This document shows positions 1 to 64,000 of a stretch of 64,000 bases of DNA, in pieces. The notes beneath the pieces were generated by a model. It searched no databases. It saw only the letters and a list, made by a program, of their open reading frames with translations, and had not been told where the DNA came from. Positions within the stretch are counted from its first letter, which is position 1, and the number at the start of each line of letters is the position of its first letter. The position numbers were made by a program, and so were the translations under genes. The stretch lies in IMG/VR virus record IMGVR_UViG_3300005337_000441, positions 151,769 through 215,768 of that record; one strand, 5' to 3'.

Positions 1-632
1 TCGTTTTCGGTGATCATGTCGAGATACGGCACGAGCTTGCCCTCGAACACCAGCGCCATGTAGTGCAGCCAGATGTAGAAGAGGTACAGGATCGGGTCCC
101 CCCGCGTGTTGCGGAAAGACGCATCAACGGAGAACGCTTCGAAGTTGCGCGCCAGACCGTCCACCATCGACTGCGTTTCGTTGAACAGACCCGGTGTCGA
201 CGTGTACACCGGCACCGTCACATCGGGCCATCCGGAGATGGAGTTGATGTTGTTGGTGAGCACCGTGATGAACGGCGACATGTCGTCCACCACCGGACAG
301 TCACGCGGTGAGACTTTCGTGTTGTTGAACTTGTAGCCCGTTTGCTGCCGCGGATCGAGCATGCAGCGCACGTAGTTTTGAATCGACAGCGGCTCGTTGT
401 TCAGGAGCGCTGCCATTTGTCGGATGTTTCGAATGTTGTCCGTCTGCATGTTGAGTTGCGGACGAACGAAAAAAGTGAACCCTGCGAGGTCCTTGTTCGA
501 AGGTACAGCCGACGGAACCTGACCATGGTTGATGCCATAGAGGTTGTCGCCTATAGCCTTATCTAATGACCCGATCGGTGTCGACTGAAAATAGTCGTCC
601 AACGAATGGGGAACAATCACATTGACCGCCAT
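1..632 (-). CDS. Virion structural protein, phiKZ gp88-like (runs off window start)
   Basis: Not in ORF track because truncated. Hand translation from ATG at 632: MAVNVIVPHSLDDYFQSTPIGSLDKAIGDNLYGINH...GFTFFVRPQLN...NYVRCMLDP...SISGWPD...FRNTRGDPI, open to the window edge; divergent from the head-protein block as recalled for phiKZ gp88/gp89. Confidence 0.7.
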   Translation of the reverse strand, partial: MAVNVIVPHSLDDYFQSTPIGSLDKAIGDNLYGINHGQVPSAVPSNKDLAGFTFFVRPQLNMQTDNIRNIRQMAALLNNEPLSIQNYVRCMLDPRQQTGYKFNNTKVSPRDCPVVDDMSPFITVLTNNINSISGWPDVTVPVYTSTPGLFNETQSMVDGLARNFEAFSVDASFRNTRGDPILYLFYIWLHYMALVFEGKLVPYLDMITEN

Positions 633-666
633 CTAGAACCCTCATTTGAAAAGCTCGGAGCCAAAT

Positions 667-1746
667 ATGGACTTGGGATTCATCCAAACGGCACTTCAGC
701 ATGTCGCGAATGTCGTGAACCGTGTCCGCACGGTGACGAACTACTACCAGGACAAATCGCTTGTCGAAGCGACCAAATTGACCCGCGTGGAGCCTTTGAC
801 CATAGTATCGAAGGACCTCCTGAATTTCGACATCCTTCCCGATGTCAACAGCTCGCTGCTGAACATGTTCACGGCGTACTGGCTTCAGGCGGTCGCGGTG
901 CTCACCAAGGTCAAGGACGTCGAAGTCATCAAGATCCTCGACAAGCTCAACCCCGATCGTGACTCCACCGGCTGGCTGCTCTCCGAGTCGCTGAGCCAGG
1001 AATCGATCGCGACGATGGTCGCCAGCAACTACAAGCACTCGCTGCCCATCCGTGGCGTGGCGATGGAAGCCGACGACACCAAGAGCCTGCTGCAAGACGT
1101 CTCCAACCTGTCGGTGGGCAAGCTCATCAACGTGAAGATCTCCACCGACGGCGCCGACGGCAAGCCGGTGGACGTGTCCTTCCCGGTGAACATCCGTCTG
1201 ATGGCCTCTGTCGTGCCCGTGGGCACCATCCGTGGCCTGCTGGCCAAGACGACTGCGGACCTGTCCATCGTCGAGCGTTACCACGCCTGGCGCGGTGGCC
1301 GCATCGAGTTCATCCGTGACCTCATCTTCTGCCAGGATCTGATCCAGGAACAGAAGAAGAACGCCATCGAAGACGAGACCGGCACCGCTGAAGAGATCCA
1401 GCGTCGCGTGGCCAACGCCAAGAAGTTCGGCCTGCTCACCCACAACCCCTCGCTCGTCTCGGCCTCCAACCTCTTCGTGCTGAGCGAAGAAGCGGCCCGT
1501 GAAGTCGAAGGCAAGCTCGGCGGCAAGCTGTCCAACCCGCGCATCCGTGACAAGGCGTTCGAGAACACCTACGCCATGATCATCTGCGTGGTCGACCGCG
1601 AATGGGAGCGTGTCTACTTCTACGCCCGTGGCGTCTCCGCTGCCATGGACCTCTCCTTCAAGGAGATCAAGAAGGCCGCTGCCGACAAGGGCATGAACAT
1701 CGCCGACGTCCTGAAGGCTTTCCAGCTGGGCGCTCCGGCGTTCTAA
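667..1746 (+). CDS. Virion head/inner-body protein, phiKZ gp89-like
   Basis: GGAG just before ATG 667; SLVEATKLTRVEP, LDKLNPDR, IEFIRDLIFCQDLI motifs; AME processing-type site; gene order. Confidence 0.65.
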   Translation: MDLGFIQTALQHVANVVNRVRTVTNYYQDKSLVEATKLTRVEPLTIVSKDLLNFDILPDVNSSLLNMFTAYWLQAVAVLTKVKDVEVIKILDKLNPDRDSTGWLLSESLSQESIATMVASNYKHSLPIRGVAMEADDTKSLLQDVSNLSVGKLINVKISTDGADGKPVDVSFPVNIRLMASVVPVGTIRGLLAKTTADLSIVERYHAWRGGRIEFIRDLIFCQDLIQEQKKNAIEDETGTAEEIQRRVANAKKFGLLTHNPSLVSASNLFVLSEEAAREVEGKLGGKLSNPRIRDKAFENTYAMIICVVDREWERVYFYARGVSAAMDLSFKEIKKAAADKGMNIADVLKAFQLGAPAF

Positions 1747-1780
1747 GCCACCGACGCAACAAGTTACCCAAGGAGTTCTG

Positions 1781-2698
1781 ATGAAAATCTTTTCGTACGT
1801 GGCGTCGCTGCTTCCCCGCCTGACCAAGGATCAGGTTCTGGAAGATCTGCGCCACACCGGCGAGGAGCTGGTGTCGGTCGCCCAGCCGACCTATCGCAAC
1901 GGCGCGGATTTCTTCCGTACCAGCAAGTTCGAGTCCGACAAGGTCCGTGACCTGCAAGACTCGTTCAACGACAAGTTCGACCGCTCCGGCGGTCCGAAGC
2001 AATCCACGTTCCTCGGCGAGATCAACGCTCGTCTGCCGTTCCTGGTGGAAAACACCGAGTACGTCACCAAGCAGTGCGAACTGCTGTTCGAACGCGACAT
2101 CGTCTCCGATGGCCTCACTGCCAAGAAGGCGCTGCTGATGCGTGCCGCCGAGCACCTGTCGTTCCTGTCGCGTCTGTCGCTGGACGTGCTGAACTACGTC
2201 TACACGTTCGAGGCTCTGGCCGCCGGCGTGGAAGTCAGCGATGACTCGGGCCTGTCGCCGGCTGAAGCTGGCCACGTCGAGCGCAACATCGGCGTGTTCG
2301 CCAGCCTGCTGGGCGACTACGGCGTGCCCAACAAGGACTTCGAGAAGATCCTGCTGGCCATCCCCGAGGTGGTCGTGAGCAGCCGCTCCGAAGCCCAGCT
2401 GGCCTCGGTCTTCAAGGAACGTGATCTCGACCCCTTCAAGGGCCAGTACGTCCAAGGCTTCACGGGCAACCCGATCTACCACCTGCGCCTCCTGGTCGCA
2501 CAGTGGCAGGCGTCGCGCTACAAGGCCAACAAGGACAAGAAGAAGATGCTGGAACTGCGTCTGCTTCATCTGGAACTCCTGAAGGAGAAGAAGAACGATC
2601 CGAAGATCGAACAGGAAATCGACTACGTGCGTGGCCGTGTGGCTTCGCTGGATCGCTACCTGCGTGAAGTCGAGGAATCGGTCGAGGCGGAGGTCTGA
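1781..2698 (+). CDS. Virion inner-head protein, phiKZ gp90-like
   Basis: AAGGAG SD; GFTGNPIYHLR motif then C-terminal coiled coil (LELRLLHLE); gene order. Confidence 0.65.
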   Translation: MKIFSYVASLLPRLTKDQVLEDLRHTGEELVSVAQPTYRNGADFFRTSKFESDKVRDLQDSFNDKFDRSGGPKQSTFLGEINARLPFLVENTEYVTKQCELLFERDIVSDGLTAKKALLMRAAEHLSFLSRLSLDVLNYVYTFEALAAGVEVSDDSGLSPAEAGHVERNIGVFASLLGDYGVPNKDFEKILLAIPEVVVSSRSEAQLASVFKERDLDPFKGQYVQGFTGNPIYHLRLLVAQWQASRYKANKDKKKMLELRLLHLELLKEKKNDPKIEQEIDYVRGRVASLDRYLREVEESVEAEV

Positions 2699-2703
2699 GC
2701 ACC

Positions 2704-3318
2704 ATGTCGCAACCCTACCCCGTCATGCAGTCGGGGTTCGTTGCGGTCAGTGTGGAGGGCCTCACTCTCCCCGATCCCATCGAACCGACGATTCGCCAAT
2801 CCGTCATCTTCAAGGAGTTCAAGCCGCCGCTCTTGAACTACTACTACGCGCCGACCGTGACCGAGCTGTTCAACAGCTGGAGCGCCAACCCGAAGGTCAT
2901 GCGGGAGTTCGACTTCCGTGAACGTGTCCTCAAGGCTGCGTTCAAGTCCTTCGGCACCAAGGAGTTCCGCGCGTGGCTGAAACTTCAGCTCGACGCTGAC
3001 GCCCTGTCGGCCATGCACAAGAAGTTCCTGCTGGAAACGTGCGACTTCATCCTCAACGGGACGGAGCGTCGTGTGCAGAGCGTGCAGTGGATCAACCTGC
3101 TCGAAGCAGGTCCCGTCACGGCCTCCATCCGTCTGTCGCCTTCTGAGTTCCTTGCGAACAAGGACGGCGTGCGCGAATACGTGAACGTACCGGAGAAGAT
3201 GACCGCGCTCATCACGCAGTGGGTGACGCATCGTGAAGGCTTCGAGGACCTCCTCGTGAGTCTGTACGTCATCTTCGGTGCTCGTTCCCGTCAAAACGAC
3301 GTCGTCGACGTGGCGTAA
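2704..3318 (+). CDS. Conserved phiKZ-like hypothetical protein (gp91 position)
   Basis: 204-aa ORF with phage codon bias inside the head operon. Confidence 0.55.
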   Translation: MSQPYPVMQSGFVAVSVEGLTLPDPIEPTIRQSVIFKEFKPPLLNYYYAPTVTELFNSWSANPKVMREFDFRERVLKAAFKSFGTKEFRAWLKLQLDADALSAMHKKFLLETCDFILNGTERRVQSVQWINLLEAGPVTASIRLSPSEFLANKDGVREYVNVPEKMTALITQWVTHREGFEDLLVSLYVIFGARSRQNDVVDVA

Positions 3319-3323
3319 ACACC

Positions 3324-4643
3324 ATGCGCTTTCGTCGTCGTGCGATTGCCCAGGAGGAGCAGCTCGAAATCGAGAAGCTCCACGAGCAAGAGCTAGCAGC
3401 GAACAAGGACAGCGAGTTCGATGTTCTCTACGATCAAACGCAGAAGAACATCGCCGCTGACCAACAAACCAACGAGAAGAACGACTCCACGGACGAGCCA
3501 CCTGCCGGTGGTGACGATGAAGCCTTGGGTGAGGAGGAGGCCACGCCTCCTGAGGAAGCTCCCGCGCTGGAAGAGATTCGTAATCTCACCTATGCGTCGG
3601 AAGACTTCGCCACCTTCACGCACGACTTCAAAGAAACGTCCATGCTCCTGGGAACCCTGGGTATCACCTTCAGCCTCGCCGTCATCTCCAACCTCTTCAA
3701 GGGGGTGGTTTATGCGTTCTGCAAGATCGCACGACTGGTGTACGTCTCGACGTGGGCTCTGAAGAAGTACCTGGAGCGTCGAGAAGGCTCGTTCGAAGGA
3801 ATCAAGGCTTCTGTTGCAGATCTTCGCAAGACCCTGGATGTCGTGAAGGAAAGCGGCGATGCCTCGGACTTGAGTGAACAGAAGTACACACAAACGAAGA
3901 TCATCAACACGTTGAAGATCGGCAATAGTGTGGCATTCTCCGAGAACGTCGAAGTCCTTCGACGCTTCGTGGGAGATACTGTGCAACGTCTGTCCGCTCA
4001 AATTGAGCATGAGACGTCTGCCGTTCAACACATCGTGAGTGCGAGCGCGCGAGATGCAACCACGTTGCCCGCCAAGCTCATGAACATCGACGCTCATGGC
4101 GTCGGACTCACCGCGGGTGTGGTCGAGGGGTACGCGCCTGCCAGCGAGTACGTCCAGGCTTATCACAGCGCTCATGTGTTGCCTTCTGACGTTGTGCTCA
4201 TCGCCGCATTTCCGCGTGATGATCTGGAAGACTTCGATGCTGTCACGAAGGCCTATAACGATTCGTCGATGGTTCTCGGTTTCAATATGGCTTCATTCAC
4301 CGAAGTCGAAACCGTGGATTATATGACAATCGATGACCTCAGTGGTTTCCTCGATAAGCTAGATCAGCTCTGCGACGTTTGCATTGCGCACCAAGCAGTG
4401 TACACGAAGATCAAAAACAATCGACTCGTCCTGAAGAACTCCCTGAAGAACTTCTTCCACGGGCTCAGAAACAAAACTCACAAAGTCTCGTTGAAAAACA
4501 GTTTTGTGGAATACGTCTACCTCAAGACCATGTTCGTCGACAAGGTGTACTTGATGTCAATGATTGATCTGCATGACTATGCAACGAAGGTGCTCACCGC
4601 GGGCACTCGCATGGCCAAAGACACGATCAGTCGCATGACTTAA
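3324..4643 (+). CDS. Virion head protein with acidic propeptide (gp92-like)
   Basis: Acidic N-terminal region with AQE/ALE/ASE sites followed by a hydrophobic helix. Confidence 0.55.
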   Translation: MRFRRRAIAQEEQLEIEKLHEQELAANKDSEFDVLYDQTQKNIAADQQTNEKNDSTDEPPAGGDDEALGEEEATPPEEAPALEEIRNLTYASEDFATFTHDFKETSMLLGTLGITFSLAVISNLFKGVVYAFCKIARLVYVSTWALKKYLERREGSFEGIKASVADLRKTLDVVKESGDASDLSEQKYTQTKIINTLKIGNSVAFSENVEVLRRFVGDTVQRLSAQIEHETSAVQHIVSASARDATTLPAKLMNIDAHGVGLTAGVVEGYAPASEYVQAYHSAHVLPSDVVLIAAFPRDDLEDFDAVTKAYNDSSMVLGFNMASFTEVETVDYMTIDDLSGFLDKLDQLCDVCIAHQAVYTKIKNNRLVLKNSLKNFFHGLRNKTHKVSLKNSFVEYVYLKTMFVDKVYLMSMIDLHDYATKVLTAGTRMAKDTISRMT

Positions 4644-4769
4644 AGCTGCTGCTTGGACGACACGATTATCTTCATCGAGATTGAGTCGTCTGAGCAATAG
4701 GAGTGTTCTGGCACTCTCAAACTCAGAATCCAAACGTTTGGTTCAACTTTCCCCTTTTCTGGAGCACAT

Positions 4770-6110
4770 ATGCGCTTTCGTCAAAAAGCAATCGCAGCCC
4801 TCGAAGAAGCCGAAGTCGCAGCGGGTCTGACCCCCGAAGCGGTCGAGCCGGCTGAAGTGGTGCCTGCCACGGCCCCCGAAGTCGAAGCCGACGCCGGTGA
4901 GCTGGTGGAGAACGTCGCCGAGGTCGAAGAACTCGTCGCCGCCACCGAAGAAACCGAAAACGACGTGGAAACCCTGGGCGAGTACCAGGAGATCATGCAG
5001 GAGTCCGTGGACGCCGGCACCGGTCTGGAACCCGTCGCTGCCAACATCGCCGATGTCGCCATCGAGTCGATCAGCGCTCGCCTGGGCTTCACCTCGGCCC
5101 AGCGCACCATGCCCGCCATGGAATCCTTCGGCCAGACCGGCACCCGCCTGTCCAGCACCAAGGTGGCCCTGGAAGCCCTGAACGACAAGATCAAGCGCGG
5201 CCTGGACGCCGTCCTGAACTTCCTGAAGATGGTCTGGGACAAGATCAGCGGCTTCATCGCCGGCCTGCTCAAGAGTCGCGCCACGCTGCAGAAGCACATC
5301 GAGAGCCTGCTGGCTCGCGCCACCGAAGCCAAGGGCAAGGACGTCAAGCCCAAGGAAGCCAAGCTCAAGGGTGGCTACGCCGCCGCCGTGAGCGTGGACG
5401 GCAAGGCCGACAAGGGCACCGCCCTCGAAGTGCTGGCCGACTCGCGCAACCTGCTGGGCCTGATCGGCAAGATCAGCCCCGTGCTGAACGGCACGATGGG
5501 TTCGTCGAGCGACTCGCTGAACGCCTTCGTCAAGAAGGTCGCTGACGCCGCCCACAGCGGTGTCTCCAGCGCCTTCAGCGGCAGCAAGGTCGCCGTCGAG
5601 AAGGGCGCCGAAGGCGTCGACTACTACGGCCACCTGGTCAACACCAAGGCCATCGGCGTGAAGACGGGCGAGAAGGACGGCGTGACCGAACTGGTCGTCG
5701 ACGTCAACGCCACCGGCAAGACGGCTGCTGAAGCCGACGCACTCGACGCCGCCGGCGCCGAAGAAGTGCTGAAGAAGGCCCTGGACCTGGTGAAGAGCCT
5801 GGTGCAAGCCGACAAGGCCGAGAAGGACCTGAAGTCGGCCGCCAAGCACGCCATGGACAGCGTCGCTGGTCTGGCCAAGGCCATGGACAAGATGGCCACG
5901 GAAGACGGCAAGGTCGGTCCGGAAGTCTCGGCTTCCATCAAGGCCATGCGCGAAGTCAGCGGCACCATCTCCAAGCTGTCGCTGCAGCTGCCCACCCTGG
6001 TCTTCCAGGGCGCCAAGGCCGCTGCCGACTACGCCAGCGCCTCGCTGGGCAACCTGAAGGGCGAGGAAGCTGCTGCTGCCCCGGCCGAAGGTGGCGCCGC
6101 CGCTGCCTGA
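4770..6110 (+). CDS. Internal head (ejection) protein, phiKZ gp93-97 / phiKZ_IP family
   Basis: Glu-rich propeptide; ES-I-x-x-RLG...PAMES-F...VALE then amphipathic helix; strong codon bias suggests high copy number. Confidence 0.75.
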   Translation: MRFRQKAIAALEEAEVAAGLTPEAVEPAEVVPATAPEVEADAGELVENVAEVEELVAATEETENDVETLGEYQEIMQESVDAGTGLEPVAANIADVAIESISARLGFTSAQRTMPAMESFGQTGTRLSSTKVALEALNDKIKRGLDAVLNFLKMVWDKISGFIAGLLKSRATLQKHIESLLARATEAKGKDVKPKEAKLKGGYAAAVSVDGKADKGTALEVLADSRNLLGLIGKISPVLNGTMGSSSDSLNAFVKKVADAAHSGVSSAFSGSKVAVEKGAEGVDYYGHLVNTKAIGVKTGEKDGVTELVVDVNATGKTAAEADALDAAGAEEVLKKALDLVKSLVQADKAEKDLKSAAKHAMDSVAGLAKAMDKMATEDGKVGPEVSASIKAMREVSGTISKLSLQLPTLVFQGAKAAADYASASLGNLKGEEAAAAPAEGGAAAA

Positions 6111-6135
6111 TCGACTTCGGTCGTGAAGCACTGAG

Positions 6136-6174
6136 AGGGACGGGGCCTTCGGGCTCCGTCCCTTTTTGTCCGTC
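6136..6174 (+). terminator. Intrinsic terminator (cUUCGg loop) with TGTCCGTC box
   Basis: agggacggggcc-ttcg-ggctccgtccct then tttt. Confidence 0.8.
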
Positions 6175-6209
6175 TACTGAAGTATCCTATGATGAACTGA
6201 AGGACGGCT

Positions 6210-7850
6210 ATGCCCCACATTTCTGTAACTCTCCCTGAATCGGAGCAGGCGATTGGTCGCCCGGTGATCTTCGGGATCATTGATCAAATTCAGGACGTGT
6301 GCAAGATCGACAAGAGTGCGAAGATCTACTTTCCCGGTCCGACGGGCAAGATGCAGACGTCCGGCAGTGACATTGACGGTCAAGAACAAGACCGCTTTGC
6401 CACATTCGAAAACCAACGCATTGTCTTCATCGACGTGGATGAGGACTTCGACCGCAACACGCTGGGCTCGACGTCCGTGACCCGTGAAGAGTACGCGCCC
6501 GTCTTCGAGGATGCTGCTCTTGGCGTGCAGGTGTGTCCTGTCTACGCCACGAGTCAAGTGAGCATCCAGGTGCGCTACCGCACGCCTTCGGAGACCGAAG
6601 CCCAGCGCTGGCGTGACGACATGCGCATGCGCATCAGTCAGATGCGTGACACCAACCTGCACAAAGTCAAGTACCACTACAGTCTGCCGCAAACGGTCTG
6701 TCAGGTGATCGAGCACGTCTACGACAAGCGTGAAGCCGTGGCCGGTTACGGTGAAGACCTGGGTGTGTACTTCAAGGGACATGCCACCGAGCGGCTCACG
6801 TTGATCACGGACCAGGTTGGCAAGAACGTGCAGTTTGTGGTTGGTGAGAACCAAGGTCGCATCATCGGGCAGTTTGAGCTCGATGCGATTCCCCAGAAAC
6901 CCACGCGGGATGCCACACACGGTGTCTGGGAAGTCTCTTTCACCTACAAGTTCAACTACGAGCGCCCCGTGGGCGTGACCATGCACTACCCCGTGCAGGT
7001 CCACAACCAGCTGTTGGATCCAATGTTCGTGGCCTTCACGGACAAGCCGATCGATCCGTCGAGCTACCCCAAGAGCTTCTCCAAGTCGTTGTCTGCTCTG
7101 AATGCATTCGAGATGGACTCGATGATGAACGCAGCGGGCAATCCCGATCCGTTCATTCGGATGCCGCGCTACGATGACTTCAAGATCCCTCAGGTGCCTC
7201 AGGGCACGGGCACAGCCTGGCTGGCTCTGATCGAAGTGGGTGAGGACAAGAAGGAGCTCTTCAACCTGGCTGAGATGGGTGACATTGTCATGGACGCCGA
7301 CGTGATGAAGTTCATCCGTGAAGTCGAATGGCAGTACATCACCAAGCAGTTCAAGAGCATTCTGCACTTGACGCTGTATCGCAACGGCAACCAGCTCTCC
7401 ACTGGTCATCTGCAATGCGACGCTCAACTCAACGTCACCTCACGTGACGAGTTGGACTTGCGCAATCAGCACCGGGTGCGCATGGGTATCTACGTGGACC
7501 TGACACTTCTGCCCAAGGAAGCGATGGAGCGGCTGTGTCAATACCCCAAGGCCTTTGTGAAAATCATGCGGGCTATGAACTATCTGCTGAGGATCCATCC
7601 GGACTTCGGCAGCCTGGGCGACAAGAACCGCATCACGCCGCTGGAGTTCAGTGACGTCTACGCAGTCCTCACGGGCTACGGTTACAACAACGGTGTGCGG
7701 GGTCGCAATCCCGCCATGTTCAACGGCAGGCCTGATCAGTACCCGCTCTTCAAGAGCATCGATCCCCGGGTGCGGCAGGCTTATCAAGAGACGATGATCC
7801 GTCTGAAGACTTTGATGTCCGGCTACATCGTAGCCTATCAGGGCAATTGA
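6210..7850 (+). CDS. Virion structural protein (gp98-like)
   Basis: 546 aa; YPVQVHNQLL, WEVSFTYKFNYERP; late-type ATCCTATG upstream. Confidence 0.55.
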   Translation: MPHISVTLPESEQAIGRPVIFGIIDQIQDVCKIDKSAKIYFPGPTGKMQTSGSDIDGQEQDRFATFENQRIVFIDVDEDFDRNTLGSTSVTREEYAPVFEDAALGVQVCPVYATSQVSIQVRYRTPSETEAQRWRDDMRMRISQMRDTNLHKVKYHYSLPQTVCQVIEHVYDKREAVAGYGEDLGVYFKGHATERLTLITDQVGKNVQFVVGENQGRIIGQFELDAIPQKPTRDATHGVWEVSFTYKFNYERPVGVTMHYPVQVHNQLLDPMFVAFTDKPIDPSSYPKSFSKSLSALNAFEMDSMMNAAGNPDPFIRMPRYDDFKIPQVPQGTGTAWLALIEVGEDKKELFNLAEMGDIVMDADVMKFIREVEWQYITKQFKSILHLTLYRNGNQLSTGHLQCDAQLNVTSRDELDLRNQHRVRMGIYVDLTLLPKEAMERLCQYPKAFVKIMRAMNYLLRIHPDFGSLGDKNRITPLEFSDVYAVLTGYGYNNGVRGRNPAMFNGRPDQYPLFKSIDPRVRQAYQETMIRLKTLMSGYIVAYQGN

Positions 7851-7890
7851 AACCCGAAGTCGTGAAGAGCCTTTGTAGAAAATTTCCGCG

Positions 7891-7899
7891 ACATATACT
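7891..7899 (+). promoter_or_regulatory. Putative early promoter core ACATATACT
   Basis: Exact 9-mer found six times, always near the start of a non-structural gene. Confidence 0.6.
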
Positions 7900-7957
7900 G
7901 TACTTGGCAGCATTCCCAAGAATGACTGCAAGACCAATACTAGCGAGGAACAAACAC

Positions 7958-8260
7958 ATGGCAATTCACGACGACGGTCAGACTTTCGACAACGCAGCGC
8001 AGTCTCAAATGCGCATCGGTATCGAAAGCATCATGCCTCATCTCAACCAGCACCAGGAGACCCACTTGAGCGACGCCCCGATCTCGACCCCCACCACGGC
8101 CCAGTCCTCGCCTGCGCCGGCCAAGACCTACGCCGATCTCCTGGATCGTCCCGGGGTCCAAGCCAAGCTGTCCGACGACCTGATCGCCGCGCCCGGCCGC
8201 ATCGCACACTGCGCGATCGCCGGCGGCAAGGAACTCTGGAACCGCATCACCGCACGCTAA
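7958..8260 (+). CDS. Small hypothetical protein
   Basis: GAGGA SD, ATG 7958, own promoter motif and terminator. Confidence 0.6.
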   Translation: MAIHDDGQTFDNAAQSQMRIGIESIMPHLNQHQETHLSDAPISTPTTAQSSPAPAKTYADLLDRPGVQAKLSDDLIAAPGRIAHCAIAGGKELWNRITAR

Positions 8261-8273
8261 GCAGCGCACATGA

Positions 8274-8327
8274 CACATCACCTCTGCGGATCTAGACCGC
8301 AGGGGTGATGTGCTCTGTTTCTTTTTT
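8274..8327 (+). terminator. Intrinsic terminator
   Basis: cacatcacctctgcgg / ccgcaggggtgatgtg stem plus U-rich tail. Confidence 0.75.
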
Positions 8328-8365
8328 GCTCAAGTATCTTATGACTACTGCAAACTGGGAAGAAT

Positions 8366-9700
8366 ATGCCTGCAAACATTGCAACAGAAGATGTGACTGC
8401 AGCACCGGCTCTCAACGAAGAACTTGAGACGGTGCGTGCAGACAGCATGACGGTGAAGAAATCGTTGCGCGACATCTCGCTGGATCTGGATTTCATGCTC
8501 GGTGCTCGCTCCCGCATGGGCGAGCTCGTGCGCGTCAACGGCATCCTCACGGACGCCGTGGGTTACGGCATGCCGCTCGATGAGACGGGTGCCCAGATCG
8601 CCCAAGTGGCGGTCGAGAACATCTGTCGACGTCTGGGGCTGAGCACTCAAAAGGCTCAGATCACTCCTGGTCTGGAACACTTCAAGGACAAGGCCACGGC
8701 CATGATGGCCACCAAGATCGCGCTGGAGAGCGTGACCGAGGTGATCAAGACGCTTGCCAAGAAGATCATCGAGTGGCTCCAGGGCATCTGGAACCGCATC
8801 AAGAAGTTCTTCAGTCGCATCGGCGTTCAGCTGCGTCTGACCAAGGAGAATCTTCAGTCCGCCATCGGCCTGGTGAACAAGCTCCCGTCTGACGCCAAGC
8901 CTGTCACCGAGTACATCGAAGACAACAAGGTGGCCAACGAGGATTCGGAATACGCTGACCACGACTACAGCTTCCTTGACAACCACATCCTCTTCGGCAT
9001 CAAGGGCAAGTGCGATTCTTCCACTGCGATGGAGATCGTGAAGAACACCTCCACGTTGATCAACATCAACCGCGAGATCATTCTGCACATCGTCACGTGT
9101 CTGCAAAACCTCATGGATCGTCCTCCGAGCGAGGACAACCTGGAGGCCTACGCCGAGAAGCTCACGGGTGAGATCAAGGAGAAGATGAGTCGCTTCACCT
9201 TGCTCAACAAAAAGAGTGAAGGCAACAAGGTGGTCTACTCGTACGGGCACTTTCACGACAGCGAAGTCTTCCGGCTGCGTGAAGCTGTGGGTATGAGCGA
9301 GGACGACCAGCGGGTGCGCCTCTTCAACATCGATCTGTCCACTGAGAAGATCAAGGACGAACCTTACCGCGTGAAGGTGCTCTCCAAGGGCGAGATGAGC
9401 CATCTGGCCGTGGAGACCATGCGCCTGGTGGATCAGACCGAAGCCTTCAACAAGGTGATCCCGATCGTGGAGAAGGTGCTGCACCACGCTTCCGACACGC
9501 TGCAAGGCTTCTACAACAAGGTCACGACCGACGAAAGCAAGACCACTATCACCCAGGCACTGAACATGATTCACGACATGTTCAACTACGTGGGGCGTCA
9601 CCTGCCAGAGCTCTCAGCTTCTGCGGTGCGGGTGGCTTCGGACTCCTCGGTCTATGTGCGGGCCTCCGTGCAACGACACAAGAAAGCGCAAGCTGCGTGA
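8366..9700 (+). CDS. Internal head protein paralog (phiKZ_IP-like)
   Basis: VAVENICRRLG...PGLEHF...KIALES...IIEWLQGIW aligns with the 4770 protein. Confidence 0.7.
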   Translation: MPANIATEDVTAAPALNEELETVRADSMTVKKSLRDISLDLDFMLGARSRMGELVRVNGILTDAVGYGMPLDETGAQIAQVAVENICRRLGLSTQKAQITPGLEHFKDKATAMMATKIALESVTEVIKTLAKKIIEWLQGIWNRIKKFFSRIGVQLRLTKENLQSAIGLVNKLPSDAKPVTEYIEDNKVANEDSEYADHDYSFLDNHILFGIKGKCDSSTAMEIVKNTSTLININREIILHIVTCLQNLMDRPPSEDNLEAYAEKLTGEIKEKMSRFTLLNKKSEGNKVVYSYGHFHDSEVFRLREAVGMSEDDQRVRLFNIDLSTEKIKDEPYRVKVLSKGEMSHLAVETMRLVDQTEAFNKVIPIVEKVLHHASDTLQGFYNKVTTDESKTTITQALNMIHDMFNYVGRHLPELSASAVRVASDSSVYVRASVQRHKKAQAA

Positions 9701-9705
9701 GAATG

Positions 9706-9752
9706 CCCCGGGAGAGCTTCGGCTTTCCTGGGGTCTTATGCCGTCTTTTTTC
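9706..9752 (+). terminator. Terminator hairpin with TATGCCGTC box
   Basis: ccccgggagagc-ttcg-gctttcctgggg, TATGCCGTC at 9737-9745, then T tract. Confidence 0.75.
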
Positions 9753-9796
9753 TGTTCAGTCCTCAGATCCTATGATTACCATGACAGGAGGCTTGA

Positions 9797-11170
9797 ATGC
9801 CAATTGCTGGCCAAAAACCGACATCGGAACCGGAAGTCCGAGTTGAACTTCCCGCTGTCGAGCCAACAAACTACAAGTCGGTCATTTATGACGACAACAA
9901 CGTTCCTCTGCAATCGCTTCTCGCGTTCGTAGAAGGCGCTCCCTGGCCCGTAGACTACTACGCCCAGGTCAAGGCACAACACAACGATCTGCGTGACGTG
10001 GATCCCGGCCAGCAAGCCGTCTACCAACAGTACCAGAAGTTCGTGGGTCTGGAGATCCGCGTGGACCAGGCTCTGACCACGTCGTTCGATTCCAACTCCG
10101 CCAACTCCACGGTGACGGGCAGCGGCAACATGTATCCGTTCATGAAGGTGAACGTGGGGGATGTGTTCGTGACGGATGTGGCCGACAACAAGCGGGCCAT
10201 GTTCCGTTTGACGGAAGTCAGCCGCCGCACCTTCAACCGTGACAGTGCCTGGACCATCGAGTACACGATGATCGGTTACGTGGACGGCAGTGCCGACAAC
10301 CAAGCACAGTTCGCTGCGCTGGAGAACGGCACCATCCGTACGTACTACTTCAGCAAGGATCGCTTGCTGGAGGGTCTGCAGCCGTTCATCAAGAGCGAAG
10401 AGTACGCCAACGTCACCAACCTGCGTTCGGTCTACGAGGATCTGATCCAGTACTACTTCCAGAACATCTTCAACCTGAAGTACTCCACGCTCGTGGTGCC
10501 AGGTCAAGACTACGCGATCTACGACATGCATCTGGTCGAGTTCCTGATGAAAATCGTGGACACGGAAGATGCGGATCAGATCAAGCACGTCAAGCGCCTG
10601 ACTGCGGACAACGACATCTACCTGCAGCAACCCGACCTGTGGTCGATGCTGTACGAGCGTGACTACCCGCAGCGCTTGCGCTGCAACCAGGTCTTTGGCC
10701 TGGTGGGACGCAACTACTTCAACCGCAACACGTTCTTGACGGGGTTCCGTTACAGCAACGTGCAGTACCTGGTCTACCCCAACGATCCGGACACCTCGCT
10801 CAACATCGAGGGCACGTGCGGTGCCAAGCCGATCGACCTGCAAGAGATCATCAACACCACGCCGTTCAAGGGCCAGGATTACTCGGACGTGGACAACACG
10901 TACGTGGACGATCTGAAGTCCTACGACATCATCCACGAGGTGCTCTCGGACGACCGCTACGTTCTGTCTGCGGCGTTCTATGACGACACGGACGACAAGT
11001 CGCTGCTGGAGATCCTGGTGCGTGACTACATGAACAGAGCGGCGATCGATCTCCCCAAGCTCCTCGCCTGTTGCAACGTGTTCAAGAAGTGGAAACGCCT
11101 GGAGCAGTTCTACTACGGGCCGCTCCTGCTCACGCTGCTGCGTGAAGCCTACAGGGCTCAGTACACCTGA
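9797..11170 (+). CDS. Virion structural protein (gp99-like)
   Basis: LLAFVEGAPWPVDYY, NVGDVFV, LEQFYYGPLL motifs; gene order. Confidence 0.6.
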   Translation: MPIAGQKPTSEPEVRVELPAVEPTNYKSVIYDDNNVPLQSLLAFVEGAPWPVDYYAQVKAQHNDLRDVDPGQQAVYQQYQKFVGLEIRVDQALTTSFDSNSANSTVTGSGNMYPFMKVNVGDVFVTDVADNKRAMFRLTEVSRRTFNRDSAWTIEYTMIGYVDGSADNQAQFAALENGTIRTYYFSKDRLLEGLQPFIKSEEYANVTNLRSVYEDLIQYYFQNIFNLKYSTLVVPGQDYAIYDMHLVEFLMKIVDTEDADQIKHVKRLTADNDIYLQQPDLWSMLYERDYPQRLRCNQVFGLVGRNYFNRNTFLTGFRYSNVQYLVYPNDPDTSLNIEGTCGAKPIDLQEIINTTPFKGQDYSDVDNTYVDDLKSYDIIHEVLSDDRYVLSAAFYDDTDDKSLLEILVRDYMNRAAIDLPKLLACCNVFKKWKRLEQFYYGPLLLTLLREAYRAQYT

Positions 11171-11189
11171 AGCTACAAGGAGCCTCACC

Positions 11190-11873
11190 ATGCGTCAACG
11201 ACTCATGGCAGAAAAGCGCCGGCAAGAAGAAGCGCTCAAGAACGATACCACGCACGCGATCTGGGAATTGAAGTTCCATGTGAAAGTTCCTCAGCTCGCG
11301 GTGCGCGGCATCGAGATGATCCGCTTGCGCGGCACGCTCGTCTCCGGCGTCAAGGAAATTGACGATGACATCAAGAACCGGCTGATCTCCACGTACTGTT
11401 CGATCAACGAAATGATCGAGCTCTACCGCCAAGACATCCCGGTTCGCGTGACCAACGTTGCCGACACCAAGACGATCTACGAGCACATCACCACACACCT
11501 CGTGGCCTGGCGCGACCAGTTGAAACGTGGCGTGAACCTGGGTCGTGCTCCGATCGGTGACCTGATCCTCATGGATCGGTTTGCCACCACCGTCTACGCT
11601 TACGCCAAGTACCGTTTCCTGGAACAAGGCGACGAGCTCGACAGCCTGCTGGCACGTCACATCACCGGCATCATGGGTGTGTCCATGAACAACTTCTTCG
11701 ACACGAAGGCAATCGCCCGGATGAAGATGAAGGAAGTCGGCGAGAACGCCACCATCGACGAGCATGGCAACACGGTCATCAACGGCAACGATACGGTGAT
11801 CCCGGCTCGTGAGTCCTACTCGGAGTTCTTCGAAGAACGCCTCATCAACGGTTCATGGAGAGGAAAGAGATAA
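11190..11873 (+). CDS. Conserved phiKZ-like protein (gp100 position)
   Basis: AAGGAG SD; SINEMIELY, APIGDL motifs. Confidence 0.55.
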   Translation: MRQRLMAEKRRQEEALKNDTTHAIWELKFHVKVPQLAVRGIEMIRLRGTLVSGVKEIDDDIKNRLISTYCSINEMIELYRQDIPVRVTNVADTKTIYEHITTHLVAWRDQLKRGVNLGRAPIGDLILMDRFATTVYAYAKYRFLEQGDELDSLLARHITGIMGVSMNNFFDTKAIARMKMKEVGENATIDEHGNTVINGNDTVIPARESYSEFFEERLINGSWRGKR

Positions 11874-11876
11874 GAC

Positions 11877-13304
11877 ATGGCCAACAGCTATGAACTTGAG
11901 AGTTCACCGATTTGGATGGACGTCAAGAAAATCATTGGCTCCGGTAAGAAGCCAGTGAAATTCGAGTATCGGGGTCAACTGCACACCGAGAAGCAAGACA
12001 TCACGGTTCTCAAGATCAAATCGCTGGACGTCGTTCGTGACTACTGGCGCAAGATCGGAGACCTCGTCGAGATCATGTTCCAGATGCCACTGGGCGACTA
12101 CATGAACTTGCTCTATCCTTTTCGGACCAACCTGGAGTTCTCGATCAAGCGGATCGAGCTCACGGAAGGCTCCACTGAGAAGGAGCCCAACTCCAAAGTC
12201 TACGTCGAACGCTACAAGGCGGTTTTCCTCGTGGACAAGAATCCGGTGCCCGCCACAGCCGACCTGGAACAGTACGACAACGAATCGCTGAACAACGCGG
12301 ACATCGTGGACGTGCGTTTGCAACTGGTAGATCGCTCGCTCGAACCCCTGCGCATCAAGACCGCGTTCGGTGTGTTCCGTGACGTCACACAAAAGCAAGT
12401 CATCCGCACGGTGCTCGGTGGTGAATCCGCCAAGGTTCTCGTGGACGGCAAGCCTTCGATTGACGGCATCAACATCGTTGAGCCTGACAACCTGGAAGAA
12501 AAAGATCACATCATCTTCCGCAACGGTGTCTCTGTGCTCTCGGTGCCCACCTATCTCCAAGAAGAGATGGGCGGTGTGTACAGTACGGGGATCGGTACGT
12601 ATCTGCAGCGCTACAAGGAAAAGCGCCTGTGGTTCGTCTACCCGGTCTACGACACCAAGCGCTTCGACAAGACGCCTGACGACAAACTCATCGTCTATGC
12701 CTTGCCCCAGGACAAGTACCCGGGGTTGGATCGCACCTACAACAAGGACGGAGCGGTCGTGATGGTGGTGGCTACCTCTGGCCGTCGCTATCAGGACAGT
12801 GCAGACGTGGACTTCATGAACAAGGGGGTGGGTTTCCGCATGGCGGAGGCTCGATCCTTCATGAAGAAACCCGTGGTCCTGAAGGAAGGCGAAGGTGCCA
12901 AGGGTGTGCGGGTGAAGCTCAACCATGAGTCAGGCACGGAAGACCGGGAAGACGGTCTGAATTATGCCCCGACCGTGGAGACGTCTGCCAATCCGTTCAC
13001 GGAGTACAGCCGCGTGCTCGGGATGCAAGTCGCCCAGGTGGACTTCCTGTGGGAGAACTCCAACCCTGAGCTGCTGTACCCCGGCATGCCTGTGAAGTAC
13101 GTGTTCCTGGACAACAACAAGCCCGTGGAACTCAAGGGGACGGTCGTGTTCGTTCACACCCTCACCGCTTTACAGGCTCAAGGCACCAACTCCAACGTCT
13201 ACAAGAACATCTCGACAGTGACGCTGCTCGTCGAACAAGTCTCCGTGGAGGCAAAGTTCAAGAACCGCCCACTGCCTCCGGCCAAACCCTATGCAAAGTT
13301 CTAG
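11877..13304 (+). CDS. Virion tail/baseplate structural protein (gp101-like)
   Basis: GVYSTGIGTY, WFVYPVY, WENSNPELLYPGMPVK motifs. Confidence 0.6.
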   Translation: MANSYELESSPIWMDVKKIIGSGKKPVKFEYRGQLHTEKQDITVLKIKSLDVVRDYWRKIGDLVEIMFQMPLGDYMNLLYPFRTNLEFSIKRIELTEGSTEKEPNSKVYVERYKAVFLVDKNPVPATADLEQYDNESLNNADIVDVRLQLVDRSLEPLRIKTAFGVFRDVTQKQVIRTVLGGESAKVLVDGKPSIDGINIVEPDNLEEKDHIIFRNGVSVLSVPTYLQEEMGGVYSTGIGTYLQRYKEKRLWFVYPVYDTKRFDKTPDDKLIVYALPQDKYPGLDRTYNKDGAVVMVVATSGRRYQDSADVDFMNKGVGFRMAEARSFMKKPVVLKEGEGAKGVRVKLNHESGTEDREDGLNYAPTVETSANPFTEYSRVLGMQVAQVDFLWENSNPELLYPGMPVKYVFLDNNKPVELKGTVVFVHTLTALQAQGTNSNVYKNISTVTLLVEQVSVEAKFKNRPLPPAKPYAKF

Positions 13305-13620
13305 CAACCTCTACCAAGCTCTTCTGAAGTTCCTGTCACGTTTCACGGATAGGAAGATCCCCGGACCCAAGGGGGTGAGCACGGACGACAACCTCGTCCT
13401 CAGTAGCAACCCTACTGCGGAACAGATCGAAAAAGCTCAACGTCAGACCAAGGCCGTCTACCGTCTGCGAGACCCCGATGAAGTCGGGGGCTTTGAGATG
13501 GACGGCCAGGTCATCCGGGGTGACAAGTCCCTCATCAAGGTTCGCCACACACGCACGCAAGAGATCCTCCTCATGCCCAAGCGTACGTGGGAACTCCTCT
13601 TCGAAAAGGAAAAACCGTGA
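13291..13620 (+). CDS. Hypothetical protein
   Basis: 109-aa ORF overlapping both neighbours. Confidence 0.5.
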   Translation: MQSSSNLYQALLKFLSRFTDRKIPGPKGVSTDDNLVLSSNPTAEQIEKAQRQTKAVYRLRDPDEVGGFEMDGQVIRGDKSLIKVRHTRTQEILLMPKRTWELLFEKEKP

Positions 13621-14930
13621 TCACGATCGACATTGAAGAAGACGCGCTGAAAGTGGTCGGCTCCGACGAGCAAGGCGGCGTCTGGTCTCCGTCGGACACG
13701 TTCGACAAGGAAGACCATTCCATCGTTGGCGAGTACAAGCGCCAGCAATGGGAGATCAGCGACGGCCTCACGCAGATCGAACAGATCACCGCGCTGGAAG
13801 ACATCTTCACCGAAGCCGGTGACGACATCTCCGAGCAAGCCGAGCAGATGCTGCAGGTGACGTTGGAGTCCATCGCCACCCGTCTCGGCCTGGAGCGTCC
13901 TGCCAAGCCGGCGCTGGAGTCTTTCAAGACCAAGCACGTGGCACTGGAAGGTCTGGGTGGCTACCTCAAGCAGATCTGGGAGCGCATCGTCGAGATGTTC
14001 AAGAAGATGTGCAAGGCCGTGCACGACTGGGTCGGCAAGATGGTCGGCAAGGAAAATGCCGCTCACGTCGACAAGGTCAAGCGTGAAGGCAAGGAGATTG
14101 CCAAGAGCGCTCCGGCAGCTCCGAAGCTCACGCAAGTGGGCAATGGCGCGGTCCAACACTTCAAACACCTGGGCAACAACTTCGACATCAAGGCACTCAA
14201 CCGTGACCTCGCCGCACTGCATGCTTCCGTGAAGGCGGCTCACGGTTTTGACAAGGTGATCGGTGAAGTGCTCGGCCTTCTGAACAAGCTGGTCGAAGAA
14301 CGCATCGAAGGGGAAACGGATCTGGACCCCAGCGCCATCGACGCGGTCTTTGCGCCGCTGAACGCCTACACGTCGGCACACTTCCCCACGCTCACCGACC
14401 GTGCCCACTACAGCGTCGGCATCGAGGCAGCCATGCGCAACGCGTTCCCTCACGACTCGGTGCGGGTACAACACTGCCTGGCGCTCCGAGGTCTGGCTTC
14501 GGGCATTGCCTTCTTGGCACTGGAACACAACCATCCGACGGTGCCGGTCAAGTACGTCTACGACCTGCAACATCCCAACTACAGCGACAAGCTCTCCGAC
14601 ACCTTCACCGCCATGGTGCCGGACGTCGGTTCGCTCCAGACCTACGCGGGCATGATCGAGAAGGTCGGCAACGACTTTGACCACGCCGCAGACAACGCGC
14701 AAGACACCATCGGCCAAGACAAGTACGTCAAGAACATGGAGCGCATCCGTGATCTGGTCGGCAAGAAGAAGAGCCCCTGGCTCAGCGCGGCGCCGGCCAT
14801 GTACCGTCAGGTGCATGAACTGCAAAGCGCTGCACTGCGACTCCTTCAAGGACTGAGTTCCTCGATTCACTCCCACTGGGGCATGTACGAGATCTTCATC
14901 AAGCAGTACAGGGTCGAAAAGACCAGCTAA
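13617..14930 (+). CDS. Internal head protein paralog (phiKZ_IP-like)
   Basis: VTLESIATRLG...PALESF...VALEG...QIWERIVEMF; GTG start overlaps upstream stop. Confidence 0.7.
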   Translation: MITIDIEEDALKVVGSDEQGGVWSPSDTFDKEDHSIVGEYKRQQWEISDGLTQIEQITALEDIFTEAGDDISEQAEQMLQVTLESIATRLGLERPAKPALESFKTKHVALEGLGGYLKQIWERIVEMFKKMCKAVHDWVGKMVGKENAAHVDKVKREGKEIAKSAPAAPKLTQVGNGAVQHFKHLGNNFDIKALNRDLAALHASVKAAHGFDKVIGEVLGLLNKLVEERIEGETDLDPSAIDAVFAPLNAYTSAHFPTLTDRAHYSVGIEAAMRNAFPHDSVRVQHCLALRGLASGIAFLALEHNHPTVPVKYVYDLQHPNYSDKLSDTFTAMVPDVGSLQTYAGMIEKVGNDFDHAADNAQDTIGQDKYVKNMERIRDLVGKKKSPWLSAAPAMYRQVHELQSAALRLLQGLSSSIHSHWGMYEIFIKQYRVEKTS

Positions 14931-14936
14931 GCGCAC

Positions 14937-14976
14937 ACAGGAGGGGGCCTTCGGGCTCCCTCCTGTTTATGCCGTC
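14937..14976 (+). terminator. Terminator hairpin with TATGCCGTC box
   Basis: caggagggggcc-ttcg-ggctccctcctg then tttatgccgtc. Confidence 0.75.
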
Positions 14977-15027
14977 TACTTTTCTTTTCCAAAATCCTCT
15001 GGTGAAAGCTCTTCTGGAGTGTGTCCA

Positions 15028-15471
15028 ATGCCTAAGGCAAAAATGACCGAGCGCGAGTTCCTCATCAGTCTCGCTCTCAAGAATTACAACCAGCAGTTCG
15101 GAAAAGACTTCAGAGTCGAGGACTGCGATATCAAATCTCTCGACACCCGTGTGAACTACGATCTCAGTTATGAGGTCTGGACCAACCGGGTAGATGACTT
15201 CTTGCGCATGCGCATGCACTTGCTCCTCAGTCATGGGGATGGCCTGGGCAAGTACCGACTGGAAACAGACGGCACGCAAGACGTTGGTGGTCTCACCGAC
15301 GAAGTGTTCGTGGCCTTGGGGCGGGTGGACCGCTACTACAAGGATGCGGGCATCTACAAGTTCCACCCCATCCTTCCCGACAATGCGCTCCTTCCTTACA
15401 TCCTTGGCGAGGATTATGACCCGATCCTCGACGAGGCCGGGGAACCCCTCTTTACCGAAAACGGAACCTGA
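15028..15471 (+). CDS. Hypothetical protein, probably virion-associated
   Basis: C-terminal ILGEDYDPILDEAGEPLFTE motif; late-type motif upstream. Confidence 0.5.
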   Translation: MPKAKMTEREFLISLALKNYNQQFGKDFRVEDCDIKSLDTRVNYDLSYEVWTNRVDDFLRMRMHLLLSHGDGLGKYRLETDGTQDVGGLTDEVFVALGRVDRYYKDAGIYKFHPILPDNALLPYILGEDYDPILDEAGEPLFTENGT

Positions 15472-15481
15472 GGCAGACGAC

Positions 15482-16006
15482 ATGCTGACGGACCAACTCA
15501 AACAGGACATCCGTCAGTTCGTCACCGAGCTGTTGGATCAACACAATCCCCCGGTCCGCAAAGAGGATCAGCAGTCCTATGTCGAATCCCTCCAGTTCTC
15601 GCTGGCCGGGAAATCTGAAAAAGGTCACCAGCATGTCCACGCGGACATCAAGGACCGCTTCCCGTCTCTGGCCTTGATCGTCAGACGAGAAGGTGAAAAC
15701 ATCGTCATGGAAGTGACGGTCTCCAAAGTGCGAGGCTACTGCATGGGCGGAGCACTCATCGGGGTCATGGCTCAGTCCTTGAATCCGGAGAATGCTTCCA
15801 AGCCAATGCACACCGACTCGCGGCAGTTCATCAACGGTGAGTTGCTCTACAAGTTCACGCTACCCGACAACGTGAGAAACGCCATGCCAATCAAAGTGTT
15901 GGCTTTCATGCGGGATCTCAATGACCCCGAGGTGGACGTCCGTACGGACGTTCGAATTTTGAGTGTTGGGAAGTTACAGGGAAGCATCAATGAGCAAACT
16001 CTCTGA
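15482..16006 (+). CDS. Hypothetical protein
   Basis: GAGG SD and ATG 15482 within the longer track ORF. Confidence 0.5.
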   Translation: MLTDQLKQDIRQFVTELLDQHNPPVRKEDQQSYVESLQFSLAGKSEKGHQHVHADIKDRFPSLALIVRREGENIVMEVTVSKVRGYCMGGALIGVMAQSLNPENASKPMHTDSRQFINGELLYKFTLPDNVRNAMPIKVLAFMRDLNDPEVDVRTDVRILSVGKLQGSINEQTL

Positions 16007-16478
16007 TTTGCGTACGGGTGACGTCTTGGCTTGGAAGCGCGACAAGCGCAGCAAGATGAGCAATCTGTTCATCCGAGTCATCCGTTACTTCACGGGCGGA
16101 GAATATGGCCATGTGGGCATCGTCATTCGACTGGCCGGTTGGGCTTTTGTACTGGAGGCATCGTTGCCTCTGGTGCGTCTGTCGCTGGTGCGCCCGATGG
16201 AAGAGATCTGGCACATCCCTCTGCCCCGACGTCCCGACGAGTCCGTGATCGCACAGTACATCAACCTGGTCGGACTGAACTATTCGATCATCGACGCCTT
16301 GCGAGCGGTGTTCGGTAAGGTCAGCAAGAAGGATGACAAGTGGCAGTGTGCTGAGGTCATCATCGAGTACTGCAAGAGCATGGACTACCATCTGCCGGAG
16401 TGTGACTACACCCCCGATGCGGTGGTCAAGGCTCTTTGCAACCACTTCGTGGTGATTCCGGAACTGGTCGAGGAATAA
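15990..16478 (+). CDS. Permuted papain-like amidase (YiiX/YaeF, permuted NlpC/P60)
   Basis: LRTGDVL...YGHVGIV...LEA...VGLNYS...WQCAEVI...TP; His precedes Cys as in permuted enzymes. Confidence 0.75.
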   Translation: MSKLSDLRTGDVLAWKRDKRSKMSNLFIRVIRYFTGGEYGHVGIVIRLAGWAFVLEASLPLVRLSLVRPMEEIWHIPLPRRPDESVIAQYINLVGLNYSIIDALRAVFGKVSKKDDKWQCAEVIIEYCKSMDYHLPECDYTPDAVVKALCNHFVVIPELVEE

Positions 16479-16547
16479 AACACCGAATCCTTTGGTGTAA
16501 CCCATCCTCTTGTTTTCGGGTGCACATTCATCACAACGAGGTAATTC

Positions 16548-17114
16548 ATGGCTCAGTTGCGCATCGAACGCGTAAATTCGTTGCCGGCGACCTTGGAACC
16601 GTCAACCCTGTACTACGTGAAGTCCTCAGACGCTGGTCTGGTGGATCTGTACGTGACAGGCAACGATGCCTCCGAAGTCCGACACCTCATCACGAAGGCT
16701 GAAATCCAGTCCTTGATCGCTTCGGCGGTCTCGGGTATGGCTGGTGCCATCGTGGTGGTGCAGGACATCGAGGAGCGCGACGCTCTGACCTTGACGGCCT
16801 CGACTATGGTCTTGGTCCTCGATGCCACGAGCGACGAGACGGTCCAAACAGGTTCGGCACTCTACGTCTGGGACGACTCCACGGGAACGTGGTACAAGGT
16901 CGCCGAGTACGAGTCTCTCGATCTCAGCCTCGACTGGGGCTCCATCCAGGGTGGACCTGCGTCCAGCCCGTCTGCAATTGACGACGCCGTGGCGAAGTCG
17001 CATACACACAGCAACAAACCCATCCTCGACGGCCTCGGTGTCGACGAAGAAGGGTCCCTGACTTACAACAGCGCAGTGATCGCCAACGTGAAGGCAGCCC
17101 CTTCGGACTGGTGA
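16548..17114 (+). CDS. Tail-fibre-associated virion protein
   Basis: N-terminal domain shared with the next two genes; HTH motif; ends in SDW. Confidence 0.6.
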   Translation: MAQLRIERVNSLPATLEPSTLYYVKSSDAGLVDLYVTGNDASEVRHLITKAEIQSLIASAVSGMAGAIVVVQDIEERDALTLTASTMVLVLDATSDETVQTGSALYVWDDSTGTWYKVAEYESLDLSLDWGSIQGGPASSPSAIDDAVAKSHTHSNKPILDGLGVDEEGSLTYNSAVIANVKAAPSDW

Positions 17115-17240
17115 CCTCTGCTTCCGAATGAAGAATTTGGTGCGTTTCAACGTTGACGCATCTGTCTTCAGCCCTTCTACGGTGCACGCCGTGGAAGATC
17201 TCCCCTCGTGCCTCCTCTTCTCTTCACTGGAGCCTTTCTC

Positions 17241-18296
17241 ATGGCAACTTTGCTGATCAAACGCGTCCTGGCGCTGCCCTCGACCCTGGACGCTTCCACG
17301 ATGTACATCGTGAAGTCCTCGGACGCGAACTTCGCCGAGCTGTACTTCACGAACGAAGACGGCTCCGCCGTCCGTCGCATCCCCACCACCGACGACACGA
17401 CCGCGCTCATCAACTCGATGCTGCCGGAAACGATCGACCGCCTGACCAGCGCCCGCCACATCACCATCGAAGGCGATGCGAGCTGGGACGTCATCTTCGA
17501 CGGCTCTTCCGACGTCACCGCCAACCTCGTGCTGGCCGACACGGGCATCGTCGCCGGCGAATACGTCGTCACGACCGTCGACTCCAAGGGTCGCACCACC
17601 GGTGGCCGCAACCTGAATGCCTCCGACGTCCCGAACCTGCCCGGTTCGAAGATCGTCAGCGACATCACCGTCAACACCTCCGGCAATGCCGCCACGGCCG
17701 ATGAAGCCGACAAGCTGTCCACCGCCCGCCTGATCAACGGCGTCGCCTTCGACGGCACGTCCGACATCACCATCGACGCCGTCGACTCGACCCCCCGCAT
17801 CGCGGTGAGCGAGAAGGGTGCTCCGCTGGGTGTCGCCACGCTGGACGCCGATGGCCTGGTTCCCGCCAGCCAACTGCCTTCCTACGTCGATGACGTCATC
17901 GAAGTCGCCAACTTCGCTGCCCTGCCGGCGACCGGCGAAGCCAGCAAGATCTACATCACGCTGGACAACAACAAGACCTACCGCTGGGGTGGCTCGGTCT
18001 ACGTCGAGATCCCGTCGGGCGTCGGCACCGCTGACAGCGCCCTGAAGCTGACGACCGCTCGCTCCATCACCGTCACCGGTGACGCCAGCTGGACGGTCTC
18101 CTTCGACGGCTCCGCCAACGTCTCGGCCGCTCTGACGCTGGCCAACAGCGGCGTGACCGCCGGCGAATACCCGGTCGTGACCGTGGACGCCAAGGGCCGC
18201 GTGACCGATGGCCGCGCTCTGGCTCTGGGTGACCTGCCTTCCGGCATCCACGCTGCGACGGCCGACTCGCTGACGCTCGGCGCTTCCGAGTGGTAA
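17241..18296 (+). CDS. Tail fibre / fibre-like virion protein
   Basis: KLxTARxINGVAFDGT and G(V/I)xAGEYxVVTVDxKGR fibre repeats; GVATLD...VPASQLPSYVDDV. Confidence 0.75.
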   Translation: MATLLIKRVLALPSTLDASTMYIVKSSDANFAELYFTNEDGSAVRRIPTTDDTTALINSMLPETIDRLTSARHITIEGDASWDVIFDGSSDVTANLVLADTGIVAGEYVVTTVDSKGRTTGGRNLNASDVPNLPGSKIVSDITVNTSGNAATADEADKLSTARLINGVAFDGTSDITIDAVDSTPRIAVSEKGAPLGVATLDADGLVPASQLPSYVDDVIEVANFAALPATGEASKIYITLDNNKTYRWGGSVYVEIPSGVGTADSALKLTTARSITVTGDASWTVSFDGSANVSAALTLANSGVTAGEYPVVTVDAKGRVTDGRALALGDLPSGIHAATADSLTLGASEW

Positions 18297-18323
18297 TCCG
18301 TTCAGTCCCTGGACGGTGAGATG

Positions 18324-18352
18324 AAAGGGCCCCGTGAAAGCGGGGTCCTTTT
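18324..18352 (+). terminator. Intrinsic terminator
   Basis: aagggcccc-gtgaaagc-ggggtcctt then tt. Confidence 0.7.
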
Positions 18353-18394
18353 CTCCATTACCGCTTCTCGTGTACTGAATCAAGGATTCTCCAG

Positions 18395-20320
18395 ATGACC
18401 ACGCTTCAAGTCAAAAGGGTCAACGCCGTACCCAACTCGCCCTACGATCCTTCGACGATCTATATCGTCAAGGCGGCGAACACACAGCTGGTGGAGTTGT
18501 ATTTCACCAACGAAGGCGGCAGCACTCTGCGCCGTGTGTTGACCGAGGGTGATGTTGCTGCGCTCCTGTCGGCCGCCAGTGTGGCGTCTGCAGCCAAGCT
18601 CACCACGGCACGAACCATCAACGGTGTCTCTTTCGACGGCACCGCCAATATCACCATCAACGCGGTGGACTCTACGGCACGCATCGCCGTGAGTGAAAAG
18701 GGAATCCCCAACGGTGTTGCCACGCTTGACGGCAACAGCCAGGTGCCCCTCGCACAGATCAATACCCGTTTCGACAACATCGTCGAGGCGGCCAACCTCG
18801 CTTCTTTCCCGGTGTCGGGTTCGACCCTGAAGGTCTACGTCGCACTCAACACCAACCTGCTGTACCGCTGGGATGCTGGCACGACTGCCTACGTCGCCAT
18901 CGGTGGCGGCACGCTGCCTGACATCATCACGGCTGGTGAATACCCGGTCGCCACGGTCAACTCCAAGGGTCTGGTGACCTCGGGTCGCAACCTGGTGGCG
19001 TCTGACATCCCGAACATCCCGGGCAGCAAGATCAACAGCGCCATCAGCGTGGACACGAGCGGCAATGCTGCAACAGCCACCAATGCGACCAAACTCGCCA
19101 CCGCACGCACCATCAACGGTGTGGCGTTCGATGGCACGGCCAACATCACGATCAACGCCGTCGACTCGACTGCCCGCATCGCTTCGAGCGAGAAGGGTGT
19201 GGCCAACGGCGTCGCGACGCTGGACGCTACCGGCAAGGTCCCTGCAAGCCAACTGCCTTCCTACGTCGATGACGTGAAGGAGTACGCCAACTTCGCTGCA
19301 CTGCCGGGCACGGGTGAGACGGACAAGATCTACGTCACCCTCGACGACAACCGCACCTATCGCTGGGGTGGTTCGGCCTACGTTCGCGTCGGCGCCGATG
19401 CAGCAACTGCTGACACGGCTCTGAAGCTGACCAATGCCCGCACCATTGGTTTGTCGGGTGACGGCACCTGGAGCGTGAGCTTTGACGGCTCCGCCAACGC
19501 GAGTGCTGCTCTGGTCCTGGCCAACGTCAACGCGTCGCCTCAAGCGGACACCTTCCGTCGCTGGACGGTGAACGCCAAGGGTCTGGTCACGGCCAGCTCC
19601 GCAGTGGGTTCGGCTGACATCACCGGCGCACTGGGCTACTCGCCTGTGGATCGCGCTGGCGACACGATGACCGGTGACCTCACGGTCAACAAGGCCAGTG
19701 CCGCTGTCAAGCTCAACACCACGGCAGGCACGTTCGGTGCTGTCTCCTACTCCACCGCAGGCAATCTGCGCTGGGTCGTGGGCAAGGACGCCACAGCCGA
19801 AGGCGGCTCCAACGCTGGTTCGGACTACCGCATCAACCGCTACAACGATGCTGGCGCGCTGCAGGACACTCCGGTGTTCATCAACCGCGCTTCGGGCTTC
19901 GTCGGCATCGGTCTGGGCTCGGCCACGGAACGTCTGACGGTGGGTGACCCCGCCAACGGTGTGGACGTGACGGTCGGCGTTCGTGCCAAGACAGCTGGCG
20001 GTGCCAGCACTCGTGCGCTCATCACGCAGGGTTCGGCCACCGGTTCGTTCAAGATCAAGGTCGACGCAGACGGCAACGGCAGCGAAGGTGCTTTCATCCT
20101 GGAAAACTCCACGGGTGAAATCCTGCGCACGCTGGCCACGCGTCAGGTCGTCATCGGCACCGCCGCTGCAACCGATGGCGCCAAGGTCACGGTCAACGGC
20201 ACGGTCTCGGTCGCTACCGCAACGGCTTCCACTCACGCGCCCAACCTGGCCCAAGTCCGGGCCATGATGGACGAAATCCTTCATCCTTTCCTGTTCATGG
20301 GGGTCACGAATGCCCAATAG
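18395..20320 (+). CDS. Tail fibre protein
   Basis: Duplicated fibre module; ALGYSPVDRAGDTMTGDL and GGSNAGSDYRINRYND fibre motifs. Confidence 0.8.
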   Translation: MTTLQVKRVNAVPNSPYDPSTIYIVKAANTQLVELYFTNEGGSTLRRVLTEGDVAALLSAASVASAAKLTTARTINGVSFDGTANITINAVDSTARIAVSEKGIPNGVATLDGNSQVPLAQINTRFDNIVEAANLASFPVSGSTLKVYVALNTNLLYRWDAGTTAYVAIGGGTLPDIITAGEYPVATVNSKGLVTSGRNLVASDIPNIPGSKINSAISVDTSGNAATATNATKLATARTINGVAFDGTANITINAVDSTARIASSEKGVANGVATLDATGKVPASQLPSYVDDVKEYANFAALPGTGETDKIYVTLDDNRTYRWGGSAYVRVGADAATADTALKLTNARTIGLSGDGTWSVSFDGSANASAALVLANVNASPQADTFRRWTVNAKGLVTASSAVGSADITGALGYSPVDRAGDTMTGDLTVNKASAAVKLNTTAGTFGAVSYSTAGNLRWVVGKDATAEGGSNAGSDYRINRYNDAGALQDTPVFINRASGFVGIGLGSATERLTVGDPANGVDVTVGVRAKTAGGASTRALITQGSATGSFKIKVDADGNGSEGAFILENSTGEILRTLATRQVVIGTAAATDGAKVTVNGTVSVATATASTHAPNLAQVRAMMDEILHPFLFMGVTNAQ

Positions 20321-20660
20321 TTACGTCATTGCTGGGCAGGCGGCCCCCGCAGCGAACACCGATGCAACGTTGTACACGGTGGGTGCCGGCAAGTCCTTCG
20401 CGGCTTCCTCACTCGCCGTGGTCAACCGCGACAAGACGGTGGGTGCGGATGCCGCCGAGTTCCGCATCGCGATCGTCCCGAGTGGCGATACGCTCGCTGC
20501 GAAACACTACATCGAGTTCGACAAGTTCCTGGACTTGCGAGAAAGCATCAAGCTCATCATGGGCATGACGCTTCCTGCGGGCTGCTCGGTCATCGTTCGC
20601 AGCTCGACAGCCAACCTGTCGTTCACGCTCTTCGGCGCTGAAATCACGCCGTCGTCTTGA
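20310..20660 (+). CDS. Small fibre-associated beta-rich protein
   Basis: PAANTDATLYTV...YIEFD...NLSFTLFGAEI. Confidence 0.55.
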   Translation: MPNSYVIAGQAAPAANTDATLYTVGAGKSFAASSLAVVNRDKTVGADAAEFRIAIVPSGDTLAAKHYIEFDKFLDLRESIKLIMGMTLPAGCSVIVRSSTANLSFTLFGAEITPSS

Positions 20661-20683
20661 TCCTTGTAGAAAGGAGATAGATC

Positions 20684-21304
20684 ATGGCAAAAATCAGTGC
20701 ATATCCTCTTCGCCCCAATCTGACGGGGACGGAGGAAGTAGCTGTCGCCCTCAACGGGCAGAACTTCAAGTTCCAGCTCAGCCAACTCAAGACCCTGTTC
20801 ACGAAAGCGGACGTGGGTCTGGGCAACGTCGACAACACCGCCGACGCCGACAAGCCGGTCAGTGGCCCTCAAGCCCTGGCTCTTGCGGACAAGGCGGACA
20901 AGGTCCACGGGCACAAAATCGCAGACGTCGAGTTCTTGGGCGATGCCCTGAACAGCAAGTCCGATGTCGGTCACACGCACAGCAGTGCGGAGGTCGATGG
21001 TCTGGACCTGGCGCTCGCTGGCAAGTCCAATGTGGGTCACAACCACAACAGCGCTGACATCGCGGGCTTGGATCAAGCTCTTGCTGGCAAGGCTGATTCG
21101 GTCCATACGCACTCGCAAACCCAGATCGATGGTCTCACGGACACTCTGACGGGTCTGCAAACGCAGCTCACTCAGAAAGCCGGCGTGATTCACGTGCATA
21201 GCACCGGTGACATCAACGGTCTGCAAGCTTTCGTCGAACAAGTCGTGACTGACATGGGCGGCGCAGGTGGCGGTGACGTCGCAGTGGGCGCTCTGGACTG
21301 GTGA
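20684..21304 (+). CDS. His-repeat fibre protein
   Basis: TKADVGLGNVDNTADADKPVS then five K-x-x-x-x-HxH repeats. Confidence 0.7.
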   Translation: MAKISAYPLRPNLTGTEEVAVALNGQNFKFQLSQLKTLFTKADVGLGNVDNTADADKPVSGPQALALADKADKVHGHKIADVEFLGDALNSKSDVGHTHSSAEVDGLDLALAGKSNVGHNHNSADIAGLDQALAGKADSVHTHSQTQIDGLTDTLTGLQTQLTQKAGVIHVHSTGDINGLQAFVEQVVTDMGGAGGGDVAVGALDW

Positions 21305-21331
21305 GGTCTTCTCCTCGCGACACAGCAACAT

Positions 21332-21367
21332 GGCCAGACTGACCCCCGCAAGAGGGTCAGTCTGGCC
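21332..21367 (+). terminator. Hairpin, probable terminator
   Basis: ggccagactgaccc / gggtcagtctggcc 14-bp stem. Confidence 0.65.
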
Positions 21368-21433
21368 TATTACCGACGGGTAGGCTTTCATCTAATCAAA
21401 TGATGAAACATATTCTTTTCCAGGAGAAGACTG

Positions 21434-21766
21434 ATGGGAATCGTTAACGGCAGCTCTACGCTTGCCTCTACCAACACGACGTTGATCCAAACGGTCTCGC
21501 TCGCCTGCTATTGGGCGGAGATCGACGTCGAAGTGCTGAACCCCAATGGCACCGATGCCACGGTGGAAATCGCACTGTCCCCGAACAGCGCCTCGTCCCC
21601 CAATCCCGATGACTACATCGAGAAAGGTGGCGTCTGTGCGGCCAACGGTGGCAAGATCGAACACACCAACAAGAAGGTCATTCCGGGCACCAAGGTGTTC
21701 GTGAAGGGTCCTGTCGGCATGGTCGTTCAGATCCGCGGCAAGACGGTCACGAAGCTGAACAGCTAA
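21434..21766 (+). CDS. Small virion protein, possible paralog of 20310-20660
   Basis: 110 aa, beta-rich, DDYIEKG; AGGAG SD. Confidence 0.5.
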   Translation: MGIVNGSSTLASTNTTLIQTVSLACYWAEIDVEVLNPNGTDATVEIALSPNSASSPNPDDYIEKGGVCAANGGKIEHTNKKVIPGTKVFVKGPVGMVVQIRGKTVTKLNS

Positions 21767-21778
21767 AGGATCCACACG

Positions 21779-22765
21779 ATGCCCGCGCCGCTCATCCGCT
21801 ATGCGCTGGATCCAACAGGTGTGAATCCCGACAACGCGGTCTCTGGTGAGATCAAGACGTTGTCGATGGGCAACCAGGTGCGCGCCGCTGCGCCCACCTA
21901 TGGTCCCTTCTTCGCGGAATCGATGGTGATCTATGATCACGCGGTCAACCGACTCCTGGTGAAGGACGTCGATTACGCACTGTTGGATCTGGTCGAAGAG
22001 CCTTCGCGGCTCTACGCCAAAGAAATCATGCAGACCATTCTGGTGATCAACACGAATGTGTCGAACCAGATTCGCCTGAGCTATCAGGTCCTGGGTGGTC
22101 TGTACCAGAACAATTCCGAAGGTCTCATCGAGATGTACGACACCATCATGAATGATGGTCGTCCTGTCGATTGGACCAACGTGATCAACACCCCGTCGGA
22201 GTACCCTCCGCAGCCTCACCTGCATGAAGTGCAGGACATCGCAGGCTGGGGTCCGGTCGTGGTGGCACTGGAGCGGATCCGTGCGGCAATCGTGCTGTCG
22301 AACATCCCGGCTTTCGAGTCGCTGATCGACTGGGTGAAGGCGTATGCCAGTCCTTCTGTCATCTTCGACCCCACGGTCGTGCAGATGAACGCGGGACAGT
22401 CGCAGACGTTCAACATCACGACGAGCAACCGTGACAATGGCACGGAGCTCTTCTGGACGATCCAGCATCACGGCACTTCGGACCTCAACTTCGAACAGGT
22501 GTCGGGCAGCTTCGTGCTGTTCCAAAACCGCAGCAGCTTCACGATCAACCTGTCGGATCTGCCTCCGAACACGAATCGGACGTTTGACGTCTTGATCCGT
22601 GCGGACAGCGTGACCGGTGGTGTGCTCACCAAGATCGAAGGCATCATCTACATCGGCAACACGTTCTCTCCGGCGAACATGTTCGACTTGCTGACGGCCT
22701 GCTGCCTGTACGAGGACGGCATGCCGCCCACGGTCGAGAGCATGTACGTCATTGGCAAAGGGTAA
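21779..22765 (+). CDS. Baseplate/fibre attachment protein (phiKZ gp130/131-like) with C-terminal Ig-like domain
   Basis: YALDPTGVNPDN...APTYGPFF...YQVLGG...WTNVINTPSEYPPQPHLH. Confidence 0.65.
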   Translation: MPAPLIRYALDPTGVNPDNAVSGEIKTLSMGNQVRAAAPTYGPFFAESMVIYDHAVNRLLVKDVDYALLDLVEEPSRLYAKEIMQTILVINTNVSNQIRLSYQVLGGLYQNNSEGLIEMYDTIMNDGRPVDWTNVINTPSEYPPQPHLHEVQDIAGWGPVVVALERIRAAIVLSNIPAFESLIDWVKAYASPSVIFDPTVVQMNAGQSQTFNITTSNRDNGTELFWTIQHHGTSDLNFEQVSGSFVLFQNRSSFTINLSDLPPNTNRTFDVLIRADSVTGGVLTKIEGIIYIGNTFSPANMFDLLTACCLYEDGMPPTVESMYVIGKG

Positions 22766-22768
22766 TCC

Positions 22769-24583
22769 ATGCGCATCAATTCCTCTCCAAGCGCTGGTTC
22801 GACCATCGTGGACAAGCTCAAGATCTACGAGGGTGGCACGGGCGCGGCAGATGCTGCGGCGGCTCGAACCGCGTTTGGCCTTGTGGCTTCGGCAGACTCC
22901 AACCAGGCCAACGGTCACGCCGGCCTGGACGGTAACGGTCTGCTGAGTGCCTCGGTGATCCCCGATGACGGGGCTGCGCCGATCAGCCTGCAAGGTCCCA
23001 CGTCGGCGATCGTCAACCGGACGATCTCCTTCACGATCACCAACTACGACATCTTCACGGCTTACAGCATCAGCGCCACGCTGGGCACGGTCGTGCAAGA
23101 CAAGTCCACGCTGTACTACACCGCAGGCGCCACGCCGGGTGCAGGCACGATCGTCATCAATGGTCGCACGGTGAACGTGACGGTGCAGGGTGTTCAGCCT
23201 GTGGCGCCCACGTTGTCTGGCAACGACAATGGTGGTACGTCCACCAACGTCGTGGTCAACGGCATGACGTCGGCGTTCGCGATGAATACGACGAGTGCCA
23301 ACACGCACCTGAACAGTGACTGGCAACTCGCCTCGGACATCAACTTCACGACCATCGTTCAGCAATCGCTGGCCGATGCAACGAACAAGCTGGGCTGGAC
23401 GGCTGGCAGTCTTGCGACTTCCACGACGTACTACCTGCGTGCCCGTCACCGTGACAACACTGGCGCTGTCAGCGACTGGTCCAACACGGTGACCGTGACC
23501 ACCAAGGCAACCTTCTACATCCAGACGGAAGAAGCACGTCTGGTTCCGGCCAATCCGAGCGGCAGCGTGACCCAATACGGTTTCACGGTGGCCATCGACG
23601 GTACGGGCCAACGTGTGGCTGTCAGTCACATGAACGGCGCTCAGACGAGCTGCGTGGTCTATGTCTTCGTTCGCAGCGGTTCGACCTGGACGCTGGAGCA
23701 AACGCTCACCGACGCACAGAACAACTTCGGTCAAAAGGGCATCTCGATGACCTCGGCCGGTGACAAGCTGTTGGCTGCCGGTACGTCGCAGTGCTACCTC
23801 TATACGCGTTCGGGTTCCACCTGGACGAAACAAGGGGCAATCTCCCAGTGGACGGGTTACTACTTCGACACCTGCTGCATCTCGCCGGATGGCACGCGCG
23901 CGGCGATCACCGCACACGTGGACGTGTCGCCGTTCGACGGCTCGACACGAACCTATACGGTGGGTGCGACGTCGCTGACCTTCGAAGCGACGCTGACCAA
24001 TCCGCAAAACACGACCAACAGCTGGTACGGTATCGAGCTCTCGATGAGCACGGACGCCACGTACCTGTTGAGCAAGGTGGGTAACAGCGCTTCCGGAGGC
24101 ACGGTGGGCGCAAACGTCTTCCTGCGCACCGGCACGTCCTGGGCACATCAGCAGTACCTGGACTTCGGCCAGGCTAGTGACTCGGGTTCGGGCTCCGCAG
24201 CACTGAACGGCACGGGCGACCGTGCGGTGGTTGTGGTGAAGTCGGGTGCCAGCACTTACGCTGTCGTGGTGTGGAAACGCACCAACACCACCTGGGCGCA
24301 AGAACAAACGCTCATCAGCAACGCATCTGTCGGTACGTCGAAAGTGCGGATCAATTCCGCGGGCGATGAGATCGCACACGCCACTGCCAACGGTGCTGCC
24401 ATCTACACCCGAGCCAACACGACTTGGACACTCAGGACCACGTTGACCTACAGCGTCACTGCTGACAAGGCGATCACGGCTCTGGCACTGTCCGCTGACG
24501 GTACCCGTCTGATCAACTCGAACTACACGGCCACTGTCAACGCTGTCTCTTCGGCGGGTGTTGCCTACATCCACACTTCCTGA
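22769..24583 (+). CDS. Tail fibre / receptor-binding protein with Ig/FN3-like domain and beta-propeller
   Basis: YYLRARHRD...SDWS; repeated Y-x-R-S/T-G-S/T-T-W blades. Confidence 0.7.
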   Translation: MRINSSPSAGSTIVDKLKIYEGGTGAADAAAARTAFGLVASADSNQANGHAGLDGNGLLSASVIPDDGAAPISLQGPTSAIVNRTISFTITNYDIFTAYSISATLGTVVQDKSTLYYTAGATPGAGTIVINGRTVNVTVQGVQPVAPTLSGNDNGGTSTNVVVNGMTSAFAMNTTSANTHLNSDWQLASDINFTTIVQQSLADATNKLGWTAGSLATSTTYYLRARHRDNTGAVSDWSNTVTVTTKATFYIQTEEARLVPANPSGSVTQYGFTVAIDGTGQRVAVSHMNGAQTSCVVYVFVRSGSTWTLEQTLTDAQNNFGQKGISMTSAGDKLLAAGTSQCYLYTRSGSTWTKQGAISQWTGYYFDTCCISPDGTRAAITAHVDVSPFDGSTRTYTVGATSLTFEATLTNPQNTTNSWYGIELSMSTDATYLLSKVGNSASGGTVGANVFLRTGTSWAHQQYLDFGQASDSGSGSAALNGTGDRAVVVVKSGASTYAVVVWKRTNTTWAQEQTLISNASVGTSKVRINSAGDEIAHATANGAAIYTRANTTWTLRTTLTYSVTADKAITALALSADGTRLINSNYTATVNAVSSAGVAYIHTS

Positions 24584-24612
24584 TCACTTTTCCCCTCACA
24601 AGGAATTTTCCC

Positions 24613-25230
24613 ATGTCCGATGCAAACGACAAGATCTACGCCCGCGTTGTCGACGACGAAGTCGCCGAGTACCCGGTGCTGCCCCTGCACATCACCAACC
24701 GCGGCCATCCCCTGGACTGGTATGTCGAGGTGACCTTCGACAAGAAGCCCGACGTGCCCGAGTTCCACTGGCTCCAGGAAACCCTGACGGTCTCTCGCAG
24801 CCTGTCCACCGGTCAACTGCGCGTGCGCGCCAGCTACACGGTCGTGCCCGAGACGCTGGCCGCTCTGCTCAACACCCTGCGCCTGCCGGGTGAGACGCCG
24901 GGCACGCTCAGCGACACGCCCATGTCCATCGCCGACGTGCCGCCGGCCAAGGTCCAGCGCATCGCGCATCTCGCCACGTACTACGCGGACGAGAAGCTCC
25001 ACGCCTGGGTGCAGACCCGCAACTACGACAGCATCACGTCGGCCGCCTCCTATCGCGGCTCGTCGGTGGGCAACTTCAACGCCGAAGGCACCCGTGCTTT
25101 CGAAGTGCGTGACCAGACCTGGCAAGCGCTGTACGACTATCTGGGCAAGGTCATGACCGCGCAGCTGCCGGTGCCGATCCGCCTGGAAGACATCGACGCG
25201 ATCCTGCCGCCGATGACCTGGGCGTCCTGA
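24613..25230 (+). CDS. Tail fibre assembly/chaperone-like protein
   Basis: VQTRNYDSITSAASY...EG...RDQTW...LPPMTW; lies between two fibre genes. Confidence 0.6.
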   Translation: MSDANDKIYARVVDDEVAEYPVLPLHITNRGHPLDWYVEVTFDKKPDVPEFHWLQETLTVSRSLSTGQLRVRASYTVVPETLAALLNTLRLPGETPGTLSDTPMSIADVPPAKVQRIAHLATYYADEKLHAWVQTRNYDSITSAASYRGSSVGNFNAEGTRAFEVRDQTWQALYDYLGKVMTAQLPVPIRLEDIDAILPPMTWAS

Positions 25231-25245
25231 CCCACACCTCAACGT

Positions 25246-25279
25246 GCCCAGGACTCTGAGAAGAGTCCTGGGTGCTTTG
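25246..25279 (+). terminator. Hairpin, probable terminator
   Basis: gcccaggactc-tgagaa-gagtcctgggtgc. Confidence 0.6.
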
Positions 25280-25308
25280 TCTGATACCTCGTTTTCCGGA
25301 GTTCCTAC

Positions 25309-27291
25309 ATGCCACGTACGAACAGTTCTCCGAGCGCGGGCAGCACTGTGGTCGACAAGCTCAAGTCCTACGAAGGTGGGACGGGCCAGACGACCGCGAG
25401 CGCAGCTCTTGCCGCTCTTGGAGGTGTGCCTGCCTCCAGCATCAACCAAGCCAACGGTGTGGCCGGTCTCGATGCGAACCAAAAGCTCTCGGCAGCCGTG
25501 CTGCCCGCAGACAACATCAGTGTCGTGAGCGCACAAGGCCCGACGACTCTGGTCAAGGGTTTCGTGGGTTATTACACCATCACGAACTACGACGCGTTCG
25601 CCAACTATTCGCTCACGGCCATCTCTGGCACCGTGTCGCGTGCAGGTGCGCTGATCACGTACACGGCGCCGAGCTCTCCTGGTGCGGGTGGCTTCACCCT
25701 TGCTGGTCGCGCTTTCAACGTCACGGTCACGGACTTCGCGCCTGTGACGCCGACGCTGGCCGCCACGGACACCGGCAACGGTGCAGGTACGGCGATGATC
25801 CGTGCTCAGGGTAACGCCTTCTCGATGCAAGGCAACTCGGACACGCACCTGAACACCGACTGGCAAGTGGCCAGCGACGCCAACTTCAGCAGCATCGTGC
25901 TGCAATCGCTGGCGGATGCGTCCAACAAGACGGCCTGGAACGCTACGCCGGTGAACCTGTCGACGACGTACTACGTGCGTTGCCGTTATCGTTCGAGTGG
26001 CAACTTCGTCAGCCAGTGGTCCAACACCGTCACGGTCACGACCAAGGCTGCGTACAACATCAACACCGAGATCTCGGCGTTCTCCAGCCCCAGTCCCGTG
26101 GCACAAGAGCAGTTCGGTGTCGGTTGTTCGCTGTCTGGCGACGGCAACCGTCTGGCGGTCGGTTCGATGGACGGCAACAATAACATCGGTGCGGTCTACG
26201 TCTACGTGCGCAATGGCTCGACCTGGTCACTGGAACAAAAGATCTCCAGTCCCTACAGCCCTGCAAGCAACTGGTTCGGTTTCTCCACGGCGCTGGATGA
26301 CACCGGCACCCGCATGATGGTGGGTGTGCCGTATGGCAAGGTCAATTCGGGCGGCTACAACACAGGCGGCAACGTTCTCGTGTACCTGCGTACCGGTAGC
26401 ACCTGGGCGCTGGAAGCCACGCTGCAGGTGACCAACTTTGGCGGTCTGGAGACTTTCAACCAGGCCCTGGGTTGGTGTGTGGCGTGCGATTCCGACGCCA
26501 CGCGAATCATCGCTGGCTCTCCGCTCGCCTATATCGACAGTTCGAACTCTGTCGGAGGATTCTATATCTTCAAACGCACGGGTACCAGCTGGGCCGTGGA
26601 GAAGCAAAAGTTCTCCGACACCGCCCAGGCTAATTCTCAATTCGGCAACGCAGTGACCATCAGTCCCGATGGTTCTCGGGTTGCGGTGGGATGTCCTCGC
26701 TACGGCACGGACCATGGTTCGGTGTGTATCTACGTGCGCTCCGGAACCAGCTGGGCTCAGGAAGGCAGTACCATCATCGGGAGCACTGCCAACACCGCCA
26801 TCGGTACGTCGGTGAGGATCGACTCCACGGGCACGCGCCTGATCATCGGTGGTCCGTACTACCCCACCGGAAGCGCTGGCGGTGTGGCATACATCTACCT
26901 GCGCACCGGCAGCGCCTGGGCGCTGGAAGCCACGCTGACTTACAACCCCTCTGGAACGGGTGCCCTGTTTGGCAAACGGGTGCACATCAACGCCGCTGGC
27001 AACAAAGCCTACATCGTCAGCGAGAACGTCGTGAACGCGCGAGTGAGCGGTACCATTTCGGTGTACACCCGCTCTGGCACCACGTGGAGTTTTAGCTACA
27101 AGTTCACGCCCGCCTCCCCGGCCGGCAACGACATCATCTCCAACTTTGGCGGTATTGCCAACTCCAACGGCACGGATGCTTTTTCCGTCAACAAAGATGA
27201 AAACACCCTCGCCATTGGCAGCTATGCTTCCACTGCGGGCAACAACACCATCGCCAACTGCGGCAAGGTCAACGTCTTCGTGGCGACCTGA
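25309..27291 (+). CDS. Tail fibre / receptor-binding protein paralog with FG-GAP-like propeller
   Basis: N-terminus NSSPSAGSTVVDKLKSYEGGTG matches the 22769 protein; FG...G-x-V-Y-V-Y-x-R-x-G-S-T-W repeats. Confidence 0.75.
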   Translation: MPRTNSSPSAGSTVVDKLKSYEGGTGQTTASAALAALGGVPASSINQANGVAGLDANQKLSAAVLPADNISVVSAQGPTTLVKGFVGYYTITNYDAFANYSLTAISGTVSRAGALITYTAPSSPGAGGFTLAGRAFNVTVTDFAPVTPTLAATDTGNGAGTAMIRAQGNAFSMQGNSDTHLNTDWQVASDANFSSIVLQSLADASNKTAWNATPVNLSTTYYVRCRYRSSGNFVSQWSNTVTVTTKAAYNINTEISAFSSPSPVAQEQFGVGCSLSGDGNRLAVGSMDGNNNIGAVYVYVRNGSTWSLEQKISSPYSPASNWFGFSTALDDTGTRMMVGVPYGKVNSGGYNTGGNVLVYLRTGSTWALEATLQVTNFGGLETFNQALGWCVACDSDATRIIAGSPLAYIDSSNSVGGFYIFKRTGTSWAVEKQKFSDTAQANSQFGNAVTISPDGSRVAVGCPRYGTDHGSVCIYVRSGTSWAQEGSTIIGSTANTAIGTSVRIDSTGTRLIIGGPYYPTGSAGGVAYIYLRTGSAWALEATLTYNPSGTGALFGKRVHINAAGNKAYIVSENVVNARVSGTISVYTRSGTTWSFSYKFTPASPAGNDIISNFGGIANSNGTDAFSVNKDENTLAIGSYASTAGNNTIANCGKVNVFVAT

Positions 27292-27323
27292 TCTGACACC
27301 ATCCAGACAACAAGGAACTCAAC

Positions 27324-27725
27324 ATGGATGAAACTCAAAATCAACCTTCGGGTCAACCTCCCGCCCACAAGAAGCGCCGCTGGCGTGAGAAGGGCAAGCT
27401 GAAGCCGCGCTTTCGCTTCACCTTCATCTGGATCATCGGTCTCATCGTCCTGCTGGGTTCCCTGGCCACGGACCCTGACACCGGCCTGATCCGCTCGCTG
27501 CCGTTCGGCGCTGGCACGGTCGCGACCTTCGTGATCATGACCCGTGCCATCTGGTACATCTCGCTGCTGCACTTCGCCCGCAAGGGTCTCATGGACTACT
27601 TCGATCTCGAAGAAGCCTGGGAGATCTGCAAGAACGATCCGAAGGCTGCGGGCCTGTACAGCATCGGTGCGGGCCTGTACACGATCGGCATGGCGATTGC
27701 CATCTGGGCGGCGGTGACGCACTAG
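27324..27725 (+). CDS. Holin-like membrane protein
   Basis: Basic N-terminus and three hydrophobic segments; directly upstream of a lysin. Confidence 0.5.
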   Translation: MDETQNQPSGQPPAHKKRRWREKGKLKPRFRFTFIWIIGLIVLLGSLATDPDTGLIRSLPFGAGTVATFVIMTRAIWYISLLHFARKGLMDYFDLEEAWEICKNDPKAAGLYSIGAGLYTIGMAIAIWAAVTH

Positions 27726-27768
27726 CGTGACGAGGAGGGGAGAGTGGTGGCTCTCCCCTTCATCCATC

Positions 27769-28506
27769 ATGAAGAAGTACCTCACCATCGTCTTGCTGTG
27801 CGTCCTGAGTCTCTTCGTGAGCCAGGTTCAAGCACAAAACCCCAAGACCTACATCCCGAAAAACGCTATCACCCTGTTGCCTACGCTCAAGGGTGAAGTG
27901 AACAACGCATTTCCGAATACCACCATTCCTCAATACTTCGGTGCGCTGATCGAGCACGAGAGCTGCATTTCGCTGACCCACTCCAGGTGCTGGTCTTCGA
28001 CCTCCGCTCTTGACACACCCAGAGAGTTGGGAATCGGACTCGGTCAAATCACCAAGGCTTACAACACCGACGGGAGCATACGCTTTGACTCCCTGTCAGA
28101 CTTACGACGAGCGCACATGGCGGAACTCCAGGAACTGTCCTGGGACAACGTTCGCCAGCGCCCCGATCTTCAGATGCGCGCCATCATTCTCATGACCGCT
28201 GACAACCGCAAGACCTTCTGGCAAGTCAAGCAGGAGATCGAGAATGCCAAGATGGCCGACGCTGCCTACAACGCAGGTCCTTCGCGTATCGCCAAGAAAC
28301 GACTGCAATGTTCACTCAGCAAGGGGTGTGATCCCCAGATCTGGGATGACAACGTCGAGAACATCAACGTCACCGGAACAAAGGTTCTCTACGGGAACCG
28401 CACGGCGCACGACATCATGACGCATCACGTCAGCGATGTTTGGATGCGCATGGACAAGTACAAGCCCTACCTGGGCAGTACTGTCCGACTTGGGCAAAAC
28501 CCATAA
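27769..28506 (+). CDS. Lytic transglycosylase (SLT-like) with signal peptide, probable endolysin
   Basis: MKKYLTIVLLCVLSLFVSQVQA signal; ALIEHES catalytic Glu, GLGQIT, AAYNAG motifs. Confidence 0.8.
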   Translation: MKKYLTIVLLCVLSLFVSQVQAQNPKTYIPKNAITLLPTLKGEVNNAFPNTTIPQYFGALIEHESCISLTHSRCWSSTSALDTPRELGIGLGQITKAYNTDGSIRFDSLSDLRRAHMAELQELSWDNVRQRPDLQMRAIILMTADNRKTFWQVKQEIENAKMADAAYNAGPSRIAKKRLQCSLSKGCDPQIWDDNVENINVTGTKVLYGNRTAHDIMTHHVSDVWMRMDKYKPYLGSTVRLGQNP

Positions 28507-28512
28507 GCAACG

Positions 28513-28551
28513 GCGGGAGCAGGGGAAACCCTAGCTCCCGCTTTTGCCGTC
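28513..28551 (+). terminator. Terminator hairpin with TTTGCCGTC box
   Basis: gcgggagc...gctcccgc then ttttgccgtc. Confidence 0.7.
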
Positions 28552-28625
28552 TGATGAAAAAATTTTCACTCTGAGCCATCGTTTGAATAGGGACGAGGGG
28601 AAGACTTTCAACCCTCCTCTCGGAC

Positions 28626-28634
28626 ACATATACT
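28626..28634 (+). promoter_or_regulatory. Putative early promoter core ACATATACT
   Basis: Exact motif upstream of the nucleotide-metabolism operon. Confidence 0.6.
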
Positions 28635-28650
28635 TCTCTCGGAGACACCC

Positions 28651-29082
28651 ATGTACAGTCACAGACTGGGTCTTCCGCATGAGTATGGAAGTTATTATAG
28701 AGATGGCATAAGGTATGGCTTAGGGCCAAGTGTCATCTTTGTTTTTGGCTCCAATCTCCTGGGAATTCATGGCAACGGTGCTGCCAAGATCGCTCTGGAC
28801 GAGTACGCTGCCATTCGGGGTCAGGGTGAAGGCCTGCAAGGCCGCTCCTACGGGATCCCAACGCGCGTGCGTCCGTATCAGAGCTTGCTGCTCGGGGAGA
28901 TCCGCAAGCACGTGGATCGCTTCGCGATGGCGGTGCAGCAAAACCCTCACTTGTACTTCTTTGTGACAGCAATAGGCACTGGCCATGCTGGTTACAAGGA
29001 CGAGGACATCGCACCGATGTTTCGCGGTATTCCCCGGTGCTGGTTCAACGAGAGATGGATTCCCTATCTCGAAGGTCGATAA
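28651..29082 (+). CDS. A1S_2505-family, macrodomain-like phage protein
   Basis: IFVFGSNLLGIHGNGAA...GLQGRSYGIPT...FFVTAIGTGHAGY...IAPMF. Confidence 0.65.
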   Translation: MYSHRLGLPHEYGSYYRDGIRYGLGPSVIFVFGSNLLGIHGNGAAKIALDEYAAIRGQGEGLQGRSYGIPTRVRPYQSLLLGEIRKHVDRFAMAVQQNPHLYFFVTAIGTGHAGYKDEDIAPMFRGIPRCWFNERWIPYLEGR

Positions 29083-29106
29083 CTACAAATCTGGAGCAGA
29101 TCAAGA

Positions 29107-29853
29107 ATGACGAGTGGTACCGAGGCCCAGCGGGGCAAATTCATTGTCCTGGAAGGTCCGGACTTCTGTGGGAAAACCACCCACACTGACCTTCTTGCCG
29201 CTGAGCTCACGCAGATGAACGTCGACTTCGTTCGTGTTCGGGAGCCGGGTGGCACCGACATGGGCGAGATCGTCCGAAACATCCTCAAGGGCGACAAGTC
29301 CTTGGTGGACAACGCTGAGCTGCTGCTCTTTGCAGCAGCTCGTGCTCAAATCGTGCAGACCGTGATCGAGCCAGCATTGGCTGCGGGCAAGTGGGTGATC
29401 GCTGATCGCTTCTTGCCCTCCACGATCGCTATGCAGTACTACGCCCGCGGTCATGCCGAGCGCCTGTCTGTGGAAGGTGTGAAGACGCTGACGGACATGA
29501 TGGTGCAACCTGCATCGTTTCGGCATCCGGTGATTCCGGATCTGACGGTCTTCCTGATGCCCGACGAAGAGATCCTGGAAGCGCGTGCTGCCAAGCGCCG
29601 TGAAGGCCTGGATCGTCTCGAAGACGACTTCGACTTCGTCACCCGTGTGCGCCAAGGCTACCGGTTGCTGACATGCAACCAGGCCCTCGTCAACGGGGAG
29701 AGCAACGGCTCGTGCCACTACTACGGCATCCACTACAGCAAGCGCAAGGAAGTCATCTTGCAAACGGTTGAACAAGACCCTCAGGAAATCTTCAAGAGGA
29801 TCTGCCTATCTGTTGCTCGCATGGTCCACGACAGTGAAAGGGTGACCCAATGA
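29107..29853 (+). CDS. tmk: Thymidylate kinase
   Basis: FIVLEGPDFCGKTT P-loop, REPGGT, ELLLFAAAR, WVIADRF, PDLT. Confidence 0.92.
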   Translation: MTSGTEAQRGKFIVLEGPDFCGKTTHTDLLAAELTQMNVDFVRVREPGGTDMGEIVRNILKGDKSLVDNAELLLFAAARAQIVQTVIEPALAAGKWVIADRFLPSTIAMQYYARGHAERLSVEGVKTLTDMMVQPASFRHPVIPDLTVFLMPDEEILEARAAKRREGLDRLEDDFDFVTRVRQGYRLLTCNQALVNGESNGSCHYYGIHYSKRKEVILQTVEQDPQEIFKRICLSVARMVHDSERVTQ

Positions 29854-30314
29854 TCCGGATCCATCAGGTCTGGCCTTTCTTCCCGCTCAACGAAGAGATG
29901 GACAAAGGAGCTGGTAACGCGCTCCTGCTGCGTCGCGAAGAAGTCTACGCGATGTTCCAGAAGTTCAGTGAGACCATCGACGTCACTCGTGAAGACGGTG
30001 GTACCAAGCGTGAAGACGCGGAGAAGCTGCGCGCCTCGGCCAACTATGTCATGTACATGTTGGACCCGATGGCCATCTGCGCCAAGGCCCTGATCGACCT
30101 GACCTTGGATCTGGCCAATCGCCCCAAGCGAACCGTCATCGTGCTCTGTCGGTTCTCTCTCAATGACTTCATGAACCCCGAAGTCAGCGATGCCATTCAG
30201 CATCTGCTGCGCATCTTCGGTGAAAACGAGATCCAGTACTGCGACCGTTTCCACCAGCTTCTGGGTTTCCTGGAAGAGCGTCAACCTCAAAAAACTCAAG
30301 AAGCTCCAACATGA
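29850..30314 (+). CDS. Hypothetical protein
   Basis: ATGA-coupled to tmk and thyA. Confidence 0.55.
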   Translation: MIRIHQVWPFFPLNEEMDKGAGNALLLRREEVYAMFQKFSETIDVTREDGGTKREDAEKLRASANYVMYMLDPMAICAKALIDLTLDLANRPKRTVIVLCRFSLNDFMNPEVSDAIQHLLRIFGENEIQYCDRFHQLLGFLEERQPQKTQEAPT

Positions 30315-31450
30315 CACAAGTTGTCCACGCACAATACGAACGCATGCTCGGCCGCGTCTTCCGTGAAGGCCACGATCATGTCGACCGCACCGGCAAGGGC
30401 CGCCGCACGGTCTTCGGCTTCCAAGAACGCTTTGATGTCTCCGACGGCACCGTGCCGATCCCGACGTCGCGCCGTGCGCCCTACAAGGGTGCCATCGAAG
30501 AGATGATCTGGATCATCTCCGGCTCCACCTCCGAGAAGGACCTGCGCGAACGCGGCTGCCAGTTCTGGAGCCAGTGGGGTGTCAAGGAAGCCGACATCGA
30601 CAAGTTCATCGACAAGTACATGGCCGCCGTCATCGAGGGTCAGGGTCACCCGGACGAGTCCCGCCGGATGATCAAGGGCGCCATGATGGAGAAGTACCTC
30701 GACTCCATCGGCCCCATGTACGGCTTCAACTGGCGCGATGCACCTCGCAAGATGGAAGACGGTGAGCTCTGCCCGAATCCGTTCTGGCCCAAGGTGCCGT
30801 TGGACGAGCTGCCCTCGGACAAGGTGGCCAAGTACAAGGCTGAATACGAGGAACTGGTCGCCGCCGAAGTGAAGGTGCCCGAGTTCGCCGAGTTCGCCAG
30901 CAACCGCTACTACCGCACCTGTGACCAGTTCAACGAAGTGCTGCGCAATCTGCGGGCTCGTCCCTTCAGCGCACGCCATGTCGTGAATGCCTGGATTCCG
31001 CAATACGTGCCTTTCGAGGACCTGGACGTCGCTGAGAACGTCCTGCTGGGCCGCGGCAGCCTGTCGGTGTGCCATGCGATGTTCCAGTTCAACGTCACGC
31101 CGCCCAAGGAAGAAGGTGGCAAGAACCGCCTGTCGCTGCTGATGTACCAGCGCAGCGTCGACACGGCCATTGGTGCAGTGTCCAACATCACGCAGTACGC
31201 GGTGCTCCTGCACCTCGTGGCGCACTGTCTGGAGATGGATCCGATGGACTTCATCTACACCACCGGCGACACCCACATCTACCTCAACCATCTGGCGGGT
31301 GTGGAAGAGCAGCTGAAGCGGGAAACCCACCCCGCTCCCAAGATCTGGATCAATCCGAACAAGAAGGACATCTTCCAGATCACCAGCGCCGACATCGAGA
31401 TCCAGGGTTACCAACACTCTGGTGAACTGAAATACGAGGTGGCACGGTGA
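30311..31450 (+). CDS. thyA: Thymidylate synthase (ThyA) with insertions
   Basis: DRTG, GPMYGFNWR, SARHVVNAW, VCH catalytic Cys, YQRSVD...N, GDTHIYLNH. Confidence 0.93.
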   Translation: MTQVVHAQYERMLGRVFREGHDHVDRTGKGRRTVFGFQERFDVSDGTVPIPTSRRAPYKGAIEEMIWIISGSTSEKDLRERGCQFWSQWGVKEADIDKFIDKYMAAVIEGQGHPDESRRMIKGAMMEKYLDSIGPMYGFNWRDAPRKMEDGELCPNPFWPKVPLDELPSDKVAKYKAEYEELVAAEVKVPEFAEFASNRYYRTCDQFNEVLRNLRARPFSARHVVNAWIPQYVPFEDLDVAENVLLGRGSLSVCHAMFQFNVTPPKEEGGKNRLSLLMYQRSVDTAIGAVSNITQYAVLLHLVAHCLEMDPMDFIYTTGDTHIYLNHLAGVEEQLKRETHPAPKIWINPNKKDIFQITSADIEIQGYQHSGELKYEVAR

Positions 31451-32196
31451 CGGTCCGCCTCATCTTTGCTCAGTCCTCCAATGGCTACATTGGCAAGGAC
31501 AACGAGCTCCTGTTCCAGTTGCCTGAAGACATGGCCACCTTCAAGCTGAAGACCCAAGGATCCACCGTGATCATGGGTCGGAAAACCTGGATGAGCATCC
31601 CGAAGAAGTTCCGTCCATTGCCGGGTCGTCGCAACGTGGTTCTCACGACGTCGACCAACCTGGACGACTTCCAAGGTGCTGTCGTTTACCAAGAACTCAA
31701 ACAGGCTATCGCTGACTTCTCTGGAAATGGTCCGATTTGGATCATTGGAGGTGAACGTCTTTACAACGAAGCTCTCGCTCTTGCAGACGAGATCCATGAA
31801 ACCCTGGTGTATCAGGCCTTTGAAGGCGATGCACGAGCACCGGTCATTGACCACAAGCTTTGGACGCGTGTTCGGTCCTCACCCGAAAAGGAACACAACG
31901 GACTGATGTACCAGTTCAACATCTATGTCAGGAAACATCATGACCAAACAACTGAGCAAAAAGCACCCCCCGGTGAAGAAGCCGGCCAAGTTCGCCAAGA
32001 AGCCCACAACGTCGGCATCCCCGTCTCCCTCCACCGCGAACCCCTCAAAGGTGGTCGTTGCGAAGGCGCCGGCAACCGCGGCGACGGCAGCTGTCAAGAA
32101 AGCGGACCCGGTGAAGACCGTCCTCGCACCTGTGGTGCAGACGACCGCGCCCGCTGCGCAAAAGCCGCAGCTGAAGCCGGCCTCGAAGCCCGCTGA
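31447..32196 (+). CDS. folA: Dihydrofolate reductase; frame continues about 85 aa into the next gene
   Basis: IG...LPEDMATFK..T, VIMGRKTW.S, RPLPGRRNVVLT, IIGG, EGDA. Confidence 0.9.
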   Translation: MTVRLIFAQSSNGYIGKDNELLFQLPEDMATFKLKTQGSTVIMGRKTWMSIPKKFRPLPGRRNVVLTTSTNLDDFQGAVVYQELKQAIADFSGNGPIWIIGGERLYNEALALADEIHETLVYQAFEGDARAPVIDHKLWTRVRSSPEKEHNGLMYQFNIYVRKHHDQTTEQKAPPGEEAGQVRQEAHNVGIPVSLHREPLKGGRCEGAGNRGDGSCQESGPGEDRPRTCGADDRARCAKAAAEAGLEAR

Positions 32197-32797
32197 AAAG
32201 CACGCAACCACGACGCCGACCATCGGCAAGATCGTGGACGCCGGCGTCAAGCGGGTGGTGAAGGCGGTCAAGAAGGTCGTCGTGAAGAAGGCCGTGGCCA
32301 AAACCACCTCGCAGCTGCGCAAGGCCGCTGAAAAGGTCGAAGCCAAGGACGAGACCGCTTCTCGCACCCTGCGCCGCACGGCCGACAAGCTGGAACAGGC
32401 CGTCGGCCTGAAGCGTCACGTCACTCCCAAGAAGCCGGCCAAGGACGAAGCGTCTGCCGGTCTTGCGATCGCACACCGCATCATGGCGGTGTCCACCGAG
32501 ACCAAGACTGCCAGCACCGAGCCGCCGCCGTGGGAAGAGACCTTCAAGCCCACCGCTTCGATCGCCGCTCCCGCGGCTGCCGTCGTCGTGGCCGCGCATC
32601 CCGTTGCACCGTCTGTCCCCAAGGCAGTCAAGCAACAGCGTGCCGACAACGAGGTCTCTGTGGCTCCGGGCATCTCCTTCGCGCAAGCGATGGACATGGG
32701 TCGTCGTGGCGTGATCACGCAGATCGTCAAGCCGGCACCGGTGAAGAAGAACGCTGATGGATCGATCAACTTCGGTCAAATCCTCGGCGCGCGCTAA
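31940..32797 (+). CDS. Histone H1-like Lys/Ala/Pro-rich protein
   Basis: AGGA SD, ATG 31940; KKPAKFAKKP, VKAVKKVVVKKAVAK; typical phage codon bias in this frame. Confidence 0.7.
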   Translation: MTKQLSKKHPPVKKPAKFAKKPTTSASPSPSTANPSKVVVAKAPATAATAAVKKADPVKTVLAPVVQTTAPAAQKPQLKPASKPAEKHATTTPTIGKIVDAGVKRVVKAVKKVVVKKAVAKTTSQLRKAAEKVEAKDETASRTLRRTADKLEQAVGLKRHVTPKKPAKDEASAGLAIAHRIMAVSTETKTASTEPPPWEETFKPTASIAAPAAAVVVAAHPVAPSVPKAVKQQRADNEVSVAPGISFAQAMDMGRRGVITQIVKPAPVKKNADGSINFGQILGAR

Positions 32798-32806
32798 ACG
32801 CCAACT

Positions 32807-32847
32807 GGACCTGGAGCTGTCAAGGCTCTGGGTCCTTTTGGTCCGTC
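32807..32847 (+). terminator. Terminator hairpin with GTCCGTC variant box
   Basis: ggacctggagc / gctctgggtcc then ttttggtccgtc. Confidence 0.7.
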
Positions 32848-32859
32848 AACGAGAATGTC

Positions 32860-33606
32860 ATGCCTGAAACGTCATTGGTTGATGACTATGTGTCCAACCC
32901 GATCACCGTCTTTGATCGAGCCAGCGGCAAGTACAACTCCTTGTTCTCCAGCCTGCCTGAAGAGATCACCCAGTTCAGTCTGCGAGTGCTCAGTTACCTG
33001 AACTTCTTTGTCCGCTATACCTACCGAGGTGTGAACCGCGGATTCGAAATCCAACATCGGGTGGCCTCTGGCGTGAATGTCAAGACCATTCCCGAGACCG
33101 CTGAGGTGACGCTGGTGGCGCGTCCCTTGAAAGACCGGTACTTCGAACAACCCATTGTGCACGGTCGCTGGCATCTGCTGGCGCCCCGCTTTGCCTCACA
33201 GTTGATCGAACTCACCTATGAGTACCCCGACAACTACGTGGGACAGACGATCTACTGCACCTGGAACGTCCCAGACAACAAGGACCAACGCCGAGCAAAG
33301 GCATACCTGCACGCACTGGGTGGCAACTACGTGAGCGCTGTGGTGACGGAGCTGGAAGAACAGGTCAGGATCATCTTCAGCAACCGCTCAGGCAAGCTCG
33401 ATGAACTGGTGTTCAACTGGCTCCCGGATACCAAAGAAGGCTTGGTCCTCTTGTGTACGCATCCCAACGGCCCCTATTACTTCAATCCAGGTAAGCGACA
33501 ACTCCCTCACGTCGAGTACTTGAAATACGCCAACATCGTGGTGGATTGCTACCACCAGGCGAACGAGGGAACCAACTGGGGTAACTTTCAACGCAAAAAG
33601 AAATAG
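32860..33606 (+). CDS. Hypothetical protein
   Basis: 248-aa ORF on the coding strand. Confidence 0.55.
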   Translation: MPETSLVDDYVSNPITVFDRASGKYNSLFSSLPEEITQFSLRVLSYLNFFVRYTYRGVNRGFEIQHRVASGVNVKTIPETAEVTLVARPLKDRYFEQPIVHGRWHLLAPRFASQLIELTYEYPDNYVGQTIYCTWNVPDNKDQRRAKAYLHALGGNYVSAVVTELEEQVRIIFSNRSGKLDELVFNWLPDTKEGLVLLCTHPNGPYYFNPGKRQLPHVEYLKYANIVVDCYHQANEGTNWGNFQRKKK

Positions 33607-33615
33607 GTGAGACCT

Positions 33616-33909
33616 ATGTCGTTGAGCAAGTTTGATGAGTTTCGGACTTACACCGTGATCGAGAACCCCTTTCTCTTTCATGGGTTTCCGAGGAAGATCA
33701 ATCACATCACCATCGCACCGGTGAAGAACTGTGGTTGCCTGATGATTGAAATGGGCTCGCCTCAATCAGGCTTGCACCACTTTCTCGTGAAGGAGGAGTT
33801 CTTGCAAGGGAAACAAGAACCGATCCACAGTGCAATCACGCACATCCGTGACCAGATGTTCCACATCCTCTCGGCTGACCCTACAAAACACATCTATCCC
33901 GTCGAGTAA
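33616..33909 (+). CDS. Hypothetical protein
   Basis: ATG 33616, tight packing. Confidence 0.5.
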   Translation: MSLSKFDEFRTYTVIENPFLFHGFPRKINHITIAPVKNCGCLMIEMGSPQSGLHHFLVKEEFLQGKQEPIHSAITHIRDQMFHILSADPTKHIYPVE

Positions 33910-33915
33910 ACAACA

Positions 33916-34794
33916 ATGGCAACTCCTGAATACTTCAACATCCAGCCCGCAGATCCGCTGATGGATCGCGAGTCCTTCAGTCAGCTCATGGGACATCTGT
34001 TGCGCTGGGCTAAGGCCGAGAACTACGATCCGAGCGTGGCTGGCTTCATCGGGGCGATCGCTCCGATCTATGGCGCCGCGCAGAACAACATGAGCGTCAT
34101 CACTCATGTGACCCGGATCCTGACGGTGGTCATGACCGATCCGCGTTTCAAGGTGAAGATGACACCGGACACGCTCAGTGATCTGTTGTGCGCGCCGTTT
34201 CGGATCAAGCACATCTCCCAGAGACTGCACACGTCCAGCAACGCCGACACCTCCAGCATCACGCTGACGGTGGAAGAGTACGTCGAAGGTCTGGTCTTTC
34301 ACCTGGGTGACATGCTGCGCAACTCTCCTACGGGGCGTCTGACGGAAGAAGACTTCCGCTACCAGTTCGATCCAACGGTGCTGGCGCTCATGCGCTACGT
34401 CAAGAAAAACGGCACCAAGGACCTCACCATGCGCACGCTGGCTACGGAACTCTTCCCGGTCTACAAGTACATGATCGAGGATCTGGCGGACCTGACGCGC
34501 GTCGTCTACGATGCCTATCTCAAGGCAGTGCAAGAACCGGCCTTCGAGTTGCCTCAGATCTCGGTCAGTGAGCACCTGCTCAATGTGCTTGTGGCGCCCG
34601 TCAGCACGGGTCCGCATGGCCTGCTCGGGTTCAGCAAGCGCTACACGGACTTGCGTCCGGTGCAGGACTTCTACCTCTCCATGATCAAGACCATGCTCGG
34701 CCAGTTCTCAGTGGCCAAGGTGGATTGGTGTATGGACAACTTCAAGGACCTTCATGGGGACACCCAATCCAAGGACAAGCGCCAAGTTCAATGA
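33916..34794 (+). CDS. Hypothetical protein
   Basis: 292-aa ORF with phage codon bias. Confidence 0.6.
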   Translation: MATPEYFNIQPADPLMDRESFSQLMGHLLRWAKAENYDPSVAGFIGAIAPIYGAAQNNMSVITHVTRILTVVMTDPRFKVKMTPDTLSDLLCAPFRIKHISQRLHTSSNADTSSITLTVEEYVEGLVFHLGDMLRNSPTGRLTEEDFRYQFDPTVLALMRYVKKNGTKDLTMRTLATELFPVYKYMIEDLADLTRVVYDAYLKAVQEPAFELPQISVSEHLLNVLVAPVSTGPHGLLGFSKRYTDLRPVQDFYLSMIKTMLGQFSVAKVDWCMDNFKDLHGDTQSKDKRQVQ

Positions 34795-35104
34795 CCGCGA
34801 TGCGATTGGAGGTCTGGTGCAGGCCATCCGAGAGCACCACGGTGAGACACAAGCGCACGTCGAAAGCGCCATCGGCGTGGAACACTCCACGCTTTCGCGT
34901 ACCGAGAATGGTCAGCGTTCACTGAAGTTCACGGAAGCCTGCTACTTCTGTGACCTCTTTGGTCTGACCATTACCGAGTACACCGATCTGTTCGAAGAAC
35001 TACGCACCACCAGGACCGAGAACGAGACCTGGCGGGACGTAGCAGGCTGTATCTACCAAGCGTTTTTGCTTCGTAAGGAGTATCCGGCCGGATGCACCGA
35101 TTGA
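34754..35104 (+). CDS. XRE-family helix-turn-helix protein
   Basis: IG..VQAIREHHGETQAHVESAIGVEHSTLSRTENGQR matches the HTH_XRE pattern. Confidence 0.75.
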   Translation: MGTPNPRTSAKFNDRDAIGGLVQAIREHHGETQAHVESAIGVEHSTLSRTENGQRSLKFTEACYFCDLFGLTITEYTDLFEELRTTRTENETWRDVAGCIYQAFLLRKEYPAGCTD

Positions 35105-35160
35105 TTCCACGGCGGTAAAAGTAGTGGCTGATCATCTGGATCAGCCACTACTCACGCAAC

Positions 35161-35580
35161 GTGGAGTCAGTTATGGAAATGAAGTACGCAGCATTGCACC
35201 GGACGAGCGCGTCACCGGCGCAACGCATCTTCTGGAACGGTATACCGTCAGAAGTCCAAGATCTTTACATGATCTCGGTCTCAGGACAGTACGTACGGGT
35301 GGTCATCGAGTTGCCTGACAGCGACGAGATGTTCTTCTCCCTCGTGCTCACCTTGGGTCGAACGCTCATGACGTTCTTTCACAAGACGCTTCGCGAAGAG
35401 GTCGAAGTGGCCATCGATGGCCGCTCACTTGAAGACGCAGCGCTTGACGCTGTGGCTTCGAGCTTTCGAGCTCTCAACCCCCTGGACACCATTTCTCTCA
35501 GAGGAGACGGTGCGTTCCTGATGTTCATTCGTCAACAAAAGGGCGCTCCGGCAGACACATGTTTTACGGACCTGCTGTAG
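35161..35580 (+). CDS. Hypothetical protein
   Basis: ORF packing. Confidence 0.5.
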   Translation: MESVMEMKYAALHRTSASPAQRIFWNGIPSEVQDLYMISVSGQYVRVVIELPDSDEMFFSLVLTLGRTLMTFFHKTLREEVEVAIDGRSLEDAALDAVASSFRALNPLDTISLRGDGAFLMFIRQQKGAPADTCFTDLL

Positions 35581-35876
35581 CGGTATGTATTCTGTCGTTC
35601 ATTGTCTACTGTCTACTCGCCTTCATGTTCGCACAGTACGTGAGGTGTGAGATTTACAAGTACACGAACCATTCGCACTACCGCCGCCATTTCACCCCTT
35701 GGGTGAAGCGCCGCCTTCGGCTCATCTTGGTCTTGGGATTCATCCCAGGTGTCCAGTTCCTGGTGGGCTTTGGCTTCATGCTCTACGGGATCGGGTGTTT
35801 GCTCGTCAAACTCAAAGACTTCACGATCGATGTCAGCGACATGTTGAGGACACTCAAACCAAGGAAACCACTATGA
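35559..35876 (+). CDS. Small membrane protein
   Basis: Two hydrophobic segments separated by a basic loop. Confidence 0.55.
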   Translation: MFYGPAVAVCILSFIVYCLLAFMFAQYVRCEIYKYTNHSHYRRHFTPWVKRRLRLILVLGFIPGVQFLVGFGFMLYGIGCLLVKLKDFTIDVSDMLRTLKPRKPL

Positions 35877-36244
35877 ACGAGGAAGGCGTCCCTTTCAAGC
35901 GAGGCCTGTCCTTGCGAGACGTTGTCGCACCTGAGCGTCAACACGTCCTGGATGCTCTCGCAAAAGGAGACCAGGACAACCTGGCCACCTACAGCGACGA
36001 GAACGCCAACCTCATCCTCGGCCTGGAGTATCGCTACCAGCGCATGGTGCGTCTGTGGGGTGATACTCTGCAATACAACGGCACGCTTCATGTGGATATT
36101 CGCAGAAGCCTGAACGGAGCCACTGCACAGTACACGATCTTCCGTACCAAGGGCAAGCACGACATGCTGCGTACCTACCTCGATGAATTTGAGGAAGCCA
36201 TCCGCTGCACCTACCCTGGCATGGCCTCCAAGGAAAATCTGTAA
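35873..36244 (+). CDS. Hypothetical protein
   Basis: AAGGA SD, ATGA overlap with upstream stop. Confidence 0.55.
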   Translation: MNEEGVPFKRGLSLRDVVAPERQHVLDALAKGDQDNLATYSDENANLILGLEYRYQRMVRLWGDTLQYNGTLHVDIRRSLNGATAQYTIFRTKGKHDMLRTYLDEFEEAIRCTYPGMASKENL

Positions 36245-36301
36245 ACCAGGGGACGGGGGTAACCTCGTCCTCTTGTACCGTCAACTATTTGGGAGATCGA
36301 A

Positions 36302-36907
36302 TTGGATACCAATACCTTGTATCAACCCCATCATGATGGGGTCATGGGCTTTGATGAAGAAACCGGCCTGCAATATCTGTGCCTTCTCAACGACTTCCGA
36401 CGCTTCAGTGAGATGGTGCTCAACCGCTATGAGCAACTCAGTCGGGGACAAGTCGCATACATCGGTGTGGTCAGCTATGCCCACGCTGAGTTCGTGAAAT
36501 CCGGCACACACGGGCCACTCAGAACTGCTCTGGACAAGTTCTTCTCCTGGATACCGCAGGGGTCACTGCGCACGCAGCTGCTGCAGCTCGACCAGTACGT
36601 CAACGTGATCACACATCCCGAGTGGCGCGAGTCGACGCAGTTCGGGAACGTCCTACCGAAGCACATCAGGAGCGTCCACTTCCACTGCCACTACAGTCGT
36701 GGTGGTCAGAACTGGGACATGGACCCCGGACTCAAGATCACGATCCATGTGCAGAAAGCTGTCGGCAGCGAAAAGCTGGAACTCTTCGTCATGGAAGAGG
36801 AACGCATGATCTACGGTCCTCAATTGACCCGCTACAAGAAGGTCGAGAAAGACTTCAACGTTCGCCAGGTTGTCTTCGACTACGTCCTGAAGATCATGGG
36901 TGACTGA
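36302..36907 (+). CDS. Hypothetical protein
   Basis: GGGAG SD, TTG start, 201 aa. Confidence 0.55.
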   Translation: MDTNTLYQPHHDGVMGFDEETGLQYLCLLNDFRRFSEMVLNRYEQLSRGQVAYIGVVSYAHAEFVKSGTHGPLRTALDKFFSWIPQGSLRTQLLQLDQYVNVITHPEWRESTQFGNVLPKHIRSVHFHCHYSRGGQNWDMDPGLKITIHVQKAVGSEKLELFVMEEERMIYGPQLTRYKKVEKDFNVRQVVFDYVLKIMGD

Positions 36908-36913
36908 CACCGT

Positions 36914-36970
36914 GACGGCATAGACCCCCTAGGAGCTTCGCGGCTCCTAGGGGGCATGTCGTTCTTTTTT
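36914..36970. terminator. Bidirectional terminator between convergent genes
   Basis: ccccctaggagc / gctcctaggggg stem; GACGGCATA (reverse complement of the box) on the left, T tract on the right. Confidence 0.8.
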
Positions 36971-36972
36971 GG

Positions 36973-38508
36973 CTAAGCCACTGCGAAGAGGTCATCGCTT
37001 GCGTTGGAGGGTGCCGACTTCAGTCTCGGGAAAGAGGTCTTCTCACCGCGCACGTCCGACGCGATTGGCATCTTGTACGGGAACTTGTACAGGAAGTAGC
37101 GCTTGTCTTCGTCAACGATCGTCGGGATCCGGTGCTTTTCACGGAAGACCGACAGATACGTTTCTTTGTTGTGTTTGAAGAGATGGATCAGGATGCAGCA
37201 GTCGTAGACGCGATCCAGACCCTTCGTGCGTTCCCAGTAACCGCGCTCAGCGATTTCCTTGACGAACTGATCTTCAGGTGTGCCTGCACGGATCAGGCCT
37301 TTGGCCTCCGTGGAAAGTTGGTGCGGCGTGATGAAGGCAATGCCCTTGCCAGCGCAGAAGTTGCGCACGCGCGAAAGTTGGTCCATCACGTCCGTGCCCG
37401 AGGGACCGGTGGTGATACAGCCGGTGGTCGGGAGCTTGGAGAGGTAGTCCACCATGAGCACTTCGACCGCATAGCCTTGCGCTTCGAGCTCGATGATGTA
37501 GTTGCAAAGCGACTTGTAGGTCCACTGGCTGGGATCCACCCGGCGCATCTTGATGTGGAAGCCCGTCGCTTGGAGTTTGCTCTGAACGTACTCGGCAAGT
37601 TCGTCCACCGTGAGCTTGTTGATCTCGTCGTCGGTGATCCGCTCGTGCGTCTCGTCGTGTTTGAGGTACTGGTACAGGAACTGCAGGTTCTGGACGATGT
37701 CGTCCTCGAACGAGATCCGTAGCAGCAACGGTTTCTTGTTGGGGTCAGTGGTGTGGGGTGAGTTGTACTGCGCGATCTGCGCAAAGCACGACAGCGTGAA
37801 GCCCGTCTTGTACTTGTGCTGCAACGCCCCGATCACGGTGGTCTCGACTCGGAAGCCGCCCTGCAAGGCCTCGTTCACATCCTGCCAGCCCGTCTTGTAG
37901 ATGCGAGCACCGGTGGTGCTCTTCTGGACGGCGGTGAATGCGTCGCGCAACGATTCCTTGTTACCGATGTCGATCTCACCCATGACGGCCGGATCCTTAC
38001 CGCCGCCATTGATGTGCATGGGTTCGAGCTGGGCGATCAACTCAGCAATGAACTGGTTGACGTCCTTGATGGACTCCCGCTCGAACTTGAACTTCGTGGA
38101 TGCCACGCTGAGCAAATTGCCCACCGTCTGCTCTTTGAAGTGGTTGTTGATCGAGTTGCGGATGTTGACGATGCTGCGTTTCAGAGACGCATCCGTGATG
38201 TCAGGCTCGATCCCCTGACGGATGGCTTCGTACAGCTTGTCGTCGTTTACGCAGTTGATACGGATTCGCTGAAGGAACTCCGCCTTGTCGTAAACGTGAT
38301 CTTGTGGAACAGTGCACATCTCAAGCACTGTGGCCTTCAAGGCCAGGATGACTTCACGGTCCGTATTCAGACCGATGCCCACCTCACCAACCTTGACATT
38401 TTCCAGCACAGTGCGGACAAGTTCGGTGCTGTTGTCGGAACGGTCGGCTAGCAGACTTTCTCTGTAGAGGAGTGTGATACTCTTGCAGAGCAAAAGTTTG
38501 TTGTCCAC
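36973..38508 (-). CDS. DnaB-like replicative helicase (phiKZ gp118-like)
   Basis: KTGWQDVNEALQGGFR, atypical Walker A GALQHKYKT, ISFED, VDYL, ITPHQLS, KHR; divergent from the MCP operon. Confidence 0.88.
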   Translation of the reverse strand: MDNKLLLCKSITLLYRESLLADRSDNSTELVRTVLENVKVGEVGIGLNTDREVILALKATVLEMCTVPQDHVYDKAEFLQRIRINCVNDDKLYEAIRQGIEPDITDASLKRSIVNIRNSINNHFKEQTVGNLLSVASTKFKFERESIKDVNQFIAELIAQLEPMHINGGGKDPAVMGEIDIGNKESLRDAFTAVQKSTTGARIYKTGWQDVNEALQGGFRVETTVIGALQHKYKTGFTLSCFAQIAQYNSPHTTDPNKKPLLLRISFEDDIVQNLQFLYQYLKHDETHERITDDEINKLTVDELAEYVQSKLQATGFHIKMRRVDPSQWTYKSLCNYIIELEAQGYAVEVLMVDYLSKLPTTGCITTGPSGTDVMDQLSRVRNFCAGKGIAFITPHQLSTEAKGLIRAGTPEDQFVKEIAERGYWERTKGLDRVYDCCILIHLFKHNKETYLSVFREKHRIPTIVDEDKRYFLYKFPYKMPIASDVRGEKTSFPRLKSAPSNASDDLFAVA

Positions 38509-38673
38509 GGTGATACCTTTAGGCTGTTATCTTTTGAGGCAACAAGCTCAGGTGGATCTGGAGTCCATCAAGAGGGTGCCGCATGTCTTCCCGCATGGGA
38601 ACCACAACATAAGTTCGACCTTCTTTTTTCTATAGGGGTTGAGCCAGAAGTTCGATTATATGAAGGGATCACG

Positions 38674-39231
38674 ATGCACCAATCGCCCAATGTGCTGCTG
38701 AAATCCATCGCAGTGCCGGGTTGGATTTATCGCGCCGTGCTGCAAGCCAAGCGCTCGGCAGCAGATCTGTCCAACTACGGCACCCTGCGCCAGTTCCTTT
38801 CCATTGACGACTTCGCTCAATGGTGGTACGTGAACAACGGCCTGAAGATCGACAACCTCTACTTCACCGACGCTGTGGGTGGTTGGCGGTTCTTCGATGG
38901 CCTCGCTTCTGCTGAAGAGCAGGAGATCCAGAACTCTGTTGCACCCTTATCAGGTTCAGAGGAAATCGCGAGTAGCGTTAAAACCAGGCTCACGCTTGAC
39001 AAGAACAGCTGGCAGGCTGCTTCCGTGCAAGATGTTGACTACGAATTTGTCCTTTTGGACAACAAAATCTATGTGATCCTTCATGAAGGATTTTTGAAAA
39101 CCTGTGAAGACCCGCAAAAGCGTTTGGCCTTCGTCCGCGACTACCTGAAGAAATGCTATTCTATGACATCGATCGCCGATGTTTCCAAGATGGCTGTCTT
39201 CACCTCCTACGTCAACCATCTCGCAAACTGA
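38674..39231 (+). CDS. Virion protein (phiKZ gp119 position)
   Basis: 185 aa between helicase and MCP. Confidence 0.55.
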   Translation: MHQSPNVLLKSIAVPGWIYRAVLQAKRSAADLSNYGTLRQFLSIDDFAQWWYVNNGLKIDNLYFTDAVGGWRFFDGLASAEEQEIQNSVAPLSGSEEIASSVKTRLTLDKNSWQAASVQDVDYEFVLLDNKIYVILHEGFLKTCEDPQKRLAFVRDYLKKCYSMTSIADVSKMAVFTSYVNHLAN

Positions 39232-39275
39232 TCTACTCGTTTCCCCTTTTGCATCTCCACTGATAAGGAAGCAAC

Positions 39276-41441
39276 ATGCCTCAATTGTCTTTCATCAAGA
39301 CGGCACGCTCGGGCCAAACCGCCCAGGACATCCAGAGCAACAAGCTGATCTCGGGCCTGCGTGAGCAAGTCGAAGGCGGCAAGATCGTCACGACCGCCGT
39401 GGCGCGCTCGATGATCTCGATGGAAAGCCTGTCCGACACCGCGTTCCACGAGCTGGACAACGCCGGCGGCAAGCTGCAGACCGCGCTGGAATCGATCAGC
39501 ACGAACCTGTTCGGCCAGGACTACAAGCCCACGCACGCTCAGCGCGACGCCGCCGTGATGGCTGGCCTGATGGCCGGTGACTTCGTCGGCACCCTGAAGC
39601 GCAAGCACACGGTGGACCAGGTGTCCAACGAGTCGCTGCAAGTGATCGGTTCGGCCAACGTGTCGGGCGCCCTGTCCGAGCGCAGCTTCGGCCTGGAAGC
39701 CTACGACGAGCGCGAAAACCGCAACGCCGTGGTCTACTCGATCGCCTACAACTACCAGGCCAGCCGCCAGGACGAGTTCGGCGAGACGCTGTTCCCGACG
39801 ATCACCCTGACGAACGAAAACGTCGGCTTCGGCATCACCGTCAACCTGATGATGGTCTACGACGCGATCGAGCGCAAGATCTCCGGCGCCGTGACGGACT
39901 TCAACAAGAAGAACATCATCCGCGCCGTCGCTGACCCGACGATCCTGAAGAAGGACCAGACCAAGGTCGTGCCCGTGTGGCGCACCGAGAGCCAGGCCAA
40001 CTTCTCCACGACCATCCCGCACGGCGCCGTCGTCCTGGAAGGCGAGTCCATCGACACCGCTCCTCTGGCCTTCGGCAAGAAGATCGACCTGCTGGGCCTG
40101 AGCCAGACCGACGCTCTGCTGAGCACCGGCGTGATGAACCAGACCGACAGCCTGGACCCGGCCGTCAACCTGGCTGCCGTGTACCTGACGCTCGCCAACG
40201 ACGTCATCAAGGTCAACACGAAGGACCTGGCCTACAGCAACTTCGTGGCCTCGCCGCAGGACAACTACCGCCTGCAAGCGCTGACCTTCCGCACCACCGG
40301 CATCATCCTGAACAAGGACACCACGAACCTGGACGGCACCCCGCTGACCGACCTGGCTCTGCTGGCCTCGGCTGACCTGGTCGTGCACCTGGAAATGGTC
40401 GTCAACGGCACCGTCAACATCGAAACCGGTGAACTGCAGGTCTACGGCAACCGTGTCGCGGCCTTCAAGGTCTTCGACGCCGCCACCGGCAACGAACTCG
40501 ACACCACCGTCGCGGGCAACGCCAAGACCGTGGCCGACGCCATCGCCGCCGGCGAGCTGGACAGCTTCGACCTGCTGGCCTACCGCACCAACATGAACCG
40601 CCGTCAGCTGGGCCAGCTGATCGACGTGACGAAGTTCACCCAGCTGTACAACGTGCCGCTGCGTTCGCCGATCACCTCGATGCACCCCATCAACAACGAC
40701 GGCTCGACCGACGCTTCCGACGTGCAAGCGCTGATCGCCACGACCCGCATCCGCATGAGCAACGACGCCGTCGCCGCTCTGATCTCCACCATGGAGACGC
40801 TGAGCGCTGTCGTCGACGGTCGCGTGCCTGCCGACAACGGTGGTGCCCTCACCGCCATCGGCCGCTACTACGTGGTTCCCGCCTACATGGGCGACCACAT
40901 CGACATGAACACCGCCATCGACTCCATCAAGTCGCATGAGCGTGCTGCCGACATCCAGGCCGTGCTGGTCAACCACATCCGCGACATGGCCTACCGCCTG
41001 TACCGCGACTCCGAGTACAAGGCTGCGGCCGACGCTCTGAGCGGTGGCATCAGCAAGGTTCCGACCGTCATCGTCGCCACCGACCCGGTGATCGCCCGCT
41101 ACATCAACGTGGAAGGCGAACTGCGCACGCTGTCCGGCGGCTTCGACATCCGTCTGGTCTCCACCCTGGACCGCCGCGTCCAAGGCAAGATCTTCGTGAC
41201 CTTCGGCGTGTTCGACGAGACCCGCAACGTCGCTCCGAACCCGCTGAACTTCGGCAACATGGTCTGGGCGCCGGAACTGGTGCTGTCGGCCAACATCAGC
41301 CGCAGCGGCACGAGCAAGGAAACCGTGGTCCAGCCGCGTTACCTCTTCGTGAACCACCTGCCCATCGGCGGCGTGATCACCGTGGAGAACATCCCGGCCG
41401 TGCTGAACAGCGTCGTCATCGACGTCAAGGTCACCCCGTAA
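39276..41441 (+). CDS. Major capsid protein precursor (phiKZ gp120-like)
   Basis: 721 aa; propeptide with SME/ALE/GLE sites; YNYQASRQDEFGETLFPT; LNFG; QPRYLFVNHLP; extreme codon bias. Confidence 0.92.
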   Translation: MPQLSFIKTARSGQTAQDIQSNKLISGLREQVEGGKIVTTAVARSMISMESLSDTAFHELDNAGGKLQTALESISTNLFGQDYKPTHAQRDAAVMAGLMAGDFVGTLKRKHTVDQVSNESLQVIGSANVSGALSERSFGLEAYDERENRNAVVYSIAYNYQASRQDEFGETLFPTITLTNENVGFGITVNLMMVYDAIERKISGAVTDFNKKNIIRAVADPTILKKDQTKVVPVWRTESQANFSTTIPHGAVVLEGESIDTAPLAFGKKIDLLGLSQTDALLSTGVMNQTDSLDPAVNLAAVYLTLANDVIKVNTKDLAYSNFVASPQDNYRLQALTFRTTGIILNKDTTNLDGTPLTDLALLASADLVVHLEMVVNGTVNIETGELQVYGNRVAAFKVFDAATGNELDTTVAGNAKTVADAIAAGELDSFDLLAYRTNMNRRQLGQLIDVTKFTQLYNVPLRSPITSMHPINNDGSTDASDVQALIATTRIRMSNDAVAALISTMETLSAVVDGRVPADNGGALTAIGRYYVVPAYMGDHIDMNTAIDSIKSHERAADIQAVLVNHIRDMAYRLYRDSEYKAAADALSGGISKVPTVIVATDPVIARYINVEGELRTLSGGFDIRLVSTLDRRVQGKIFVTFGVFDETRNVAPNPLNFGNMVWAPELVLSANISRSGTSKETVVQPRYLFVNHLPIGGVITVENIPAVLNSVVIDVKVTP

Positions 41442-41478
41442 GGACCACTAGCCCTCAGCAATGGGGGCACACCAACCA

Positions 41479-41518
41479 GGAGACGGGGCCTTCGGGCTCC
41501 GTCTCTTTTTATGCCGTC
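41479..41518 (+). terminator. MCP terminator with TATGCCGTC box
   Basis: gagacggggcc-ttcg-ggctccgtctc then tttttatgccgtc; near copy of the 6136 hairpin. Confidence 0.85.
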
Positions 41519-41535
41519 TCGATAAAAGTTCGGGA

Positions 41536-41544
41536 ACATATACT
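41536..41544 (+). promoter_or_regulatory. Putative early promoter core ACATATACT
   Basis: Exact motif at the start of the accessory block. Confidence 0.65.
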
Positions 41545-41571
41545 TTATTTGAGATACAACAAGGAACAACC

Positions 41572-42000
41572 ATGAACACTGAAAGCAACATTGGCATTAT
41601 CGCCAAAGCCATTTACGCATTGGCCTACGAGCTGACCACGTGGATGAAGTTCGAAAGCCCCAAGTCCAAGAAGTTCCGCTTCGACGTGGATATCAAGTAC
41701 GAGGGTGATACACGTGAACTGCGCATCGAGCGTGATGAACAGGACACCTTCACGTTCTCTCTCTTCAACGACTCCATTGAGGTGTCCTTACGACGAGGAC
41801 GTCACGCCAGTGATACGAACGTGGTACGACAGCCTCGCTTCACTCTGATGATGTATCGCCCGACGGACGACACCGCTGTCCCGCGCTTAGCGATTCCGAA
41901 TAAGCCTGAAGAGGTGTTCCCGGACAACGTCTTCCCGTTCTTACACGTGTATGACGTGTTGGAGACTTGTGCGAAGGAAGCTCATCGTTTCCAAGTCTGA
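41572..42000 (+). CDS. Hypothetical protein (paralog pair A)
   Basis: AAGGA SD; IAKAIYALAYELTTWMKFESP...PEEVFPDN. Confidence 0.6.
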   Translation: MNTESNIGIIAKAIYALAYELTTWMKFESPKSKKFRFDVDIKYEGDTRELRIERDEQDTFTFSLFNDSIEVSLRRGRHASDTNVVRQPRFTLMMYRPTDDTAVPRLAIPNKPEEVFPDNVFPFLHVYDVLETCAKEAHRFQV

Positions 42001-42010
42001 AAGAACAACC

Positions 42011-42421
42011 ATGCCCATCGAACCCGGCATCGAGCTGATCGCCGCTGAACTTTATGCCATCGGCTACGAGATCACGGCGTGGATCCACTTCACCGCTCCT
42101 GATGAGAGCTACAAGCGCTACCGCTTGCCGCTCGTGCACGACGGTGAGGAATGTGAGCTGCACATCACTGCGGACTACAACAGCAACATCTCCTTCGAGC
42201 TGCAACCCTTGATGCGAGTACGTGGCCTCAACCTGAGTGAACCCACGCCCAATCAAGCGGTGCCGATCAAGCGGCGCTGGATCATCTTGACCAAACCCAA
42301 GCTCAACGACAGGATGCCTGGAATCAGCGATCCTTCGTACCCGAGCGAAACATTCCCTGCCAACTACGTGCTGACGTTCTTGCAAGGATTGAAAGCCCAC
42401 GCCGTGCAGTACCACACCTGA
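42011..42421 (+). CDS. Hypothetical protein (paralog pair A)
   Basis: IAAELYAIGYEITAWIHFTAP...PSETFPAN. Confidence 0.6.
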   Translation: MPIEPGIELIAAELYAIGYEITAWIHFTAPDESYKRYRLPLVHDGEECELHITADYNSNISFELQPLMRVRGLNLSEPTPNQAVPIKRRWIILTKPKLNDRMPGISDPSYPSETFPANYVLTFLQGLKAHAVQYHT

Positions 42422-42430
42422 GGGAACAAC

Positions 42431-42868
42431 ATGCATGCACCTGACACCCCGCATGCAGAGCATGACCCTGTGCTCAAGCATGAGAACTTCGAAACGCTGT
42501 ACGCTGAGGCCCGAAAGCTCCTGCAGCGTGTATTGCCATCGGACATGAGCACCAACATCGTGATACTGGAAGATTTCCAACTGGAGATCAACGGTCGCAT
42601 GGTGCCCTTCGTGCTGCGTTTGACAGATCACACGAAGTACCTGTCGAACATGATCTACGTGCAGATCAATCCCACTCGCACTCTGTACTCAACCAGGTGG
42701 CACTTTGCGCTGTATGAGCACGGACAACTCGTCAGCGGAGGTGCGGCCGTCGTTCATGCTGGCACCCAAGCGTGGCAACAGGAACACGCCCGCAGTCCCG
42801 AGATCGCCAAGATCGCCGCAGACTACCTCGCATCTCAAAACAAGGAAAGTCATGTACCGCAGATGTGA
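42431..42868 (+). CDS. Hypothetical protein (paralog pair B)
   Basis: DPVLKHENFETLY...RWHF...HARSPEIAKIAADYLA. Confidence 0.6.
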   Translation: MHAPDTPHAEHDPVLKHENFETLYAEARKLLQRVLPSDMSTNIVILEDFQLEINGRMVPFVLRLTDHTKYLSNMIYVQINPTRTLYSTRWHFALYEHGQLVSGGAAVVHAGTQAWQQEHARSPEIAKIAADYLASQNKESHVPQM

Positions 42869-43127
42869 AATCTGTGACGGACTGGAAGACCTGGACCATA
42901 AACCCCACTGCCGTTTCTTTGGCAAGCCGGTGACGGGTCACGAGCTCAAGTCCGAAGCAGAGTCGAACCCTGAACTCGAACGTCGAGCCGCCTTGAAGAT
43001 GGTTCACTTCTTGGCACGTCACAACCATCTCGAATCCCCCATGGGCCGTCAGGCTCAAGCCTGGGTGGAATCTACAACCAAGGTCATTCAAGGAGAAAAA
43101 GATGACCATCATCCTCGCAAGCAGTGA
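42852..43127 (+). CDS. Small protein with possible Zn-binding N-terminus
   Basis: AAGGA SD, ATG 42852; CEICDG...DHKPHC. Confidence 0.5.
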   Translation: MYRRCEICDGLEDLDHKPHCRFFGKPVTGHELKSEAESNPELERRAALKMVHFLARHNHLESPMGRQAQAWVESTTKVIQGEKDDHHPRKQ

Positions 43128-44064
43128 GCCGGATCCGGCACTGCAACATGAGAACTTCCAGAAGCTCTACGACGTGGCGCTGAGTGCAGCGCAGTCAGCT
43201 CCTTTCATCGAGAAGTCTCAAACTCGGGAGCAGACGTACAAGAGCTGCGCCTTGGTGATGAAGGGTGAGGTCGTCAAGTACAACATCCAGCTCAAGCTCT
43301 ATCCGCAGATCGGACAGCTGGAAGTCGAGGTGACTGACGACTTCATGTTCGGCGATCGGTGGCACTTTGGCTTCCATCGTGACCTGCCTGGAGAAGTGGT
43401 CGGCGGCTACTCGTCACAAGACCCATGCTCGGACACACATCGTCAAATGCATGCTCTCAGCGCCGAGCTCGCCAAGTGCGTCACAGACTTCCTCGCTCAA
43501 CTCAACCAAGAAGGACAATCTGTCGTGAGTCAAGAAAAAGAAGTATTCCATCCGGTCTGCATTCCGCCGCAGTTCAACTGGGGCGAGACCTACTTGGATC
43601 TGTTCTACGTGGTGTCGCACATGTTGCGGCCGTTCGGTGAGTACTTCGGGCCCGCCTACGGCAACGTGGTGAAGCTCAAGATGCACGCCAATGCAGTCTT
43701 GCCGCTGGACAACCACAACACCAAGACGGCCGAGACGGTCAAGTTCTCACCGGACCCCCACGCCCACGGTTCGGCCCGTGACTTCAAGGTCACGCTGGGT
43801 AGCCACTTGCGGGACTTCCCTAAGCACAGCCTGCACCATGTCTTCTCGGTCTATGAGAACGACAACGAGACCTGGAGCTACCAGTTCTCGATCGGCCTGA
43901 ACACGTACGGTCGCGTGGAGTTCACGAGCTTCTACGCGGCGCATCCGAAGTTCATGGAGGAAGTCGGCGGCGTGAATGAGGCACGCATCTGGTTTGACCG
44001 CATGGTGTTGCAGTGCCTGGGCATGTTGCGGGCTTACAAGAGCCAGCCGAGTTTGGAGGAATAA
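43102..44064 (+). CDS. Hypothetical protein (pair B domain plus extra domain)
   Basis: DPALQHENFQKLY...RWHF...HALSAELAKCVTDFLA. Confidence 0.6.
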   Translation: MTIILASSEPDPALQHENFQKLYDVALSAAQSAPFIEKSQTREQTYKSCALVMKGEVVKYNIQLKLYPQIGQLEVEVTDDFMFGDRWHFGFHRDLPGEVVGGYSSQDPCSDTHRQMHALSAELAKCVTDFLAQLNQEGQSVVSQEKEVFHPVCIPPQFNWGETYLDLFYVVSHMLRPFGEYFGPAYGNVVKLKMHANAVLPLDNHNTKTAETVKFSPDPHAHGSARDFKVTLGSHLRDFPKHSLHHVFSVYENDNETWSYQFSIGLNTYGRVEFTSFYAAHPKFMEEVGGVNEARIWFDRMVLQCLGMLRAYKSQPSLEE

Positions 44065-44069
44065 TTGCC

Positions 44070-44546
44070 ATGAGTCACATGTCCGCAAATCCAGTTCCTT
44101 TGCAGTACCGTTCCCTGCGTAGTGTCTGGCGCGCTGTACGGCACCCAGGTCTGGCTGACGCGGGCACGCAGTACACACTCCAGCAGCTCTATGAGCAGTT
44201 CAGCGCCAAGCTGACGGAGCTGAACTGCAACGGTGTGACCTACGTGGATCAGGTCTACTTCTATGGTCAACGCATGGATCTCTTTGGACACCGTGATCTG
44301 AACGGCGAGCATGCCGATCAGCTGCTGGTGACGCTGGCGCACACTTCGTTGCGTGACGCCACACTCACGTGGATGTTGCAGTTCACTGTGAACAAAGAAA
44401 ACATCGGCACGGTACAGCAGCGCTACGTTATTTCGCCGCTGTATCTGGGCGACGGAGTGACCGAGTTGCCCTACCAGTACGCGCTCACGGTGCTGGGCTC
44501 CATCATCGACACCGTCAAGACGTGTCGTCCATCCAACCCTCGATAA
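44070..44546 (+). CDS. Hypothetical protein
   Basis: GGAGG SD, ATG 44070. Confidence 0.55.
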   Translation: MSHMSANPVPLQYRSLRSVWRAVRHPGLADAGTQYTLQQLYEQFSAKLTELNCNGVTYVDQVYFYGQRMDLFGHRDLNGEHADQLLVTLAHTSLRDATLTWMLQFTVNKENIGTVQQRYVISPLYLGDGVTELPYQYALTVLGSIIDTVKTCRPSNPR

Positions 44547-44552
44547 ATCAAC

Positions 44553-45035
44553 ATGACCAACTACGAATTGATGTTAACGGTCAACTACCGGCTGGCTTAC
44601 CCCGAGGACACGGTGGCCAATCGCAAGATCTTCATCTCCCAGACGGTCTTCAAGTTCCTGGGCTTCCATCATGCGCGCACGCACTGGAAGCTTGGCACCA
44701 AGGCGCTGGAGATCTGCCACATGCTCAACATGCGCAGTCTGACCACTGCGGTCAAGACGGGCTTCTTCGGCGAGGACTTCAGCACACTGTCGCTGATGTT
44801 GCAGACACCTTTCTTCAAGGAGCGTCTGGCAGAAGTTGAGCTCGCTGACATCGAGAAGATCCAGTGGAAAGTCGACGACATCTTGCTGCCCACGGAAGGC
44901 CTGCTGTGGCAAGGTCAGGTGGTACCCGAGATGCGCGTGGATCGGGGAACCTGGATCAAGGTCATGGACTCCGTCATCAATTTTGCCAAGGTGGACACCG
45001 AGGCGGGAAAGGAAGCAAAGGTAGGATACCTATGA
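44553..45035 (+). CDS. Hypothetical protein
   Basis: ORF packing and codon bias. Confidence 0.55.
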   Translation: MTNYELMLTVNYRLAYPEDTVANRKIFISQTVFKFLGFHHARTHWKLGTKALEICHMLNMRSLTTAVKTGFFGEDFSTLSLMLQTPFFKERLAEVELADIEKIQWKVDDILLPTEGLLWQGQVVPEMRVDRGTWIKVMDSVINFAKVDTEAGKEAKVGYL

Positions 45036-45592
45036 GCAACTCACAACAATTGCTGCACTTCGATCACATGTACAACATCGGGGAGATCTTCCCCGGCAAG
45101 ACCGTGAAGGATTTCACCGGTCCGCAGTTGCGTGTGGGGGAGATTCACGTCCGTGACGGCAACGACGTCAGGGTCATCAAAAACCTGGTCACGCAGTTCA
45201 ACCCGAAAATGGTGATGACGGCTCACGGTCACATGCCGGTGGCAGGGTACGTGGATATGAAGGTGTCCAATCCCCGTCACCCTGATCTGGCCAATCTGCC
45301 GGACACGCCTGCCCTGGAAGGCGAGCTGTGCTCCAACGAAGACGGCACATTGGTGCTGTATTCGCGCAGCAACAAGAACCTCGTGGGCTTCAAGCTCGCC
45401 GCCATGTTGCCCGTGGATCCGGCTGAAGAAATCGCCGAGGCCCGTCATGAGCTGCGTCGGTACTTCACGCCCGACCAATACGACGAGGCACTTTTCCGAC
45501 AGTTCGACAACGACTACGGTCTCTTCAAGCCTGAGGCGCGTCGCCGCATCGAAGAACTCAGGAAGATCCTCAACAAAGTTCCCCGTTCGTGA
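45032..45592 (+). CDS. Hypothetical protein
   Basis: ATGA overlap, AGGA SD. Confidence 0.55.
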   Translation: MSNSQQLLHFDHMYNIGEIFPGKTVKDFTGPQLRVGEIHVRDGNDVRVIKNLVTQFNPKMVMTAHGHMPVAGYVDMKVSNPRHPDLANLPDTPALEGELCSNEDGTLVLYSRSNKNLVGFKLAAMLPVDPAEEIAEARHELRRYFTPDQYDEALFRQFDNDYGLFKPEARRRIEELRKILNKVPRS

Positions 45593-45623
45593 AGAGAGGA
45601 CCTTCGGGTCCTCTTTTTTTTTT
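45592..45623 (+). terminator. Intrinsic terminator
   Basis: agaggacc-ttcg-ggtcctct then a long T tract. Confidence 0.85.
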
Positions 45624-45647
45624 GTCTCCTTAGAAGGAATTTGGGTC

Positions 45648-45656
45648 ACATATACT
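45648..45656 (+). promoter_or_regulatory. Putative early promoter core ACATATACT
   Basis: Exact motif directly after a terminator. Confidence 0.65.
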
Positions 45657-45698
45657 GTTCTTGACATTGATCCCCTTTTCAATACTAGGAATACCAAC

Positions 45699-46283
45699 AT
45701 GAATCAACGAACCAACTACATGAAGATGTCTCAAGAGGAACTGTGGACTTTGCACGGCCTGTGCATGGATCACCTGGCTACCTCGACGGGACTTCCGATG
45801 CTGTATACGTTCCACATGTCGGTGGAACAGGACACCAAGATGATCCAGTGGGCTGTGGTGATCGAGCGCTCCTCGGAGAACAACGAACACACCACGTATG
45901 AGGACACTGTCATCCGCATCACACTCACCCATGAAAAGGGTGAGAACATCTGTGTCAGAGAGATGCACTTCACCAGCTTCAAGCTCCTGCGCACATCCAT
46001 GGACTGGGTCAAGAAGGGTGAAGCTCTGCACGACGAGGAGAGCAAAGGAAGAGTCTCCTCCAACCGCATGGAAGGCGTGATCCCGCACCTTCTCCAACAT
46101 GTTCTCGCCGCCCTTCGTGATCGCCGACCCGACACGAAAGACGAGCTCAAGCTCATGATGGCGCGTGTGCCCACTGCACAGACACTCATGCACCGTCTCG
46201 AACACATCCTGAACACCGACCATCCGGCACTGACCCGTGAAGTGCGTCAGTTCTTGGACCGTCACATCCTCGACCCGAAGTAA
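45699..46283 (+). CDS. Hypothetical protein
   Basis: AGGA SD, ATG 45699. Confidence 0.55.
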   Translation: MNQRTNYMKMSQEELWTLHGLCMDHLATSTGLPMLYTFHMSVEQDTKMIQWAVVIERSSENNEHTTYEDTVIRITLTHEKGENICVREMHFTSFKLLRTSMDWVKKGEALHDEESKGRVSSNRMEGVIPHLLQHVLAALRDRRPDTKDELKLMMARVPTAQTLMHRLEHILNTDHPALTREVRQFLDRHILDPK

Positions 46284-46291
46284 ACCTCAAC

Positions 46292-46327
46292 GAGCCCCCG
46301 CTATGCCAGGCGGGGGCTTATGCCGTC
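46292..46327 (+). terminator. Hairpin with TATGCCGTC box and no U tract
   Basis: gagcccccgcc-type stem, then TATGCCGTC. Confidence 0.6.
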
Positions 46328-46351
46328 AACACTACCAATAGGAGTACCACC

Positions 46352-46948
46352 ATGGCAAACGAAAAGATGCCTTTCCTTCTGAAAACGATTTCCGACCTGC
46401 TACCGGGCGGCGTGGACAATACACGCTATCCGGTCGCTGTCACCTACAACCCGGATCCCGAGAAGTGGGAGATCCGTGAAATACCTCTGCTCATTGCGCT
46501 CAGCAAGAAGCACGAGGACACCCTGCGTCTGGCTCGTCGTGCAGACCACGCCAGCTACTGCGACAAGAAGTTCACCTATAACGGCCAGGACTACTTGCTG
46601 CGCAAACAGCATCTCCCGTCCAAACACAGGGAATGGGACGACATCAGTCTGCGGGCCGAAGACGAGTACATGCGGCTGTCCTTCATGTCGCCTCATGCGC
46701 CGGATGGTCAGTATGCCTGGTGGATGCACTGCATCATCCCGGGCATGAACAACATTGGTCAGAAGAACTACAACTACGTGAACTACGTTGTCCCCAAAGA
46801 CAACTTGCCTTTCCCCATTGAAGAATGGGACCAGTTCCTCGCAGCGCTGGACGCCATGCTGCGAACGTGTTTCACCGAAGAGAAACTCAAGGAGATTTTG
46901 TCCCATGAGCGATCGAACCCATTCGGCGGTAAACCTTTCCCCAACTAA
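46352..46948 (+). CDS. Hypothetical protein
   Basis: AGGAG SD, 198 aa. Confidence 0.6.
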   Translation: MANEKMPFLLKTISDLLPGGVDNTRYPVAVTYNPDPEKWEIREIPLLIALSKKHEDTLRLARRADHASYCDKKFTYNGQDYLLRKQHLPSKHREWDDISLRAEDEYMRLSFMSPHAPDGQYAWWMHCIIPGMNNIGQKNYNYVNYVVPKDNLPFPIEEWDQFLAALDAMLRTCFTEEKLKEILSHERSNPFGGKPFPN

Positions 46949-47495
46949 GCTGCCGATCAGTTGCACTCTGGATCCCACTCTCGTGGCCTACCACGAAGTG
47001 GACCTGGCAGCCTACGCCGATCTCGACCCCGAACACACCTCACACCTGGCCAACCAGTTGGCTGTCGTGGCGGAGTTCAACGGAGGGCTGGATCCGAACG
47101 TGCACAAGACGTTCATCCATGTTCCTTCCGAACACCTCGTCACGTTTGAAGAAAAGGGCAAGGACCCCGCGTCTGATGCTCGCTACTTCAAGGTGACGGT
47201 GACACCCCTGAAGAACCCCGACCGCTGGGGTAAATGGTGGTTTCATCTTCGGCAGCGCGAGCATCGCCAAGGTGACATCATCAGCATGTGTCAGGCCTTC
47301 ACGAAAGACCCCATCTCAGAAGTACTGCTCACGCAGCTGCTGATTCAGATGGGTCGCATCGTGGAAGTCTGGGCATTGGCGCATCAACGCCAGTGCGAGC
47401 AGACCTACCTGAAGGATCCATTCAGTCCGGGGAAACCTGAACATGAATGGCTGCAACACAAGCATCTGGAAGACTCGCCGATTCGCCGGAAGTAA
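46905..47495 (+). CDS. Hypothetical protein
   Basis: AAGGAG SD before ATG 46905. Confidence 0.55.
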   Translation: MSDRTHSAVNLSPTKLPISCTLDPTLVAYHEVDLAAYADLDPEHTSHLANQLAVVAEFNGGLDPNVHKTFIHVPSEHLVTFEEKGKDPASDARYFKVTVTPLKNPDRWGKWWFHLRQREHRQGDIISMCQAFTKDPISEVLLTQLLIQMGRIVEVWALAHQRQCEQTYLKDPFSPGKPEHEWLQHKHLEDSPIRRK

Positions 47496-47560
47496 AAATA
47501 ACGGTAGGTGGGATTATCTATTGAGATCCCATCTATCCGTTCAACCCTGGAGAGTCAGAA

Positions 47561-48613
47561 ATGGCGACCGCAAAAAAGACAGCAGCCAAGAAGGTTGCTG
47601 CCAAAACAACCAAGCCGTCAGCAGCGGCCAAGACGACCGACAAAAAGAAGGTCGTGAAGGATCCTGGCGTCGAGGCTGACAAGCCTGTTGTGGCCAAGAA
47701 GGCTGCGGCGAAGAAGACACTCGACAAGGCGTCTCCTGCTGTCGCGACCGGTAAGAAGTCTGCCACGGCCAAAAAGGAACCGACCAAGAAGAAGGTCGCC
47801 GCCAAGACGCCGGCTTCCACGGGTCTGACTGGCGATGCTTCGCCGCCGGTGGCGCATGTCGTGAGCCGCAACGCCAAGGGTGAGACGGCTGTGGCTGTTT
47901 CTACTCCTATCACGACGGCACCGGTGGCTGCACCGGCTCCCACGCCTGCACCCAAGCCCGCTCGTCCGGTCGTGACGCCGCCGCGCTTTGCACCGAAGCC
48001 CCCGCCGCCGCCTCCCGCTCCTCCCGCGCCGCCCCCGAAGCCGGCGATCAGCTTCGAAGAAGCGACGACCTCGGAGATGAAGAAGGTCAACGTGAAGAAG
48101 TTCCCGCTGGTGCCGCTCTTTGGCGACAGCACGCTTTCGCAGAACAACTTCGCGCGTCCTGCTCCCATCTCGGTGAACATGCCCGACGGCACCACGCAGT
48201 CGGTCAAGAGCGGTTTCCTCGCCTTCAACAAGTCCATCGAACTGCTCGCTCTCACCAGCAGCAACGAATGGATCGAAGCCGGCCATGTCGCAGCGGATGA
48301 CCACATCGGCGACGACATGAAGCTGCTGGCCATCTGCGTGGAACTCGACGGCCAGAACGTGTTCATCCAGGTCAATCCGGACGAGCACCTCTTCAAGCCC
48401 GCCGTGGGCAACGCACGCTTCAGCGTGATCAGCACCGAGATCTCCTACTCGCCTGATCCGACGGCCAGTCCCCGCCGCGTCTTCATCATCAAGGTCGAAG
48501 GCAACGTGGATCTGGACACCGGTCGCGCTTACCTCAGCGCCACCGCCAACCGGCCTGAACTTGCCCCCATGGGCTTCTTCCTGCAAGGCTCGCGCCAAAG
48601 CTACGTGAAGTAA
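47561..48613 (+). CDS. H1-like tail, Pro linker and major-capsid-protein-domain fusion
   Basis: N-terminal MATAKKTAAKKVAAK; poly-Pro linker; aa ~173-350 align by eye with MCP aa ~223-441. Confidence 0.75.
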   Translation: MATAKKTAAKKVAAKTTKPSAAAKTTDKKKVVKDPGVEADKPVVAKKAAAKKTLDKASPAVATGKKSATAKKEPTKKKVAAKTPASTGLTGDASPPVAHVVSRNAKGETAVAVSTPITTAPVAAPAPTPAPKPARPVVTPPRFAPKPPPPPPAPPAPPPKPAISFEEATTSEMKKVNVKKFPLVPLFGDSTLSQNNFARPAPISVNMPDGTTQSVKSGFLAFNKSIELLALTSSNEWIEAGHVAADDHIGDDMKLLAICVELDGQNVFIQVNPDEHLFKPAVGNARFSVISTEISYSPDPTASPRRVFIIKVEGNVDLDTGRAYLSATANRPELAPMGFFLQGSRQSYVK

Positions 48614-48617
48614 ACCT

Positions 48618-48676
48618 CATAGACCTCCAGGTGCCCTTGCAGGCCCTGGAGGTCTATGCTGTCTGCTTTCTTTTTC
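48618..48676 (+). terminator. Terminator hairpin with TATGCTGTC box
   Basis: catagacctccagg / cctggaggtctatg. Confidence 0.7.
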
Positions 48677-48691
48677 TGAAAAATTACAGTC

Positions 48692-48700
48692 ACATATACT
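48692..48700 (+). promoter_or_regulatory. Putative early promoter core ACATATACT
   Basis: Exact motif with A/T-rich upstream segment. Confidence 0.65.
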
Positions 48701-48783
48701 CAACCTGAGAGATACCGCATTGATCTCTCAAGATGATAACCCGACGTCTGGTTGGAGTCATCTATTCTCGTCTGGAGAAACAA

Positions 48784-49095
48784 ATGTCTGCAAGTATTTT
48801 CCCCGTTGGCCATCAAACCACTTGCCAAATGGGCAACATCCACGACAAGCACGGCTTTGTCGCGGAAGCCAAGGTGACCATCCTCGGTCACAAAATCATC
48901 GACCACATGCCCGACCAGCCGCTGTACCTGATCAAGGTCAACGGCGAAGACCGCGTGGGTCGTGCCACCTTGAAGTTGGAAACCGACGACGACATCACGG
49001 CCGAGCTCTACTGCACGGCCAAAGCTTGGTATGGCTCGGCCGCCATCCCGGGCGCAGCTGAATCGTTCGAAGCTGCCGTCAAGCGCCTGTTCTGA
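48784..49095 (+). CDS. Hypothetical protein
   Basis: GGAG SD, ATG 48784. Confidence 0.55.
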   Translation: MSASIFPVGHQTTCQMGNIHDKHGFVAEAKVTILGHKIIDHMPDQPLYLIKVNGEDRVGRATLKLETDDDITAELYCTAKAWYGSAAIPGAAESFEAAVKRLF

Positions 49096-49139
49096 ATTCC
49101 TTTCCCTCCTCCCCAAATACCACCACTAGGAACACCATC

Positions 49140-49616
49140 ATGAAACTCATTCTCACCGCTACCGAAATCGCCTCCAGCGCCAAGCTCGTCACCGGCGTCA
49201 TCCTGCAGATGCCCGGCGAGACCGACTGGGAGCTGATCGACAAGCTGCGCGATCCCAAGGACTTCCTGAAGAAGGTCGTCACCTCGCCCAAGCATGGCTT
49301 CACGGTTACGCTGCCTGACTGCAGCACCCCTGCCAATGAAGAGATGATCGACGCCGAGGACGTGGCCCATCTGCGTCTGGTGATCGAAGTCACCGAAGCC
49401 GAGTACCTGGCCATCAACAAGCTGCTGTCGCGCCACACCGGCACGATCATCAGCCTGGTCAAGATGTACATGTCCTTCGTCGAGCTGATCGGTAGCCTGA
49501 TGAAGACCTTCGTCGACGACATCGGCGAGCTCACCGAGACCACGCTCAAGTTCGGCCAGGACATCGAAGTCGAGAAGGCCGACAGCGGCATCGACAACGC
49601 CGACACTCCGGCCTGA
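49140..49616 (+). CDS. Hypothetical protein
   Basis: AGGA SD, strong codon bias. Confidence 0.6.
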   Translation: MKLILTATEIASSAKLVTGVILQMPGETDWELIDKLRDPKDFLKKVVTSPKHGFTVTLPDCSTPANEEMIDAEDVAHLRLVIEVTEAEYLAINKLLSRHTGTIISLVKMYMSFVELIGSLMKTFVDDIGELTETTLKFGQDIEVEKADSGIDNADTPA

Positions 49617-49657
49617 TACGTTTCCTCCCTCAGCTCTACCTCCCTGGAGCTGCTTCA

Positions 49658-49696
49658 GAGCCGCCTGGACCGAGAAACCCAGGCGGCTCCTTTTTT
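49658..49696 (+). terminator. Intrinsic terminator
   Basis: gagccgcctgg / ccaggcggctc then T6. Confidence 0.75.
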
Positions 49697-49710
49697 ACCG
49701 AGGAAACCTC

Positions 49711-50070
49711 ATGGCCATCCATGCCGAACAAGCCAACCGCAACATGCGGTGGAAGTCTTACAAGCGCTTCACGGCTGCTGAAATTGAAGCACACATTGAC
49801 TGGTGTTTCAGTCGACCCATTCAAGGCTTCTGTCCCTATGAGAAGCCGCCGGTGGGTTACCGCGAAGAACCTCGTTCGCCGTACGAAAACCAGGTGTACT
49901 ACATCGAGCTGTCCAATCCTGGGTATGTGACCAAGCGCGTCGTGGCTCTGCTCAACGCACGCTACCGCCGCGCGGACTGGGAGAGCGTCACGCTCATGCC
50001 CATGGCCATCAACGCCCGTACCCATAACCGCGTCTTGCGTCTGTCGACCAAGTCCGGTCTCTGTCTGTAA
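49711..50070 (+). CDS. Hypothetical protein
   Basis: GAGG SD, 119 aa. Confidence 0.55.
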   Translation: MAIHAEQANRNMRWKSYKRFTAAEIEAHIDWCFSRPIQGFCPYEKPPVGYREEPRSPYENQVYYIELSNPGYVTKRVVALLNARYRRADWESVTLMPMAINARTHNRVLRLSTKSGLCL

Positions 50071-50123
50071 GTCTTCCCCAACCCCCCGTTCCCTCACCAC
50101 CGCTCTCGAAAGGAGTCTTTACC

Positions 50124-50303
50124 ATGGGCCTAGCCCAAACCCACGATCAACCCCTGGTCATCACGAGCTACCACCCCTCGCCCTTCGGTGCGCTGGGTGA
50201 TTGCAAGACCGAAGCCTGGAAACAGGCCGAACGTCAGCGTGCACAGCGGGAGATCTTGGAGCGAGCCACCCGCGAGTGGCGCAACAACCGCTTCAAGAAC
50301 TGA
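50124..50303 (+). CDS. 59-aa small protein absent from the ORF track
   Basis: AAGGAG SD; MGLAQTHDQPLVITSYHPSPFGALGDCKTEAWKQAERQRAQREILERATREWRNNRFKN. Confidence 0.55.
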   Translation: MGLAQTHDQPLVITSYHPSPFGALGDCKTEAWKQAERQRAQREILERATREWRNNRFKN

Positions 50304-50435
50304 TCAGCGAGGCCAACTCGACACGCCTCGAAAACGCTACAACTACACCCCTTTTATGGGGTGTGATCGTCGGCGTTTTTTTTTTGTGGTGACCACACAT
50401 GTTATGTTCCGACACCCTTATTCGGAGTACTCTAC

Positions 50436-51038
50436 ATGTACAAGATTTATACCCAGAAGCCCAAAACCGCAGAGATCAAGGTCAAGGTTGAACTGGGGAC
50501 GTTCAAATTCGGCAAGGTTCCCCGCGCCGTGTTCCTCGGCATCGGCAACAAACCCCAGCGTTATGCCAACTACCTGGCCACGGCTTTCACGGAAGCCGGC
50601 ATCGATGTGCTGCGCCTGCTGGCGCACGTGCATCTGCAAGGCTGTGAGCATGGCGACATGCTGCTCGTGGGGGAGCGCGACAAGCCCTACCACGCCCAAG
50701 TCGTCAAGGAGTTCCTGGAGGCCAACGCCAGCTTCCTGGACACCGTCATTCCTTACCTGTTCCCGGGCAAGAAGACGGCCGCTGAGGGTGCGGAGCCGGC
50801 TGAGTTGCCCGAGGAGCTCAAGGAGAAGTTCGAGCGCGAGAAGATGACGCCGCTGTCCAGCTCCAAAATGACGCTGGCAGACCTGCCGGAAGACGATCGC
50901 AACCAGATCCAGGCGTTGATCGCTGCGGACCAGGCTCGCCAGGCGGAAGAAGCTGCCAAGCCCATCCCGATCACGCTGAGCGAACTGCCTCTGGCTGGCG
51001 AGAGCGCGCAGCCTGAGACCAACGAAGCATCTTCTTGA
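50436..51038 (+). CDS. Hypothetical protein
   Basis: GGAG SD, 200 aa, acidic C-terminus. Confidence 0.6.
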   Translation: MYKIYTQKPKTAEIKVKVELGTFKFGKVPRAVFLGIGNKPQRYANYLATAFTEAGIDVLRLLAHVHLQGCEHGDMLLVGERDKPYHAQVVKEFLEANASFLDTVIPYLFPGKKTAAEGAEPAELPEELKEKFEREKMTPLSSSKMTLADLPEDDRNQIQALIAADQARQAEEAAKPIPITLSELPLAGESAQPETNEASS

Positions 51039-51065
51039 ACTCAACTAGGTAGGGAACAGCACAAC

Positions 51066-53714
51066 ATGTTGCGCACCATCATCAAGCGAAGCGGGGAACG
51101 TGAGCCGTATGACCCCGTCAAGCTCCAGAAGTGGGTGATCTGGGCGGCGGACCACATCCGTGCCCGTGTGGACTGGTCCAAGATCATCACCAAAACGGTG
51201 AAAGCGGTCAAGGGCGAAGAGATCAAATCGCAAGATCTGCAAAAAGAGCTGATCAAACAACTGGTGCGGGCCAAGCGCTGGCCTGAAGCCCTGATGGCTG
51301 GCCGCCTGTACTCGGCGCTCACCCACAAAGAAATCTTCGACGACAAGCTTCCCACGGTGCGCAAGCTCCAGTCGAAGCTGGAAAAGCTCGGCCTGATGAC
51401 CAAGCTGCCGTACACCGACGAGGAGTACGCAGCCATCGAGCGCATGGTCGAGCATGACCGGGACATGCACATGTCCTATGCGCAGGTGCGTCAGGTCCGC
51501 AAGAAGTACGCCATCCAGAACATGGTCAAGGGCATCGAGTACGAGACGCCCCAGTACGTCTTCATGCGCATGGCCATGAAGCTGGCGCAGAAGATCGACG
51601 TCGACAAGCGCCTGGCGCAGGTCAAGAGCTTCTACGACGACCTGTCGTTCAGCCGCATGAACGCGCCGTCGCCCAACTACCTGAACCTGGGCACGCCCCT
51701 GAACGGCCTGGCTTCGTGCTGCCTGATCGCCTCGGGTGACGACGCCATGAGCCTCACGATCGGTGACCACATCGCCAACGTGATGACGTTCAAGTCCGCC
51801 GGCATCGGCAACACGCTCATCACCCGCTCCGTGGGTGACCCGGTGCGAGGTGGTCGCATCCGCCATCTGGGCAAGATGGGTTACTACGCTGCCAACTCCA
51901 AGGCGGTGAAGGCCAACATCCAAGCCGGTCGTGGCGGAGCGCTCACCAGTTACTTCTCGATCTTCGACCCGGAGAACGAGACCATCATCAATGCGCAGAA
52001 CCCGCGCACGGTGGAAGACAAGTCCAACCGCGACATGCATTTCGCGGCACAAGACAACCGTCTCTTTGCCCTGAAGGTGATGAACAACGAAGACATCTTC
52101 CTGTTCAACGTCTTCACGGCTCCGGATCTGTTCTGGGCCATGTTCTCGGGTGACCAGGACAAGTTCGACGAGCTGTACGCCAAGTACGAAGCCGACACGT
52201 CCTTCAAGAAGACGTACGTCAGCGCTCGTGAGCTGCTGGTGAAGTTCTACGGCCAGCGCAACGAAGTCGGTACGCTGTACCGCATGCAGGTCGACGAGGT
52301 CAATCGTCACACGGGTTACCAGGAGCGTGTCCTGAGCTCCAATCTGTGCGCGGAGATCACGCAAGTGACCTACCCGTACTACGACATGCGTCACCTGTAC
52401 TCCAAGGAAGCGCACGGGTTCGTGAAGTTCACGGACACCGAAGGCGTCGAGCACAACCTCGACTACTCGCGCAAGGTGCAGATCGCACGGGCTGACAAGG
52501 CGTTCGTCTCCTTCATGGGCAACGTCCTGGCCGGTGACATCATCAACGGCTCCACCACGGTGGCTTCCGTCGAAGAAGTGCGTCAGGAGTCGGAAATCTC
52601 GACCTGCTCGCTCGGTGGCATCGTCATCACGAACATCGAGAACGACGAGCAGTACGAGCAGGCTGCGTACAACAACCTCCTGATGATCGACGAATGTATC
52701 GATCTGACGGAATACGCGTTCCCGCATCTGGAGTTCACCGCCAAGTCACGCCGCAACGCGGGCGTCGGCATCCTGGGTCTGGCCTACCACATGGCCCGCA
52801 AGGGTCTGAAGTACGACACCCCGGAAGGTCTGAAGGAAATCCACCGTGTGGCCGAACGCCACATGTACTTCCTGATCAAGGCGGCGATTCGCATCACCGA
52901 AGAGCGTGGCGTCTGCGACTGGGCTCACAAGACCAAGTGGGCCAACGGCTGGCTGCCGATCGACACGTACAAGCGCTCGGTCGATGAACTGGTTCCTCAC
53001 GAGCTGGTCTACGACTGGGAGTGGTTGCGTGCTCGCATCATCGAGCTCGGTGGTCTGCACTTCAGTTCGCTGTGCGCACACATGCCGACCGAGTCCTCCT
53101 CCAAGGCTTCGGGTGCTCCGAACAGCGTCTACCCGGTGCGTGACCTGGATCTGAAGAAGACCGACGTCGCCAACGCCCTGGACTGGGTCGCTCCGGACAA
53201 CGACATCCTGGCCGATGCTTACCAGCTCGCCTGGGAGATCTCGCCGGTGGATCAGGCCAAGTTCTACGCCGTGATCCAGAAGTTCACCGACCAAGCCATC
53301 AGCGCTGACTTCTACCGTGACCGCACGAAGAAGATCATCGTCGAAGGCAAGGAAGTGACCGCTCCTCTGACCGACGACGAGCTGATCGAAGAGTACCGTG
53401 CTTGCGTCAAGTACGGCGTGAAGACTCAGTACTACAACAACAGCTTCACCGGCGGCAAGAAGATCGACAAGATCGTGCTGAAGGACCAGCCGCAACCGGT
53501 GGCCGTGGAAGAAACGGCAGCTCCGCAGATCATCATCACTCCGAGCAAGGACAACTCGCCTGCTCACATTGTCCTCGAAGACGGCAAGATGCCGATGATC
53601 GCTGAGCAAGTCCGTACTGAAGCTGCGCACGCGGTGAGCACTGATGCCCTGGATGACCTCCATGGCGTCGAAGATGCAACGGCCGGTTGCGCGGGTGGTT
53701 TCTGTACCCTCTAA
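51066..53714 (+). CDS. nrdA: Ribonucleoside-diphosphate reductase alpha subunit, class Ia
   Basis: ATP-cone start IIKRSGEREPYD, YETPQ, SCC, SNLCAEI, TCSLG, MPTESSS, DQAISAD, KTQYY, terminal CAGGFC. Confidence 0.95.
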   Translation: MLRTIIKRSGEREPYDPVKLQKWVIWAADHIRARVDWSKIITKTVKAVKGEEIKSQDLQKELIKQLVRAKRWPEALMAGRLYSALTHKEIFDDKLPTVRKLQSKLEKLGLMTKLPYTDEEYAAIERMVEHDRDMHMSYAQVRQVRKKYAIQNMVKGIEYETPQYVFMRMAMKLAQKIDVDKRLAQVKSFYDDLSFSRMNAPSPNYLNLGTPLNGLASCCLIASGDDAMSLTIGDHIANVMTFKSAGIGNTLITRSVGDPVRGGRIRHLGKMGYYAANSKAVKANIQAGRGGALTSYFSIFDPENETIINAQNPRTVEDKSNRDMHFAAQDNRLFALKVMNNEDIFLFNVFTAPDLFWAMFSGDQDKFDELYAKYEADTSFKKTYVSARELLVKFYGQRNEVGTLYRMQVDEVNRHTGYQERVLSSNLCAEITQVTYPYYDMRHLYSKEAHGFVKFTDTEGVEHNLDYSRKVQIARADKAFVSFMGNVLAGDIINGSTTVASVEEVRQESEISTCSLGGIVITNIENDEQYEQAAYNNLLMIDECIDLTEYAFPHLEFTAKSRRNAGVGILGLAYHMARKGLKYDTPEGLKEIHRVAERHMYFLIKAAIRITEERGVCDWAHKTKWANGWLPIDTYKRSVDELVPHELVYDWEWLRARIIELGGLHFSSLCAHMPTESSSKASGAPNSVYPVRDLDLKKTDVANALDWVAPDNDILADAYQLAWEISPVDQAKFYAVIQKFTDQAISADFYRDRTKKIIVEGKEVTAPLTDDELIEEYRACVKYGVKTQYYNNSFTGGKKIDKIVLKDQPQPVAVEETAAPQIIITPSKDNSPAHIVLEDGKMPMIAEQVRTEAAHAVSTDALDDLHGVEDATAGCAGGFCTL

Positions 53715-53725
53715 CAACAAGCATC

Positions 53726-54844
53726 ATGGACAAGACCAACAACATTTTCGACTCCGACAAGGACTACAAGTCCAAGACCGGTTCGATCTTCCTGGAACGC
53801 CGCAAGGGTCTCCTGGACAGCATCAACAAGCGCCTGCCTCTGATCTGGGCGCTGTACAAACAGCTCAAGACGATGGACTGGGACGAAAACGAGTTCCCGT
53901 ACGGCGACTGCAAAGCCGAGTTCATCCTGGGCAACAAAGACGCCTCCGAGGCGATGATCGAAACGCTGGGCTGGCAGTGGGAGACGGACTCCGTCGCCGC
54001 GCACCACCTCGTGCCGTTGATGGCACCGTTTGTCTCGTCCTCGGAGTACTGGGTTGCGCTGTGTCGCATCCAGGACAACGAAAACGTCCACGCGCTGACC
54101 TACTCGGAAATTGTACGTGGCAGCTTTGACGACCCGGACGTGGTCATGAACAGCGTGCTCGAATCTCAGGAACCGCTCAAGCGGCTGGGAGGCGTCACCA
54201 AGATCATGGCCGAAGCCCTGGAAGTCGGTGCTCGCATCACCCTCGGCGAGATCGACCGTGAGTCCGATCAAGCACGCGACGTGGCCATGAAGCTGCTCGT
54301 GGCCATCTTCTGCATGGAGCGTGTGCAGTTCATGCCCAGTTTCGCTGTGACCTTCGGCGTCACCGAGACCTACGGCGCGTACATGCCCATCGCCAAAGCC
54401 GTGCAGAAAATCTGCAACGACGAGTACAACATCCACGTCGAAGTGCAACGCGAAGCGCTGCGCAACGAGCTCTCGATCGACATCGGTCGTGCGAGCTTCG
54501 AGCGCATCCGCCCTGAAATCGAAGCGATCGTCCGAGAAGTCGGCGAATGCGAACTGAACTGGACTCGGACCTACCTCTTCCGCAACGGTCGAGAGATTCC
54601 GAACTGCACGGCGGACAGCCTGTGCGACTTCGTGCGCTTTGCGCTCACGGACGTCTACAACGAACTGCCTGGCATCGAGAACCCCTTCGGTAACGTGACG
54701 GAAAATCCGCTCCCGTACATGGAAGACTGGGTCGAGATGGACAAGAACCAGGCCGCACCCCAAGAAGAGAAGACCGGCAACTACTTGCTCGGTGGTCTCG
54801 TTCGCGTGGCGGGCGAAAAGATCTACGATACCGCTGGTATCTGA
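53726..54844 (+). CDS. nrdB: Ribonucleoside-diphosphate reductase beta subunit, class Ia
   Basis: W.ENE, ETDS, ENVHALTY (radical Tyr present), ERVQF..SF, DE...H, QAAPQE...NY. Confidence 0.92.
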   Translation: MDKTNNIFDSDKDYKSKTGSIFLERRKGLLDSINKRLPLIWALYKQLKTMDWDENEFPYGDCKAEFILGNKDASEAMIETLGWQWETDSVAAHHLVPLMAPFVSSSEYWVALCRIQDNENVHALTYSEIVRGSFDDPDVVMNSVLESQEPLKRLGGVTKIMAEALEVGARITLGEIDRESDQARDVAMKLLVAIFCMERVQFMPSFAVTFGVTETYGAYMPIAKAVQKICNDEYNIHVEVQREALRNELSIDIGRASFERIRPEIEAIVREVGECELNWTRTYLFRNGREIPNCTADSLCDFVRFALTDVYNELPGIENPFGNVTENPLPYMEDWVEMDKNQAAPQEEKTGNYLLGGLVRVAGEKIYDTAGI

Positions 54845-54857
54845 CACAACACCACAT

Positions 54858-54895
54858 GTACGAGGAGGGCCAAGTGCCCTCCTCGTACTGCCGTC
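54858..54895 (+). terminator. Hairpin with TGCCGTC box and no U tract
   Basis: gtacgaggagggc / gccctcctcgtac then tgccgtc. Confidence 0.65.
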
Positions 54896-54927
54896 TTGCT
54901 GATCCGTTTCCTAAACTCAAGGTAGCC

Positions 54928-54936
54928 ACATATACT
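54928..54936 (+). promoter_or_regulatory. Putative early promoter core ACATATACT
   Basis: Exact motif upstream of the operon carrying the nvRNAP subunit. Confidence 0.65.
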
Positions 54937-54959
54937 TTCCTTGAACTGGAGACTGGATT

Positions 54960-56045
54960 ATGAGCAGTGAACCACTGATTCGTACCTTGCATCTCGAAGG
55001 GAAAGAACTCTTCGATCATTTCGTCAGCAACGACCAGCCGATCATTCGGTACAGTCGGACGTACATCAACAACAGCAGCGAAAAGATTTTCGTACTGCAC
55101 CGCAACAACCTGAGTCTGCCTTTCAAGGCGACGCTGGACCTACGCTATCCTCAGGGTGACTTCATTGTTCGCTCGACTTGGCAGTTCAACGGCTACGAAG
55201 CTGTGGCTGATGTCAAGAAGAGCATTCAAAACACCCTCGCACATCACGGCTTGGTCGAAGGGGATCTGAAGATCCTTGACGCTCGTATCCGTGAAATGTG
55301 GAACCGCAATCACACCAATCCCCGTGTCACGGTGATCATCGACCGGCAGCTGCCAGTGCGAGTCATCAAAGAAATGGGGGCGGCGTATTTGCACGACGAA
55401 GACGTCGTTTTGTGCCTGGCCGACAAAGCGCACACGCTGGCGCACCCCTACAGCTCTGGCGGGGTGATCGATCCAGAACAACGCGACTACATCTCTCGCA
55501 ACAATGTCTCGGGTTTCTTCGTGGAGCTCATCGACAATGAGCGCAACGTGAGTTCGCGCTTCATGTACGTTGGCAAGAAAGTCGTGGAAGTGCCTTCTAG
55601 TGTGGATCACAGTCGTAAGTCTGGGATCTATTTCAACTATGCACAAAACCACCCACTGTCTGGGGCTCATCTTGAGAAACAGTTCTGCACGCTTGAAGAG
55701 GCGGAAGGAACCGTTGGTCTGTACAGGACTCGCGATGAAGCGATGTCGGGCGGTAACCCTGACATCATCTCTAAGACAGACTACGAGAACGCCAAGCGCG
55801 AAGCCGCTGAGTCGGCCTTGCAGCTCGAACGTGCCCGCAATGAAAACGCGGTGCAAAAGGAAGAGCTCGAACGCTTGCGCAATCTGCGCGCCGACTACTA
55901 CGAGGAACGCAAGTACCAACGTAGTGACAATTACGAGCAGCGCAGTGCGAGCCGTAAAGACAGCAGTGAAATCCTGAAGATCTCTGCGGCTGCCATCGGC
56001 GCCGGTTTGGCTGTGTTCGGATACATGAAGAAGAACAAAAGCTAA
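54960..56045 (+). CDS. Conserved phiKZ-like protein (gp122 position) with coiled coil and C-terminal hydrophobic anchor
   Basis: GLYRTRDEAMSGGN, YEQRSASRKDSSE, terminal hydrophobic helix followed by Lys residues. Confidence 0.6.
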   Translation: MSSEPLIRTLHLEGKELFDHFVSNDQPIIRYSRTYINNSSEKIFVLHRNNLSLPFKATLDLRYPQGDFIVRSTWQFNGYEAVADVKKSIQNTLAHHGLVEGDLKILDARIREMWNRNHTNPRVTVIIDRQLPVRVIKEMGAAYLHDEDVVLCLADKAHTLAHPYSSGGVIDPEQRDYISRNNVSGFFVELIDNERNVSSRFMYVGKKVVEVPSSVDHSRKSGIYFNYAQNHPLSGAHLEKQFCTLEEAEGTVGLYRTRDEAMSGGNPDIISKTDYENAKREAAESALQLERARNENAVQKEELERLRNLRADYYEERKYQRSDNYEQRSASRKDSSEILKISAAAIGAGLAVFGYMKKNKS

Positions 56046-56090
56046 ACCCAGAGACACCTTTTCAACCCTTGCAATTAAGGACCTAGCTCG

Positions 56091-57716
56091 ATGAACGCAC
56101 TCATGAGTGAACTCATGGCTCGCCATACGCCGCAGATGAACGCCGCCGTCATGAACGGCCTGGCCTGCCTGCACATGCGCGGCGCCCAGGAGTACATCCA
56201 TCGCGTCTTTCTCGGTGTGAACAAAAGCCTGGAAAGTCATGGGCTCAAGTACATCGGCTACGAACCCTGCACGCCCGAGGAGGCGTATGGGGAAGCCACG
56301 AAGGTGCGCAACAACAAGCGCGTCTTCGACATCGCTCAGACCAGCATCTACATGGTGCGCTACAAGTTTGAGTTCAACGGGAAACCCATTCCCGACCGCT
56401 ACATCTATCTGCCCTACGTCGAGGACGGCGGCCTGATGCACATCAGCGGCTCCTTGTATCACCTCTCGCCGGTGCTCTCCGACAAGGTGATCTCGCCCGA
56501 TACGCACAGCATCTTCGTGCGACTGCTGCGTGACAAGGTGACGTTCCGTCGCTGCTACCATTCGTTGGTGATCAACGGGGTGCGTGAGACGGTGCAAGTG
56601 GTCTGGTCGCAGATCTACCGCAAGCAAACCGACAAGCGTCGCATCCAGGCCACTACCAAGGCCGAGACGACGGCAGCTCACTACCTGTTCGCGAAGCACG
56701 GCTTCAAGGACACGTTCCTGCGCTACACCGGGATGGTGCCGCAGGTGAGCGAAGGCGGCTTCAGCGCTCAGACGCATCCGCCCGAGCAGTGGATCCTCTG
56801 TGAGTCCTCGGCCACGTCCACCCACGTCAAGCCGCGCACCTACATCGGGGAGTACTACAACCCCACGCGGATCCAGCTCGCGATTCCTCGTGAATCGTGG
56901 ACTCCGATGGCGCAGTCGCTGGTCGAAGGTTTCTTCTACGTCGTGGATCACTTCCCCGACCGCTTGAAGGCCGAACACCTGGAGAGCACCGCGCTGTGGA
57001 TGATCCTGCTCGGACACATCATCTTCAGCGGCCAGTTCGGCGAGAACAAGCTGTACCAAGACATCCAAGAACACTTCAAGTCGCTGGACGAGTGCGTGGA
57101 CCAGATCATCGCTGAGAAGTTGGCGGAGATCGGGTACAACATCAACAACTTCTACGACCTGATGGCCATGGTCATGGGCACCTGGAACGATCTGGTCTCC
57201 ACAACCGAGCGTTCCAACTTGTCCATGTACGGCAAGAACCTGGAGATCTTGTACTACGCGTTGTATCCGATCACCTCGGATATCTTCCTGGTGAACTTCA
57301 AGCTCAACAAGCTGGCGAGCAAGAAGAAGTTGACGGACAACGACGTCATCGAGACGTTCAACCGCAATTTGAAGGTGCGTGCTATCTTCGAGCTCAGCTC
57401 CAACTCGCTCGTCGCCGAGCCCGTGTCGTACTCCGGGGACCACAAGTACCCGAAGATCACGTCGCGACTGGCCAGTCAGGAAAGCTGGCAGGGTCAGGGT
57501 GGACGCCGCAAGCGTCTGGTCATTGGTCCTGACCAGTACCTGGACACGAGTCAGATCGAAGTCGGCAGCGTGTTGTTCCTCTCCAAGAGCAACCCGTCGC
57601 CGGCCACCAAGATCAACCCGTACGTGCACATCGACCTTGGCACCAGCACGGTGGTTCGCAATCCCGAACTCATCGAGACGCTGGAGAAAACGCAACGACT
57701 TCTGGACAAGAGATGA
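56091..57716 (+). CDS. Non-virion RNA polymerase subunit, N-terminal beta part (phiKZ gp123-like)
   Basis: 541 aa; YEPCTPEE, RYIYLPYV, SPVLSDKVIS, IFVRLLRDK, EVGS, INPY; position after MCP. Confidence 0.8.
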   Translation: MNALMSELMARHTPQMNAAVMNGLACLHMRGAQEYIHRVFLGVNKSLESHGLKYIGYEPCTPEEAYGEATKVRNNKRVFDIAQTSIYMVRYKFEFNGKPIPDRYIYLPYVEDGGLMHISGSLYHLSPVLSDKVISPDTHSIFVRLLRDKVTFRRCYHSLVINGVRETVQVVWSQIYRKQTDKRRIQATTKAETTAAHYLFAKHGFKDTFLRYTGMVPQVSEGGFSAQTHPPEQWILCESSATSTHVKPRTYIGEYYNPTRIQLAIPRESWTPMAQSLVEGFFYVVDHFPDRLKAEHLESTALWMILLGHIIFSGQFGENKLYQDIQEHFKSLDECVDQIIAEKLAEIGYNINNFYDLMAMVMGTWNDLVSTTERSNLSMYGKNLEILYYALYPITSDIFLVNFKLNKLASKKKLTDNDVIETFNRNLKVRAIFELSSNSLVAEPVSYSGDHKYPKITSRLASQESWQGQGGRRKRLVIGPDQYLDTSQIEVGSVLFLSKSNPSPATKINPYVHIDLGTSTVVRNPELIETLEKTQRLLDKR

Positions 57717-58048
57717 TTCGAGACCTGGTCAGCTTCATACGAGCTGTCGAGACATTCGCATCGGAGAACGTGTCGGAGCTGGCGGAACCGCTAGCAGATG
57801 GCACGTTCGTTCACTCGACAAGCCCTGAGTTCTACCACAACGCCACCCTCGACCAGATGGAGCGTTTGCAGGACATTGAAAGCAGTGCAGCAGAAGTTTT
57901 GCTGGACGGCGCAGGGCTGGTCAATGAGCAAGTGAAAAACAAGCTCAAAGCAAAAGGCATGGAGGTCGTGAGACTCCCCGTGCGACTACAACCTCTCGTC
58001 TACGGATTGAAGACCCACCAGTTCACGATTCCCTTGTGCTTTGACTGA
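57713..58048 (+). CDS. Hypothetical protein
   Basis: ATGA overlap with the RNAP subunit gene. Confidence 0.55.
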   Translation: MIRDLVSFIRAVETFASENVSELAEPLADGTFVHSTSPEFYHNATLDQMERLQDIESSAAEVLLDGAGLVNEQVKNKLKAKGMEVVRLPVRLQPLVYGLKTHQFTIPLCFD

Positions 58049-58123
58049 CAAGGGCGGAGTCTGCTTGTAAGCGTTTTCAGTCATGTAAACTTTACGAGTA
58101 AGACCACCAAAAAGGAGATTTCC

Positions 58124-60022
58124 ATGGGTCTTCCGGTCCCTGCGGAATATCCGCTGACACCGATTGTGTACTTCGACGGGTCTCAACCCCCGTTCGTGCC
58201 GATGGTTCCCGTGATGCCCTCCGTGCAGCACGTGCTTCCCTCGGTGGCTGCAGCCGTCGCTAACGAAGCGGCGAGCAAGGCTCTGGCGAATTCGGCGCGC
58301 ATGTTTGCGCACAACCTGATCTCTCAGTCCAATTACGCCAATGGCGTCTTTGGTGAAGTGGTCAAGCTGTGCTGCGACTACGTTGCGCTGAACTTGGCCA
58401 AGGGCATTGCTCGCACGCCCGAAATGGCGATCCCTGAGGCTGTTCAGACCGTGCTGTCTTTGTACACCAGCACACTGCTCTTTCAGTATCCCGACTTGAG
58501 AGCGCTTGTTGACCAACGTGTCATCAATGCCGCTTCCGAGAATGCTCCACAGCTTGAAAATCTAAAGAAGGAGATTGCAGACATGCATCACTATCCACCA
58601 GGCCACGGGATGCCTGGACCGAGTGGCCCAACCGGCCATCTAGGCGGAGGCTATCAAGGCCACGGCCACGTGGGTGCTTATGCGCATGCACCTACGCCCG
58701 GCTACGGTCCTGGCAGTCACTATCCCGCCTACCCTCAGGGTGGTCACTACCCGATGCATAATCGCCCCTACGGCGGTCCTGCTCACGGTGGCTATCCTGG
58801 CGCTCAATATCCGAATGGCGGCCATCCGAGCCAACATGTCGGACACGGCAGCGGTTTTGGCCACCATGGTGGACGCACCATGTCGGTCAGCACTGCCCTC
58901 TCCCATGCCAGCGGCATGCAGGCCTCGCAAGCAAGCAGTGATCGCTTCGCGAGTCGTCCGCAACGCGGCGTGACTCATCATCAACAACAAAACCATCAAC
59001 CGGCGCCCGCACCTGCAACCGAGAAAAATGCTGTCGCGGCCGCCTCCGAGGAATTGACCATTGCCCAGGGGAGCGAAATGGATCGCGCTGCACACCAACT
59101 GACGTACTTCGGATCAGCCTACAACCAGGACCTGCGCCCCCGAGCGCAGCGCTTCATACAGTCGGCTGCTGCGATGACGGGTGCCAACGCGGACCAACCC
59201 CAGCAACACGTCTATTCGACGTGGCTCATGTGCTCGACGCTGGATGACGCCATCACGATGGGTCGCTCCAAGCAGTACGAGACCCAACAGGTCAACAGCC
59301 GCCAAGATATCTATCGCTGTTTCGCGGTGGTCGCACGACCCATCACGAGCGTGGAAGACATCGACGCGGTCATGAAGAAGCTCCTGGAAGCCAACAGCTT
59401 CAAGGGCCTCGCGACCAAGATCCATGCAACGGCCATCGCCCTGGAGCAATCCAAGGCGGAGATGAAGACCGAGGACCCCGACGCCATCGTGTCTTTCCTG
59501 CAGACGGTGGACAACCGGATGACGGACCTCATCAACGGCTTCCTGCAGATCAACATCGGTCTGGCAGGCATGAAGATCGACAGCTTCACCGAAGACGCAC
59601 CCGGCCTGCTCGACTACCTGGTCGGCAAGGGCGGCGGTCTGGCGCAAGCCTATCAGGAATTCGAGAGAGAAGTCTTCTCGGTTCTGAGTGGCGAGGAGTT
59701 CGATCAGGACGCCCTCTCGGCGGCCTACGAAGGTCTGGAGATTCCGCCTGGTCTGAAGTACACGACCATCCCGGAGAACTACTCCATCACCTTCCTGTTC
59801 ATGAACTCCCGTGAGCTCGGCTGGACGGTGGGTGATACGCCTGTGCGCGTCAACCGCCGCACGGCTCCCACGCTGCACCGGGTCATCGAGTCGCTGGTCG
59901 AACACAAGAAGAGCATGGGCCTGCCCACGCTCAACGACGTGATCGTCACCTCCGACAACACGACCTACCGCATCTATCGGGACTACCTGCGCGCAGGCGA
60001 GTACCTGATTTCGACGAAGTAA
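58124..60022 (+). CDS. Conserved phiKZ-like protein (gp124 position) with G/H/Y/P-rich disordered insert
   Basis: 632 aa; NSARMFAHN N-domain, low-complexity middle, KIDSFTED C-domain. Confidence 0.6.
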   Translation: MGLPVPAEYPLTPIVYFDGSQPPFVPMVPVMPSVQHVLPSVAAAVANEAASKALANSARMFAHNLISQSNYANGVFGEVVKLCCDYVALNLAKGIARTPEMAIPEAVQTVLSLYTSTLLFQYPDLRALVDQRVINAASENAPQLENLKKEIADMHHYPPGHGMPGPSGPTGHLGGGYQGHGHVGAYAHAPTPGYGPGSHYPAYPQGGHYPMHNRPYGGPAHGGYPGAQYPNGGHPSQHVGHGSGFGHHGGRTMSVSTALSHASGMQASQASSDRFASRPQRGVTHHQQQNHQPAPAPATEKNAVAAASEELTIAQGSEMDRAAHQLTYFGSAYNQDLRPRAQRFIQSAAAMTGANADQPQQHVYSTWLMCSTLDDAITMGRSKQYETQQVNSRQDIYRCFAVVARPITSVEDIDAVMKKLLEANSFKGLATKIHATAIALEQSKAEMKTEDPDAIVSFLQTVDNRMTDLINGFLQINIGLAGMKIDSFTEDAPGLLDYLVGKGGGLAQAYQEFEREVFSVLSGEEFDQDALSAAYEGLEIPPGLKYTTIPENYSITFLFMNSRELGWTVGDTPVRVNRRTAPTLHRVIESLVEHKKSMGLPTLNDVIVTSDNTTYRIYRDYLRAGEYLISTK

Positions 60023-60040
60023 GGTCACAAGCCTCACCAG

Positions 60041-60088
60041 CACATCCGCAGGCCGGTCAAGCCTGCGGATGTGTGTCATTTTCTTTTT
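60041..60088 (+). terminator. Intrinsic terminator
   Basis: cacatccgcaggc / gcctgcggatgtg then T-rich tail. Confidence 0.75.
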
Positions 60089-60100
60089 CAAGGATACACA

Positions 60101-60511
60101 GTGGCTACACAGGCCGAACTCTTAGAGCAGATGCGACCACTGTTGGTCGAGCTCGCTGCCATCGCTGACGGTGACTACAACGTCAATGAACGCAACCTCT
60201 GGAAACGTTGGTTCGGCAAAGAGCGCGGCGGTTGGCTGTACGTGGAGTCCAATGAAGATCGCGGCAAGATCGATATTGCGTCCGCATCCGATCGCACGAC
60301 GCACAATCCTCACGCCGGCAAGTACTACTCGGTCTCGTTCACCAAACACGGATCACTGGAGTACTTCATGGAGGCCATCCTGACCCTGCGGATCAAGTGG
60401 GATCACCACGGCAGGAGCTCCGTCGAAGATCTCCAACAGGCTTTCACGTTCGTGACTTGGTTGCACAAGAAACTCGTGATCGAGAAATACCCTCGCGCCA
60501 ACGATCAATAA
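60101..60511 (+). CDS. Hypothetical protein
   Basis: AAGGA SD, GTG 60101. Confidence 0.55.
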   Translation: MATQAELLEQMRPLLVELAAIADGDYNVNERNLWKRWFGKERGGWLYVESNEDRGKIDIASASDRTTHNPHAGKYYSVSFTKHGSLEYFMEAILTLRIKWDHHGRSSVEDLQQAFTFVTWLHKKLVIEKYPRANDQ

Positions 60512-60536
60512 ACCCACCTCTCTATTCGGAACCATC

Positions 60537-61544
60537 ATGACTCAAGAAAACAGCATCTCCGGTGAAGACCTGGAGCAAATGCGGCGTGATTCGACCGACC
60601 GGGCTGCACAAGAGATGAACTCTCTGCACGGTCGCGATCCCAACGCTCAGATGAACATCCAGATGGATGAGATCCTGGGTCACGCCAGCCAACAGGCCAA
60701 GAGCTACGACTCGTTGTTCGTCGAAGCCATCGGTCCGATGTTCTTGCTGCCTGAAGGCGAATCCTCGGTGAAGATCCGCTTCAACACCACGACGGCTGTG
60801 CGTCAGGTGCGCGAACTGCCCTGGGACAAGCTGCCACTCAAGGAAGATCGCACGGAAGAGCAGATCAAAAAGGAAGTCGCCTATCTGACCTTCAAGCGCC
60901 AGTGGACGCTTGTGGCCGAAGCGTTCCAACAGATGCTCTCGACCAAGGCATCGCTCGTGGACATCGACTGCGTGTTGCCCGAGGACATCGACTACAGGCC
61001 GTACTTCCACAGTGACGAAGTCAAGGTGGCCGACGTCAACGGCAGCAAGAACAAGGCCGAAGTCATCCGTGCTTGGCTGGAAGTGGCCATCGGCAAGATG
61101 GTGCACAAGTCCGGCTACCTTCAAGCGCACAAGAAGGCTTTCGACAAGGGTCTGACCGACGAGGACGGCAAGTCGCTGTACGTCAAACCCACCGTCTCGA
61201 TCCTCACGCCTTACAACAGCGTGATCGGTCCCTACCTCTTCGAGAGCAGCTCGATCGAGGTGGAGTACGAGTCGGCACCGACGGATAGCGACGAAAAGCT
61301 CACGGTGAACTTCATCCCTGTGCTGATGATGGGCGACCACGACTACTTCGCCATCTTCCATGCCGGCGAGCAAGAAGACGTGAACCTGCAAGCCGTGTAC
61401 TCCATGGGTGTGCTCGCACGCCGCCCCTCGCTGGCCATCGTCCACGGTCAAGGTGGTGATCGTCACGCACTGTGCGGCCTGAGCGCTGCCTTCTTCCCCA
61501 TCAACCCCGTCGTGCATCATTTCTCGATCGACGAACGTCTGTAA
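60537..61544 (+). CDS. Hypothetical protein
   Basis: 335 aa with phage codon bias. Confidence 0.6.
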   Translation: MTQENSISGEDLEQMRRDSTDRAAQEMNSLHGRDPNAQMNIQMDEILGHASQQAKSYDSLFVEAIGPMFLLPEGESSVKIRFNTTTAVRQVRELPWDKLPLKEDRTEEQIKKEVAYLTFKRQWTLVAEAFQQMLSTKASLVDIDCVLPEDIDYRPYFHSDEVKVADVNGSKNKAEVIRAWLEVAIGKMVHKSGYLQAHKKAFDKGLTDEDGKSLYVKPTVSILTPYNSVIGPYLFESSSIEVEYESAPTDSDEKLTVNFIPVLMMGDHDYFAIFHAGEQEDVNLQAVYSMGVLARRPSLAIVHGQGGDRHALCGLSAAFFPINPVVHHFSIDERL

Positions 61545-61555
61545 ACCAGGCCAAG

Positions 61556-61588
61556 AGCAGGTGGGGAAACCCCCTGCTTTATGCCGTC
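61556..61588 (+). terminator. Hairpin with TATGCCGTC box
   Basis: agcagg...cctgct then ttatgccgtc. Confidence 0.65.
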
Positions 61589-61707
61589 ACCGTAATTTAA
61601 TTCGATTGATGTCCTGATGGTTTGGAGCAGCTAGCTCCGACTACAATTCTTCATGCAGGTTGAGGGATATGGGACATCGTCGAAACCACCACGAGGGGGT
61701 CGATGAC

Positions 61708-61872
61708 ATGGAGCAACATGGCATCAATCCACAGTCCAGTCAAAGCCGCCATGGACCTGCCCCGTCTAAACGGGAGCTGCGGCAAATGTGCATTGCGAGA
61801 GATCGCAACAAAGCACGCACCACTTATCCCGAACGGGAACAGGAGCAAAGCGTGAGCGCGATGTTCCGGTAG
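61708..61872 (+). CDS. Possible small basic protein
   Basis: GAGGGGG upstream of ATG 61708; 54 aa. Confidence 0.35.
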   Translation: MEQHGINPQSSQSRHGPAPSKRELRQMCIARDRNKARTTYPEREQEQSVSAMFR

Positions 61873-61882
61873 AAAGGAATTG

Positions 61883-62518
61883 ATGGATTCCATTGACAAA
61901 AGCAATCAGGCTGATGTCTCATATGAGATGTTCGCGGAAACAATGATCCGCAAGGAGCCTGAATTTCCGAGCGTGCCTGACGCTGAGAAACTCACTGCAT
62001 TCAACGCACGTCAACTGGCGCTTGCGGATCCTGACTTCATGACGCAGATCGCCGCAGACCGGGAACTCGCCGCCCGTCGCTTCGACGACGCCGTACCCTT
62101 CGCAAGTGAGGTGATGGAGAAGTTGCGCAGCATCGCCAAGGAACACGATCTCATCATCGTGACGCCCAGCGCCAACAGCCGCTACAAGACCAGCTTCTTG
62201 CGCTTCGGTCAGAACGCGGGCAAGTCGGCGGCGGATGACCTGGTCTGGATCTCGTTGGAGCAAACTGGCCTGCTGGAGAAAGCAGTGATGAAGCTGGACA
62301 AGTTGAAGCCTCGCACTGAGGAAACCGACAACACCACTCGCGTCTTCGTCACTCACCGGCAGTTCGGCAAAGCCTTTGCGCAGGAGCAATATCGGCGTGG
62401 CGGCTTCGCTGACATCCCGATGGATCGCGACATGCGTTCTCGTTCTGAGCGACGCGGCCACCAACCCAAGAAGCAACTCAAGGGTCAGGACTATCTGAGC
62501 CTGCGCAAGGGGTACTGA
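61883..62518 (+). CDS. Hypothetical protein with C-terminal QDYLSLRK tag
   Basis: AAAGGA SD; C-terminal motif shared with the next two genes. Confidence 0.65.
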   Translation: MDSIDKSNQADVSYEMFAETMIRKEPEFPSVPDAEKLTAFNARQLALADPDFMTQIAADRELAARRFDDAVPFASEVMEKLRSIAKEHDLIIVTPSANSRYKTSFLRFGQNAGKSAADDLVWISLEQTGLLEKAVMKLDKLKPRTEETDNTTRVFVTHRQFGKAFAQEQYRRGGFADIPMDRDMRSRSERRGHQPKKQLKGQDYLSLRKGY

Positions 62519-62519
62519 C

Positions 62520-62840
62520 ATGCAGCCGCATGATCCGTTCTTCGATGGTCCTCGGGGGATGTTCCTGAAAACCAAACCTCACGTGGTCGAAGTCAAACTG
62601 TTTCCCGGTCAAACGGAATACAGGGACGGTAACCTTCAGGTGAGCATCCAGCCGAGCACAGCGATGACCACCATCACGATCTGCTACAAGACCGGTTCAG
62701 TTTCCGTGGATCCTCCGACCACGGTCAACTTGGTCTTCACCAGAACCGCCGACTACACGGGAGCCAACAAGCTTGCCCTCAAGCCTCGGCCTCCCAAGCA
62801 AAACTACCTCAACCTGCGCAAAGGAAGGTGGAACTCATGA
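62520..62840 (+). CDS. Hypothetical protein with C-terminal QNYLNLRK tag
   Basis: Starts 1 nt after the upstream stop; shared motif. Confidence 0.65.
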   Translation: MQPHDPFFDGPRGMFLKTKPHVVEVKLFPGQTEYRDGNLQVSIQPSTAMTTITICYKTGSVSVDPPTTVNLVFTRTADYTGANKLALKPRPPKQNYLNLRKGRWNS

Positions 62841-63367
62841 ACATCAACGACATCCTCAAGGATGGCGGCATCCCCAAAGGCAAGAAGATGGTCATCGTCG
62901 GTGGTGCGGGTCCTTGGATCGGTGCTCTGGCAGCGATCGCCGGTGGCGCCAAATCCGGCGACAAGGTGATCCTGGACGTCGAGTCCGATCCCCCGACGTT
63001 GGACGGCGTGGAGATTCAGCTCAACGCCACCTTCGACCGCCAGAAGTACCGCGAGTACCAACTCGATGCTGTCAAGTTCATCAAAGACAAGGTGTTGATC
63101 GTTGATGACGGCAATCCCTTCAAGGCGCTGGAACATCACTCCAATCTGATCGAGGCTCACCTCAACGGCAAGCGCGATCCCGAAATGCAAGCCTTCTTCA
63201 AGGACTGGGACCGCGCTGCGCAAGCAGACGGGTTCAACCTCACCGAGGCAACTCCGGAAGAGCGCCCCGAAGACCTGCCCAAGCGCAACGTCAACGGCAA
63301 GCGCATGGCCAACCAACCTCTCGATCGTCGTCAGAACTACCTCACCTTGCGTAACAAACGCTGGTAA
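62837..63367 (+). CDS. Hypothetical protein with C-terminal QNYLTLRN tag
   Basis: ATGA overlap; shared motif. Confidence 0.65.
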   Translation: MNINDILKDGGIPKGKKMVIVGGAGPWIGALAAIAGGAKSGDKVILDVESDPPTLDGVEIQLNATFDRQKYREYQLDAVKFIKDKVLIVDDGNPFKALEHHSNLIEAHLNGKRDPEMQAFFKDWDRAAQADGFNLTEATPEERPEDLPKRNVNGKRMANQPLDRRQNYLTLRNKRW

Positions 63368-63377
63368 ACACCCCGTC

Positions 63378-63427
63378 ACAGGAGCGCTCCCCAAAAGGGA
63401 GCGCTCTTGTTACACTTTCTTTTTTTA
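63378..63427 (+). terminator. Terminator closing the three tagged genes
   Basis: acaggagcgctccc / gggagcgctcttgt then T-rich tail. Confidence 0.8.
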
Positions 63428-63477
63428 TGCGGAATCCTCTGGGGTTAGACACCTTTACCCCGTGAAAGGAGGAGCCG

Positions 63478-63735
63478 ATGCTACAGGAGAAACAAGAACA
63501 TCCGCTGATTCTTGAATTGAAAAACCTGAAGTCGGCGATTGCGGCGTGTCCCGTGAGTCCTGAGCGTGAATACGCTTTGCACCGGGCCGATCTTGCAATA
63601 CGTTACGCACAGTCCGTCATTGGACTTTACGAAGGACACCGTGATCGGCTTGTCAACACAGCGCTCGATGTAGGGAAGATACCCAAGAAGTTCTCCGACA
63701 TCTTCAAACTTCCGTCATTCAACAAGAAAAAATAA
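63478..63735 (+). CDS. Hypothetical protein
   Basis: AAGGAGG SD, 85 aa. Confidence 0.55.
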   Translation: MLQEKQEHPLILELKNLKSAIAACPVSPEREYALHRADLAIRYAQSVIGLYEGHRDRLVNTALDVGKIPKKFSDIFKLPSFNKKK

Positions 63736-63765
63736 CTAGGGGCTGACCAACGTAGTCAGCGCCAA

Positions 63766-64000
63766 GTGTATCTCCTAGCTCACGAGGGCAGAGCGTTCAC
63801 AGTACGAAGGGAGTACTTTGAAGTGAAATTTAGCCATAGGGACCAGTTACTCGGGTTTGTTGCTGCTAGCGAGTACATCACCGTGAATGAAGTGCTCTGC
63901 AAGTCCTTGCAGGTCTTCAACATCTACGAACGCTCCGATGCGTTCCTGGAGAGTCGCGTTGGTGGAAGAACTGCCTATGTTGATCAGATGGACTATGTTG
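63766..64000 (+). CDS. Partial CDS running off the window end
   Basis: GTG-initiated frame (VYLLAHEGRAFTVRREYFEV...) has no stop before 64000. Confidence 0.45.
   Translation, partial: MYLLAHEGRAFTVRREYFEVKFSHRDQLLGFVAASEYITVNEVLCKSLQVFNIYERSDAFLESRVGGRTAYVDQMDYV

What the first reader, a model, noticed from the sequence alone, without database searches (positions are those of the whole stretch)
6136..61588. Orientation-specific (T)ATGCCGTC box directly 3' of about 12 terminator hairpins
Seen: TATGCCGTC at 9737, 14968, 41510, 46319 and 61580; variants TTGTCCGTC 6166, TTTGCCGTC 28543, TGGTCCGTC 32839, TGTACCGTC 36274, TATGCTGTC 48655 and ACTGCCGTC 54887. At the convergent junction the reverse complement GACGGCATA (36914-36922) lies on the side downstream of the minus-strand helicase gene, so the box follows transcription direction. 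Several hairpins (36247, 46292, 54858) have no real U tract. Inference: a sequence-specific termination, pausing or RNA 3'-end processing signal for the phage RNAPs, or a binding site for a phage RNA-binding or export protein. I recall similar boxes beside stem-loops in other phiKZ-like genomes but no established function.
Basis: partly seen in the sequence, partly recalled or inferred. Interest (0 to 1): 0.68.

Follow-up and report, generated by a model that had tools for sequence, protein, structure and literature searches.

The report
phiKZ-type terminator box after hairpins
The (T)ATGCCGTC box is real: it is the conserved sequence that follows the transcription-terminator hairpins of phiKZ-like jumbo phages, already described in phiKZ itself, and here it takes the place of the usual run of U's in a distant, GC-rich relative from soil.

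Summary
TATGCCGTC occurs 6 times in the window against 0.26 expected. In the whole 215.8-kb genome it occurs 18 times, and 17 copies sit directly 3' of a GC-rich hairpin.

The box follows the direction of the upstream gene. It flanks both sides of hairpins between convergent genes, and most box sites have no T-run.

The genome is a phiKZ-like (chimallivirus) phage from a rhizosphere metagenome. It encodes homologues of both phage multisubunit RNA polymerases.

The box is not new as a kind. Putzeys et al. 2024 mapped 61 phiKZ terminators that share hairpin + TTATKYYGT, which TATGCCGT fits exactly, and 201phi2-1 has a similar motif. I found hairpin-TATGYYG enriched in six further Gram-negative relatives (38-57% GC), weakly in a seventh, and not in a Bacillus relative.

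Mapping a sample of the published phiKZ 3' ends puts them inside the box, mostly at positions 5-6 just before the conserved G. That favours a signal read by the polymerase over an RNA tail that a protein binds.

Best reading: this is the phage-polymerase-specific release or pause element of a factor-independent terminator. Its first four bases equal the late-promoter start motif TATG, which a core subunit of the phiKZ non-virion polymerase binds; that link is untested. Verdict: a new member of a known kind, of moderate interest.

The parts
6134..6174 (+). Terminator: hairpin 6134-6165 and box variant TTGTCCGTC 6166-6174. No T-run follows. It lies downstream of ORF 4770-6110.
   Evidence: dG -28.5, gap 0
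9705..9751 (+). Terminator: hairpin 9705-9734, box TATGCCGTC 9737-9745, then TTTTTT. It lies downstream of ORF 8366-9700.
   Evidence: dG -24.4, gap 2
14937..14976 (+). Terminator: hairpin 14937-14966 and box TATGCCGTC 14968-14976. A T-rich stretch starts 3 nt later. It lies downstream of ORF 13587-14930.
   Evidence: dG -27.2
28512..28551 (+). Terminator: hairpin 28512-28542 and box variant TTTGCCGTC 28543-28551. No T-run follows. It lies downstream of ORF 27727-28506.
   Evidence: dG -26.1
32807..32847 (+). Terminator: hairpin 32807-32835, TTT, then box variant TGGTCCGTC 32839-32847. It lies downstream of ORF 31925-32797.
   Evidence: dG -23.5
36248..36282 (+). Terminator: hairpin 36248-36273 and box variant TGTACCGTC 36274-36282. 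No T-run follows. It lies downstream of ORF 35699-36244.
   Evidence: dG -19.6
36914..36955 (-). Minus-strand terminator of the DnaB-like helicase gene (36973-38508, - strand): hairpin 36924-36955 and box TATGCCGTC, read on the - strand at 36922-36914.
   Evidence: dG -28.0
36925..36970 (+). Plus-strand side of the same convergent hairpin: degenerate box CATGTCGTT 36955-36963, then CTTTTTT. Together with the previous part this forms a bidirectional terminator.
41479..41518 (+). Terminator of the major head protein gene (39276-41441): hairpin 41479-41506, TTT, then box TATGCCGTC 41510-41518. No T-run follows.
   Evidence: dG -26.2
46293..46327 (+). Terminator: hairpin 46293-46318 and box TATGCCGTC 46319-46327. 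No T-run follows. It lies downstream of ORF 45447-46283.
   Evidence: dG -21.6
48622..48680 (+). Terminator: hairpin 48622-48654, box TATGCTGTC 48655-48663, then a T-rich stretch. It lies downstream of ORF 47561-48613.
   Evidence: dG -25.2
54860..54895 (+). Terminator: hairpin 54860-54886 and box variant ACTGCCGTC 54887-54895. No T-run follows. It lies downstream of ORF 53687-54844.
   Evidence: dG -21.7
61555..61588 (+). Terminator: hairpin 61555-61579 and box TATGCCGTC 61580-61588. No T-run follows. It lies downstream of ORF 60537-61544.
   Evidence: dG -21.7

Best explanation
Each site is a factor-independent transcription terminator of the type used by phiKZ-like (chimallivirus) phages. 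It has a GC-rich RNA hairpin whose sequence varies from site to site. A sequence-conserved box, U-A-U-G-C-C-G-U-C, follows at once and occupies the place of the U-tract in a bacterial intrinsic terminator.

Inferred mechanism: the phage's own multisubunit RNA polymerases transcribe the hairpin and then the first 5-7 nt of the box. The weak U-A-U pairs next to the stem, together with a sequence-specific pause at the Y|G step (box positions 6/7), hold the enzyme there. The hairpin then forms and releases the RNA, so the transcript ends inside the box. The last bases, G-T-C, act as DNA at or just ahead of the active site.

Shown here: the anatomy, the statistics, the strand logic, the presence of both polymerases, and conservation of the box across the family.

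Taken from published phiKZ data: RNA 3' ends map inside the box.

Inferred only: the pausing step, and which polymerase or polymerases respond.
For: (1) The box sits at a fixed 0-3 nt from the stem base at all 13 window sites and at 0-2 nt in 32 of 37 genome-wide sites. All 37 stems differ in sequence, and every stem position takes at least four pair types.

(2) It follows the direction of the upstream gene (27 of 29). Its sense flank is favoured over the antisense flank at co-directional junctions (18 against 6 of 43, p = 0.007). It is present on 14 of 18 sides of convergent-junction hairpins, where a promoter would make no sense.

(3) It replaces the U-tract: 20 of 32 box sites have no T-run, and only 8 of 62 terminator hairpins have a T-run at 0-3 nt. 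A canonical terminator scan is not enriched and misses five of six box sites.

(4) TATGCCGT fits TATKYYGT, the phiKZ terminator motif from ONT-cappable-seq (61 terminators; PMC10914365). The largest 201phi2-1 motif (n = 59) is reported to resemble it (PMC11512511).

(5) I mapped the published phiKZ termination sites T034-T076 onto the phiKZ sequence. In 22 hairpin+TATK terminators the 3' end lies inside the box: position 1 in 3, position 3 in 4, position 4 in 2, position 5 in 5, position 6 in 7 and position 7 in 1. For terminator T057 the most distant read ends are at positions 7-8.

(6) TATG at the stem end is enriched in phiKZ (24 against 3.1 expected), FLC9 (13 against 1.8), RP12 (24 against 3.8), LucasX (23 against 4.1), Eowyn (17 against 3.6) and RSL2 (9 against 3.1), with consensus TATG-Y-Y-G-Y across 38-57% GC.

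(7) The genome encodes homologues of the phiKZ non-virion polymerase subunits gp68, gp71, gp73, gp74 and gp123, and of the virion polymerase subunits gp80, gp149, gp178 and gp180. Sigma-70-like promoters are not enriched (3 against 6 expected).
Against: There are no RNA data for this genome, which comes from a rhizosphere metagenome; no listed run that holds the sequence is on record as RNA. Termination here is therefore inferred by homology.

The phiKZ 3' ends could have been trimmed back by exonucleases from a more distal stop. ONT-cappable-seq has an error of a few nt and cannot call ends at A.

About a third of box sites are followed by a T-run 9-12 nt after the stem, which could be the true stop point at those sites.

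Units that start at the candidate early promoter end at both box-type and T-run-type terminators, so it is not clear which polymerase reads the box.

A C-C-G-rich hybrid is not obviously unstable.
Confidence: 0.7

Rival explanations
1. The TATG of the box is a late-promoter start element for the non-virion polymerase, so the hairpin+box is a stop-and-restart junction. Transcription of the next gene would begin at the G of TATG, right after the upstream transcript is released.
For: The phiKZ late promoter consensus is 5'-TATG-3' with the G as +1 (PMC4666361). The core beta-like subunit GP123 binds exactly these four bases of the non-template strand (PMC12809450). Most boxes lie upstream of a co-oriented gene. 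The window's GP123 homologue keeps S144, F151, K158, H331, S334 and Q466.
Against: The box occurs on both sides of hairpins between convergent genes (window 36914-36963; genome 11773, 25305, 62578 and 148305), where a start would only give antisense RNA. Exact boxes do not occur without a hairpin in divergent promoter regions. A separate TATG motif, aTCC-TATG-a, lies 15-40 nt upstream of start codons and often downstream of the box. In phiKZ no start site was called at the box of T046, T057 or T065. Position 2 of the box is loose (A, T or G), whereas every TATG position matters in the promoter.
Confidence: 0.1
2. The box acts in the RNA. It would be a single-stranded 3' tail that a phage RNA-binding protein recognises for stability, for export from the phage nucleus or for translation, or it would be an endonuclease processing site.
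For: The box is strand-specific and next to a stable hairpin, which is a common protein-binding architecture. Chimalliviruses must move mRNA out of the phage nucleus (established knowledge). Some sites have T-runs further downstream where transcription might really end.
Against: In phiKZ the mapped 3' ends lie at box positions 1-7 and the most distant ends of T057 at positions 7-8. The conserved G7-T8(-C9) is therefore mostly not in the RNA, yet in this genome CCGTC is the best-kept part of the box. No known RNA family matches.
Confidence: 0.1
3. The sites are ordinary host-type intrinsic terminators with a degenerate U-tract, or copies of a repeated palindromic (REP or MITE-like) element, and the box has no meaning of its own.
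For: Hairpins with UUCG or GNRA loops are generic terminator features. Some sites do carry T-runs.
Against: A nine-base word at 16-23 times the chance expectation, with fixed spacing and strand, cannot be a degenerate U-tract. All 37 stems differ in sequence while the box is constant, the opposite of a copied element. The same box is kept in phages of 38-57% GC. phiKZ-type phages transcribe independently of the host polymerase (PMC4666361).
Confidence: 0.04

Closest known systems
phiKZ conserved intrinsic-terminator motif, 5'-BCCYCCCCHWWDGGGRRGGBYTTATKYYGT-3' (Putzeys et al. 2024, Microlife, PMC10914365); motif A of 201phi2-1 (PMC11512511)
   Same: Both have a GC-rich stem-loop followed at once by (T)TAT-K-YY-GT. 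Both sit downstream of genes and are co-oriented with them. Both include bidirectional versions between convergent genes. Both belong to a phage with virion and non-virion multisubunit RNA polymerases.
   Different: Here the box is more rigid and GC-rich: TATGCCGTC, with the CCGTC half best kept, against TATG-T/C-T/C-G-T-T/A in phiKZ. The genome is 57% GC against 37-38%. The major head protein is at most 44% identical to any phage in the collection searched. No 3'-end mapping exists for this phage.
Bacterial intrinsic (Rho-independent) terminator
   Same: A stable GC-rich hairpin sits just after the stop codon, and the RNA probably ends a few nt past the stem with no factor needed.
   Different: The U-tract is absent at most sites and is replaced by a specific word that holds G and C. 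Standard terminator scans miss these sites.
phiKZ late promoter start motif TATG, read by GP123 of the non-virion polymerase (PMC4666361; PMC12809450)
   Same: The tetranucleotide is identical and lies on the non-template (sense) strand.
   Different: The flanks differ: a hairpin upstream and CCGTC downstream. The box also occurs at convergent gene ends. No start sites were called at three phiKZ box terminators.
T7 RNA polymerase class II (sequence-specific) termination or pause signal, ATCTGTT plus a U-run (from my own knowledge, not checked here)
   Same: A phage polymerase stops at a specific DNA word rather than at a plain U-tract.
   Different: T7 class II needs no hairpin, belongs to a single-subunit polymerase, and has an unrelated sequence.

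Membership tests
phiKZ-type (chimallivirus) hairpin + TTATKYYGT terminator | A GC-rich stem-loop directly upstream of the box | tested here: met
   All 13 window sites have hairpins of -19.6 to -28.5 kcal/mol that end 0-3 nt before the box. 29 of 33 genome-wide TATGYYGT sites follow a hairpin.
phiKZ-type (chimallivirus) hairpin + TTATKYYGT terminator | A 3' flank that matches (T)TAT-K-Y-Y-G-T | tested here: met
   TATGCCGT and TATGCTGT fit exactly. The weaker variants (TTTG, TGTG, TTGTCCGTC) fit in part.
phiKZ-type (chimallivirus) hairpin + TTATKYYGT terminator | Downstream of genes and co-oriented with them, with bidirectional forms at convergent junctions | tested here: met
   27 of 29 are co-oriented. 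Sense flank 18 against antisense flank 6 of 43. Convergent sides 14 of 18.
phiKZ-type (chimallivirus) hairpin + TTATKYYGT terminator | The host genome is a phiKZ-like phage that encodes virion and non-virion multisubunit RNA polymerases | tested here: met
   tblastn finds homologues of phiKZ gp68, gp71, gp73, gp74, gp123, gp80, gp149, gp178 and gp180. The major head protein is of phiKZ type, and the order helicase(-), gp119-like gene, head protein is the same as in phiKZ.
phiKZ-type (chimallivirus) hairpin + TTATKYYGT terminator | RNA 3' ends map at the motif | not testable with these tools
   No listed run that holds this genome is on record as RNA. This is shown only for phiKZ, from published sites remapped.
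Canonical bacterial intrinsic terminator | A U-tract (at least 5 T in 8) starting 0-2 nt after the stem | tested here: not met
   Only 8 of 62 terminator hairpins have a T-run at 0-3 nt, and 20 of 32 box sites have none within 30 nt. The tool scan finds 19 sites against 18 expected and picks up one of six box sites.
phiKZ late promoter (TATG, +1 = G) | A TATG placed so as to drive a downstream gene | tested here: not met
   The box occurs on both sides of convergent-junction hairpins, where it faces the 3' end of the opposing gene.
phiKZ late promoter (TATG, +1 = G) | A transcription start at the G | not testable with these tools
   No RNA data exist for this genome. In phiKZ no start site was listed at the boxes of T046, T057 and T065 (three sites only).
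Repeated palindromic element (REP or MITE-like) | Copies share the palindrome sequence | tested here: not met
   37 of 37 hairpins are distinct, and each stem position takes 4-6 pair types.

The most novel reading that the evidence does not exclude
The terminator box may be a promoter look-alike. As the elongating non-virion polymerase passes, the pocket under the beta-lobe of its core subunit (the GP123 homologue, window 56091-57716) would capture the single-stranded non-template TATG. That is the same pocket that reads the late-promoter start motif. The active site would move on 2-3 nt by scrunching and stall at the conserved Y|G step, and the hairpin would then release the RNA. One DNA-reading site in the core enzyme would thus mark both where transcripts start and where they end, which would explain how a polymerase without exchangeable sigma or known termination factors ends RNAs without a U-tract.
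Probability: 0.2. Interest if true: 0.75.

Novelty: new member of a known kind. Interest (0 to 1): 0.38.

Why it matters
It shows that the hairpin + TATGYYGT terminator is not peculiar to AT-rich Pseudomonas phages. It is a family-wide signal kept from 38% to 57% GC, so it must be read by conserved phage machinery rather than reflect base composition.

In this GC-rich genome the box stands alone, without a U-tract, at most sites. That separates it cleanly from ordinary intrinsic termination and gives natural test templates.

For annotation, standard terminator finders miss these sites, whereas the box plus a hairpin marks the ends of transcription units in uncultured chimalliviruses.

The identity of its first four bases with the late-promoter motif bound by a core polymerase subunit gives a concrete, testable idea for how these unusual polymerases terminate.

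Tried and rejected
- **Megablast against phages.** An 8-kb piece of the window found nothing, so close relatives could not be used for site-by-site comparison.
- **RNA evidence.** The one search for sequencing runs found a rhizosphere metagenome as the probable source and no listed holder on record as RNA. Read laying was therefore not used, because contigs cannot show RNA ends.
- **Motif refinement.** An EM-style refinement of the box matrix drifted into plain T-rich tails. I replaced it with a fixed degenerate pattern.
- **GP123 pocket conservation.** This test of the promoter-pocket idea was not discriminating. F151, H331 and S144 are invariant even in the Bacillus phage AgentSmith, which lacks the box, while Y399 and N398 are not kept in the window's protein.
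- **IMG/VR relatives.** Three contigs with a 57-59% identical head protein (43-45% GC) show only degenerate T(A/T)TGTY flanks. They are too distant for tests of compensatory change.
- **Promoter class against terminator type.** Units that start at the candidate early promoter end at both box-type and T-run terminators, so there was no clean split.
- **Literature.** Supplements of the 201phi2-1 paper and of the journal version of Putzeys et al. are not held. The preprint supplement was used instead. Ceyssens et al. 2014 is not held.
- **Rfam and tRNA scans.** Both found nothing in the window.


Full report
**Observation.** TATGCCGTC is at 9737, 14968, 41510, 46319 and 61580 on the + strand and at 36914-36922 on the - strand. 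That is 6 copies against 0.26 expected, and none of 100 shuffles reached 6. The listed variants are at 6166, 28543, 32839, 36274, 48655 and 54887. Each box is preceded by a hairpin of -19.6 to -28.5 kcal/mol that ends 0-3 nt before it. I add one site: the + side of the convergent hairpin at 36925-36954 carries CATGTCGTT followed by a T-run.

**Whole genome.** The window is the last 64 kb of a single 215,768-bp contig of 57% GC.
- The exact box occurs 18 times against about 1.1 expected. All copies lie in the 13.6% of the genome that my simple gene calls leave intergenic.
- 17 of the 18 directly follow a hairpin, and one hairpin carries two boxes in tandem.
- The looser word TATGYYGT occurs 33 times against about 10 expected. 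29 of these have a hairpin of at most -19.9 kcal/mol ending 0-2 nt before them, and 27 of those 29 are co-oriented with the gene upstream.
- Of 62 strong co-oriented intergenic hairpins, 32 carry at least 8 of 9 matches to T-W-T-G-Y-Y-G-T-Y at the stem end. The rate is 1.4% at random positions and 2-3% for hairpins inside genes.
- At co-directional junctions the sense flank carries the box in 18 of 43 hairpins and the antisense flank in 6 of 43 (p = 0.007). At convergent junctions 14 of 18 hairpin sides carry it, giving the arrangement GACGGCATA-hairpin-TATGCYGTC.

**Anatomy.**
- The 37 hairpins that precede TWTGYYGT all differ in sequence, and each stem position takes four to six pair types. 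Loops are often UUCG or GNRA. The spacer to the box is 0-2 nt in 32 of 37. So structure is selected in the stem and sequence in the box, which excludes a copied repeat element.
- The box stands where a U-tract would be. 20 of 32 box sites have no T-run within 30 nt, and 10 have one only after the box. Only 8 of all 62 terminator hairpins have a T-run at 0-3 nt.
- The tool's canonical terminator scan of window 28001-48000 found 19 sites against 18 expected and recovered one of the six box sites. Sigma-70-like promoters are not enriched, at 3 against 6 expected.

**What the genome is.**
- The window encodes a phiKZ-type major head protein, a DnaB-like helicase on the opposite strand just upstream of a gp119-like gene and the head gene (as in phiKZ), ribonucleotide reductase, and a homologue of phiKZ gp123.
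- The nearest phage by head protein is Burkholderia phage FLC9, at 44% identity. Megablast found nothing.
- tblastn with phiKZ proteins finds homologues of the non-virion polymerase subunits gp68, gp71, gp73, gp74 and gp123, and of the virion polymerase subunits gp80, gp149, gp178 and gp180.
- The DNA is held by a rhizosphere metagenome run, and no listed holder is on record as RNA.

**What is known.**
- Putzeys et al. 2024 (PMC10914365) mapped phiKZ RNA 3' ends by ONT-cappable-seq. They report that 61 intrinsic terminators share a stem-loop followed by TTATKYYGT. TATGCCGT fits this exactly.
- The 201phi2-1 study (PMC11512511) found a main terminator motif (n = 59) that it says strongly resembles the phiKZ one.
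- The box is therefore a published terminator motif. [quoted passage not shown]

**Comparative evidence gathered here.**
- I took 32-50 kb around the head gene from each of eight phages.
- TATG at the 3' end of hairpins is enriched in phiKZ (24 against 3.1 expected), FLC9 (13 against 1.8), RP12 (24 against 3.8), LucasX (23 against 4.1), Eowyn (17 against 3.6) and RSL2 (9 against 3.1).
- It is weak in Vibrio phage pVa-21 (4 against 1.9) and absent in Bacillus phage AgentSmith (2 against 1.8).
- The aligned flanks give TATG-Y-Y-G-Y in all the Gram-negative phages from 38 to 57% GC.
- Three IMG/VR contigs with a head protein 57-59% identical to the window's show a degenerate T(A/T)TGTY.

**Where the RNA ends.**
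- I took the published termination sites T034-T076 from Table S4 of the preprint supplement and placed them on the phiKZ sequence (loci L009, L001 and L010).
- In the 22 terminators with hairpin + TATK, the 3'-terminal base is box position 1 (3 sites), 3 (4), 4 (2), 5 (5), 6 (7) or 7 (1). Most transcripts therefore end as hairpin-UAUGY(Y), just before the conserved G.
- For T057 the most distant read ends are at positions 7-8.
- The conserved G-T(-C) is thus mostly not in the RNA. This argues for a signal read by the polymerase on DNA or in the hybrid, not for a tail bound by a protein.
- Caveats: exonuclease trimming is possible, and this method has an error of a few nt and cannot call ends at A.

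**The TATG link.**
- The phiKZ late promoter consensus is TATG with the G as +1, and every one of the four positions matters (PMC4666361).
- A 2026 structure shows that the beta-like core subunit GP123 binds these four non-template bases in a pocket under the beta-lobe (PMC12809450).
- The terminator box starts with the same four bases on the same strand. The window's GP123 homologue (56091-57716) keeps S144, F151, K158, H331, S334 and Q466, has H185Y and Y406F, and differs at N398 and Y399.
- Because the Bacillus phage without the box also keeps F151 and H331, this check does not discriminate.
- The idea that the elongating enzyme is caught by a promoter look-alike remains a hypothesis, which I put at about 0.2.

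**Against the box being a working promoter.**
- It occurs on both sides of convergent junctions.
- Exact boxes do not occur without a hairpin in divergent promoter regions.
- A distinct aTCC-TATG-a motif lies closer to start codons.
- No start site was called at three phiKZ box terminators.
- Position 2 of the box is loose.

**Verdict.** As a kind the element is already known, so this is a new, GC-rich and unusually rigid member. It shows that the signal is family-wide and can fully replace the U-tract.

Noticed in passing
window 7892, 28627, 41537, 45649, 48693, 54929 (genome-wide 19 copies): The motif (gT)CA-CATATACT-yy-n-yTG occurs 19 times, all on the + strand and none on the - strand. It usually lies 20-40 nt after a terminator. 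Copies precede the gene clusters for the non-virion polymerase homologues (genome 119959 before the gp68 homologue, 124914 before gp71-74, and 206697 before the unit that holds the gp123 homologue). It is therefore a likely early promoter for the virion polymerase.
   Followed up: partly
window 6188, 8340, 9771, 38659 (genome-wide about 10 copies): A second TATG motif, (g)aTyC-TATG-a/t, lies 15-40 nt upstream of the start codons of structural-region genes, including the gp119-like gene just before the head gene. It is a candidate late promoter of the phiKZ TATG type and is distinct from the terminator box.
   Followed up: partly
outside the window: genome 124493-124510, - strand: One terminator carries the box twice in tandem (TATGCCGTCTATGCCGTC) after a single hairpin.
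   Followed up: no
outside the window: genome 78820-78871 and 113861-113900: Two hairpins that my gene calls place at co-directional (+ +) junctions carry a box on the antisense side as well. Either a small minus-strand gene was missed or these act as bidirectional insulators.
   Followed up: no
window 36973-41441: The gene order is the same as in phiKZ, RP12, RSL2, pVa-21 and Eowyn: DnaB-like helicase on the - strand, a short gp119-like gene, then the major head protein. The divergent 165-nt region 38509-38673 corresponds in position to the well-studied phiKZ late promoter P119L.
   Followed up: partly
window 18395-20320: A 641-aa ORF matches many tail-fibre and head-decoration PHROG families through short repeated stretches, which suggests a repeat-rich fibre-like protein.
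   Followed up: no
window 28001-48000: Sigma-70-like promoter matches are fewer than in shuffles (3 against 6.0). No tRNA gene or Rfam family was found anywhere in the window.
   Followed up: yes

What the first reader, a model, noticed from the sequence alone, without database searches (positions are those of the whole stretch)
47561..48613. Stand-alone copy of the major capsid protein's central domain fused to a histone-H1-like tail
Seen: aa ~173-350 align colinearly with MCP aa ~223-441 (about 39942-40598). PLVPLFGDSTLSQNNF vs KVVPVWRTESQANF; SVKSGFLAFNKSIELLALTSSNEWIEAGHVAADDHIGDDMKLLAICVEL vs SIDTAPLAFGKKIDLLGLSQTDALLSTGVMNQTDSLDPAVNLAAVYLTL; IKVEGNVDLDTGRAYL vs MVVNGTVNIETGELQV; ELAPMGFFLQGSRQS vs ELDSFDLLAYRTN. 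The first ~85 aa are Lys/Ala-rich (AKKTAAKKVAAK) and a PAP/PPPPPP linker precedes the capsid-like domain. The gene sits among accessory genes 6 kb downstream of MCP and lacks the MCP N- and C-terminal regions. Inference: a DNA- or nucleus-tethered capsid mimic. It could be a decoy for capsid-triggered immunity, an adaptor for capsid docking, or an assembly regulator.
Basis: partly seen in the sequence, partly recalled or inferred. Interest (0 to 1): 0.85.

Follow-up and report, generated by a model that had tools for sequence, protein, structure and literature searches.

The report
Free-standing capsid insertion domain with basic tail
An uncultured soil jumbo phage carries a real, conserved gene that joins a copy of the outer "insertion" domain of its own major capsid protein to a long lysine-rich tail; similar unstudied free copies of this domain occur in well-known laboratory phages, so their function can now be tested.

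Summary
ORF 47561-48613 (+, 350 aa) is a real gene with a ribosome-binding site, its own terminator hairpin and dN/dS 0.15. Residues 182-350 are homologous to residues 230-442 of the window's phiKZ-type major capsid protein (MCP). The pairwise match is marginal (BLASTP E 3e-4), but the profile-profile match is decisive (99.2%, E 1.4e-19). This segment is the MCP "I domain", an E-loop insertion on the outer capsid surface. An AlphaFold model (pLDDT 96) matches only jumbo-phage MCPs in the PDB.

Residues 1-162 are a disordered polycationic Lys/Ala/Thr region (net +21 over 1-173) followed by a proline-rich spacer. It resembles histone H1 in composition only.

Eight proteins with this tail-plus-I-domain architecture form one clade in related uncultured phages, always between the MCP and ribonucleotide reductase genes. 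Other free I-domain proteins exist in cultured phages (201phi2-1 gp106, FLC9 gp87, and fold matches in RP12, Phabio and PhiPA3). None has been studied.

Function is not shown. My best guess (0.35) is an MCP-co-regulated accessory protein that docks on MCP or the capsid through I-domain contacts and presents a polyanion-binding arm. Decoy, assembly regulator and dimeric DNA-condensing protein remain live rivals.

The parts
47514..47525 (+). Promoter-like motif TTATCTATTGAG, 36 nt upstream of the ATG
   Evidence: The pattern TAT[CT][CT]?[TA][AT]TTGA[AG] occurs only twice in the 64-kb window (0.09 expected). The other site, at 38528, heads the 185-aa/MCP operon. L008 has its single site in the equivalent intergenic region, and L003 has one upstream of its family gene. 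The motif was derived after seeing the data, and its function is inferred.
47549..47554 (+). Ribosome-binding site GGAGAG
   Evidence: Read directly from the sequence.
47561..48613 (+). Coding sequence, 350 aa: polycationic tail, proline-rich spacer, MCP I domain
   Evidence: ORF list. A 96%-identical orthologue comes from an independent assembly, with dN/dS 0.15. Eight homologues share the architecture.
47561..47815 (+). aa 1-85: Lys/Ala/Thr-rich polycationic segment (25 K+R, 22 A, pI 10.4)
   Evidence: Composition. Single-sequence AlphaFold gives pLDDT near 40 and no secondary structure. Only sub-threshold matches to H1-like families. dN/dS for the tail (aa 1-173) is 0.33.
47921..48046 (+). 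aa 121-162: proline-rich spacer (22 P of 42, includes PPPPPP)
   Evidence: The equivalent region in homologues varies in length and sequence.
48047..48103 (+). aa 163-181: short acidic/basic junction with a candidate prohead-protease site, S-F-E166
   Evidence: A [SAG]-x-E motif lies just upstream of the domain in 3 of 4 independent lineages. The MCP maturation site aligns as G-L-E141|A142. This is weak and compatible with chance.
48104..48610 (+). aa 182-350: stand-alone I (insertion) domain, mostly beta strands
   Evidence: hhalign 99.2%, E 1.4e-19 to MCP 230-442. AlphaFold pLDDT 95.8, pTM 0.89. Foldseek against the PDB returns only jumbo-phage MCPs, with query TM-score 0.69-0.70. dN/dS 0.06.
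48618..48658 (+). Terminator hairpin, followed by CTATGCTGTC and a T-rich tract
   Evidence: RNA fold -33.6 kcal/mol, z -6.5. The same hairpin-plus-motif layout ends other genes in the window. The simple terminator scan did not flag it.
39276..41441 (+). Major capsid protein (phiKZ gp120 type), the homologous (probable parent) gene
   Evidence: Pfam PF25620 E 3e-174. PDB relatives 11bt, 36za, 8y6v and 8bfl.
39963..40601 (+). MCP aa 230-442: the I domain homologous to the stand-alone protein
   Evidence: hhalign. Alignment to phiKZ gp120 places it within gp120 residues 248-472, which PMC11297242 defines as the I domain.
38528..38538 (+). Second copy of the promoter-like motif (TATCTTTTGAG), upstream of the 185-aa/MCP operon

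Best explanation
The gene encodes an accessory protein, made together with the major capsid protein, with three parts.

1. The C-terminal 170 residues are a free copy of the MCP I domain. In the capsid this domain sits on a neighbouring subunit and pairs with another I domain across capsomers.
2. The first 85 residues are a flexible polycationic arm (net charge +21 over aa 1-173).
3. A stiff proline-rich spacer (aa 121-162) lies between the arm and the domain.

The proposed mechanism is as follows. The I domain uses MCP-type I-domain contacts to dock on MCP, capsomers or the (pro)capsid surface. Possible contacts are I-I pairing, or the I-domain seat on the A/P junction. Candidate sites are those where a partner is missing, such as unassembled capsomers or the five unpaired I domains around the portal vertex. 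Docking would place a polyanion-binding arm there. DNA is the most likely ligand; an acidic protein surface is the alternative.

Shown: the gene is real and under purifying selection; the I-domain homology and fold; the composition of the tail and its conservation across the clade; conserved synteny; a cis motif shared with the MCP operon.

Inferred: co-expression with MCP, binding to the capsid, binding to DNA, and any effect on assembly or packaging.
For: Homology and fold of the I domain:
- hhalign 99.2%, E 1.4e-19.
- Relatives score above the Pfam cut-off.
- AlphaFold pLDDT 95.8; the only PDB matches are jumbo-phage MCPs.
- The I domain's role in intra- and inter-capsomer contacts is described in PMC11297242.

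The gene is functional:
- dN/dS is 0.06 for the domain and 0.33 for the tail.
- It has an RBS, its own terminator and an upstream motif.

Links to the MCP:
- The gene lies directly after the MCP gene in L008 and 6-7.6 kb downstream in the window and L004, in the same orientation.
- TTATCT(A/T)TTGAG occurs only upstream of this gene and of the MCP operon in the window, and in the equivalent MCP-operon intergenic region of L008.
- Codon adaptation of the I-domain part (0.76) exceeds that of most neighbouring accessory genes (0.45-0.68; one reaches 0.82).

The tail is a conserved feature:
- All 8 clade members keep a tail of net charge +10 to +22 and pI about 10, despite little sequence identity, while their I domains are acidic.

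Modularity of the I domain:
- Other lineages attach different extensions to the same domain: FLC9 gp87 has a C-terminal extension and P0006 a different N-terminus. This fits the I domain acting as a shared targeting module.
Against: - No binding, localisation or virion data exist for any member.
- In a finished lattice every I-domain site is already filled by the MCP's own tethered I domain. Free sites are therefore few or transient.
- The searches of the phiKZ and Goslar capsid papers found no mention of a separate I-domain protein.
- 201phi2-1 gp106, a tail-less relative, carries no virion mass-spectrometry flag in its record and sits beside the nuclear-shell gene, not the MCP.
- The protein evolves faster than the surface it would bind: 31-34% identity against 51-56% for MCP I domains of the same phages. 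It also lacks two MCP I-domain segments of about 17 and 28 aa.
- Close MCP relatives L020-L025 show no copy within the sequence held downstream of their MCP genes (up to 10 kb; shorter in some loci).
- The shared motif was defined after seeing the data, and its function is unknown.
Confidence: 0.35

Rival explanations
1. Capsid-surface mimic (decoy or competitor). A soluble I domain that cannot assemble occupies host or rival-phage factors that recognise the exposed MCP surface, for example capsid-sensing defence proteins. It would blunt an immune trigger or interfere with a competitor.
For: - The gene lies in a variable island of small orphan genes between the MCP and RNR genes. The closest cultured phage, FLC9, lacks the whole island.
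- It diverges fast relative to the MCP and has a patchy distribution.
- In the 272-kb phage of L006, two tail-less copies sit within about 1.4 kb of an Acb2/Tad1-hairpin (anti-defence sponge-like) gene.
- 201phi2-1 gp106 is not flagged as a virion protein.
Against: - The copy is only 26-30% identical to its own MCP I domain and lacks two surface segments, which makes it a poor mimic of sequence-specific epitopes.
- This reading does not explain the conserved polycationic tail.
- No defence system is known to sense this domain, and the literature search found no precedent for a capsid-domain decoy.
- The motif shared with the MCP operon is neutral for this reading.
Confidence: 0.22
2. Histone-like DNA-condensing protein. 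The I domain has been reused only as a dimerisation module through the I-I pairing surface, and two basic tails bridge or condense phage DNA. This would act before or during packaging, or inside the head.
For: - A basic disordered tail joined to an oligomerisation domain is the usual layout of bacterial H1-like and H-NS-like proteins (general knowledge).
- MCP I domains do form dimers in the capsid.
- The tail is conserved in charge across the clade.
- A candidate prohead-protease motif lies between tail and domain, as would suit a head-internal protein.
- The best, though sub-threshold, match of the tail is the Burkholderia H1-like DNA-binding protein family.
Against: - Matches to H1-like families are far below their cut-offs.
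- Relatives without a tail (201phi2-1 gp106, L047, L006b) or with other extensions (FLC9 gp87) show that the domain has a role of its own.
- Self-association has not been tested.
- The I domain lies on the outside of the shell, so targeting to the interior has no obvious route.
Confidence: 0.2
3. Assembly chaperone or regulator. The free I domain caps the vacant I-domain seat or the pairing surface of unassembled MCP or capsomers. This would delay or direct shell polymerisation, and the protein would leave before maturation.
For: - It shares the MCP-linked evidence of the main explanation.
- Vacant seats exist only on unassembled subunits, which removes the 'no free site' objection (inference).
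- Absence from virions would be expected, in line with the gp106 record.
Against: - The protein is not universal among phiKZ-like phages, and close MCP relatives show no copy in the held flanks, so it cannot be an essential chaperone.
- The role of the tail is unexplained.
- Fast evolution is unusual for a partner of a conserved assembly interface.
Confidence: 0.15
4. A decaying remnant of a partial MCP duplication with no function of its own.
For: The low pairwise identity to the MCP and the loss of two internal segments.
Against: - The reading frame is intact and the domain has dN/dS 0.06.
- The architecture is conserved in 8 proteins across phages whose MCPs differ by 33-42%.
- The gene has its own expression signals.
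- The fold is predicted with high confidence.
Confidence: 0.02

Closest known systems
I (insertion) domain of phiKZ-type major capsid proteins (phiKZ gp120 residues 248-472, PDB 8Y6V; PhiKp24, PDB 8BFL; Pfam PF25620)
   Same: Homologous over the whole domain (hhalign 99.2%). The predicted fold matches (query TM-score about 0.70). The N- and C-terminal strands lie next to each other, as expected for an inserted domain.
   Different: It is not embedded in an HK97 fold: there is no N-arm, P domain, A domain or I-domain linker. It is about 45 residues shorter because two segments are missing. It is 26-30% identical to its own MCP I domain and acidic, and it is fused to a 170-residue basic, proline-rich N-terminal region.
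Other stand-alone I-domain proteins of phiKZ-like phages, all annotated hypothetical: 201phi2-1 gp106; Burkholderia phage FLC9 gp87; fold matches in RP12 (229 aa), Phabio (315 aa), PhiPA3 protein 326 and pEt-SU; PHROG 36436
   Same: Each is a free copy of the same domain. gp106 has HMM E 1.9e-14 and hhalign 98.9%. FLC9 gp87 scores 58 bits on Pfam PhiKZ_MCP. The others are Foldseek matches with query TM-score 0.52-0.75.
   Different: gp106 has no tail and FLC9 gp87 has a C-terminal extension instead; the other fold matches were not inspected for tails. gp106 sits next to the nuclear-shell gene, and FLC9 gp87 after the RNA-polymerase-like genes. Sequence identity to the window protein is about 15-20%. 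Whether all share one origin is unresolved: a single clade is not rejected by the AU test, p 0.48.
Bacterial histone H1-like DNA-binding proteins (Chlamydia Hc2, PF07382; Burkholderia type, NF038053)
   Same: A Lys/Ala-rich, low-complexity, strongly basic segment with (A/T)KK repeats.
   Different: The scores are far below the family cut-offs (14 bits against 40, and 16.7 against 80). The resemblance is compositional, and DNA binding is untested.
MCP paralogues and capsid decoration or cement proteins of other phages, such as the T4 gp24 vertex protein, T4 Hoc/Soc and lambda gpD (from general knowledge)
   Same: A capsid-gene-derived or capsid-binding accessory protein encoded in or near the head module.
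   Different: T4 gp24 is a full-length MCP paralogue that builds pentons, whereas only the insertion domain is copied here. Known decoration proteins are not derived from the MCP's own insertion domain. Binding to the capsid has not been shown here.

Membership tests
PhiKZ-type MCP I-domain homologues (segment of Pfam PF25620) | Significant sequence or profile similarity to the I-domain segment | tested here: met
   hhalign 99.2%, E 1.4e-19, 165 aligned columns. The family HMM hits all 67 MCPs at this segment. Relatives score 33-50 bits against the 27-bit cut-off. The window protein alone scores 17 bits, which is below the cut-off.
PhiKZ-type MCP I-domain homologues (segment of Pfam PF25620) | I-domain fold | tested here: met
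   AlphaFold pLDDT 95.8, pTM 0.89. Foldseek against the PDB returns only jumbo-phage MCPs at E <= 1e-3, with query TM-score 0.69-0.70. Caveat: 44 of the 55 alignment rows were MCP I domains, so the model is not independent of the homology claim. The single-sequence model failed.
Major capsid protein (HK97 fold, shell-forming) | N-arm, P domain and A domain of the HK97 fold | tested here: not met
   The matches cover only MCP 230-442. Nothing in the protein aligns to MCP 1-229 or 443-721. It cannot be a shell subunit.
Histone H1-like DNA-binding proteins (PF07382 HC2; NF038053, NF038052) | Score above the curated family cut-off | tested here: not met
   HC2: E 0.054, 14 bits against 40. hist_H1_lk_Burk: E 0.0067, 16.7 bits against 80.
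Histone H1-like DNA-binding proteins (PF07382 HC2; NF038053, NF038052) | Non-specific DNA binding by the Lys/Ala-rich region | not testable with these tools
   Only composition can be shown: net +21 and pI 10.3 over aa 1-173.
Phage head decoration or cement proteins | Presence on the virion and binding to the assembled capsid lattice | not testable with these tools
   The phage is uncultured (rhizosphere metagenome). The only indirect datum is that the tail-less relative 201phi2-1 gp106 lacks a virion mass-spectrometry flag in its record.
phiKZ-like internal head proteins (PF12699) | Match to the phiKZ_IP profile | tested here: not met
   The target has no such hit, whereas three paralogues elsewhere in the window do.
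Anti-defence proteins | Match to a known anti-defence family, or an experimentally shown counter-defence activity | not tested
   Pfam, PHROGs and NCBIfam gave no anti-defence hit. PADLOC was not run because it holds defence models, not anti-defence models. The only hint is the neighbourhood of the distant paralogues in L006, next to an Acb2_Tad1_hairpin gene.

The most novel reading that the evidence does not exclude
phiKZ-like jumbo phages have released the outer insertion domain of their capsid protein as separate genes, possibly more than once, and use it as a soluble stand-in for the capsid surface. In this clade the copy carries a DNA-binding arm. It would then act either as a decoy against capsid-sensing immunity or as a tether that couples capsids, perhaps at the portal vertex, to phage DNA for packaging.
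Probability: 0.2. Interest if true: 0.85.

Novelty: new variant of a known kind. Interest (0 to 1): 0.62.

Why it matters
The I domain forms most of the outer face of phiKZ-type capsids and holds capsomers together. A free, selected copy of it implies that something in the infected cell needs or reads this surface apart from the shell. That something could be assembly, packaging, trafficking or host immunity.

I found no paper that describes such proteins. Yet homologues exist in tractable model phages: 201phi2-1 gp106 lies right beside the nuclear-shell gene, and Burkholderia phage FLC9 has gp87 (PhiPA3 protein 326 is a further fold-level match). The question can therefore be tested directly by tagging, deletion and pull-down. 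The tail-bearing form found here would additionally link a capsid module to a nucleic-acid-binding arm, an architecture that none of the library or literature searches here found described.

Tried and rejected
- **GenBank phages:** nucleotide and tblastn searches with the gene found nothing.
- **Word-indexed protein search:** it found only the 98%-identical orthologue.
- **Single-sequence AlphaFold:** uninformative, pLDDT 39.
- **Locus scans with family alignments:** Two ran with subfamily patterns and found no relatives in IMG/VR or JGI metagenomes.
- **ESM Atlas:** only noise, with a best score of 0.64 (cofilin) and structural TM-scores near 0.2.
- **Literature:** searches for capsid decoys, MCP paralogues, 201phi2-1 gp106 and PhiPA3 gp326 gave nothing relevant. 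The single 'gp106' hit refers to a different PhiPA3 protein.
- **RP31:** its fold-level homologue is not within about 24 kb downstream of the MCP gene.
- **Simple terminator scan:** it missed the real hairpin because the T tract is offset; folding showed it.
- **Antisense ORFs:** the 300- and 326-aa ORFs over the same region were rejected as by-products of the GC-rich sequence, because conservation and dN/dS support the + frame.
- **Independent origins:** I first read the tree as showing several independent duplications. The AU test does not reject a single origin (p 0.48), so I dropped that claim.
- **Prohead-protease site:** the [SAG]-x-E motif is present in 3 of 4 lineages, which is compatible with chance, so it stays a weak hint.
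- **RNA runs:** the single run search (kind 'any') listed only one DNA run and none with RNA; a dedicated RNA search was not run, so expression could not be checked.
Full report
**1. The gene is real**

The window comes from a 215.8-kb IMG/VR contig (UViG 3300005337_000441) of a rhizosphere metagenome. It is a phiKZ-like jumbo phage. It carries:
- a phiKZ-type MCP at 39276-41441 (Pfam PF25620, E 3e-174);
- three phiKZ_IP internal-head paralogues;
- a head-tail joining protein, a divergent DnaB, ThyA and RNR;
- an RNA-polymerase beta-like gene.

No GenBank phage is close. The best MCP match is Burkholderia phage FLC9 at 44% identity.

ORF 47561-48613 (+, 350 aa) has GGAGAG 7 nt before the ATG. 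A -33.6 kcal/mol hairpin (z -6.5) follows the stop codon. An independent assembly (Logan SRR31724269, locus L001) is colinear over 7.2 kb at 95% nucleotide identity and encodes a 96%-identical orthologue. Between the two copies, dN/dS is 0.15 overall, 0.33 for the tail (aa 1-173) and 0.06 for the C-terminal domain. The long antisense ORFs over the same region are by-products of the GC-rich sequence.

**2. The similarity to the MCP is genuine homology and covers one defined domain**

Pairwise BLASTP finds only aa 191-272 against MCP 237-314 (30% identity, E 3e-4). The protein's own Pfam and PHROG hits to the MCP families are sub-threshold.

An exhaustive phmmer search of 1.84 billion representatives with aa 160-350 found five further relatives. 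A profile search added three more. Three of the relatives score above the Pfam PhiKZ_MCP cut-off, at 33-50 bits against 27.

Profile-profile comparison of 10 family sequences with 13 MCPs gives 99.2% probability and E 1.4e-19. The family HMM hits this same segment in all 67 distinct MCPs examined.

Aligning the window MCP to phiKZ gp120 (PDB 8Y6V) and using the published domain limits identifies the segment. Those limits are: N-arm 164-204, I-domain linkers 205-247 and 473-484, I domain 248-472, then the P and A domains (PMC11297242). The segment is the I (insertion) domain. This is an elaboration of the HK97 E-loop on the outer capsid surface. It sits on the A/P junction of the neighbouring subunit and forms I-domain dimers across quasi-two-fold axes. 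The stand-alone copy spans the domain from its first to its last conserved motif (FPLVPL ... GFFLQGSR, matching KVVPVW ... LLAYRTN). It lacks two internal MCP segments of about 17 and 28 residues.

An AlphaFold model of aa 174-350 has pLDDT 95.8 and pTM 0.89 and is mostly beta strands. It was built on 55 aligned sequences, of which 11 are stand-alone proteins and 44 are MCP I domains. In the PDB it matches only jumbo-phage MCPs: PhiKp24 8BFL and phiKZ 8Y6V at query TM-score 0.69-0.70, and phage S6 weakly. Because the alignment contains MCP sequences, the model is not independent proof of homology.

**3. The N-terminal half**

- Residues 1-85 hold 25 Lys+Arg and 22 Ala, with pI 10.4.
- Residues 121-162 hold 22 prolines out of 42.
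- Residues 1-173 carry a net charge of +21.
- The I-domain part is acidic, with pI 5.2-5.9 depending on where the boundary is drawn (aa 163 or 174).

The single-sequence model predicts no structure in this half. Matches to H1-like families are far below their cut-offs: HC2 scores 14 bits against 40, and the Burkholderia H1-like family 16.7 against 80. 'Histone-H1-like' therefore describes composition, not membership.

**4. A family with a conserved architecture and position**

Eight proteins (window, P0001, P0003, P0004, P0005, P0009, P0010, P0011) start with MAT-x-KK. Each carries a basic tail of 59-173 residues (net +10 to +22, pI about 10) and ends in the I domain. P0002, a 142-residue fragment holding only the domain, groups with them.

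On a tree of I domains the eight tree rows of this group (seven tailed proteins plus the fragment P0002; P0001 was not included) form one clade with SH-aLRT 99. The clade sits on a long branch outside all MCP I domains.

Where context is available, the gene order is: divergent DnaB (-), a 185-aa gene, MCP, a variable run of small orphan genes, this gene, a few more small genes, RNR large and small subunits, then three conserved genes that include an RNA-polymerase beta-like one. The gene lies 150 bp after the MCP gene in L008, 7.6 kb after it in L004 and 6.1 kb after it in the window. FLC9 lacks the whole island.

The three phages whose context is known have MCPs 58-67% identical and MCP I domains 51-56% identical. 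Their stand-alone domains are only 31-34% identical to one another, and 26-30% identical to their own MCP I domain. The gene is therefore retained but evolves fast.

**5. A wider, undescribed class**

Foldseek against predicted viral structures finds small 'uncharacterized' proteins with this fold in cultured phiKZ-like phages. They include RP12 (229 aa), Phabio (315 and 149 aa), 201phi2-1 (188 and 150 aa), pEt-SU, Psa21, PhiPA3 protein 326, PhiEaH1 and FBKp24.

I confirmed two by sequence:
- **201phi2-1 gp106** (188 aa) is encoded directly after the nuclear-shell protein gp105 and before an RNA-polymerase subunit. It is an I-domain homologue (HMM E 1.9e-14; hhalign 98.9%). Its GenBank note carries no mass-spectrometry virion flag, unlike many other genes in the same record.
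- **FLC9 gp87** and six IMG/VR relatives carry the I domain at the N-terminus plus a C-terminal extension of about 160 residues with no known family.

Further forms:
- L047 has a bare 192-aa copy that is 43% identical to its own MCP I domain.
- A 272-kb JGI phage (L006) has two tail-less copies within about 1.4 kb of an Acb2/Tad1-hairpin gene.

The tree suggests more than one origin. However, an AU test does not reject a single clade of all stand-alone copies (p 0.48), so the number of origins is open. The searches of the phiKZ and Goslar capsid papers and of the held literature found no mention of such proteins.

**6. Expression signals**

Three promoter-like motif classes recur in the window:
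- GTATCYTATGA precedes structural genes at 6210, 8366 and 9797.
- CACATATACT has 4 exact and 3 one-mismatch sites, all on the + strand. Six of the seven lie shortly upstream of genes. These are accessory genes and the gene ahead of the polymerase-like gene, and one site lies directly after the target's terminator.
- TTATCT(A/T)TTGAG occurs only twice in 64 kb (0.09 expected): upstream of the target gene and at the head of the 185-aa/MCP operon. In L008 its only copy lies in the equivalent MCP-operon intergenic region. L003 has it upstream of its family gene, and L004 and L002 have near matches.

The third motif was defined after seeing the data. Even so, its placement suggests co-regulation with the MCP. 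Codon adaptation of the I-domain part (0.76) is below that of the MCP (0.89) but above most neighbouring accessory genes (0.45-0.68; one reaches 0.82).

**7. What it most likely does**

Shown: a selected, separately expressed protein that combines a free MCP I domain with a polycationic, extended arm.

Inferred: the I domain keeps doing what it does in the shell, which is binding MCP surfaces or another I domain. It would thereby place the arm on MCP, capsomers or the (pro)capsid. The arm would bind a polyanion, most plausibly DNA. Free docking sites should exist on unassembled capsomers. They should also exist around the portal vertex, where the missing penton leaves five I domains unpaired (my inference from the published lattice).

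I give this explanation 0.35. The rivals are:
- a soluble mimic of the capsid surface acting as a decoy or competitor (0.22);
- a dimeric histone-like DNA condenser that uses the I domain only to dimerise (0.20);
- a transient assembly regulator (0.15);
- a decaying remnant (0.02, contradicted by the selection data).

The candidate prohead-protease motif S-F-E166 is noted but is statistically weak. The homologous MCP maturation site is G-L-E141|A142.

**8. Verdict**

The finding is a new architecture within a broader class of free I-domain proteins that I found no paper describing. Members of that class in model phages make the question experimentally accessible.

Noticed in passing
window 7890, 28625, 41535, 45647, 48691, 54927 (and intragenic 52860): The motif CACATATACT has 4 exact and 3 one-mismatch sites, all on the + strand. 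Six of the seven lie shortly upstream of genes, mostly accessory genes. The same motif follows the family gene's terminator in L008 and L003. It is probably a phage promoter class.
   Followed up: partly
window 6182, 8334, 9765: GTATCYTATGA, which contains TATG, lies upstream of three structural genes: a 546-aa gene, an internal head protein and the head-tail joining protein. It is a second promoter-like class.
   Followed up: partly
window 9735, 14966, 28541, 41508, 46317, 61578: (C/T)TTATGCCGTC directly follows GC-rich terminator hairpins. It appears to be a conserved element of this phage's terminators.
   Followed up: no
window 41461-51040; L004 2513-13709; L008 9852-12542; L009 16190-16620: The interval between the MCP gene and the RNR/polymerase-like genes is a hypervariable island. 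FLC9 has no genes there and also lacks RNR at this site. L008 has 5 genes there. The window has about 19, nearly all orphans.
   Followed up: partly
L081 7728-8294 (Pseudomonas phage 201phi2-1 gp106): A stand-alone I-domain homologue is encoded between the nuclear-shell protein gp105 and the RNA-polymerase subunit gp107. It is annotated hypothetical and has no virion mass-spectrometry flag.
   Followed up: partly
L006 10001-12514 (JGI 3300038443 contig, 272 kb): Two tail-less I-domain paralogues (260 and 208 aa) lie within about 1.4 kb upstream of a gene with an Acb2/Tad1 hairpin domain, a fold known from anti-CBASS and anti-Thoeris sponge proteins.
   Followed up: no
L009 22214-23359 (Burkholderia phage FLC9 gp87); L037, L034, L035, L040, L046, L067: A subfamily carries the I domain at the N-terminus plus a C-terminal extension of about 160 aa with no Pfam or PHROG match. 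It is encoded after the three conserved genes that follow the MCP.
   Followed up: partly
L058 3942-5363: The MCP reading frame breaks off after about 474 aa in this IMG/VR contig. In the GenBank search, Xanthomonas phage RTH11 showed two MCP matches in one record. These may be interrupted (intron or endonuclease) MCP genes or further paralogues.
   Followed up: no
window 18395-20320 and 25309-27291: A 641-aa protein has many weak hits to tail-fibre, decoration and peptidase PHROGs, suggesting a repeat-rich structure. A 660-aa protein contains an FG-GAP repeat.
   Followed up: no
window aa 276 of the target (His in NPDEH) and the equivalent column in all tailed members: A histidine is invariant in the tailed clade and is not conserved in MCP I domains. 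It may mark a clade-specific functional site.
   Followed up: no

What the first reader, a model, noticed from the sequence alone, without database searches (positions are those of the whole stretch)
61883..63367. Three coupled, unrelated genes share a C-terminal Q[DN]YLxLR[KN] tag
Seen: the proteins end ...QPKKQLKGQDYLSLRKGY* (62486-62518), ...KPRPPKQNYLNLRKGRWNS* (from 62799) and ...NQPLDRRQNYLTLRNKRW* (from 63332). Each has a basic, Pro-containing lead-in and an aromatic residue at or near the end. The rest of the proteins (211, 106 and 176 aa) show no similarity by eye. The codons differ synonymously (cag gac tat ctg / caa aac tac ctc / cag aac tac ctc), so conservation appears to be at the peptide level. 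The genes are tightly packed and share one terminator. Inference: a portable C-terminal docking or targeting signal, for example for import into the phage nucleus, binding to a common host or phage hub, or a degron. I know of no described motif of this form.
Basis: partly seen in the sequence, partly recalled or inferred. Interest (0 to 1): 0.88.

Follow-up and report, generated by a model that had tools for sequence, protein, structure and literature searches.

The report
Shared tail peptide on three proteins
Three unrelated, co-translated proteins of a rare uncultured phiKZ-like jumbo phage end in the same strongly conserved 10-11-residue peptide, most likely a docking tag that brings all three to one still-unknown partner.

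Summary
Q[DN]YLxLR[KN] occurs three times in all six frames of the window, each 2-5 residues from the stop of three adjacent genes (P1 61883-62518, P2 62520-62840, P3 62837-63367). BLASTP and profile-profile comparison align only the tails. The cassette recurs in four other metagenomic loci. In the distant ones the bodies are 21-48% identical but the 7-residue core is 71-100% identical, and across 13 tails it is written in many synonymous codons. Selection therefore acts on the peptide. The refined motif is Q-[DN]-Y-L-x-[LM]-R-x2-3-[YFW], preceded by a basic stretch (+6/+7 over the last 25 residues).

The phage is phiKZ-like, and the operon lies just downstream of the nvRNAP gp123 and JADA/gp124 homologs. 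The tag is restricted to this operon: ~90 kb of contiguous genome shows no other copy, DnaB, the nvRNAP subunit and head proteins lack it, and the cultured relatives FLC9 and RSL2 lack the cassette. That argues against a general nuclear-import or packaging signal.

Best reading: an operon-specific docking peptide for one common receptor. The receptor could not be identified, because structure models failed and no multimer tool was available. It matches no known motif tested. Moderately interesting; a new variant of a known kind.

The parts
61549..61588 (+). Hairpin ending the preceding 335-aa gene's transcription unit, immediately followed by TATGCCGTC. It marks the upstream boundary of the operon.
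   Evidence: The fold gives -23.9 kcal/mol, z -3.3. TATGCCGTC at 61580-61588 is one of 6 exact copies in the window against 0.26 expected, all just 3' of gene-end hairpins.
61607..61627 (+). Operon-specific conserved non-coding element TGATGTCCTGATGGTTTGGAG, about 45 nt upstream of the first ORF. Candidate promoter or operator.
   Evidence: It is nearly identical in the distant relative L011, although the proteins there are only about 30% identical (alignment A4). The 12-mer is unique in the window.
61669..61872 (+). Small first gene of the operon (67 aa, ...APSKRELRQMCIARDR...SAMFR*). It has no tag.
   Evidence: The ORF, its ATG and its ribosome-binding site are conserved in L011 (67 aa). No PHROG match.
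61883..62518 (+). P1, 211 aa. The family-specific body contains the conserved IVTTPS and GGFA motifs. The basic stretch ...RSRSERRGHQPKKQLKG leads into the tail.
   Evidence: ORF. Homologs P0004/5/6 are 39-50% identical over the matched stretch and all end Q[DN]YLALRG[KR][FY]. No Pfam, PHROG or PDB match.
62486..62515 (+). P1 tail QDYLSLRKGY (core QDYLSLR at 62486-62506). The AAGGGG inside it is the SD for P2.
62520..62840 (+). P2, 106 aa, with the conserved N-terminal FFxxPxGMF. Translationally coupled to P1 with a 1-nt spacer.
   Evidence: The homologs in L009 and L011 (21-25% body identity) end RPGQNYLNLRKE[RK]W*.
62799..62837 (+). P2 tail QNYLNLRKGRWNS (core at 62799-62819). The AAAGGAAGG inside it is the SD for P3.
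62837..63367 (+). P3, 176 aa, with an ATGA start/stop overlap with P2. Its N-terminal part varies between relatives and its C-terminal module is conserved.
   Evidence: The gene call is 176 aa. The window protein aligns with the L010 homolog only over residues 109-176. The L011 homolog is only 69 aa.
63278..63364 (+). Conserved C-terminal block of P3, PKRNVNGKRMANQPLDRRQNYLTLRNKRW (tail core QNYLTLR at 63332-63352).
   Evidence: Invariant columns in A3.
63375..63427 (+). Terminator of the operon: a 14-bp GC-rich stem followed by a T-rich run.
   Evidence: -28.9 kcal/mol, z -7.9, with 0 of 200 shuffles folding as well.
63478..63735 (+). Conserved neighbouring gene (85 aa, untagged), always found downstream of the cassette. 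Its role is unknown; it is one candidate partner.
   Evidence: Present in L006, L010 (partial) and L011. No PHROG or Pfam match.
56091..60022 (+). Context markers: the nvRNAP subunit (phiKZ gp123 homolog, 56091-57716), a small ORF, and the JADA/phiKZ gp124 homolog (58124-60022).
   Evidence: PDB 7ogp_E at E 3e-61. PDB 9rp3 Gp316/JADA at E 2e-4, plus the position rule that JADA lies directly downstream of the nvRNAP subunit.

Best explanation
The tail is a portable short linear docking motif. Each protein has three parts: a family-specific body, a basic Pro-containing and probably flexible stretch of about 10-20 residues, and the terminal peptide Q-[DN]-Y-L-x-[LM]-R-x2-3-[YFW].

Inferred mechanism: Tyr3, Leu4, Leu/Met6 and the terminal aromatic residue insert into a groove on one common receptor. 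Gln1, Asx2 and Arg7 provide specificity. The +6/+7 flank steers the tail toward an acidic surface.

The four genes form one tightly coupled operon, so the three tagged proteins are made together and delivered to the same site. They either assemble on a multivalent hub or take turns at a single site.

Shown: peptide-level selection, modularity, co-translation, and restriction to this operon. Inferred: that the tail binds a protein, and which one. Candidates, none tested, are a phage protein of the early nvRNAP/JADA neighbourhood (the published Pa36 JADA dimer has a strongly acidic face), the conserved 85-aa neighbour, and a host hub such as the beta sliding clamp.
For: 1. The motif is unique to three adjacent C-termini and is far beyond chance.
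2. Only the tails align between the three families.
3. In relatives the 7-residue core is 71-100% identical while the bodies are 21-32% identical (48% for the 69-aa L011 P3). In each family the tail region is the best-conserved stretch of the protein, together with its flank in P1 and P3.
4. The 13 tails in 5 loci use CAG/CAA, TAT/TAC, CTG/CTC/TTG, CTG/CTC/CTT/CTA/TTG and CGC/CGT/CGA/CGG/AGG. The window and L006 tail cores differ only synonymously.
5. P3 keeps the tail block while its N-terminal domain is exchanged or lost. L010 lacks P2 but keeps tagged P1 and P3.
6. The invariant positions are Q, Y, L and R plus an aromatic end. The basic residues of the flank shift in position, as expected of a docking motif with electrostatic flanks.
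7. Start/stop coupling is conserved in all loci.
Against: No receptor was identified and no binding was modelled or measured. The AF2 models of P1 and P2 have pLDDT 47-52, so even the claim that the linker is disordered rests mainly on composition. Only five loci exist, all from one lineage, so the comparative depth is small. The strong positive charge fits nucleic-acid binding equally well. About 65% of the ~258-kb genome was searched only with codon-restricted patterns, so further tagged proteins cannot be excluded.
Confidence: 0.5

Rival explanations
1. Nucleic-acid-binding tail. The basic, Arg/Lys-rich C-terminus with conserved aromatic residues binds RNA or DNA, in the manner of arginine-rich motifs or of basic tails ending in Trp. 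On this view the three proteins are brought to the same nucleic acid rather than to a protein.
For: Net charge is +6/+7 in the last 25 residues, while the whole proteins are only +2, +7 and 0. Tyr and the terminal Trp/Tyr/Phe are conserved. The operon lies in a transcription-related neighbourhood (nvRNAP subunit, JADA).
Against: The strictly conserved residues are Q, D/N, Y, L and L/M, which are mostly uncharged. The basic residues drift in position. No repeated RNA or DNA target was found: the only conserved non-coding element near the operon is single-copy.
Confidence: 0.15
2. General sorting signal. The tag directs proteins into the phage nucleus, onto the nuclear shell or the early infection vesicle, or into the capsid.
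For: The phage is phiKZ-like, with an nvRNAP subunit, JADA and a phiKZ-type major head protein. C-terminal cargo tags do exist for HK97-fold shells, namely encapsulins (PMC8346489). JADA, encoded 2 kb upstream, localises to the early vesicle in phage Pa36.
Against: The tag sits on only three proteins in ~90 kb. It is absent from proteins expected in the nucleus (DnaB, nvRNAP subunit) and in the virion (internal head proteins, major head protein) within the same window. FLC9 and RSL2 lack it downstream of JADA, and it was not found in other IMG/VR contigs. Published work found no linear import signal and instead found recognition surfaces. None of the candidate late-promoter motifs lies upstream of the operon.
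Confidence: 0.08
3. Mimic of a host clamp-binding motif. The tail docks in the hydrophobic cleft of the host beta sliding clamp, either to block host replication or to recruit the clamp.
For: Q1, L4 and L6 fit the hexameric clamp-binding motif QLxLxL, which can sit at the extreme C-terminus of its carriers (consensus from PMC4564189). The location next to early genes would suit host takeover.
Against: Position 2 is always D or N, not L. The tail continues with R-x-x-aromatic, which is not part of the clamp motif. No binding test was possible. The host is unknown.
Confidence: 0.07
4. Degron. The tail is recognised by a host or phage protease, so that the three proteins are removed together at a set time.
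For: It is C-terminal and exposed, and it is shared by co-expressed proteins.
Against: The final residues vary (GY, RWNS, RW, KF, RY, KYG, KW), unlike degrons that read the free C-terminus (ssrA type; my own knowledge). Nothing links the operon to a protease.
Confidence: 0.06
5. A nucleotide-level or translation-level constraint rather than a protein function: Shine-Dalgarno sequences for the next gene, a ribosome-stalling peptide that supports coupling, or a leftover of ancient paralogy or gene conversion.
For: The K-G codons in P1 and P2 are the SD of the downstream gene. The motif lies at the ends of coupled genes.
Against: The core Q[DN]YLx[LM]R lies upstream of the SD and is not purine-rich. 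P3 has the core but is followed by a terminator, not a coupled gene. The distance from R to the stop varies (3, 4 or 6 residues follow R). The three copies in one genome differ at third-codon positions in 7 of the 8 motif codons, which rules out recent gene conversion. Profile comparison shows no similarity between the bodies.
Confidence: 0.05

Closest known systems
Shared C-terminal docking tails of phage replication and transcription proteins (T4 gp43, gp33 and gp55 tails on the gp45 clamp; T7 gp2.5 and gp4 acidic tails on the DNA polymerase). Recalled from my own knowledge.
   Same: Unrelated phage proteins carry one short terminal peptide that brings them to a single hub. The tail sits at the extreme C-terminus behind a flexible stretch.
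   Different: The sequence is different: basic, Q-[DN]-Y-L-x-[LM]-R-x-x-aromatic. The hub is unknown. All carriers are encoded in one small operon. The carriers have no recognisable function.
Bacterial beta-clamp-binding motif QLxLF / QLxLxL (PMC4564189)
   Same: A leading Gln, Leu at positions 4 and 6, and C-terminal placement in some carriers.
   Different: Position 2 is D/N instead of L. A conserved Arg and a terminal aromatic residue follow. No evidence of clamp binding.
Family 1 encapsulin targeting peptides, consensus SDGSLGIGSLKRS (PMC8346489)
   Same: A short C-terminal tag behind a flexible linker, shared by unrelated cargo proteins encoded together. It ends in a small-hydrophobic pattern followed by a basic residue.
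   Different: There is no GSL core. The operon is not next to the HK97-fold shell gene: the major head gene lies 20 kb away. The known internal head proteins of this phage lack the tag.
Protein import into the chimallivirus nucleus (PicA/Imp pathway; PMC11087766)
   Same: The same kind of phage, and the same question of how selected proteins are sorted.
   Different: Known cargo is recognised through folded surface patches, and no linear signal has been found. Here the tag is linear but is carried by only three proteins and not by expected nuclear cargo.

Membership tests
Bacterial beta-clamp-binding motif (QLxLF / QLxLxL) | Sequence fits the QLxLF or QLxLxL consensus | tested here: not met
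   All 13 tails read Q-[DN]-Y-L-x-[LM]. Q1, L4 and L6 fit, but position 2 is never L (consensus).
Bacterial beta-clamp-binding motif (QLxLF / QLxLxL) | Binds the hydrophobic cleft of the beta clamp | not testable with these tools
   No multimer prediction or binding assay was available, and the host is unknown.
PIP box (Qxx[LIM]xx[FY][FY]; consensus from my own knowledge) | Aromatic pair at positions 7-8 after Q | tested here: not met
   Positions 7-8 are R-[KNG] in all tails.
Encapsulin Family 1 targeting peptide | Similarity to the consensus SDGSLGIGSLKRS (GSL core) | tested here: not met
   No GSL in any tail; consensus from PMC8346489.
Encapsulin Family 1 targeting peptide | Cargo genes lie within a few kb of the HK97-fold shell gene | tested here: not met
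   The major head gene is at 39276-41441, 20 kb from the operon, with many unrelated genes between them.
Amphipathic-helix tags (membrane-targeting sequences, microcompartment encapsulation peptides) | High helical hydrophobic moment with a hydrophobic face | tested here: inconclusive
   muH is 0.05-0.25 and mean hydrophobicity is negative, lower than most shuffles of the same residues.
Chimallivirus nuclear-import cargo signal | Present on proteins known to be imported (replication and transcription enzymes) | tested here: not met
   The DnaB-like helicase and the nvRNAP subunit in the window lack the tag. The literature reports no linear signal.
ssrA-type C-terminal degron (my own knowledge) | Conserved last 2-3 residues and free carboxylate (e.g. 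LAA) | tested here: not met
   The last residues vary: GY, NS, RW, KF, RY, YG, KW.
FtsZ conserved C-terminal peptide ([DE]-[IV]-P-x-[FY]-[LIM]-[RK]-[RK]; consensus from my own knowledge) | Central Pro and the F-L-R-K arrangement | tested here: not met
   There is no Pro inside the tail. Only the L-R-[KN] end resembles it.
Paralogous gene family (simple duplication) | Detectable similarity outside the tail | tested here: not met
   BLASTP and hhalign align only 9-21 tail residues.

The most novel reading that the evidence does not exclude
The tail is the first linear, transferable sorting signal in a nucleus-forming-type jumbo phage. It would be a short C-terminal address that takes a dedicated set of early proteins to a phage-built structure (the early infection vesicle or JADA, the nuclear shell, or the import machinery). 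It would be usable as a tag to send foreign proteins there.
Probability: 0.1. Interest if true: 0.85.

Novelty: new variant of a known kind. Interest (0 to 1): 0.45.

Why it matters
Short docking peptides are how viruses wire unrelated proteins onto a hub, and very few are known in jumbo phages. This tag is short, sharply defined and under strong selection, so it gives a direct experimental handle. A synthetic peptide or a GFP-tail fusion should pull out the receptor, and with it the function of an entire orphan operon that sits beside the early-transcription genes nvRNAP and JADA. If the receptor proves to be a phage compartment or a host hub, the tag would also be useful as a targeting tool. 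The limits are that the lineage is rare and uncultured, the host is unknown, and the function remains inferred.

Tried and rejected
1. Homology of P1, P2, P3 and their neighbours: nothing in Pfam, PHROGs or PDB, by single sequence or by profile. tblastn against 50,697 phage records found nothing.

2. More relatives: the search for related loci with single proteins or the P1 alignment returned only the source contig, in both IMG/VR and JGI metagenomes. A 58-bit pattern for the P3 block found nothing new in GTDB genomes or IMG/VR. A P2-tail pattern in GTDB gave 2 matches, neither a real tail (the one QNYLNLRK translation sits in a 3-codon ORF), so there is no host-side copy of the tail.

3. Codon-restricted motif scans of IMG/VR: 34 + 14 hits outside the source contig. 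All are out of frame, internal to ORFs, or in tiny ORFs.

4. Structure: AF2 on the shallow alignments gave pLDDT 46.6 (P1) and 51.7 (P2). These are unusable, so no fold search was run.

5. ESM Atlas: best scores were 0.48 (whole P1) and 0.57 (P3 tail, hits to RecA-family fragments). These are far below the level at which hits mean anything.

6. Amphipathic-helix idea: low hydrophobic moment.

7. Chimallin: the 604-, 660- and 597-aa orphan proteins are not chimallin. Chimallin is too divergent (22-26% identity among cultured phages) to fish out of the unseen part of the genome, so the idea that the tail mimics chimallin's own tails could not be tested.

8. JADA C-terminus: FLC9 JADA ends GQDVFLIRKVK*, which resembles the tag. 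RSL2 JADA and this phage's own JADA do not, so I treat this as coincidence.

9. Expression data: only the source DNA run holds the locus.

10. Literature: no paper describes the motif.

11. One look-up was wasted on a TTG-start ORF that does not match the gene call on record.
Full report
**1. Observation**

- P1: 61883-62518, 211 aa, ends ...KGQDYLSLRKGY*.
- P2: 62520-62840, 106 aa, ends ...PPKQNYLNLRKGRWNS*.
- P3: 62837-63367, 176 aa, ends ...DRRQNYLTLRNKRW*.

A six-frame scan of the 64 kb finds Q[DN]YL.LR[KN] only at these three places. Looser forms such as YL.LR or Q[DNEQST][YFW][LIVM].[LIVM][RK] also occur only there. Each copy lies 2-5 residues from a stop. From the amino-acid composition of 71 called proteins, 3e-6 such C-terminal occurrences are expected. 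I also ran a test that does not presuppose the motif: any 7-mer with five fixed residues shared by three C-terminal 15-mers. It reaches the observed sharing in 4 of 5000 shuffles, and it ignores the fact that the three genes are neighbours.

The genes are coupled (TGAcATG between P1 and P2; an ATGA overlap between P2 and P3). A -28.9 kcal/mol hairpin with a T-run follows P3. The last 25 residues carry net +6, +7 and +6.

**2. Not paralogs**

BLASTP between the three proteins aligns only 9-21 tail residues. Profile-profile comparison of the three family alignments does the same: 11 columns for P1/P3 and 18 for P2/P3.

**3. What genome this is**

The window is the last 64 kb of IMG/VR contig IMGVR_UViG_3300005337_000441 (215,768 bp), from a rhizosphere metagenome. 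The same phage is on a 257,852-bp ENA contig that runs past the window's end. Judging by the size classes of the contigs carrying the protein at window 1781, the ENA contig also carries that protein. If so the genome is roughly 258-307 kb.

The window encodes:
- phiKZ-type internal head proteins and a major head protein (39276-41441);
- a DnaB-like helicase, ribonucleotide reductase and thymidylate synthase;
- a homolog of the phiKZ non-virion RNA polymerase subunit gp123 (56091-57716; PDB 7ogp_E, E 3e-61);
- two genes downstream of that subunit, a 632-aa protein weakly similar to Gp316/JADA (9rp3, E 2e-4).

The JADA paper states that JADA always lies directly downstream of this nvRNAP subunit. 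It also reports that JADA is early, essential, associated with the early infection vesicle, and forms a dimer with a strongly acidic face (PMC12931631).

The nearest cultured phages are Burkholderia phage FLC9 (38% identity in the polymerase subunit) and Ralstonia phage RSL2 (34%). I did not find this phage's chimallin, so "nucleus-forming" is an inference from these markers.

**4. Relatives**

The three families are extremely rare.
- An exhaustive phmmer search of P1 against 1.84 billion cluster representatives gave four clusters.
- The P2 profile gave three proteins.
- P3 gave two.

Their contigs show the same cassette.
- L006 is about 81-92% identical to the window proteins.
- L009, L010 and L011 are distant: GC 48-50% against 58%, bodies 21-32% identical.
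- In all of them P1 ends KGQ[DN]YL[AS]LR[GK][KRG][FY], P2 ends RPGQNYLNLRKE[RK]W, and P3 ends NG[KR]RMA[NT]QPLxxxQNYLT[LM]RN[KQ]RW.
- The 7-residue core is 71-100% identical where the bodies are 21-32% identical, or 48% for the short L011 P3. In each family the tail region is the most conserved stretch, extending into the flank in P1 and P3.

The 13 tails use many synonymous codons for Q, Y, both Leu and Arg. Between the window and L006 the cores differ only synonymously, for example CGC to AGG.

The refined motif is Q-[DN]-Y-L-x-[LM]-R-x2-3-[YFW].

**5. Modularity**

The window's P3 and the L010 homolog are alignable only over the C-terminal 68 residues. The L011 homolog is just 69 aa. L010 has no P2, and its second gene is not a P2 body. 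The same tail block therefore sits on different or truncated bodies.

**6. The operon**

A hairpin at 61549-61585 ends the previous unit. A 21-nt element at 61607-61627 is conserved in L011 and unique in the window. The ribosome-binding site and ATG of a 67-aa ORF (61669-61872) are conserved in L011 as well. That ORF, P1, P2 and P3 therefore form one bounded, tightly coupled unit.

The K-G codons after LR in P1 and P2 double as the Shine-Dalgarno sequence of the next gene. This explains part of the tail's purine-rich end. It does not explain the core, and it does not explain the P3 tail, which precedes a terminator.

**7. Distribution of the tag**

No further copy exists in the window, or in about 26 kb beyond it reached by walking the ENA and Logan contigs. 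That makes about 90 kb of contiguous genome, roughly 35% of the total. Two codon-restricted scans of IMG/VR also cover the unseen 152 kb of the source contig. They found only P1 and P2 there; P3 uses TTG, which the patterns cannot match. All 48 hits in other viral contigs are chance.

FLC9 and RSL2 have neither the cassette nor the motif downstream of JADA. DnaB, the nvRNAP subunit, the internal head proteins and the major head protein all lack the tag. This argues against a genome-wide nuclear-import or capsid-packaging signal. It agrees with published work that found recognition surfaces rather than linear signals (PMC11087766).

**8. Mechanism**

The evidence supports a short linear docking motif on a basic, probably flexible tether, shared by three co-translated proteins. 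It would bring them to one receptor. Peptide-level selection, modularity, coupling and operon restriction are shown. Binding to a protein, and the identity of that protein, are inferred.

I could not test candidate receptors:
- no multimer tool was available;
- the Atlas gave no lead;
- no RNA data exist.

The main rival is nucleic-acid binding by the highly basic, aromatic tail. The pattern of invariant uncharged residues and drifting basic residues speaks against it, but does not exclude it. A crude hydrophobic-moment test gives no support for an amphipathic membrane or encapsulation helix.

**9. Comparison with known motifs**

- The tail shares Q1, L4 and L6 with the hexameric clamp-binding motif QLxLxL (PMC4564189), but never has Leu at position 2.
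- It lacks the aromatic pair of a PIP box.
- It lacks the GSL core of encapsulin targeting peptides (PMC8346489).
- It lacks the Pro of the FtsZ C-terminal peptide.
- It lacks a fixed C-terminal end of the ssrA kind.

It is not a member of any of these families. It works most like the shared C-terminal hub-docking tails of T4 and T7 replication and transcription proteins (my own knowledge). No paper in the library describes the motif.

**10. Verdict**

This is a real, strongly selected, previously undescribed C-terminal tag that is private to one small operon of a rare phiKZ-like lineage. It is a new variant of a known kind of device. The interest is moderate: it is clean and directly testable, but the lineage is uncultured and the function unresolved.

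Noticed in passing
window 9737, 14968, 36914 (-), 41510, 46319, 61580; near-copies at 28543 and 48655: TATGCCGTC occurs 6 times exactly, against 0.26 expected. Each copy sits immediately 3' of a GC-rich hairpin at the end of a gene, on that gene's sense strand. It looks like a conserved terminator-associated element, or a terminator/restart element, of this phage.
   Followed up: partly
window 28625, 45647, 48691, 54927 (exact); 41535 (1 mismatch); one more about 420 nt beyond the window end (L003): CACATATACT(T) occurs 4 times exactly, against 0.01 expected, 25-40 nt upstream of gene starts. One copy precedes the gene ahead of the nvRNAP subunit. Candidate phage promoter class. The tagged operon does not have it.
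   Followed up: partly
window 6183, 8335, 9766: (G)TATCYTATGA lies just upstream of three head or structural genes. Candidate late-promoter motif.
   Followed up: no
window 61607-61627: A 21-nt non-coding element (TGATGTCCTGATGGTTTGGAG) upstream of the operon is conserved in the distant relative L011 and is unique in the window. Possibly an operon-specific promoter or operator. It contains a short direct repeat, TGATG...TGATGG.
   Followed up: partly
SAM[FL]R*). It is the first gene of the operon and is untagged.
   Followed up: partly
L013 10751-12814 (Burkholderia phage FLC9 gp89, JADA homolog): This protein ends GQDVFLIRKVK*, which resembles the P1 tail GQDYLSLRKGY*. RSL2 JADA (...AIMLRMVQ*) and this phage's own JADA (...GEYLISTK*) do not, so it is probably coincidence or a structural strand.
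   Followed up: partly
window 58124-60022: The JADA homolog has a long Gly/Tyr/Pro/His-rich low-complexity stretch (about residues 150-290) between its two domains. This matches the disordered linker described for Pa36 JADA.
   Followed up: no
L054 13865-15076 (about 14 kb beyond the window end): A transposase-like gene (phrog_4285, E 3e-36) lies inside the jumbo-phage genome, flanked by unusually long non-coding gaps.
   Followed up: no
window 62888-62950 (P3 residues about 18-38): A Gly/Ala-rich hydrophobic segment, MVIVGGAGPWIGALAAIAGGA, is flanked by Lys residues. It could be a membrane anchor or a nucleotide-binding loop. It is present only in the window and L006, not in the L010 or L011 P3 proteins.
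   Followed up: no
window 17208-18296 and 18395-20320: Two adjacent genes share repeated tail-fibre / head-decoration-like domains, with matches to many PHROG tail-fibre families.
   Followed up: no
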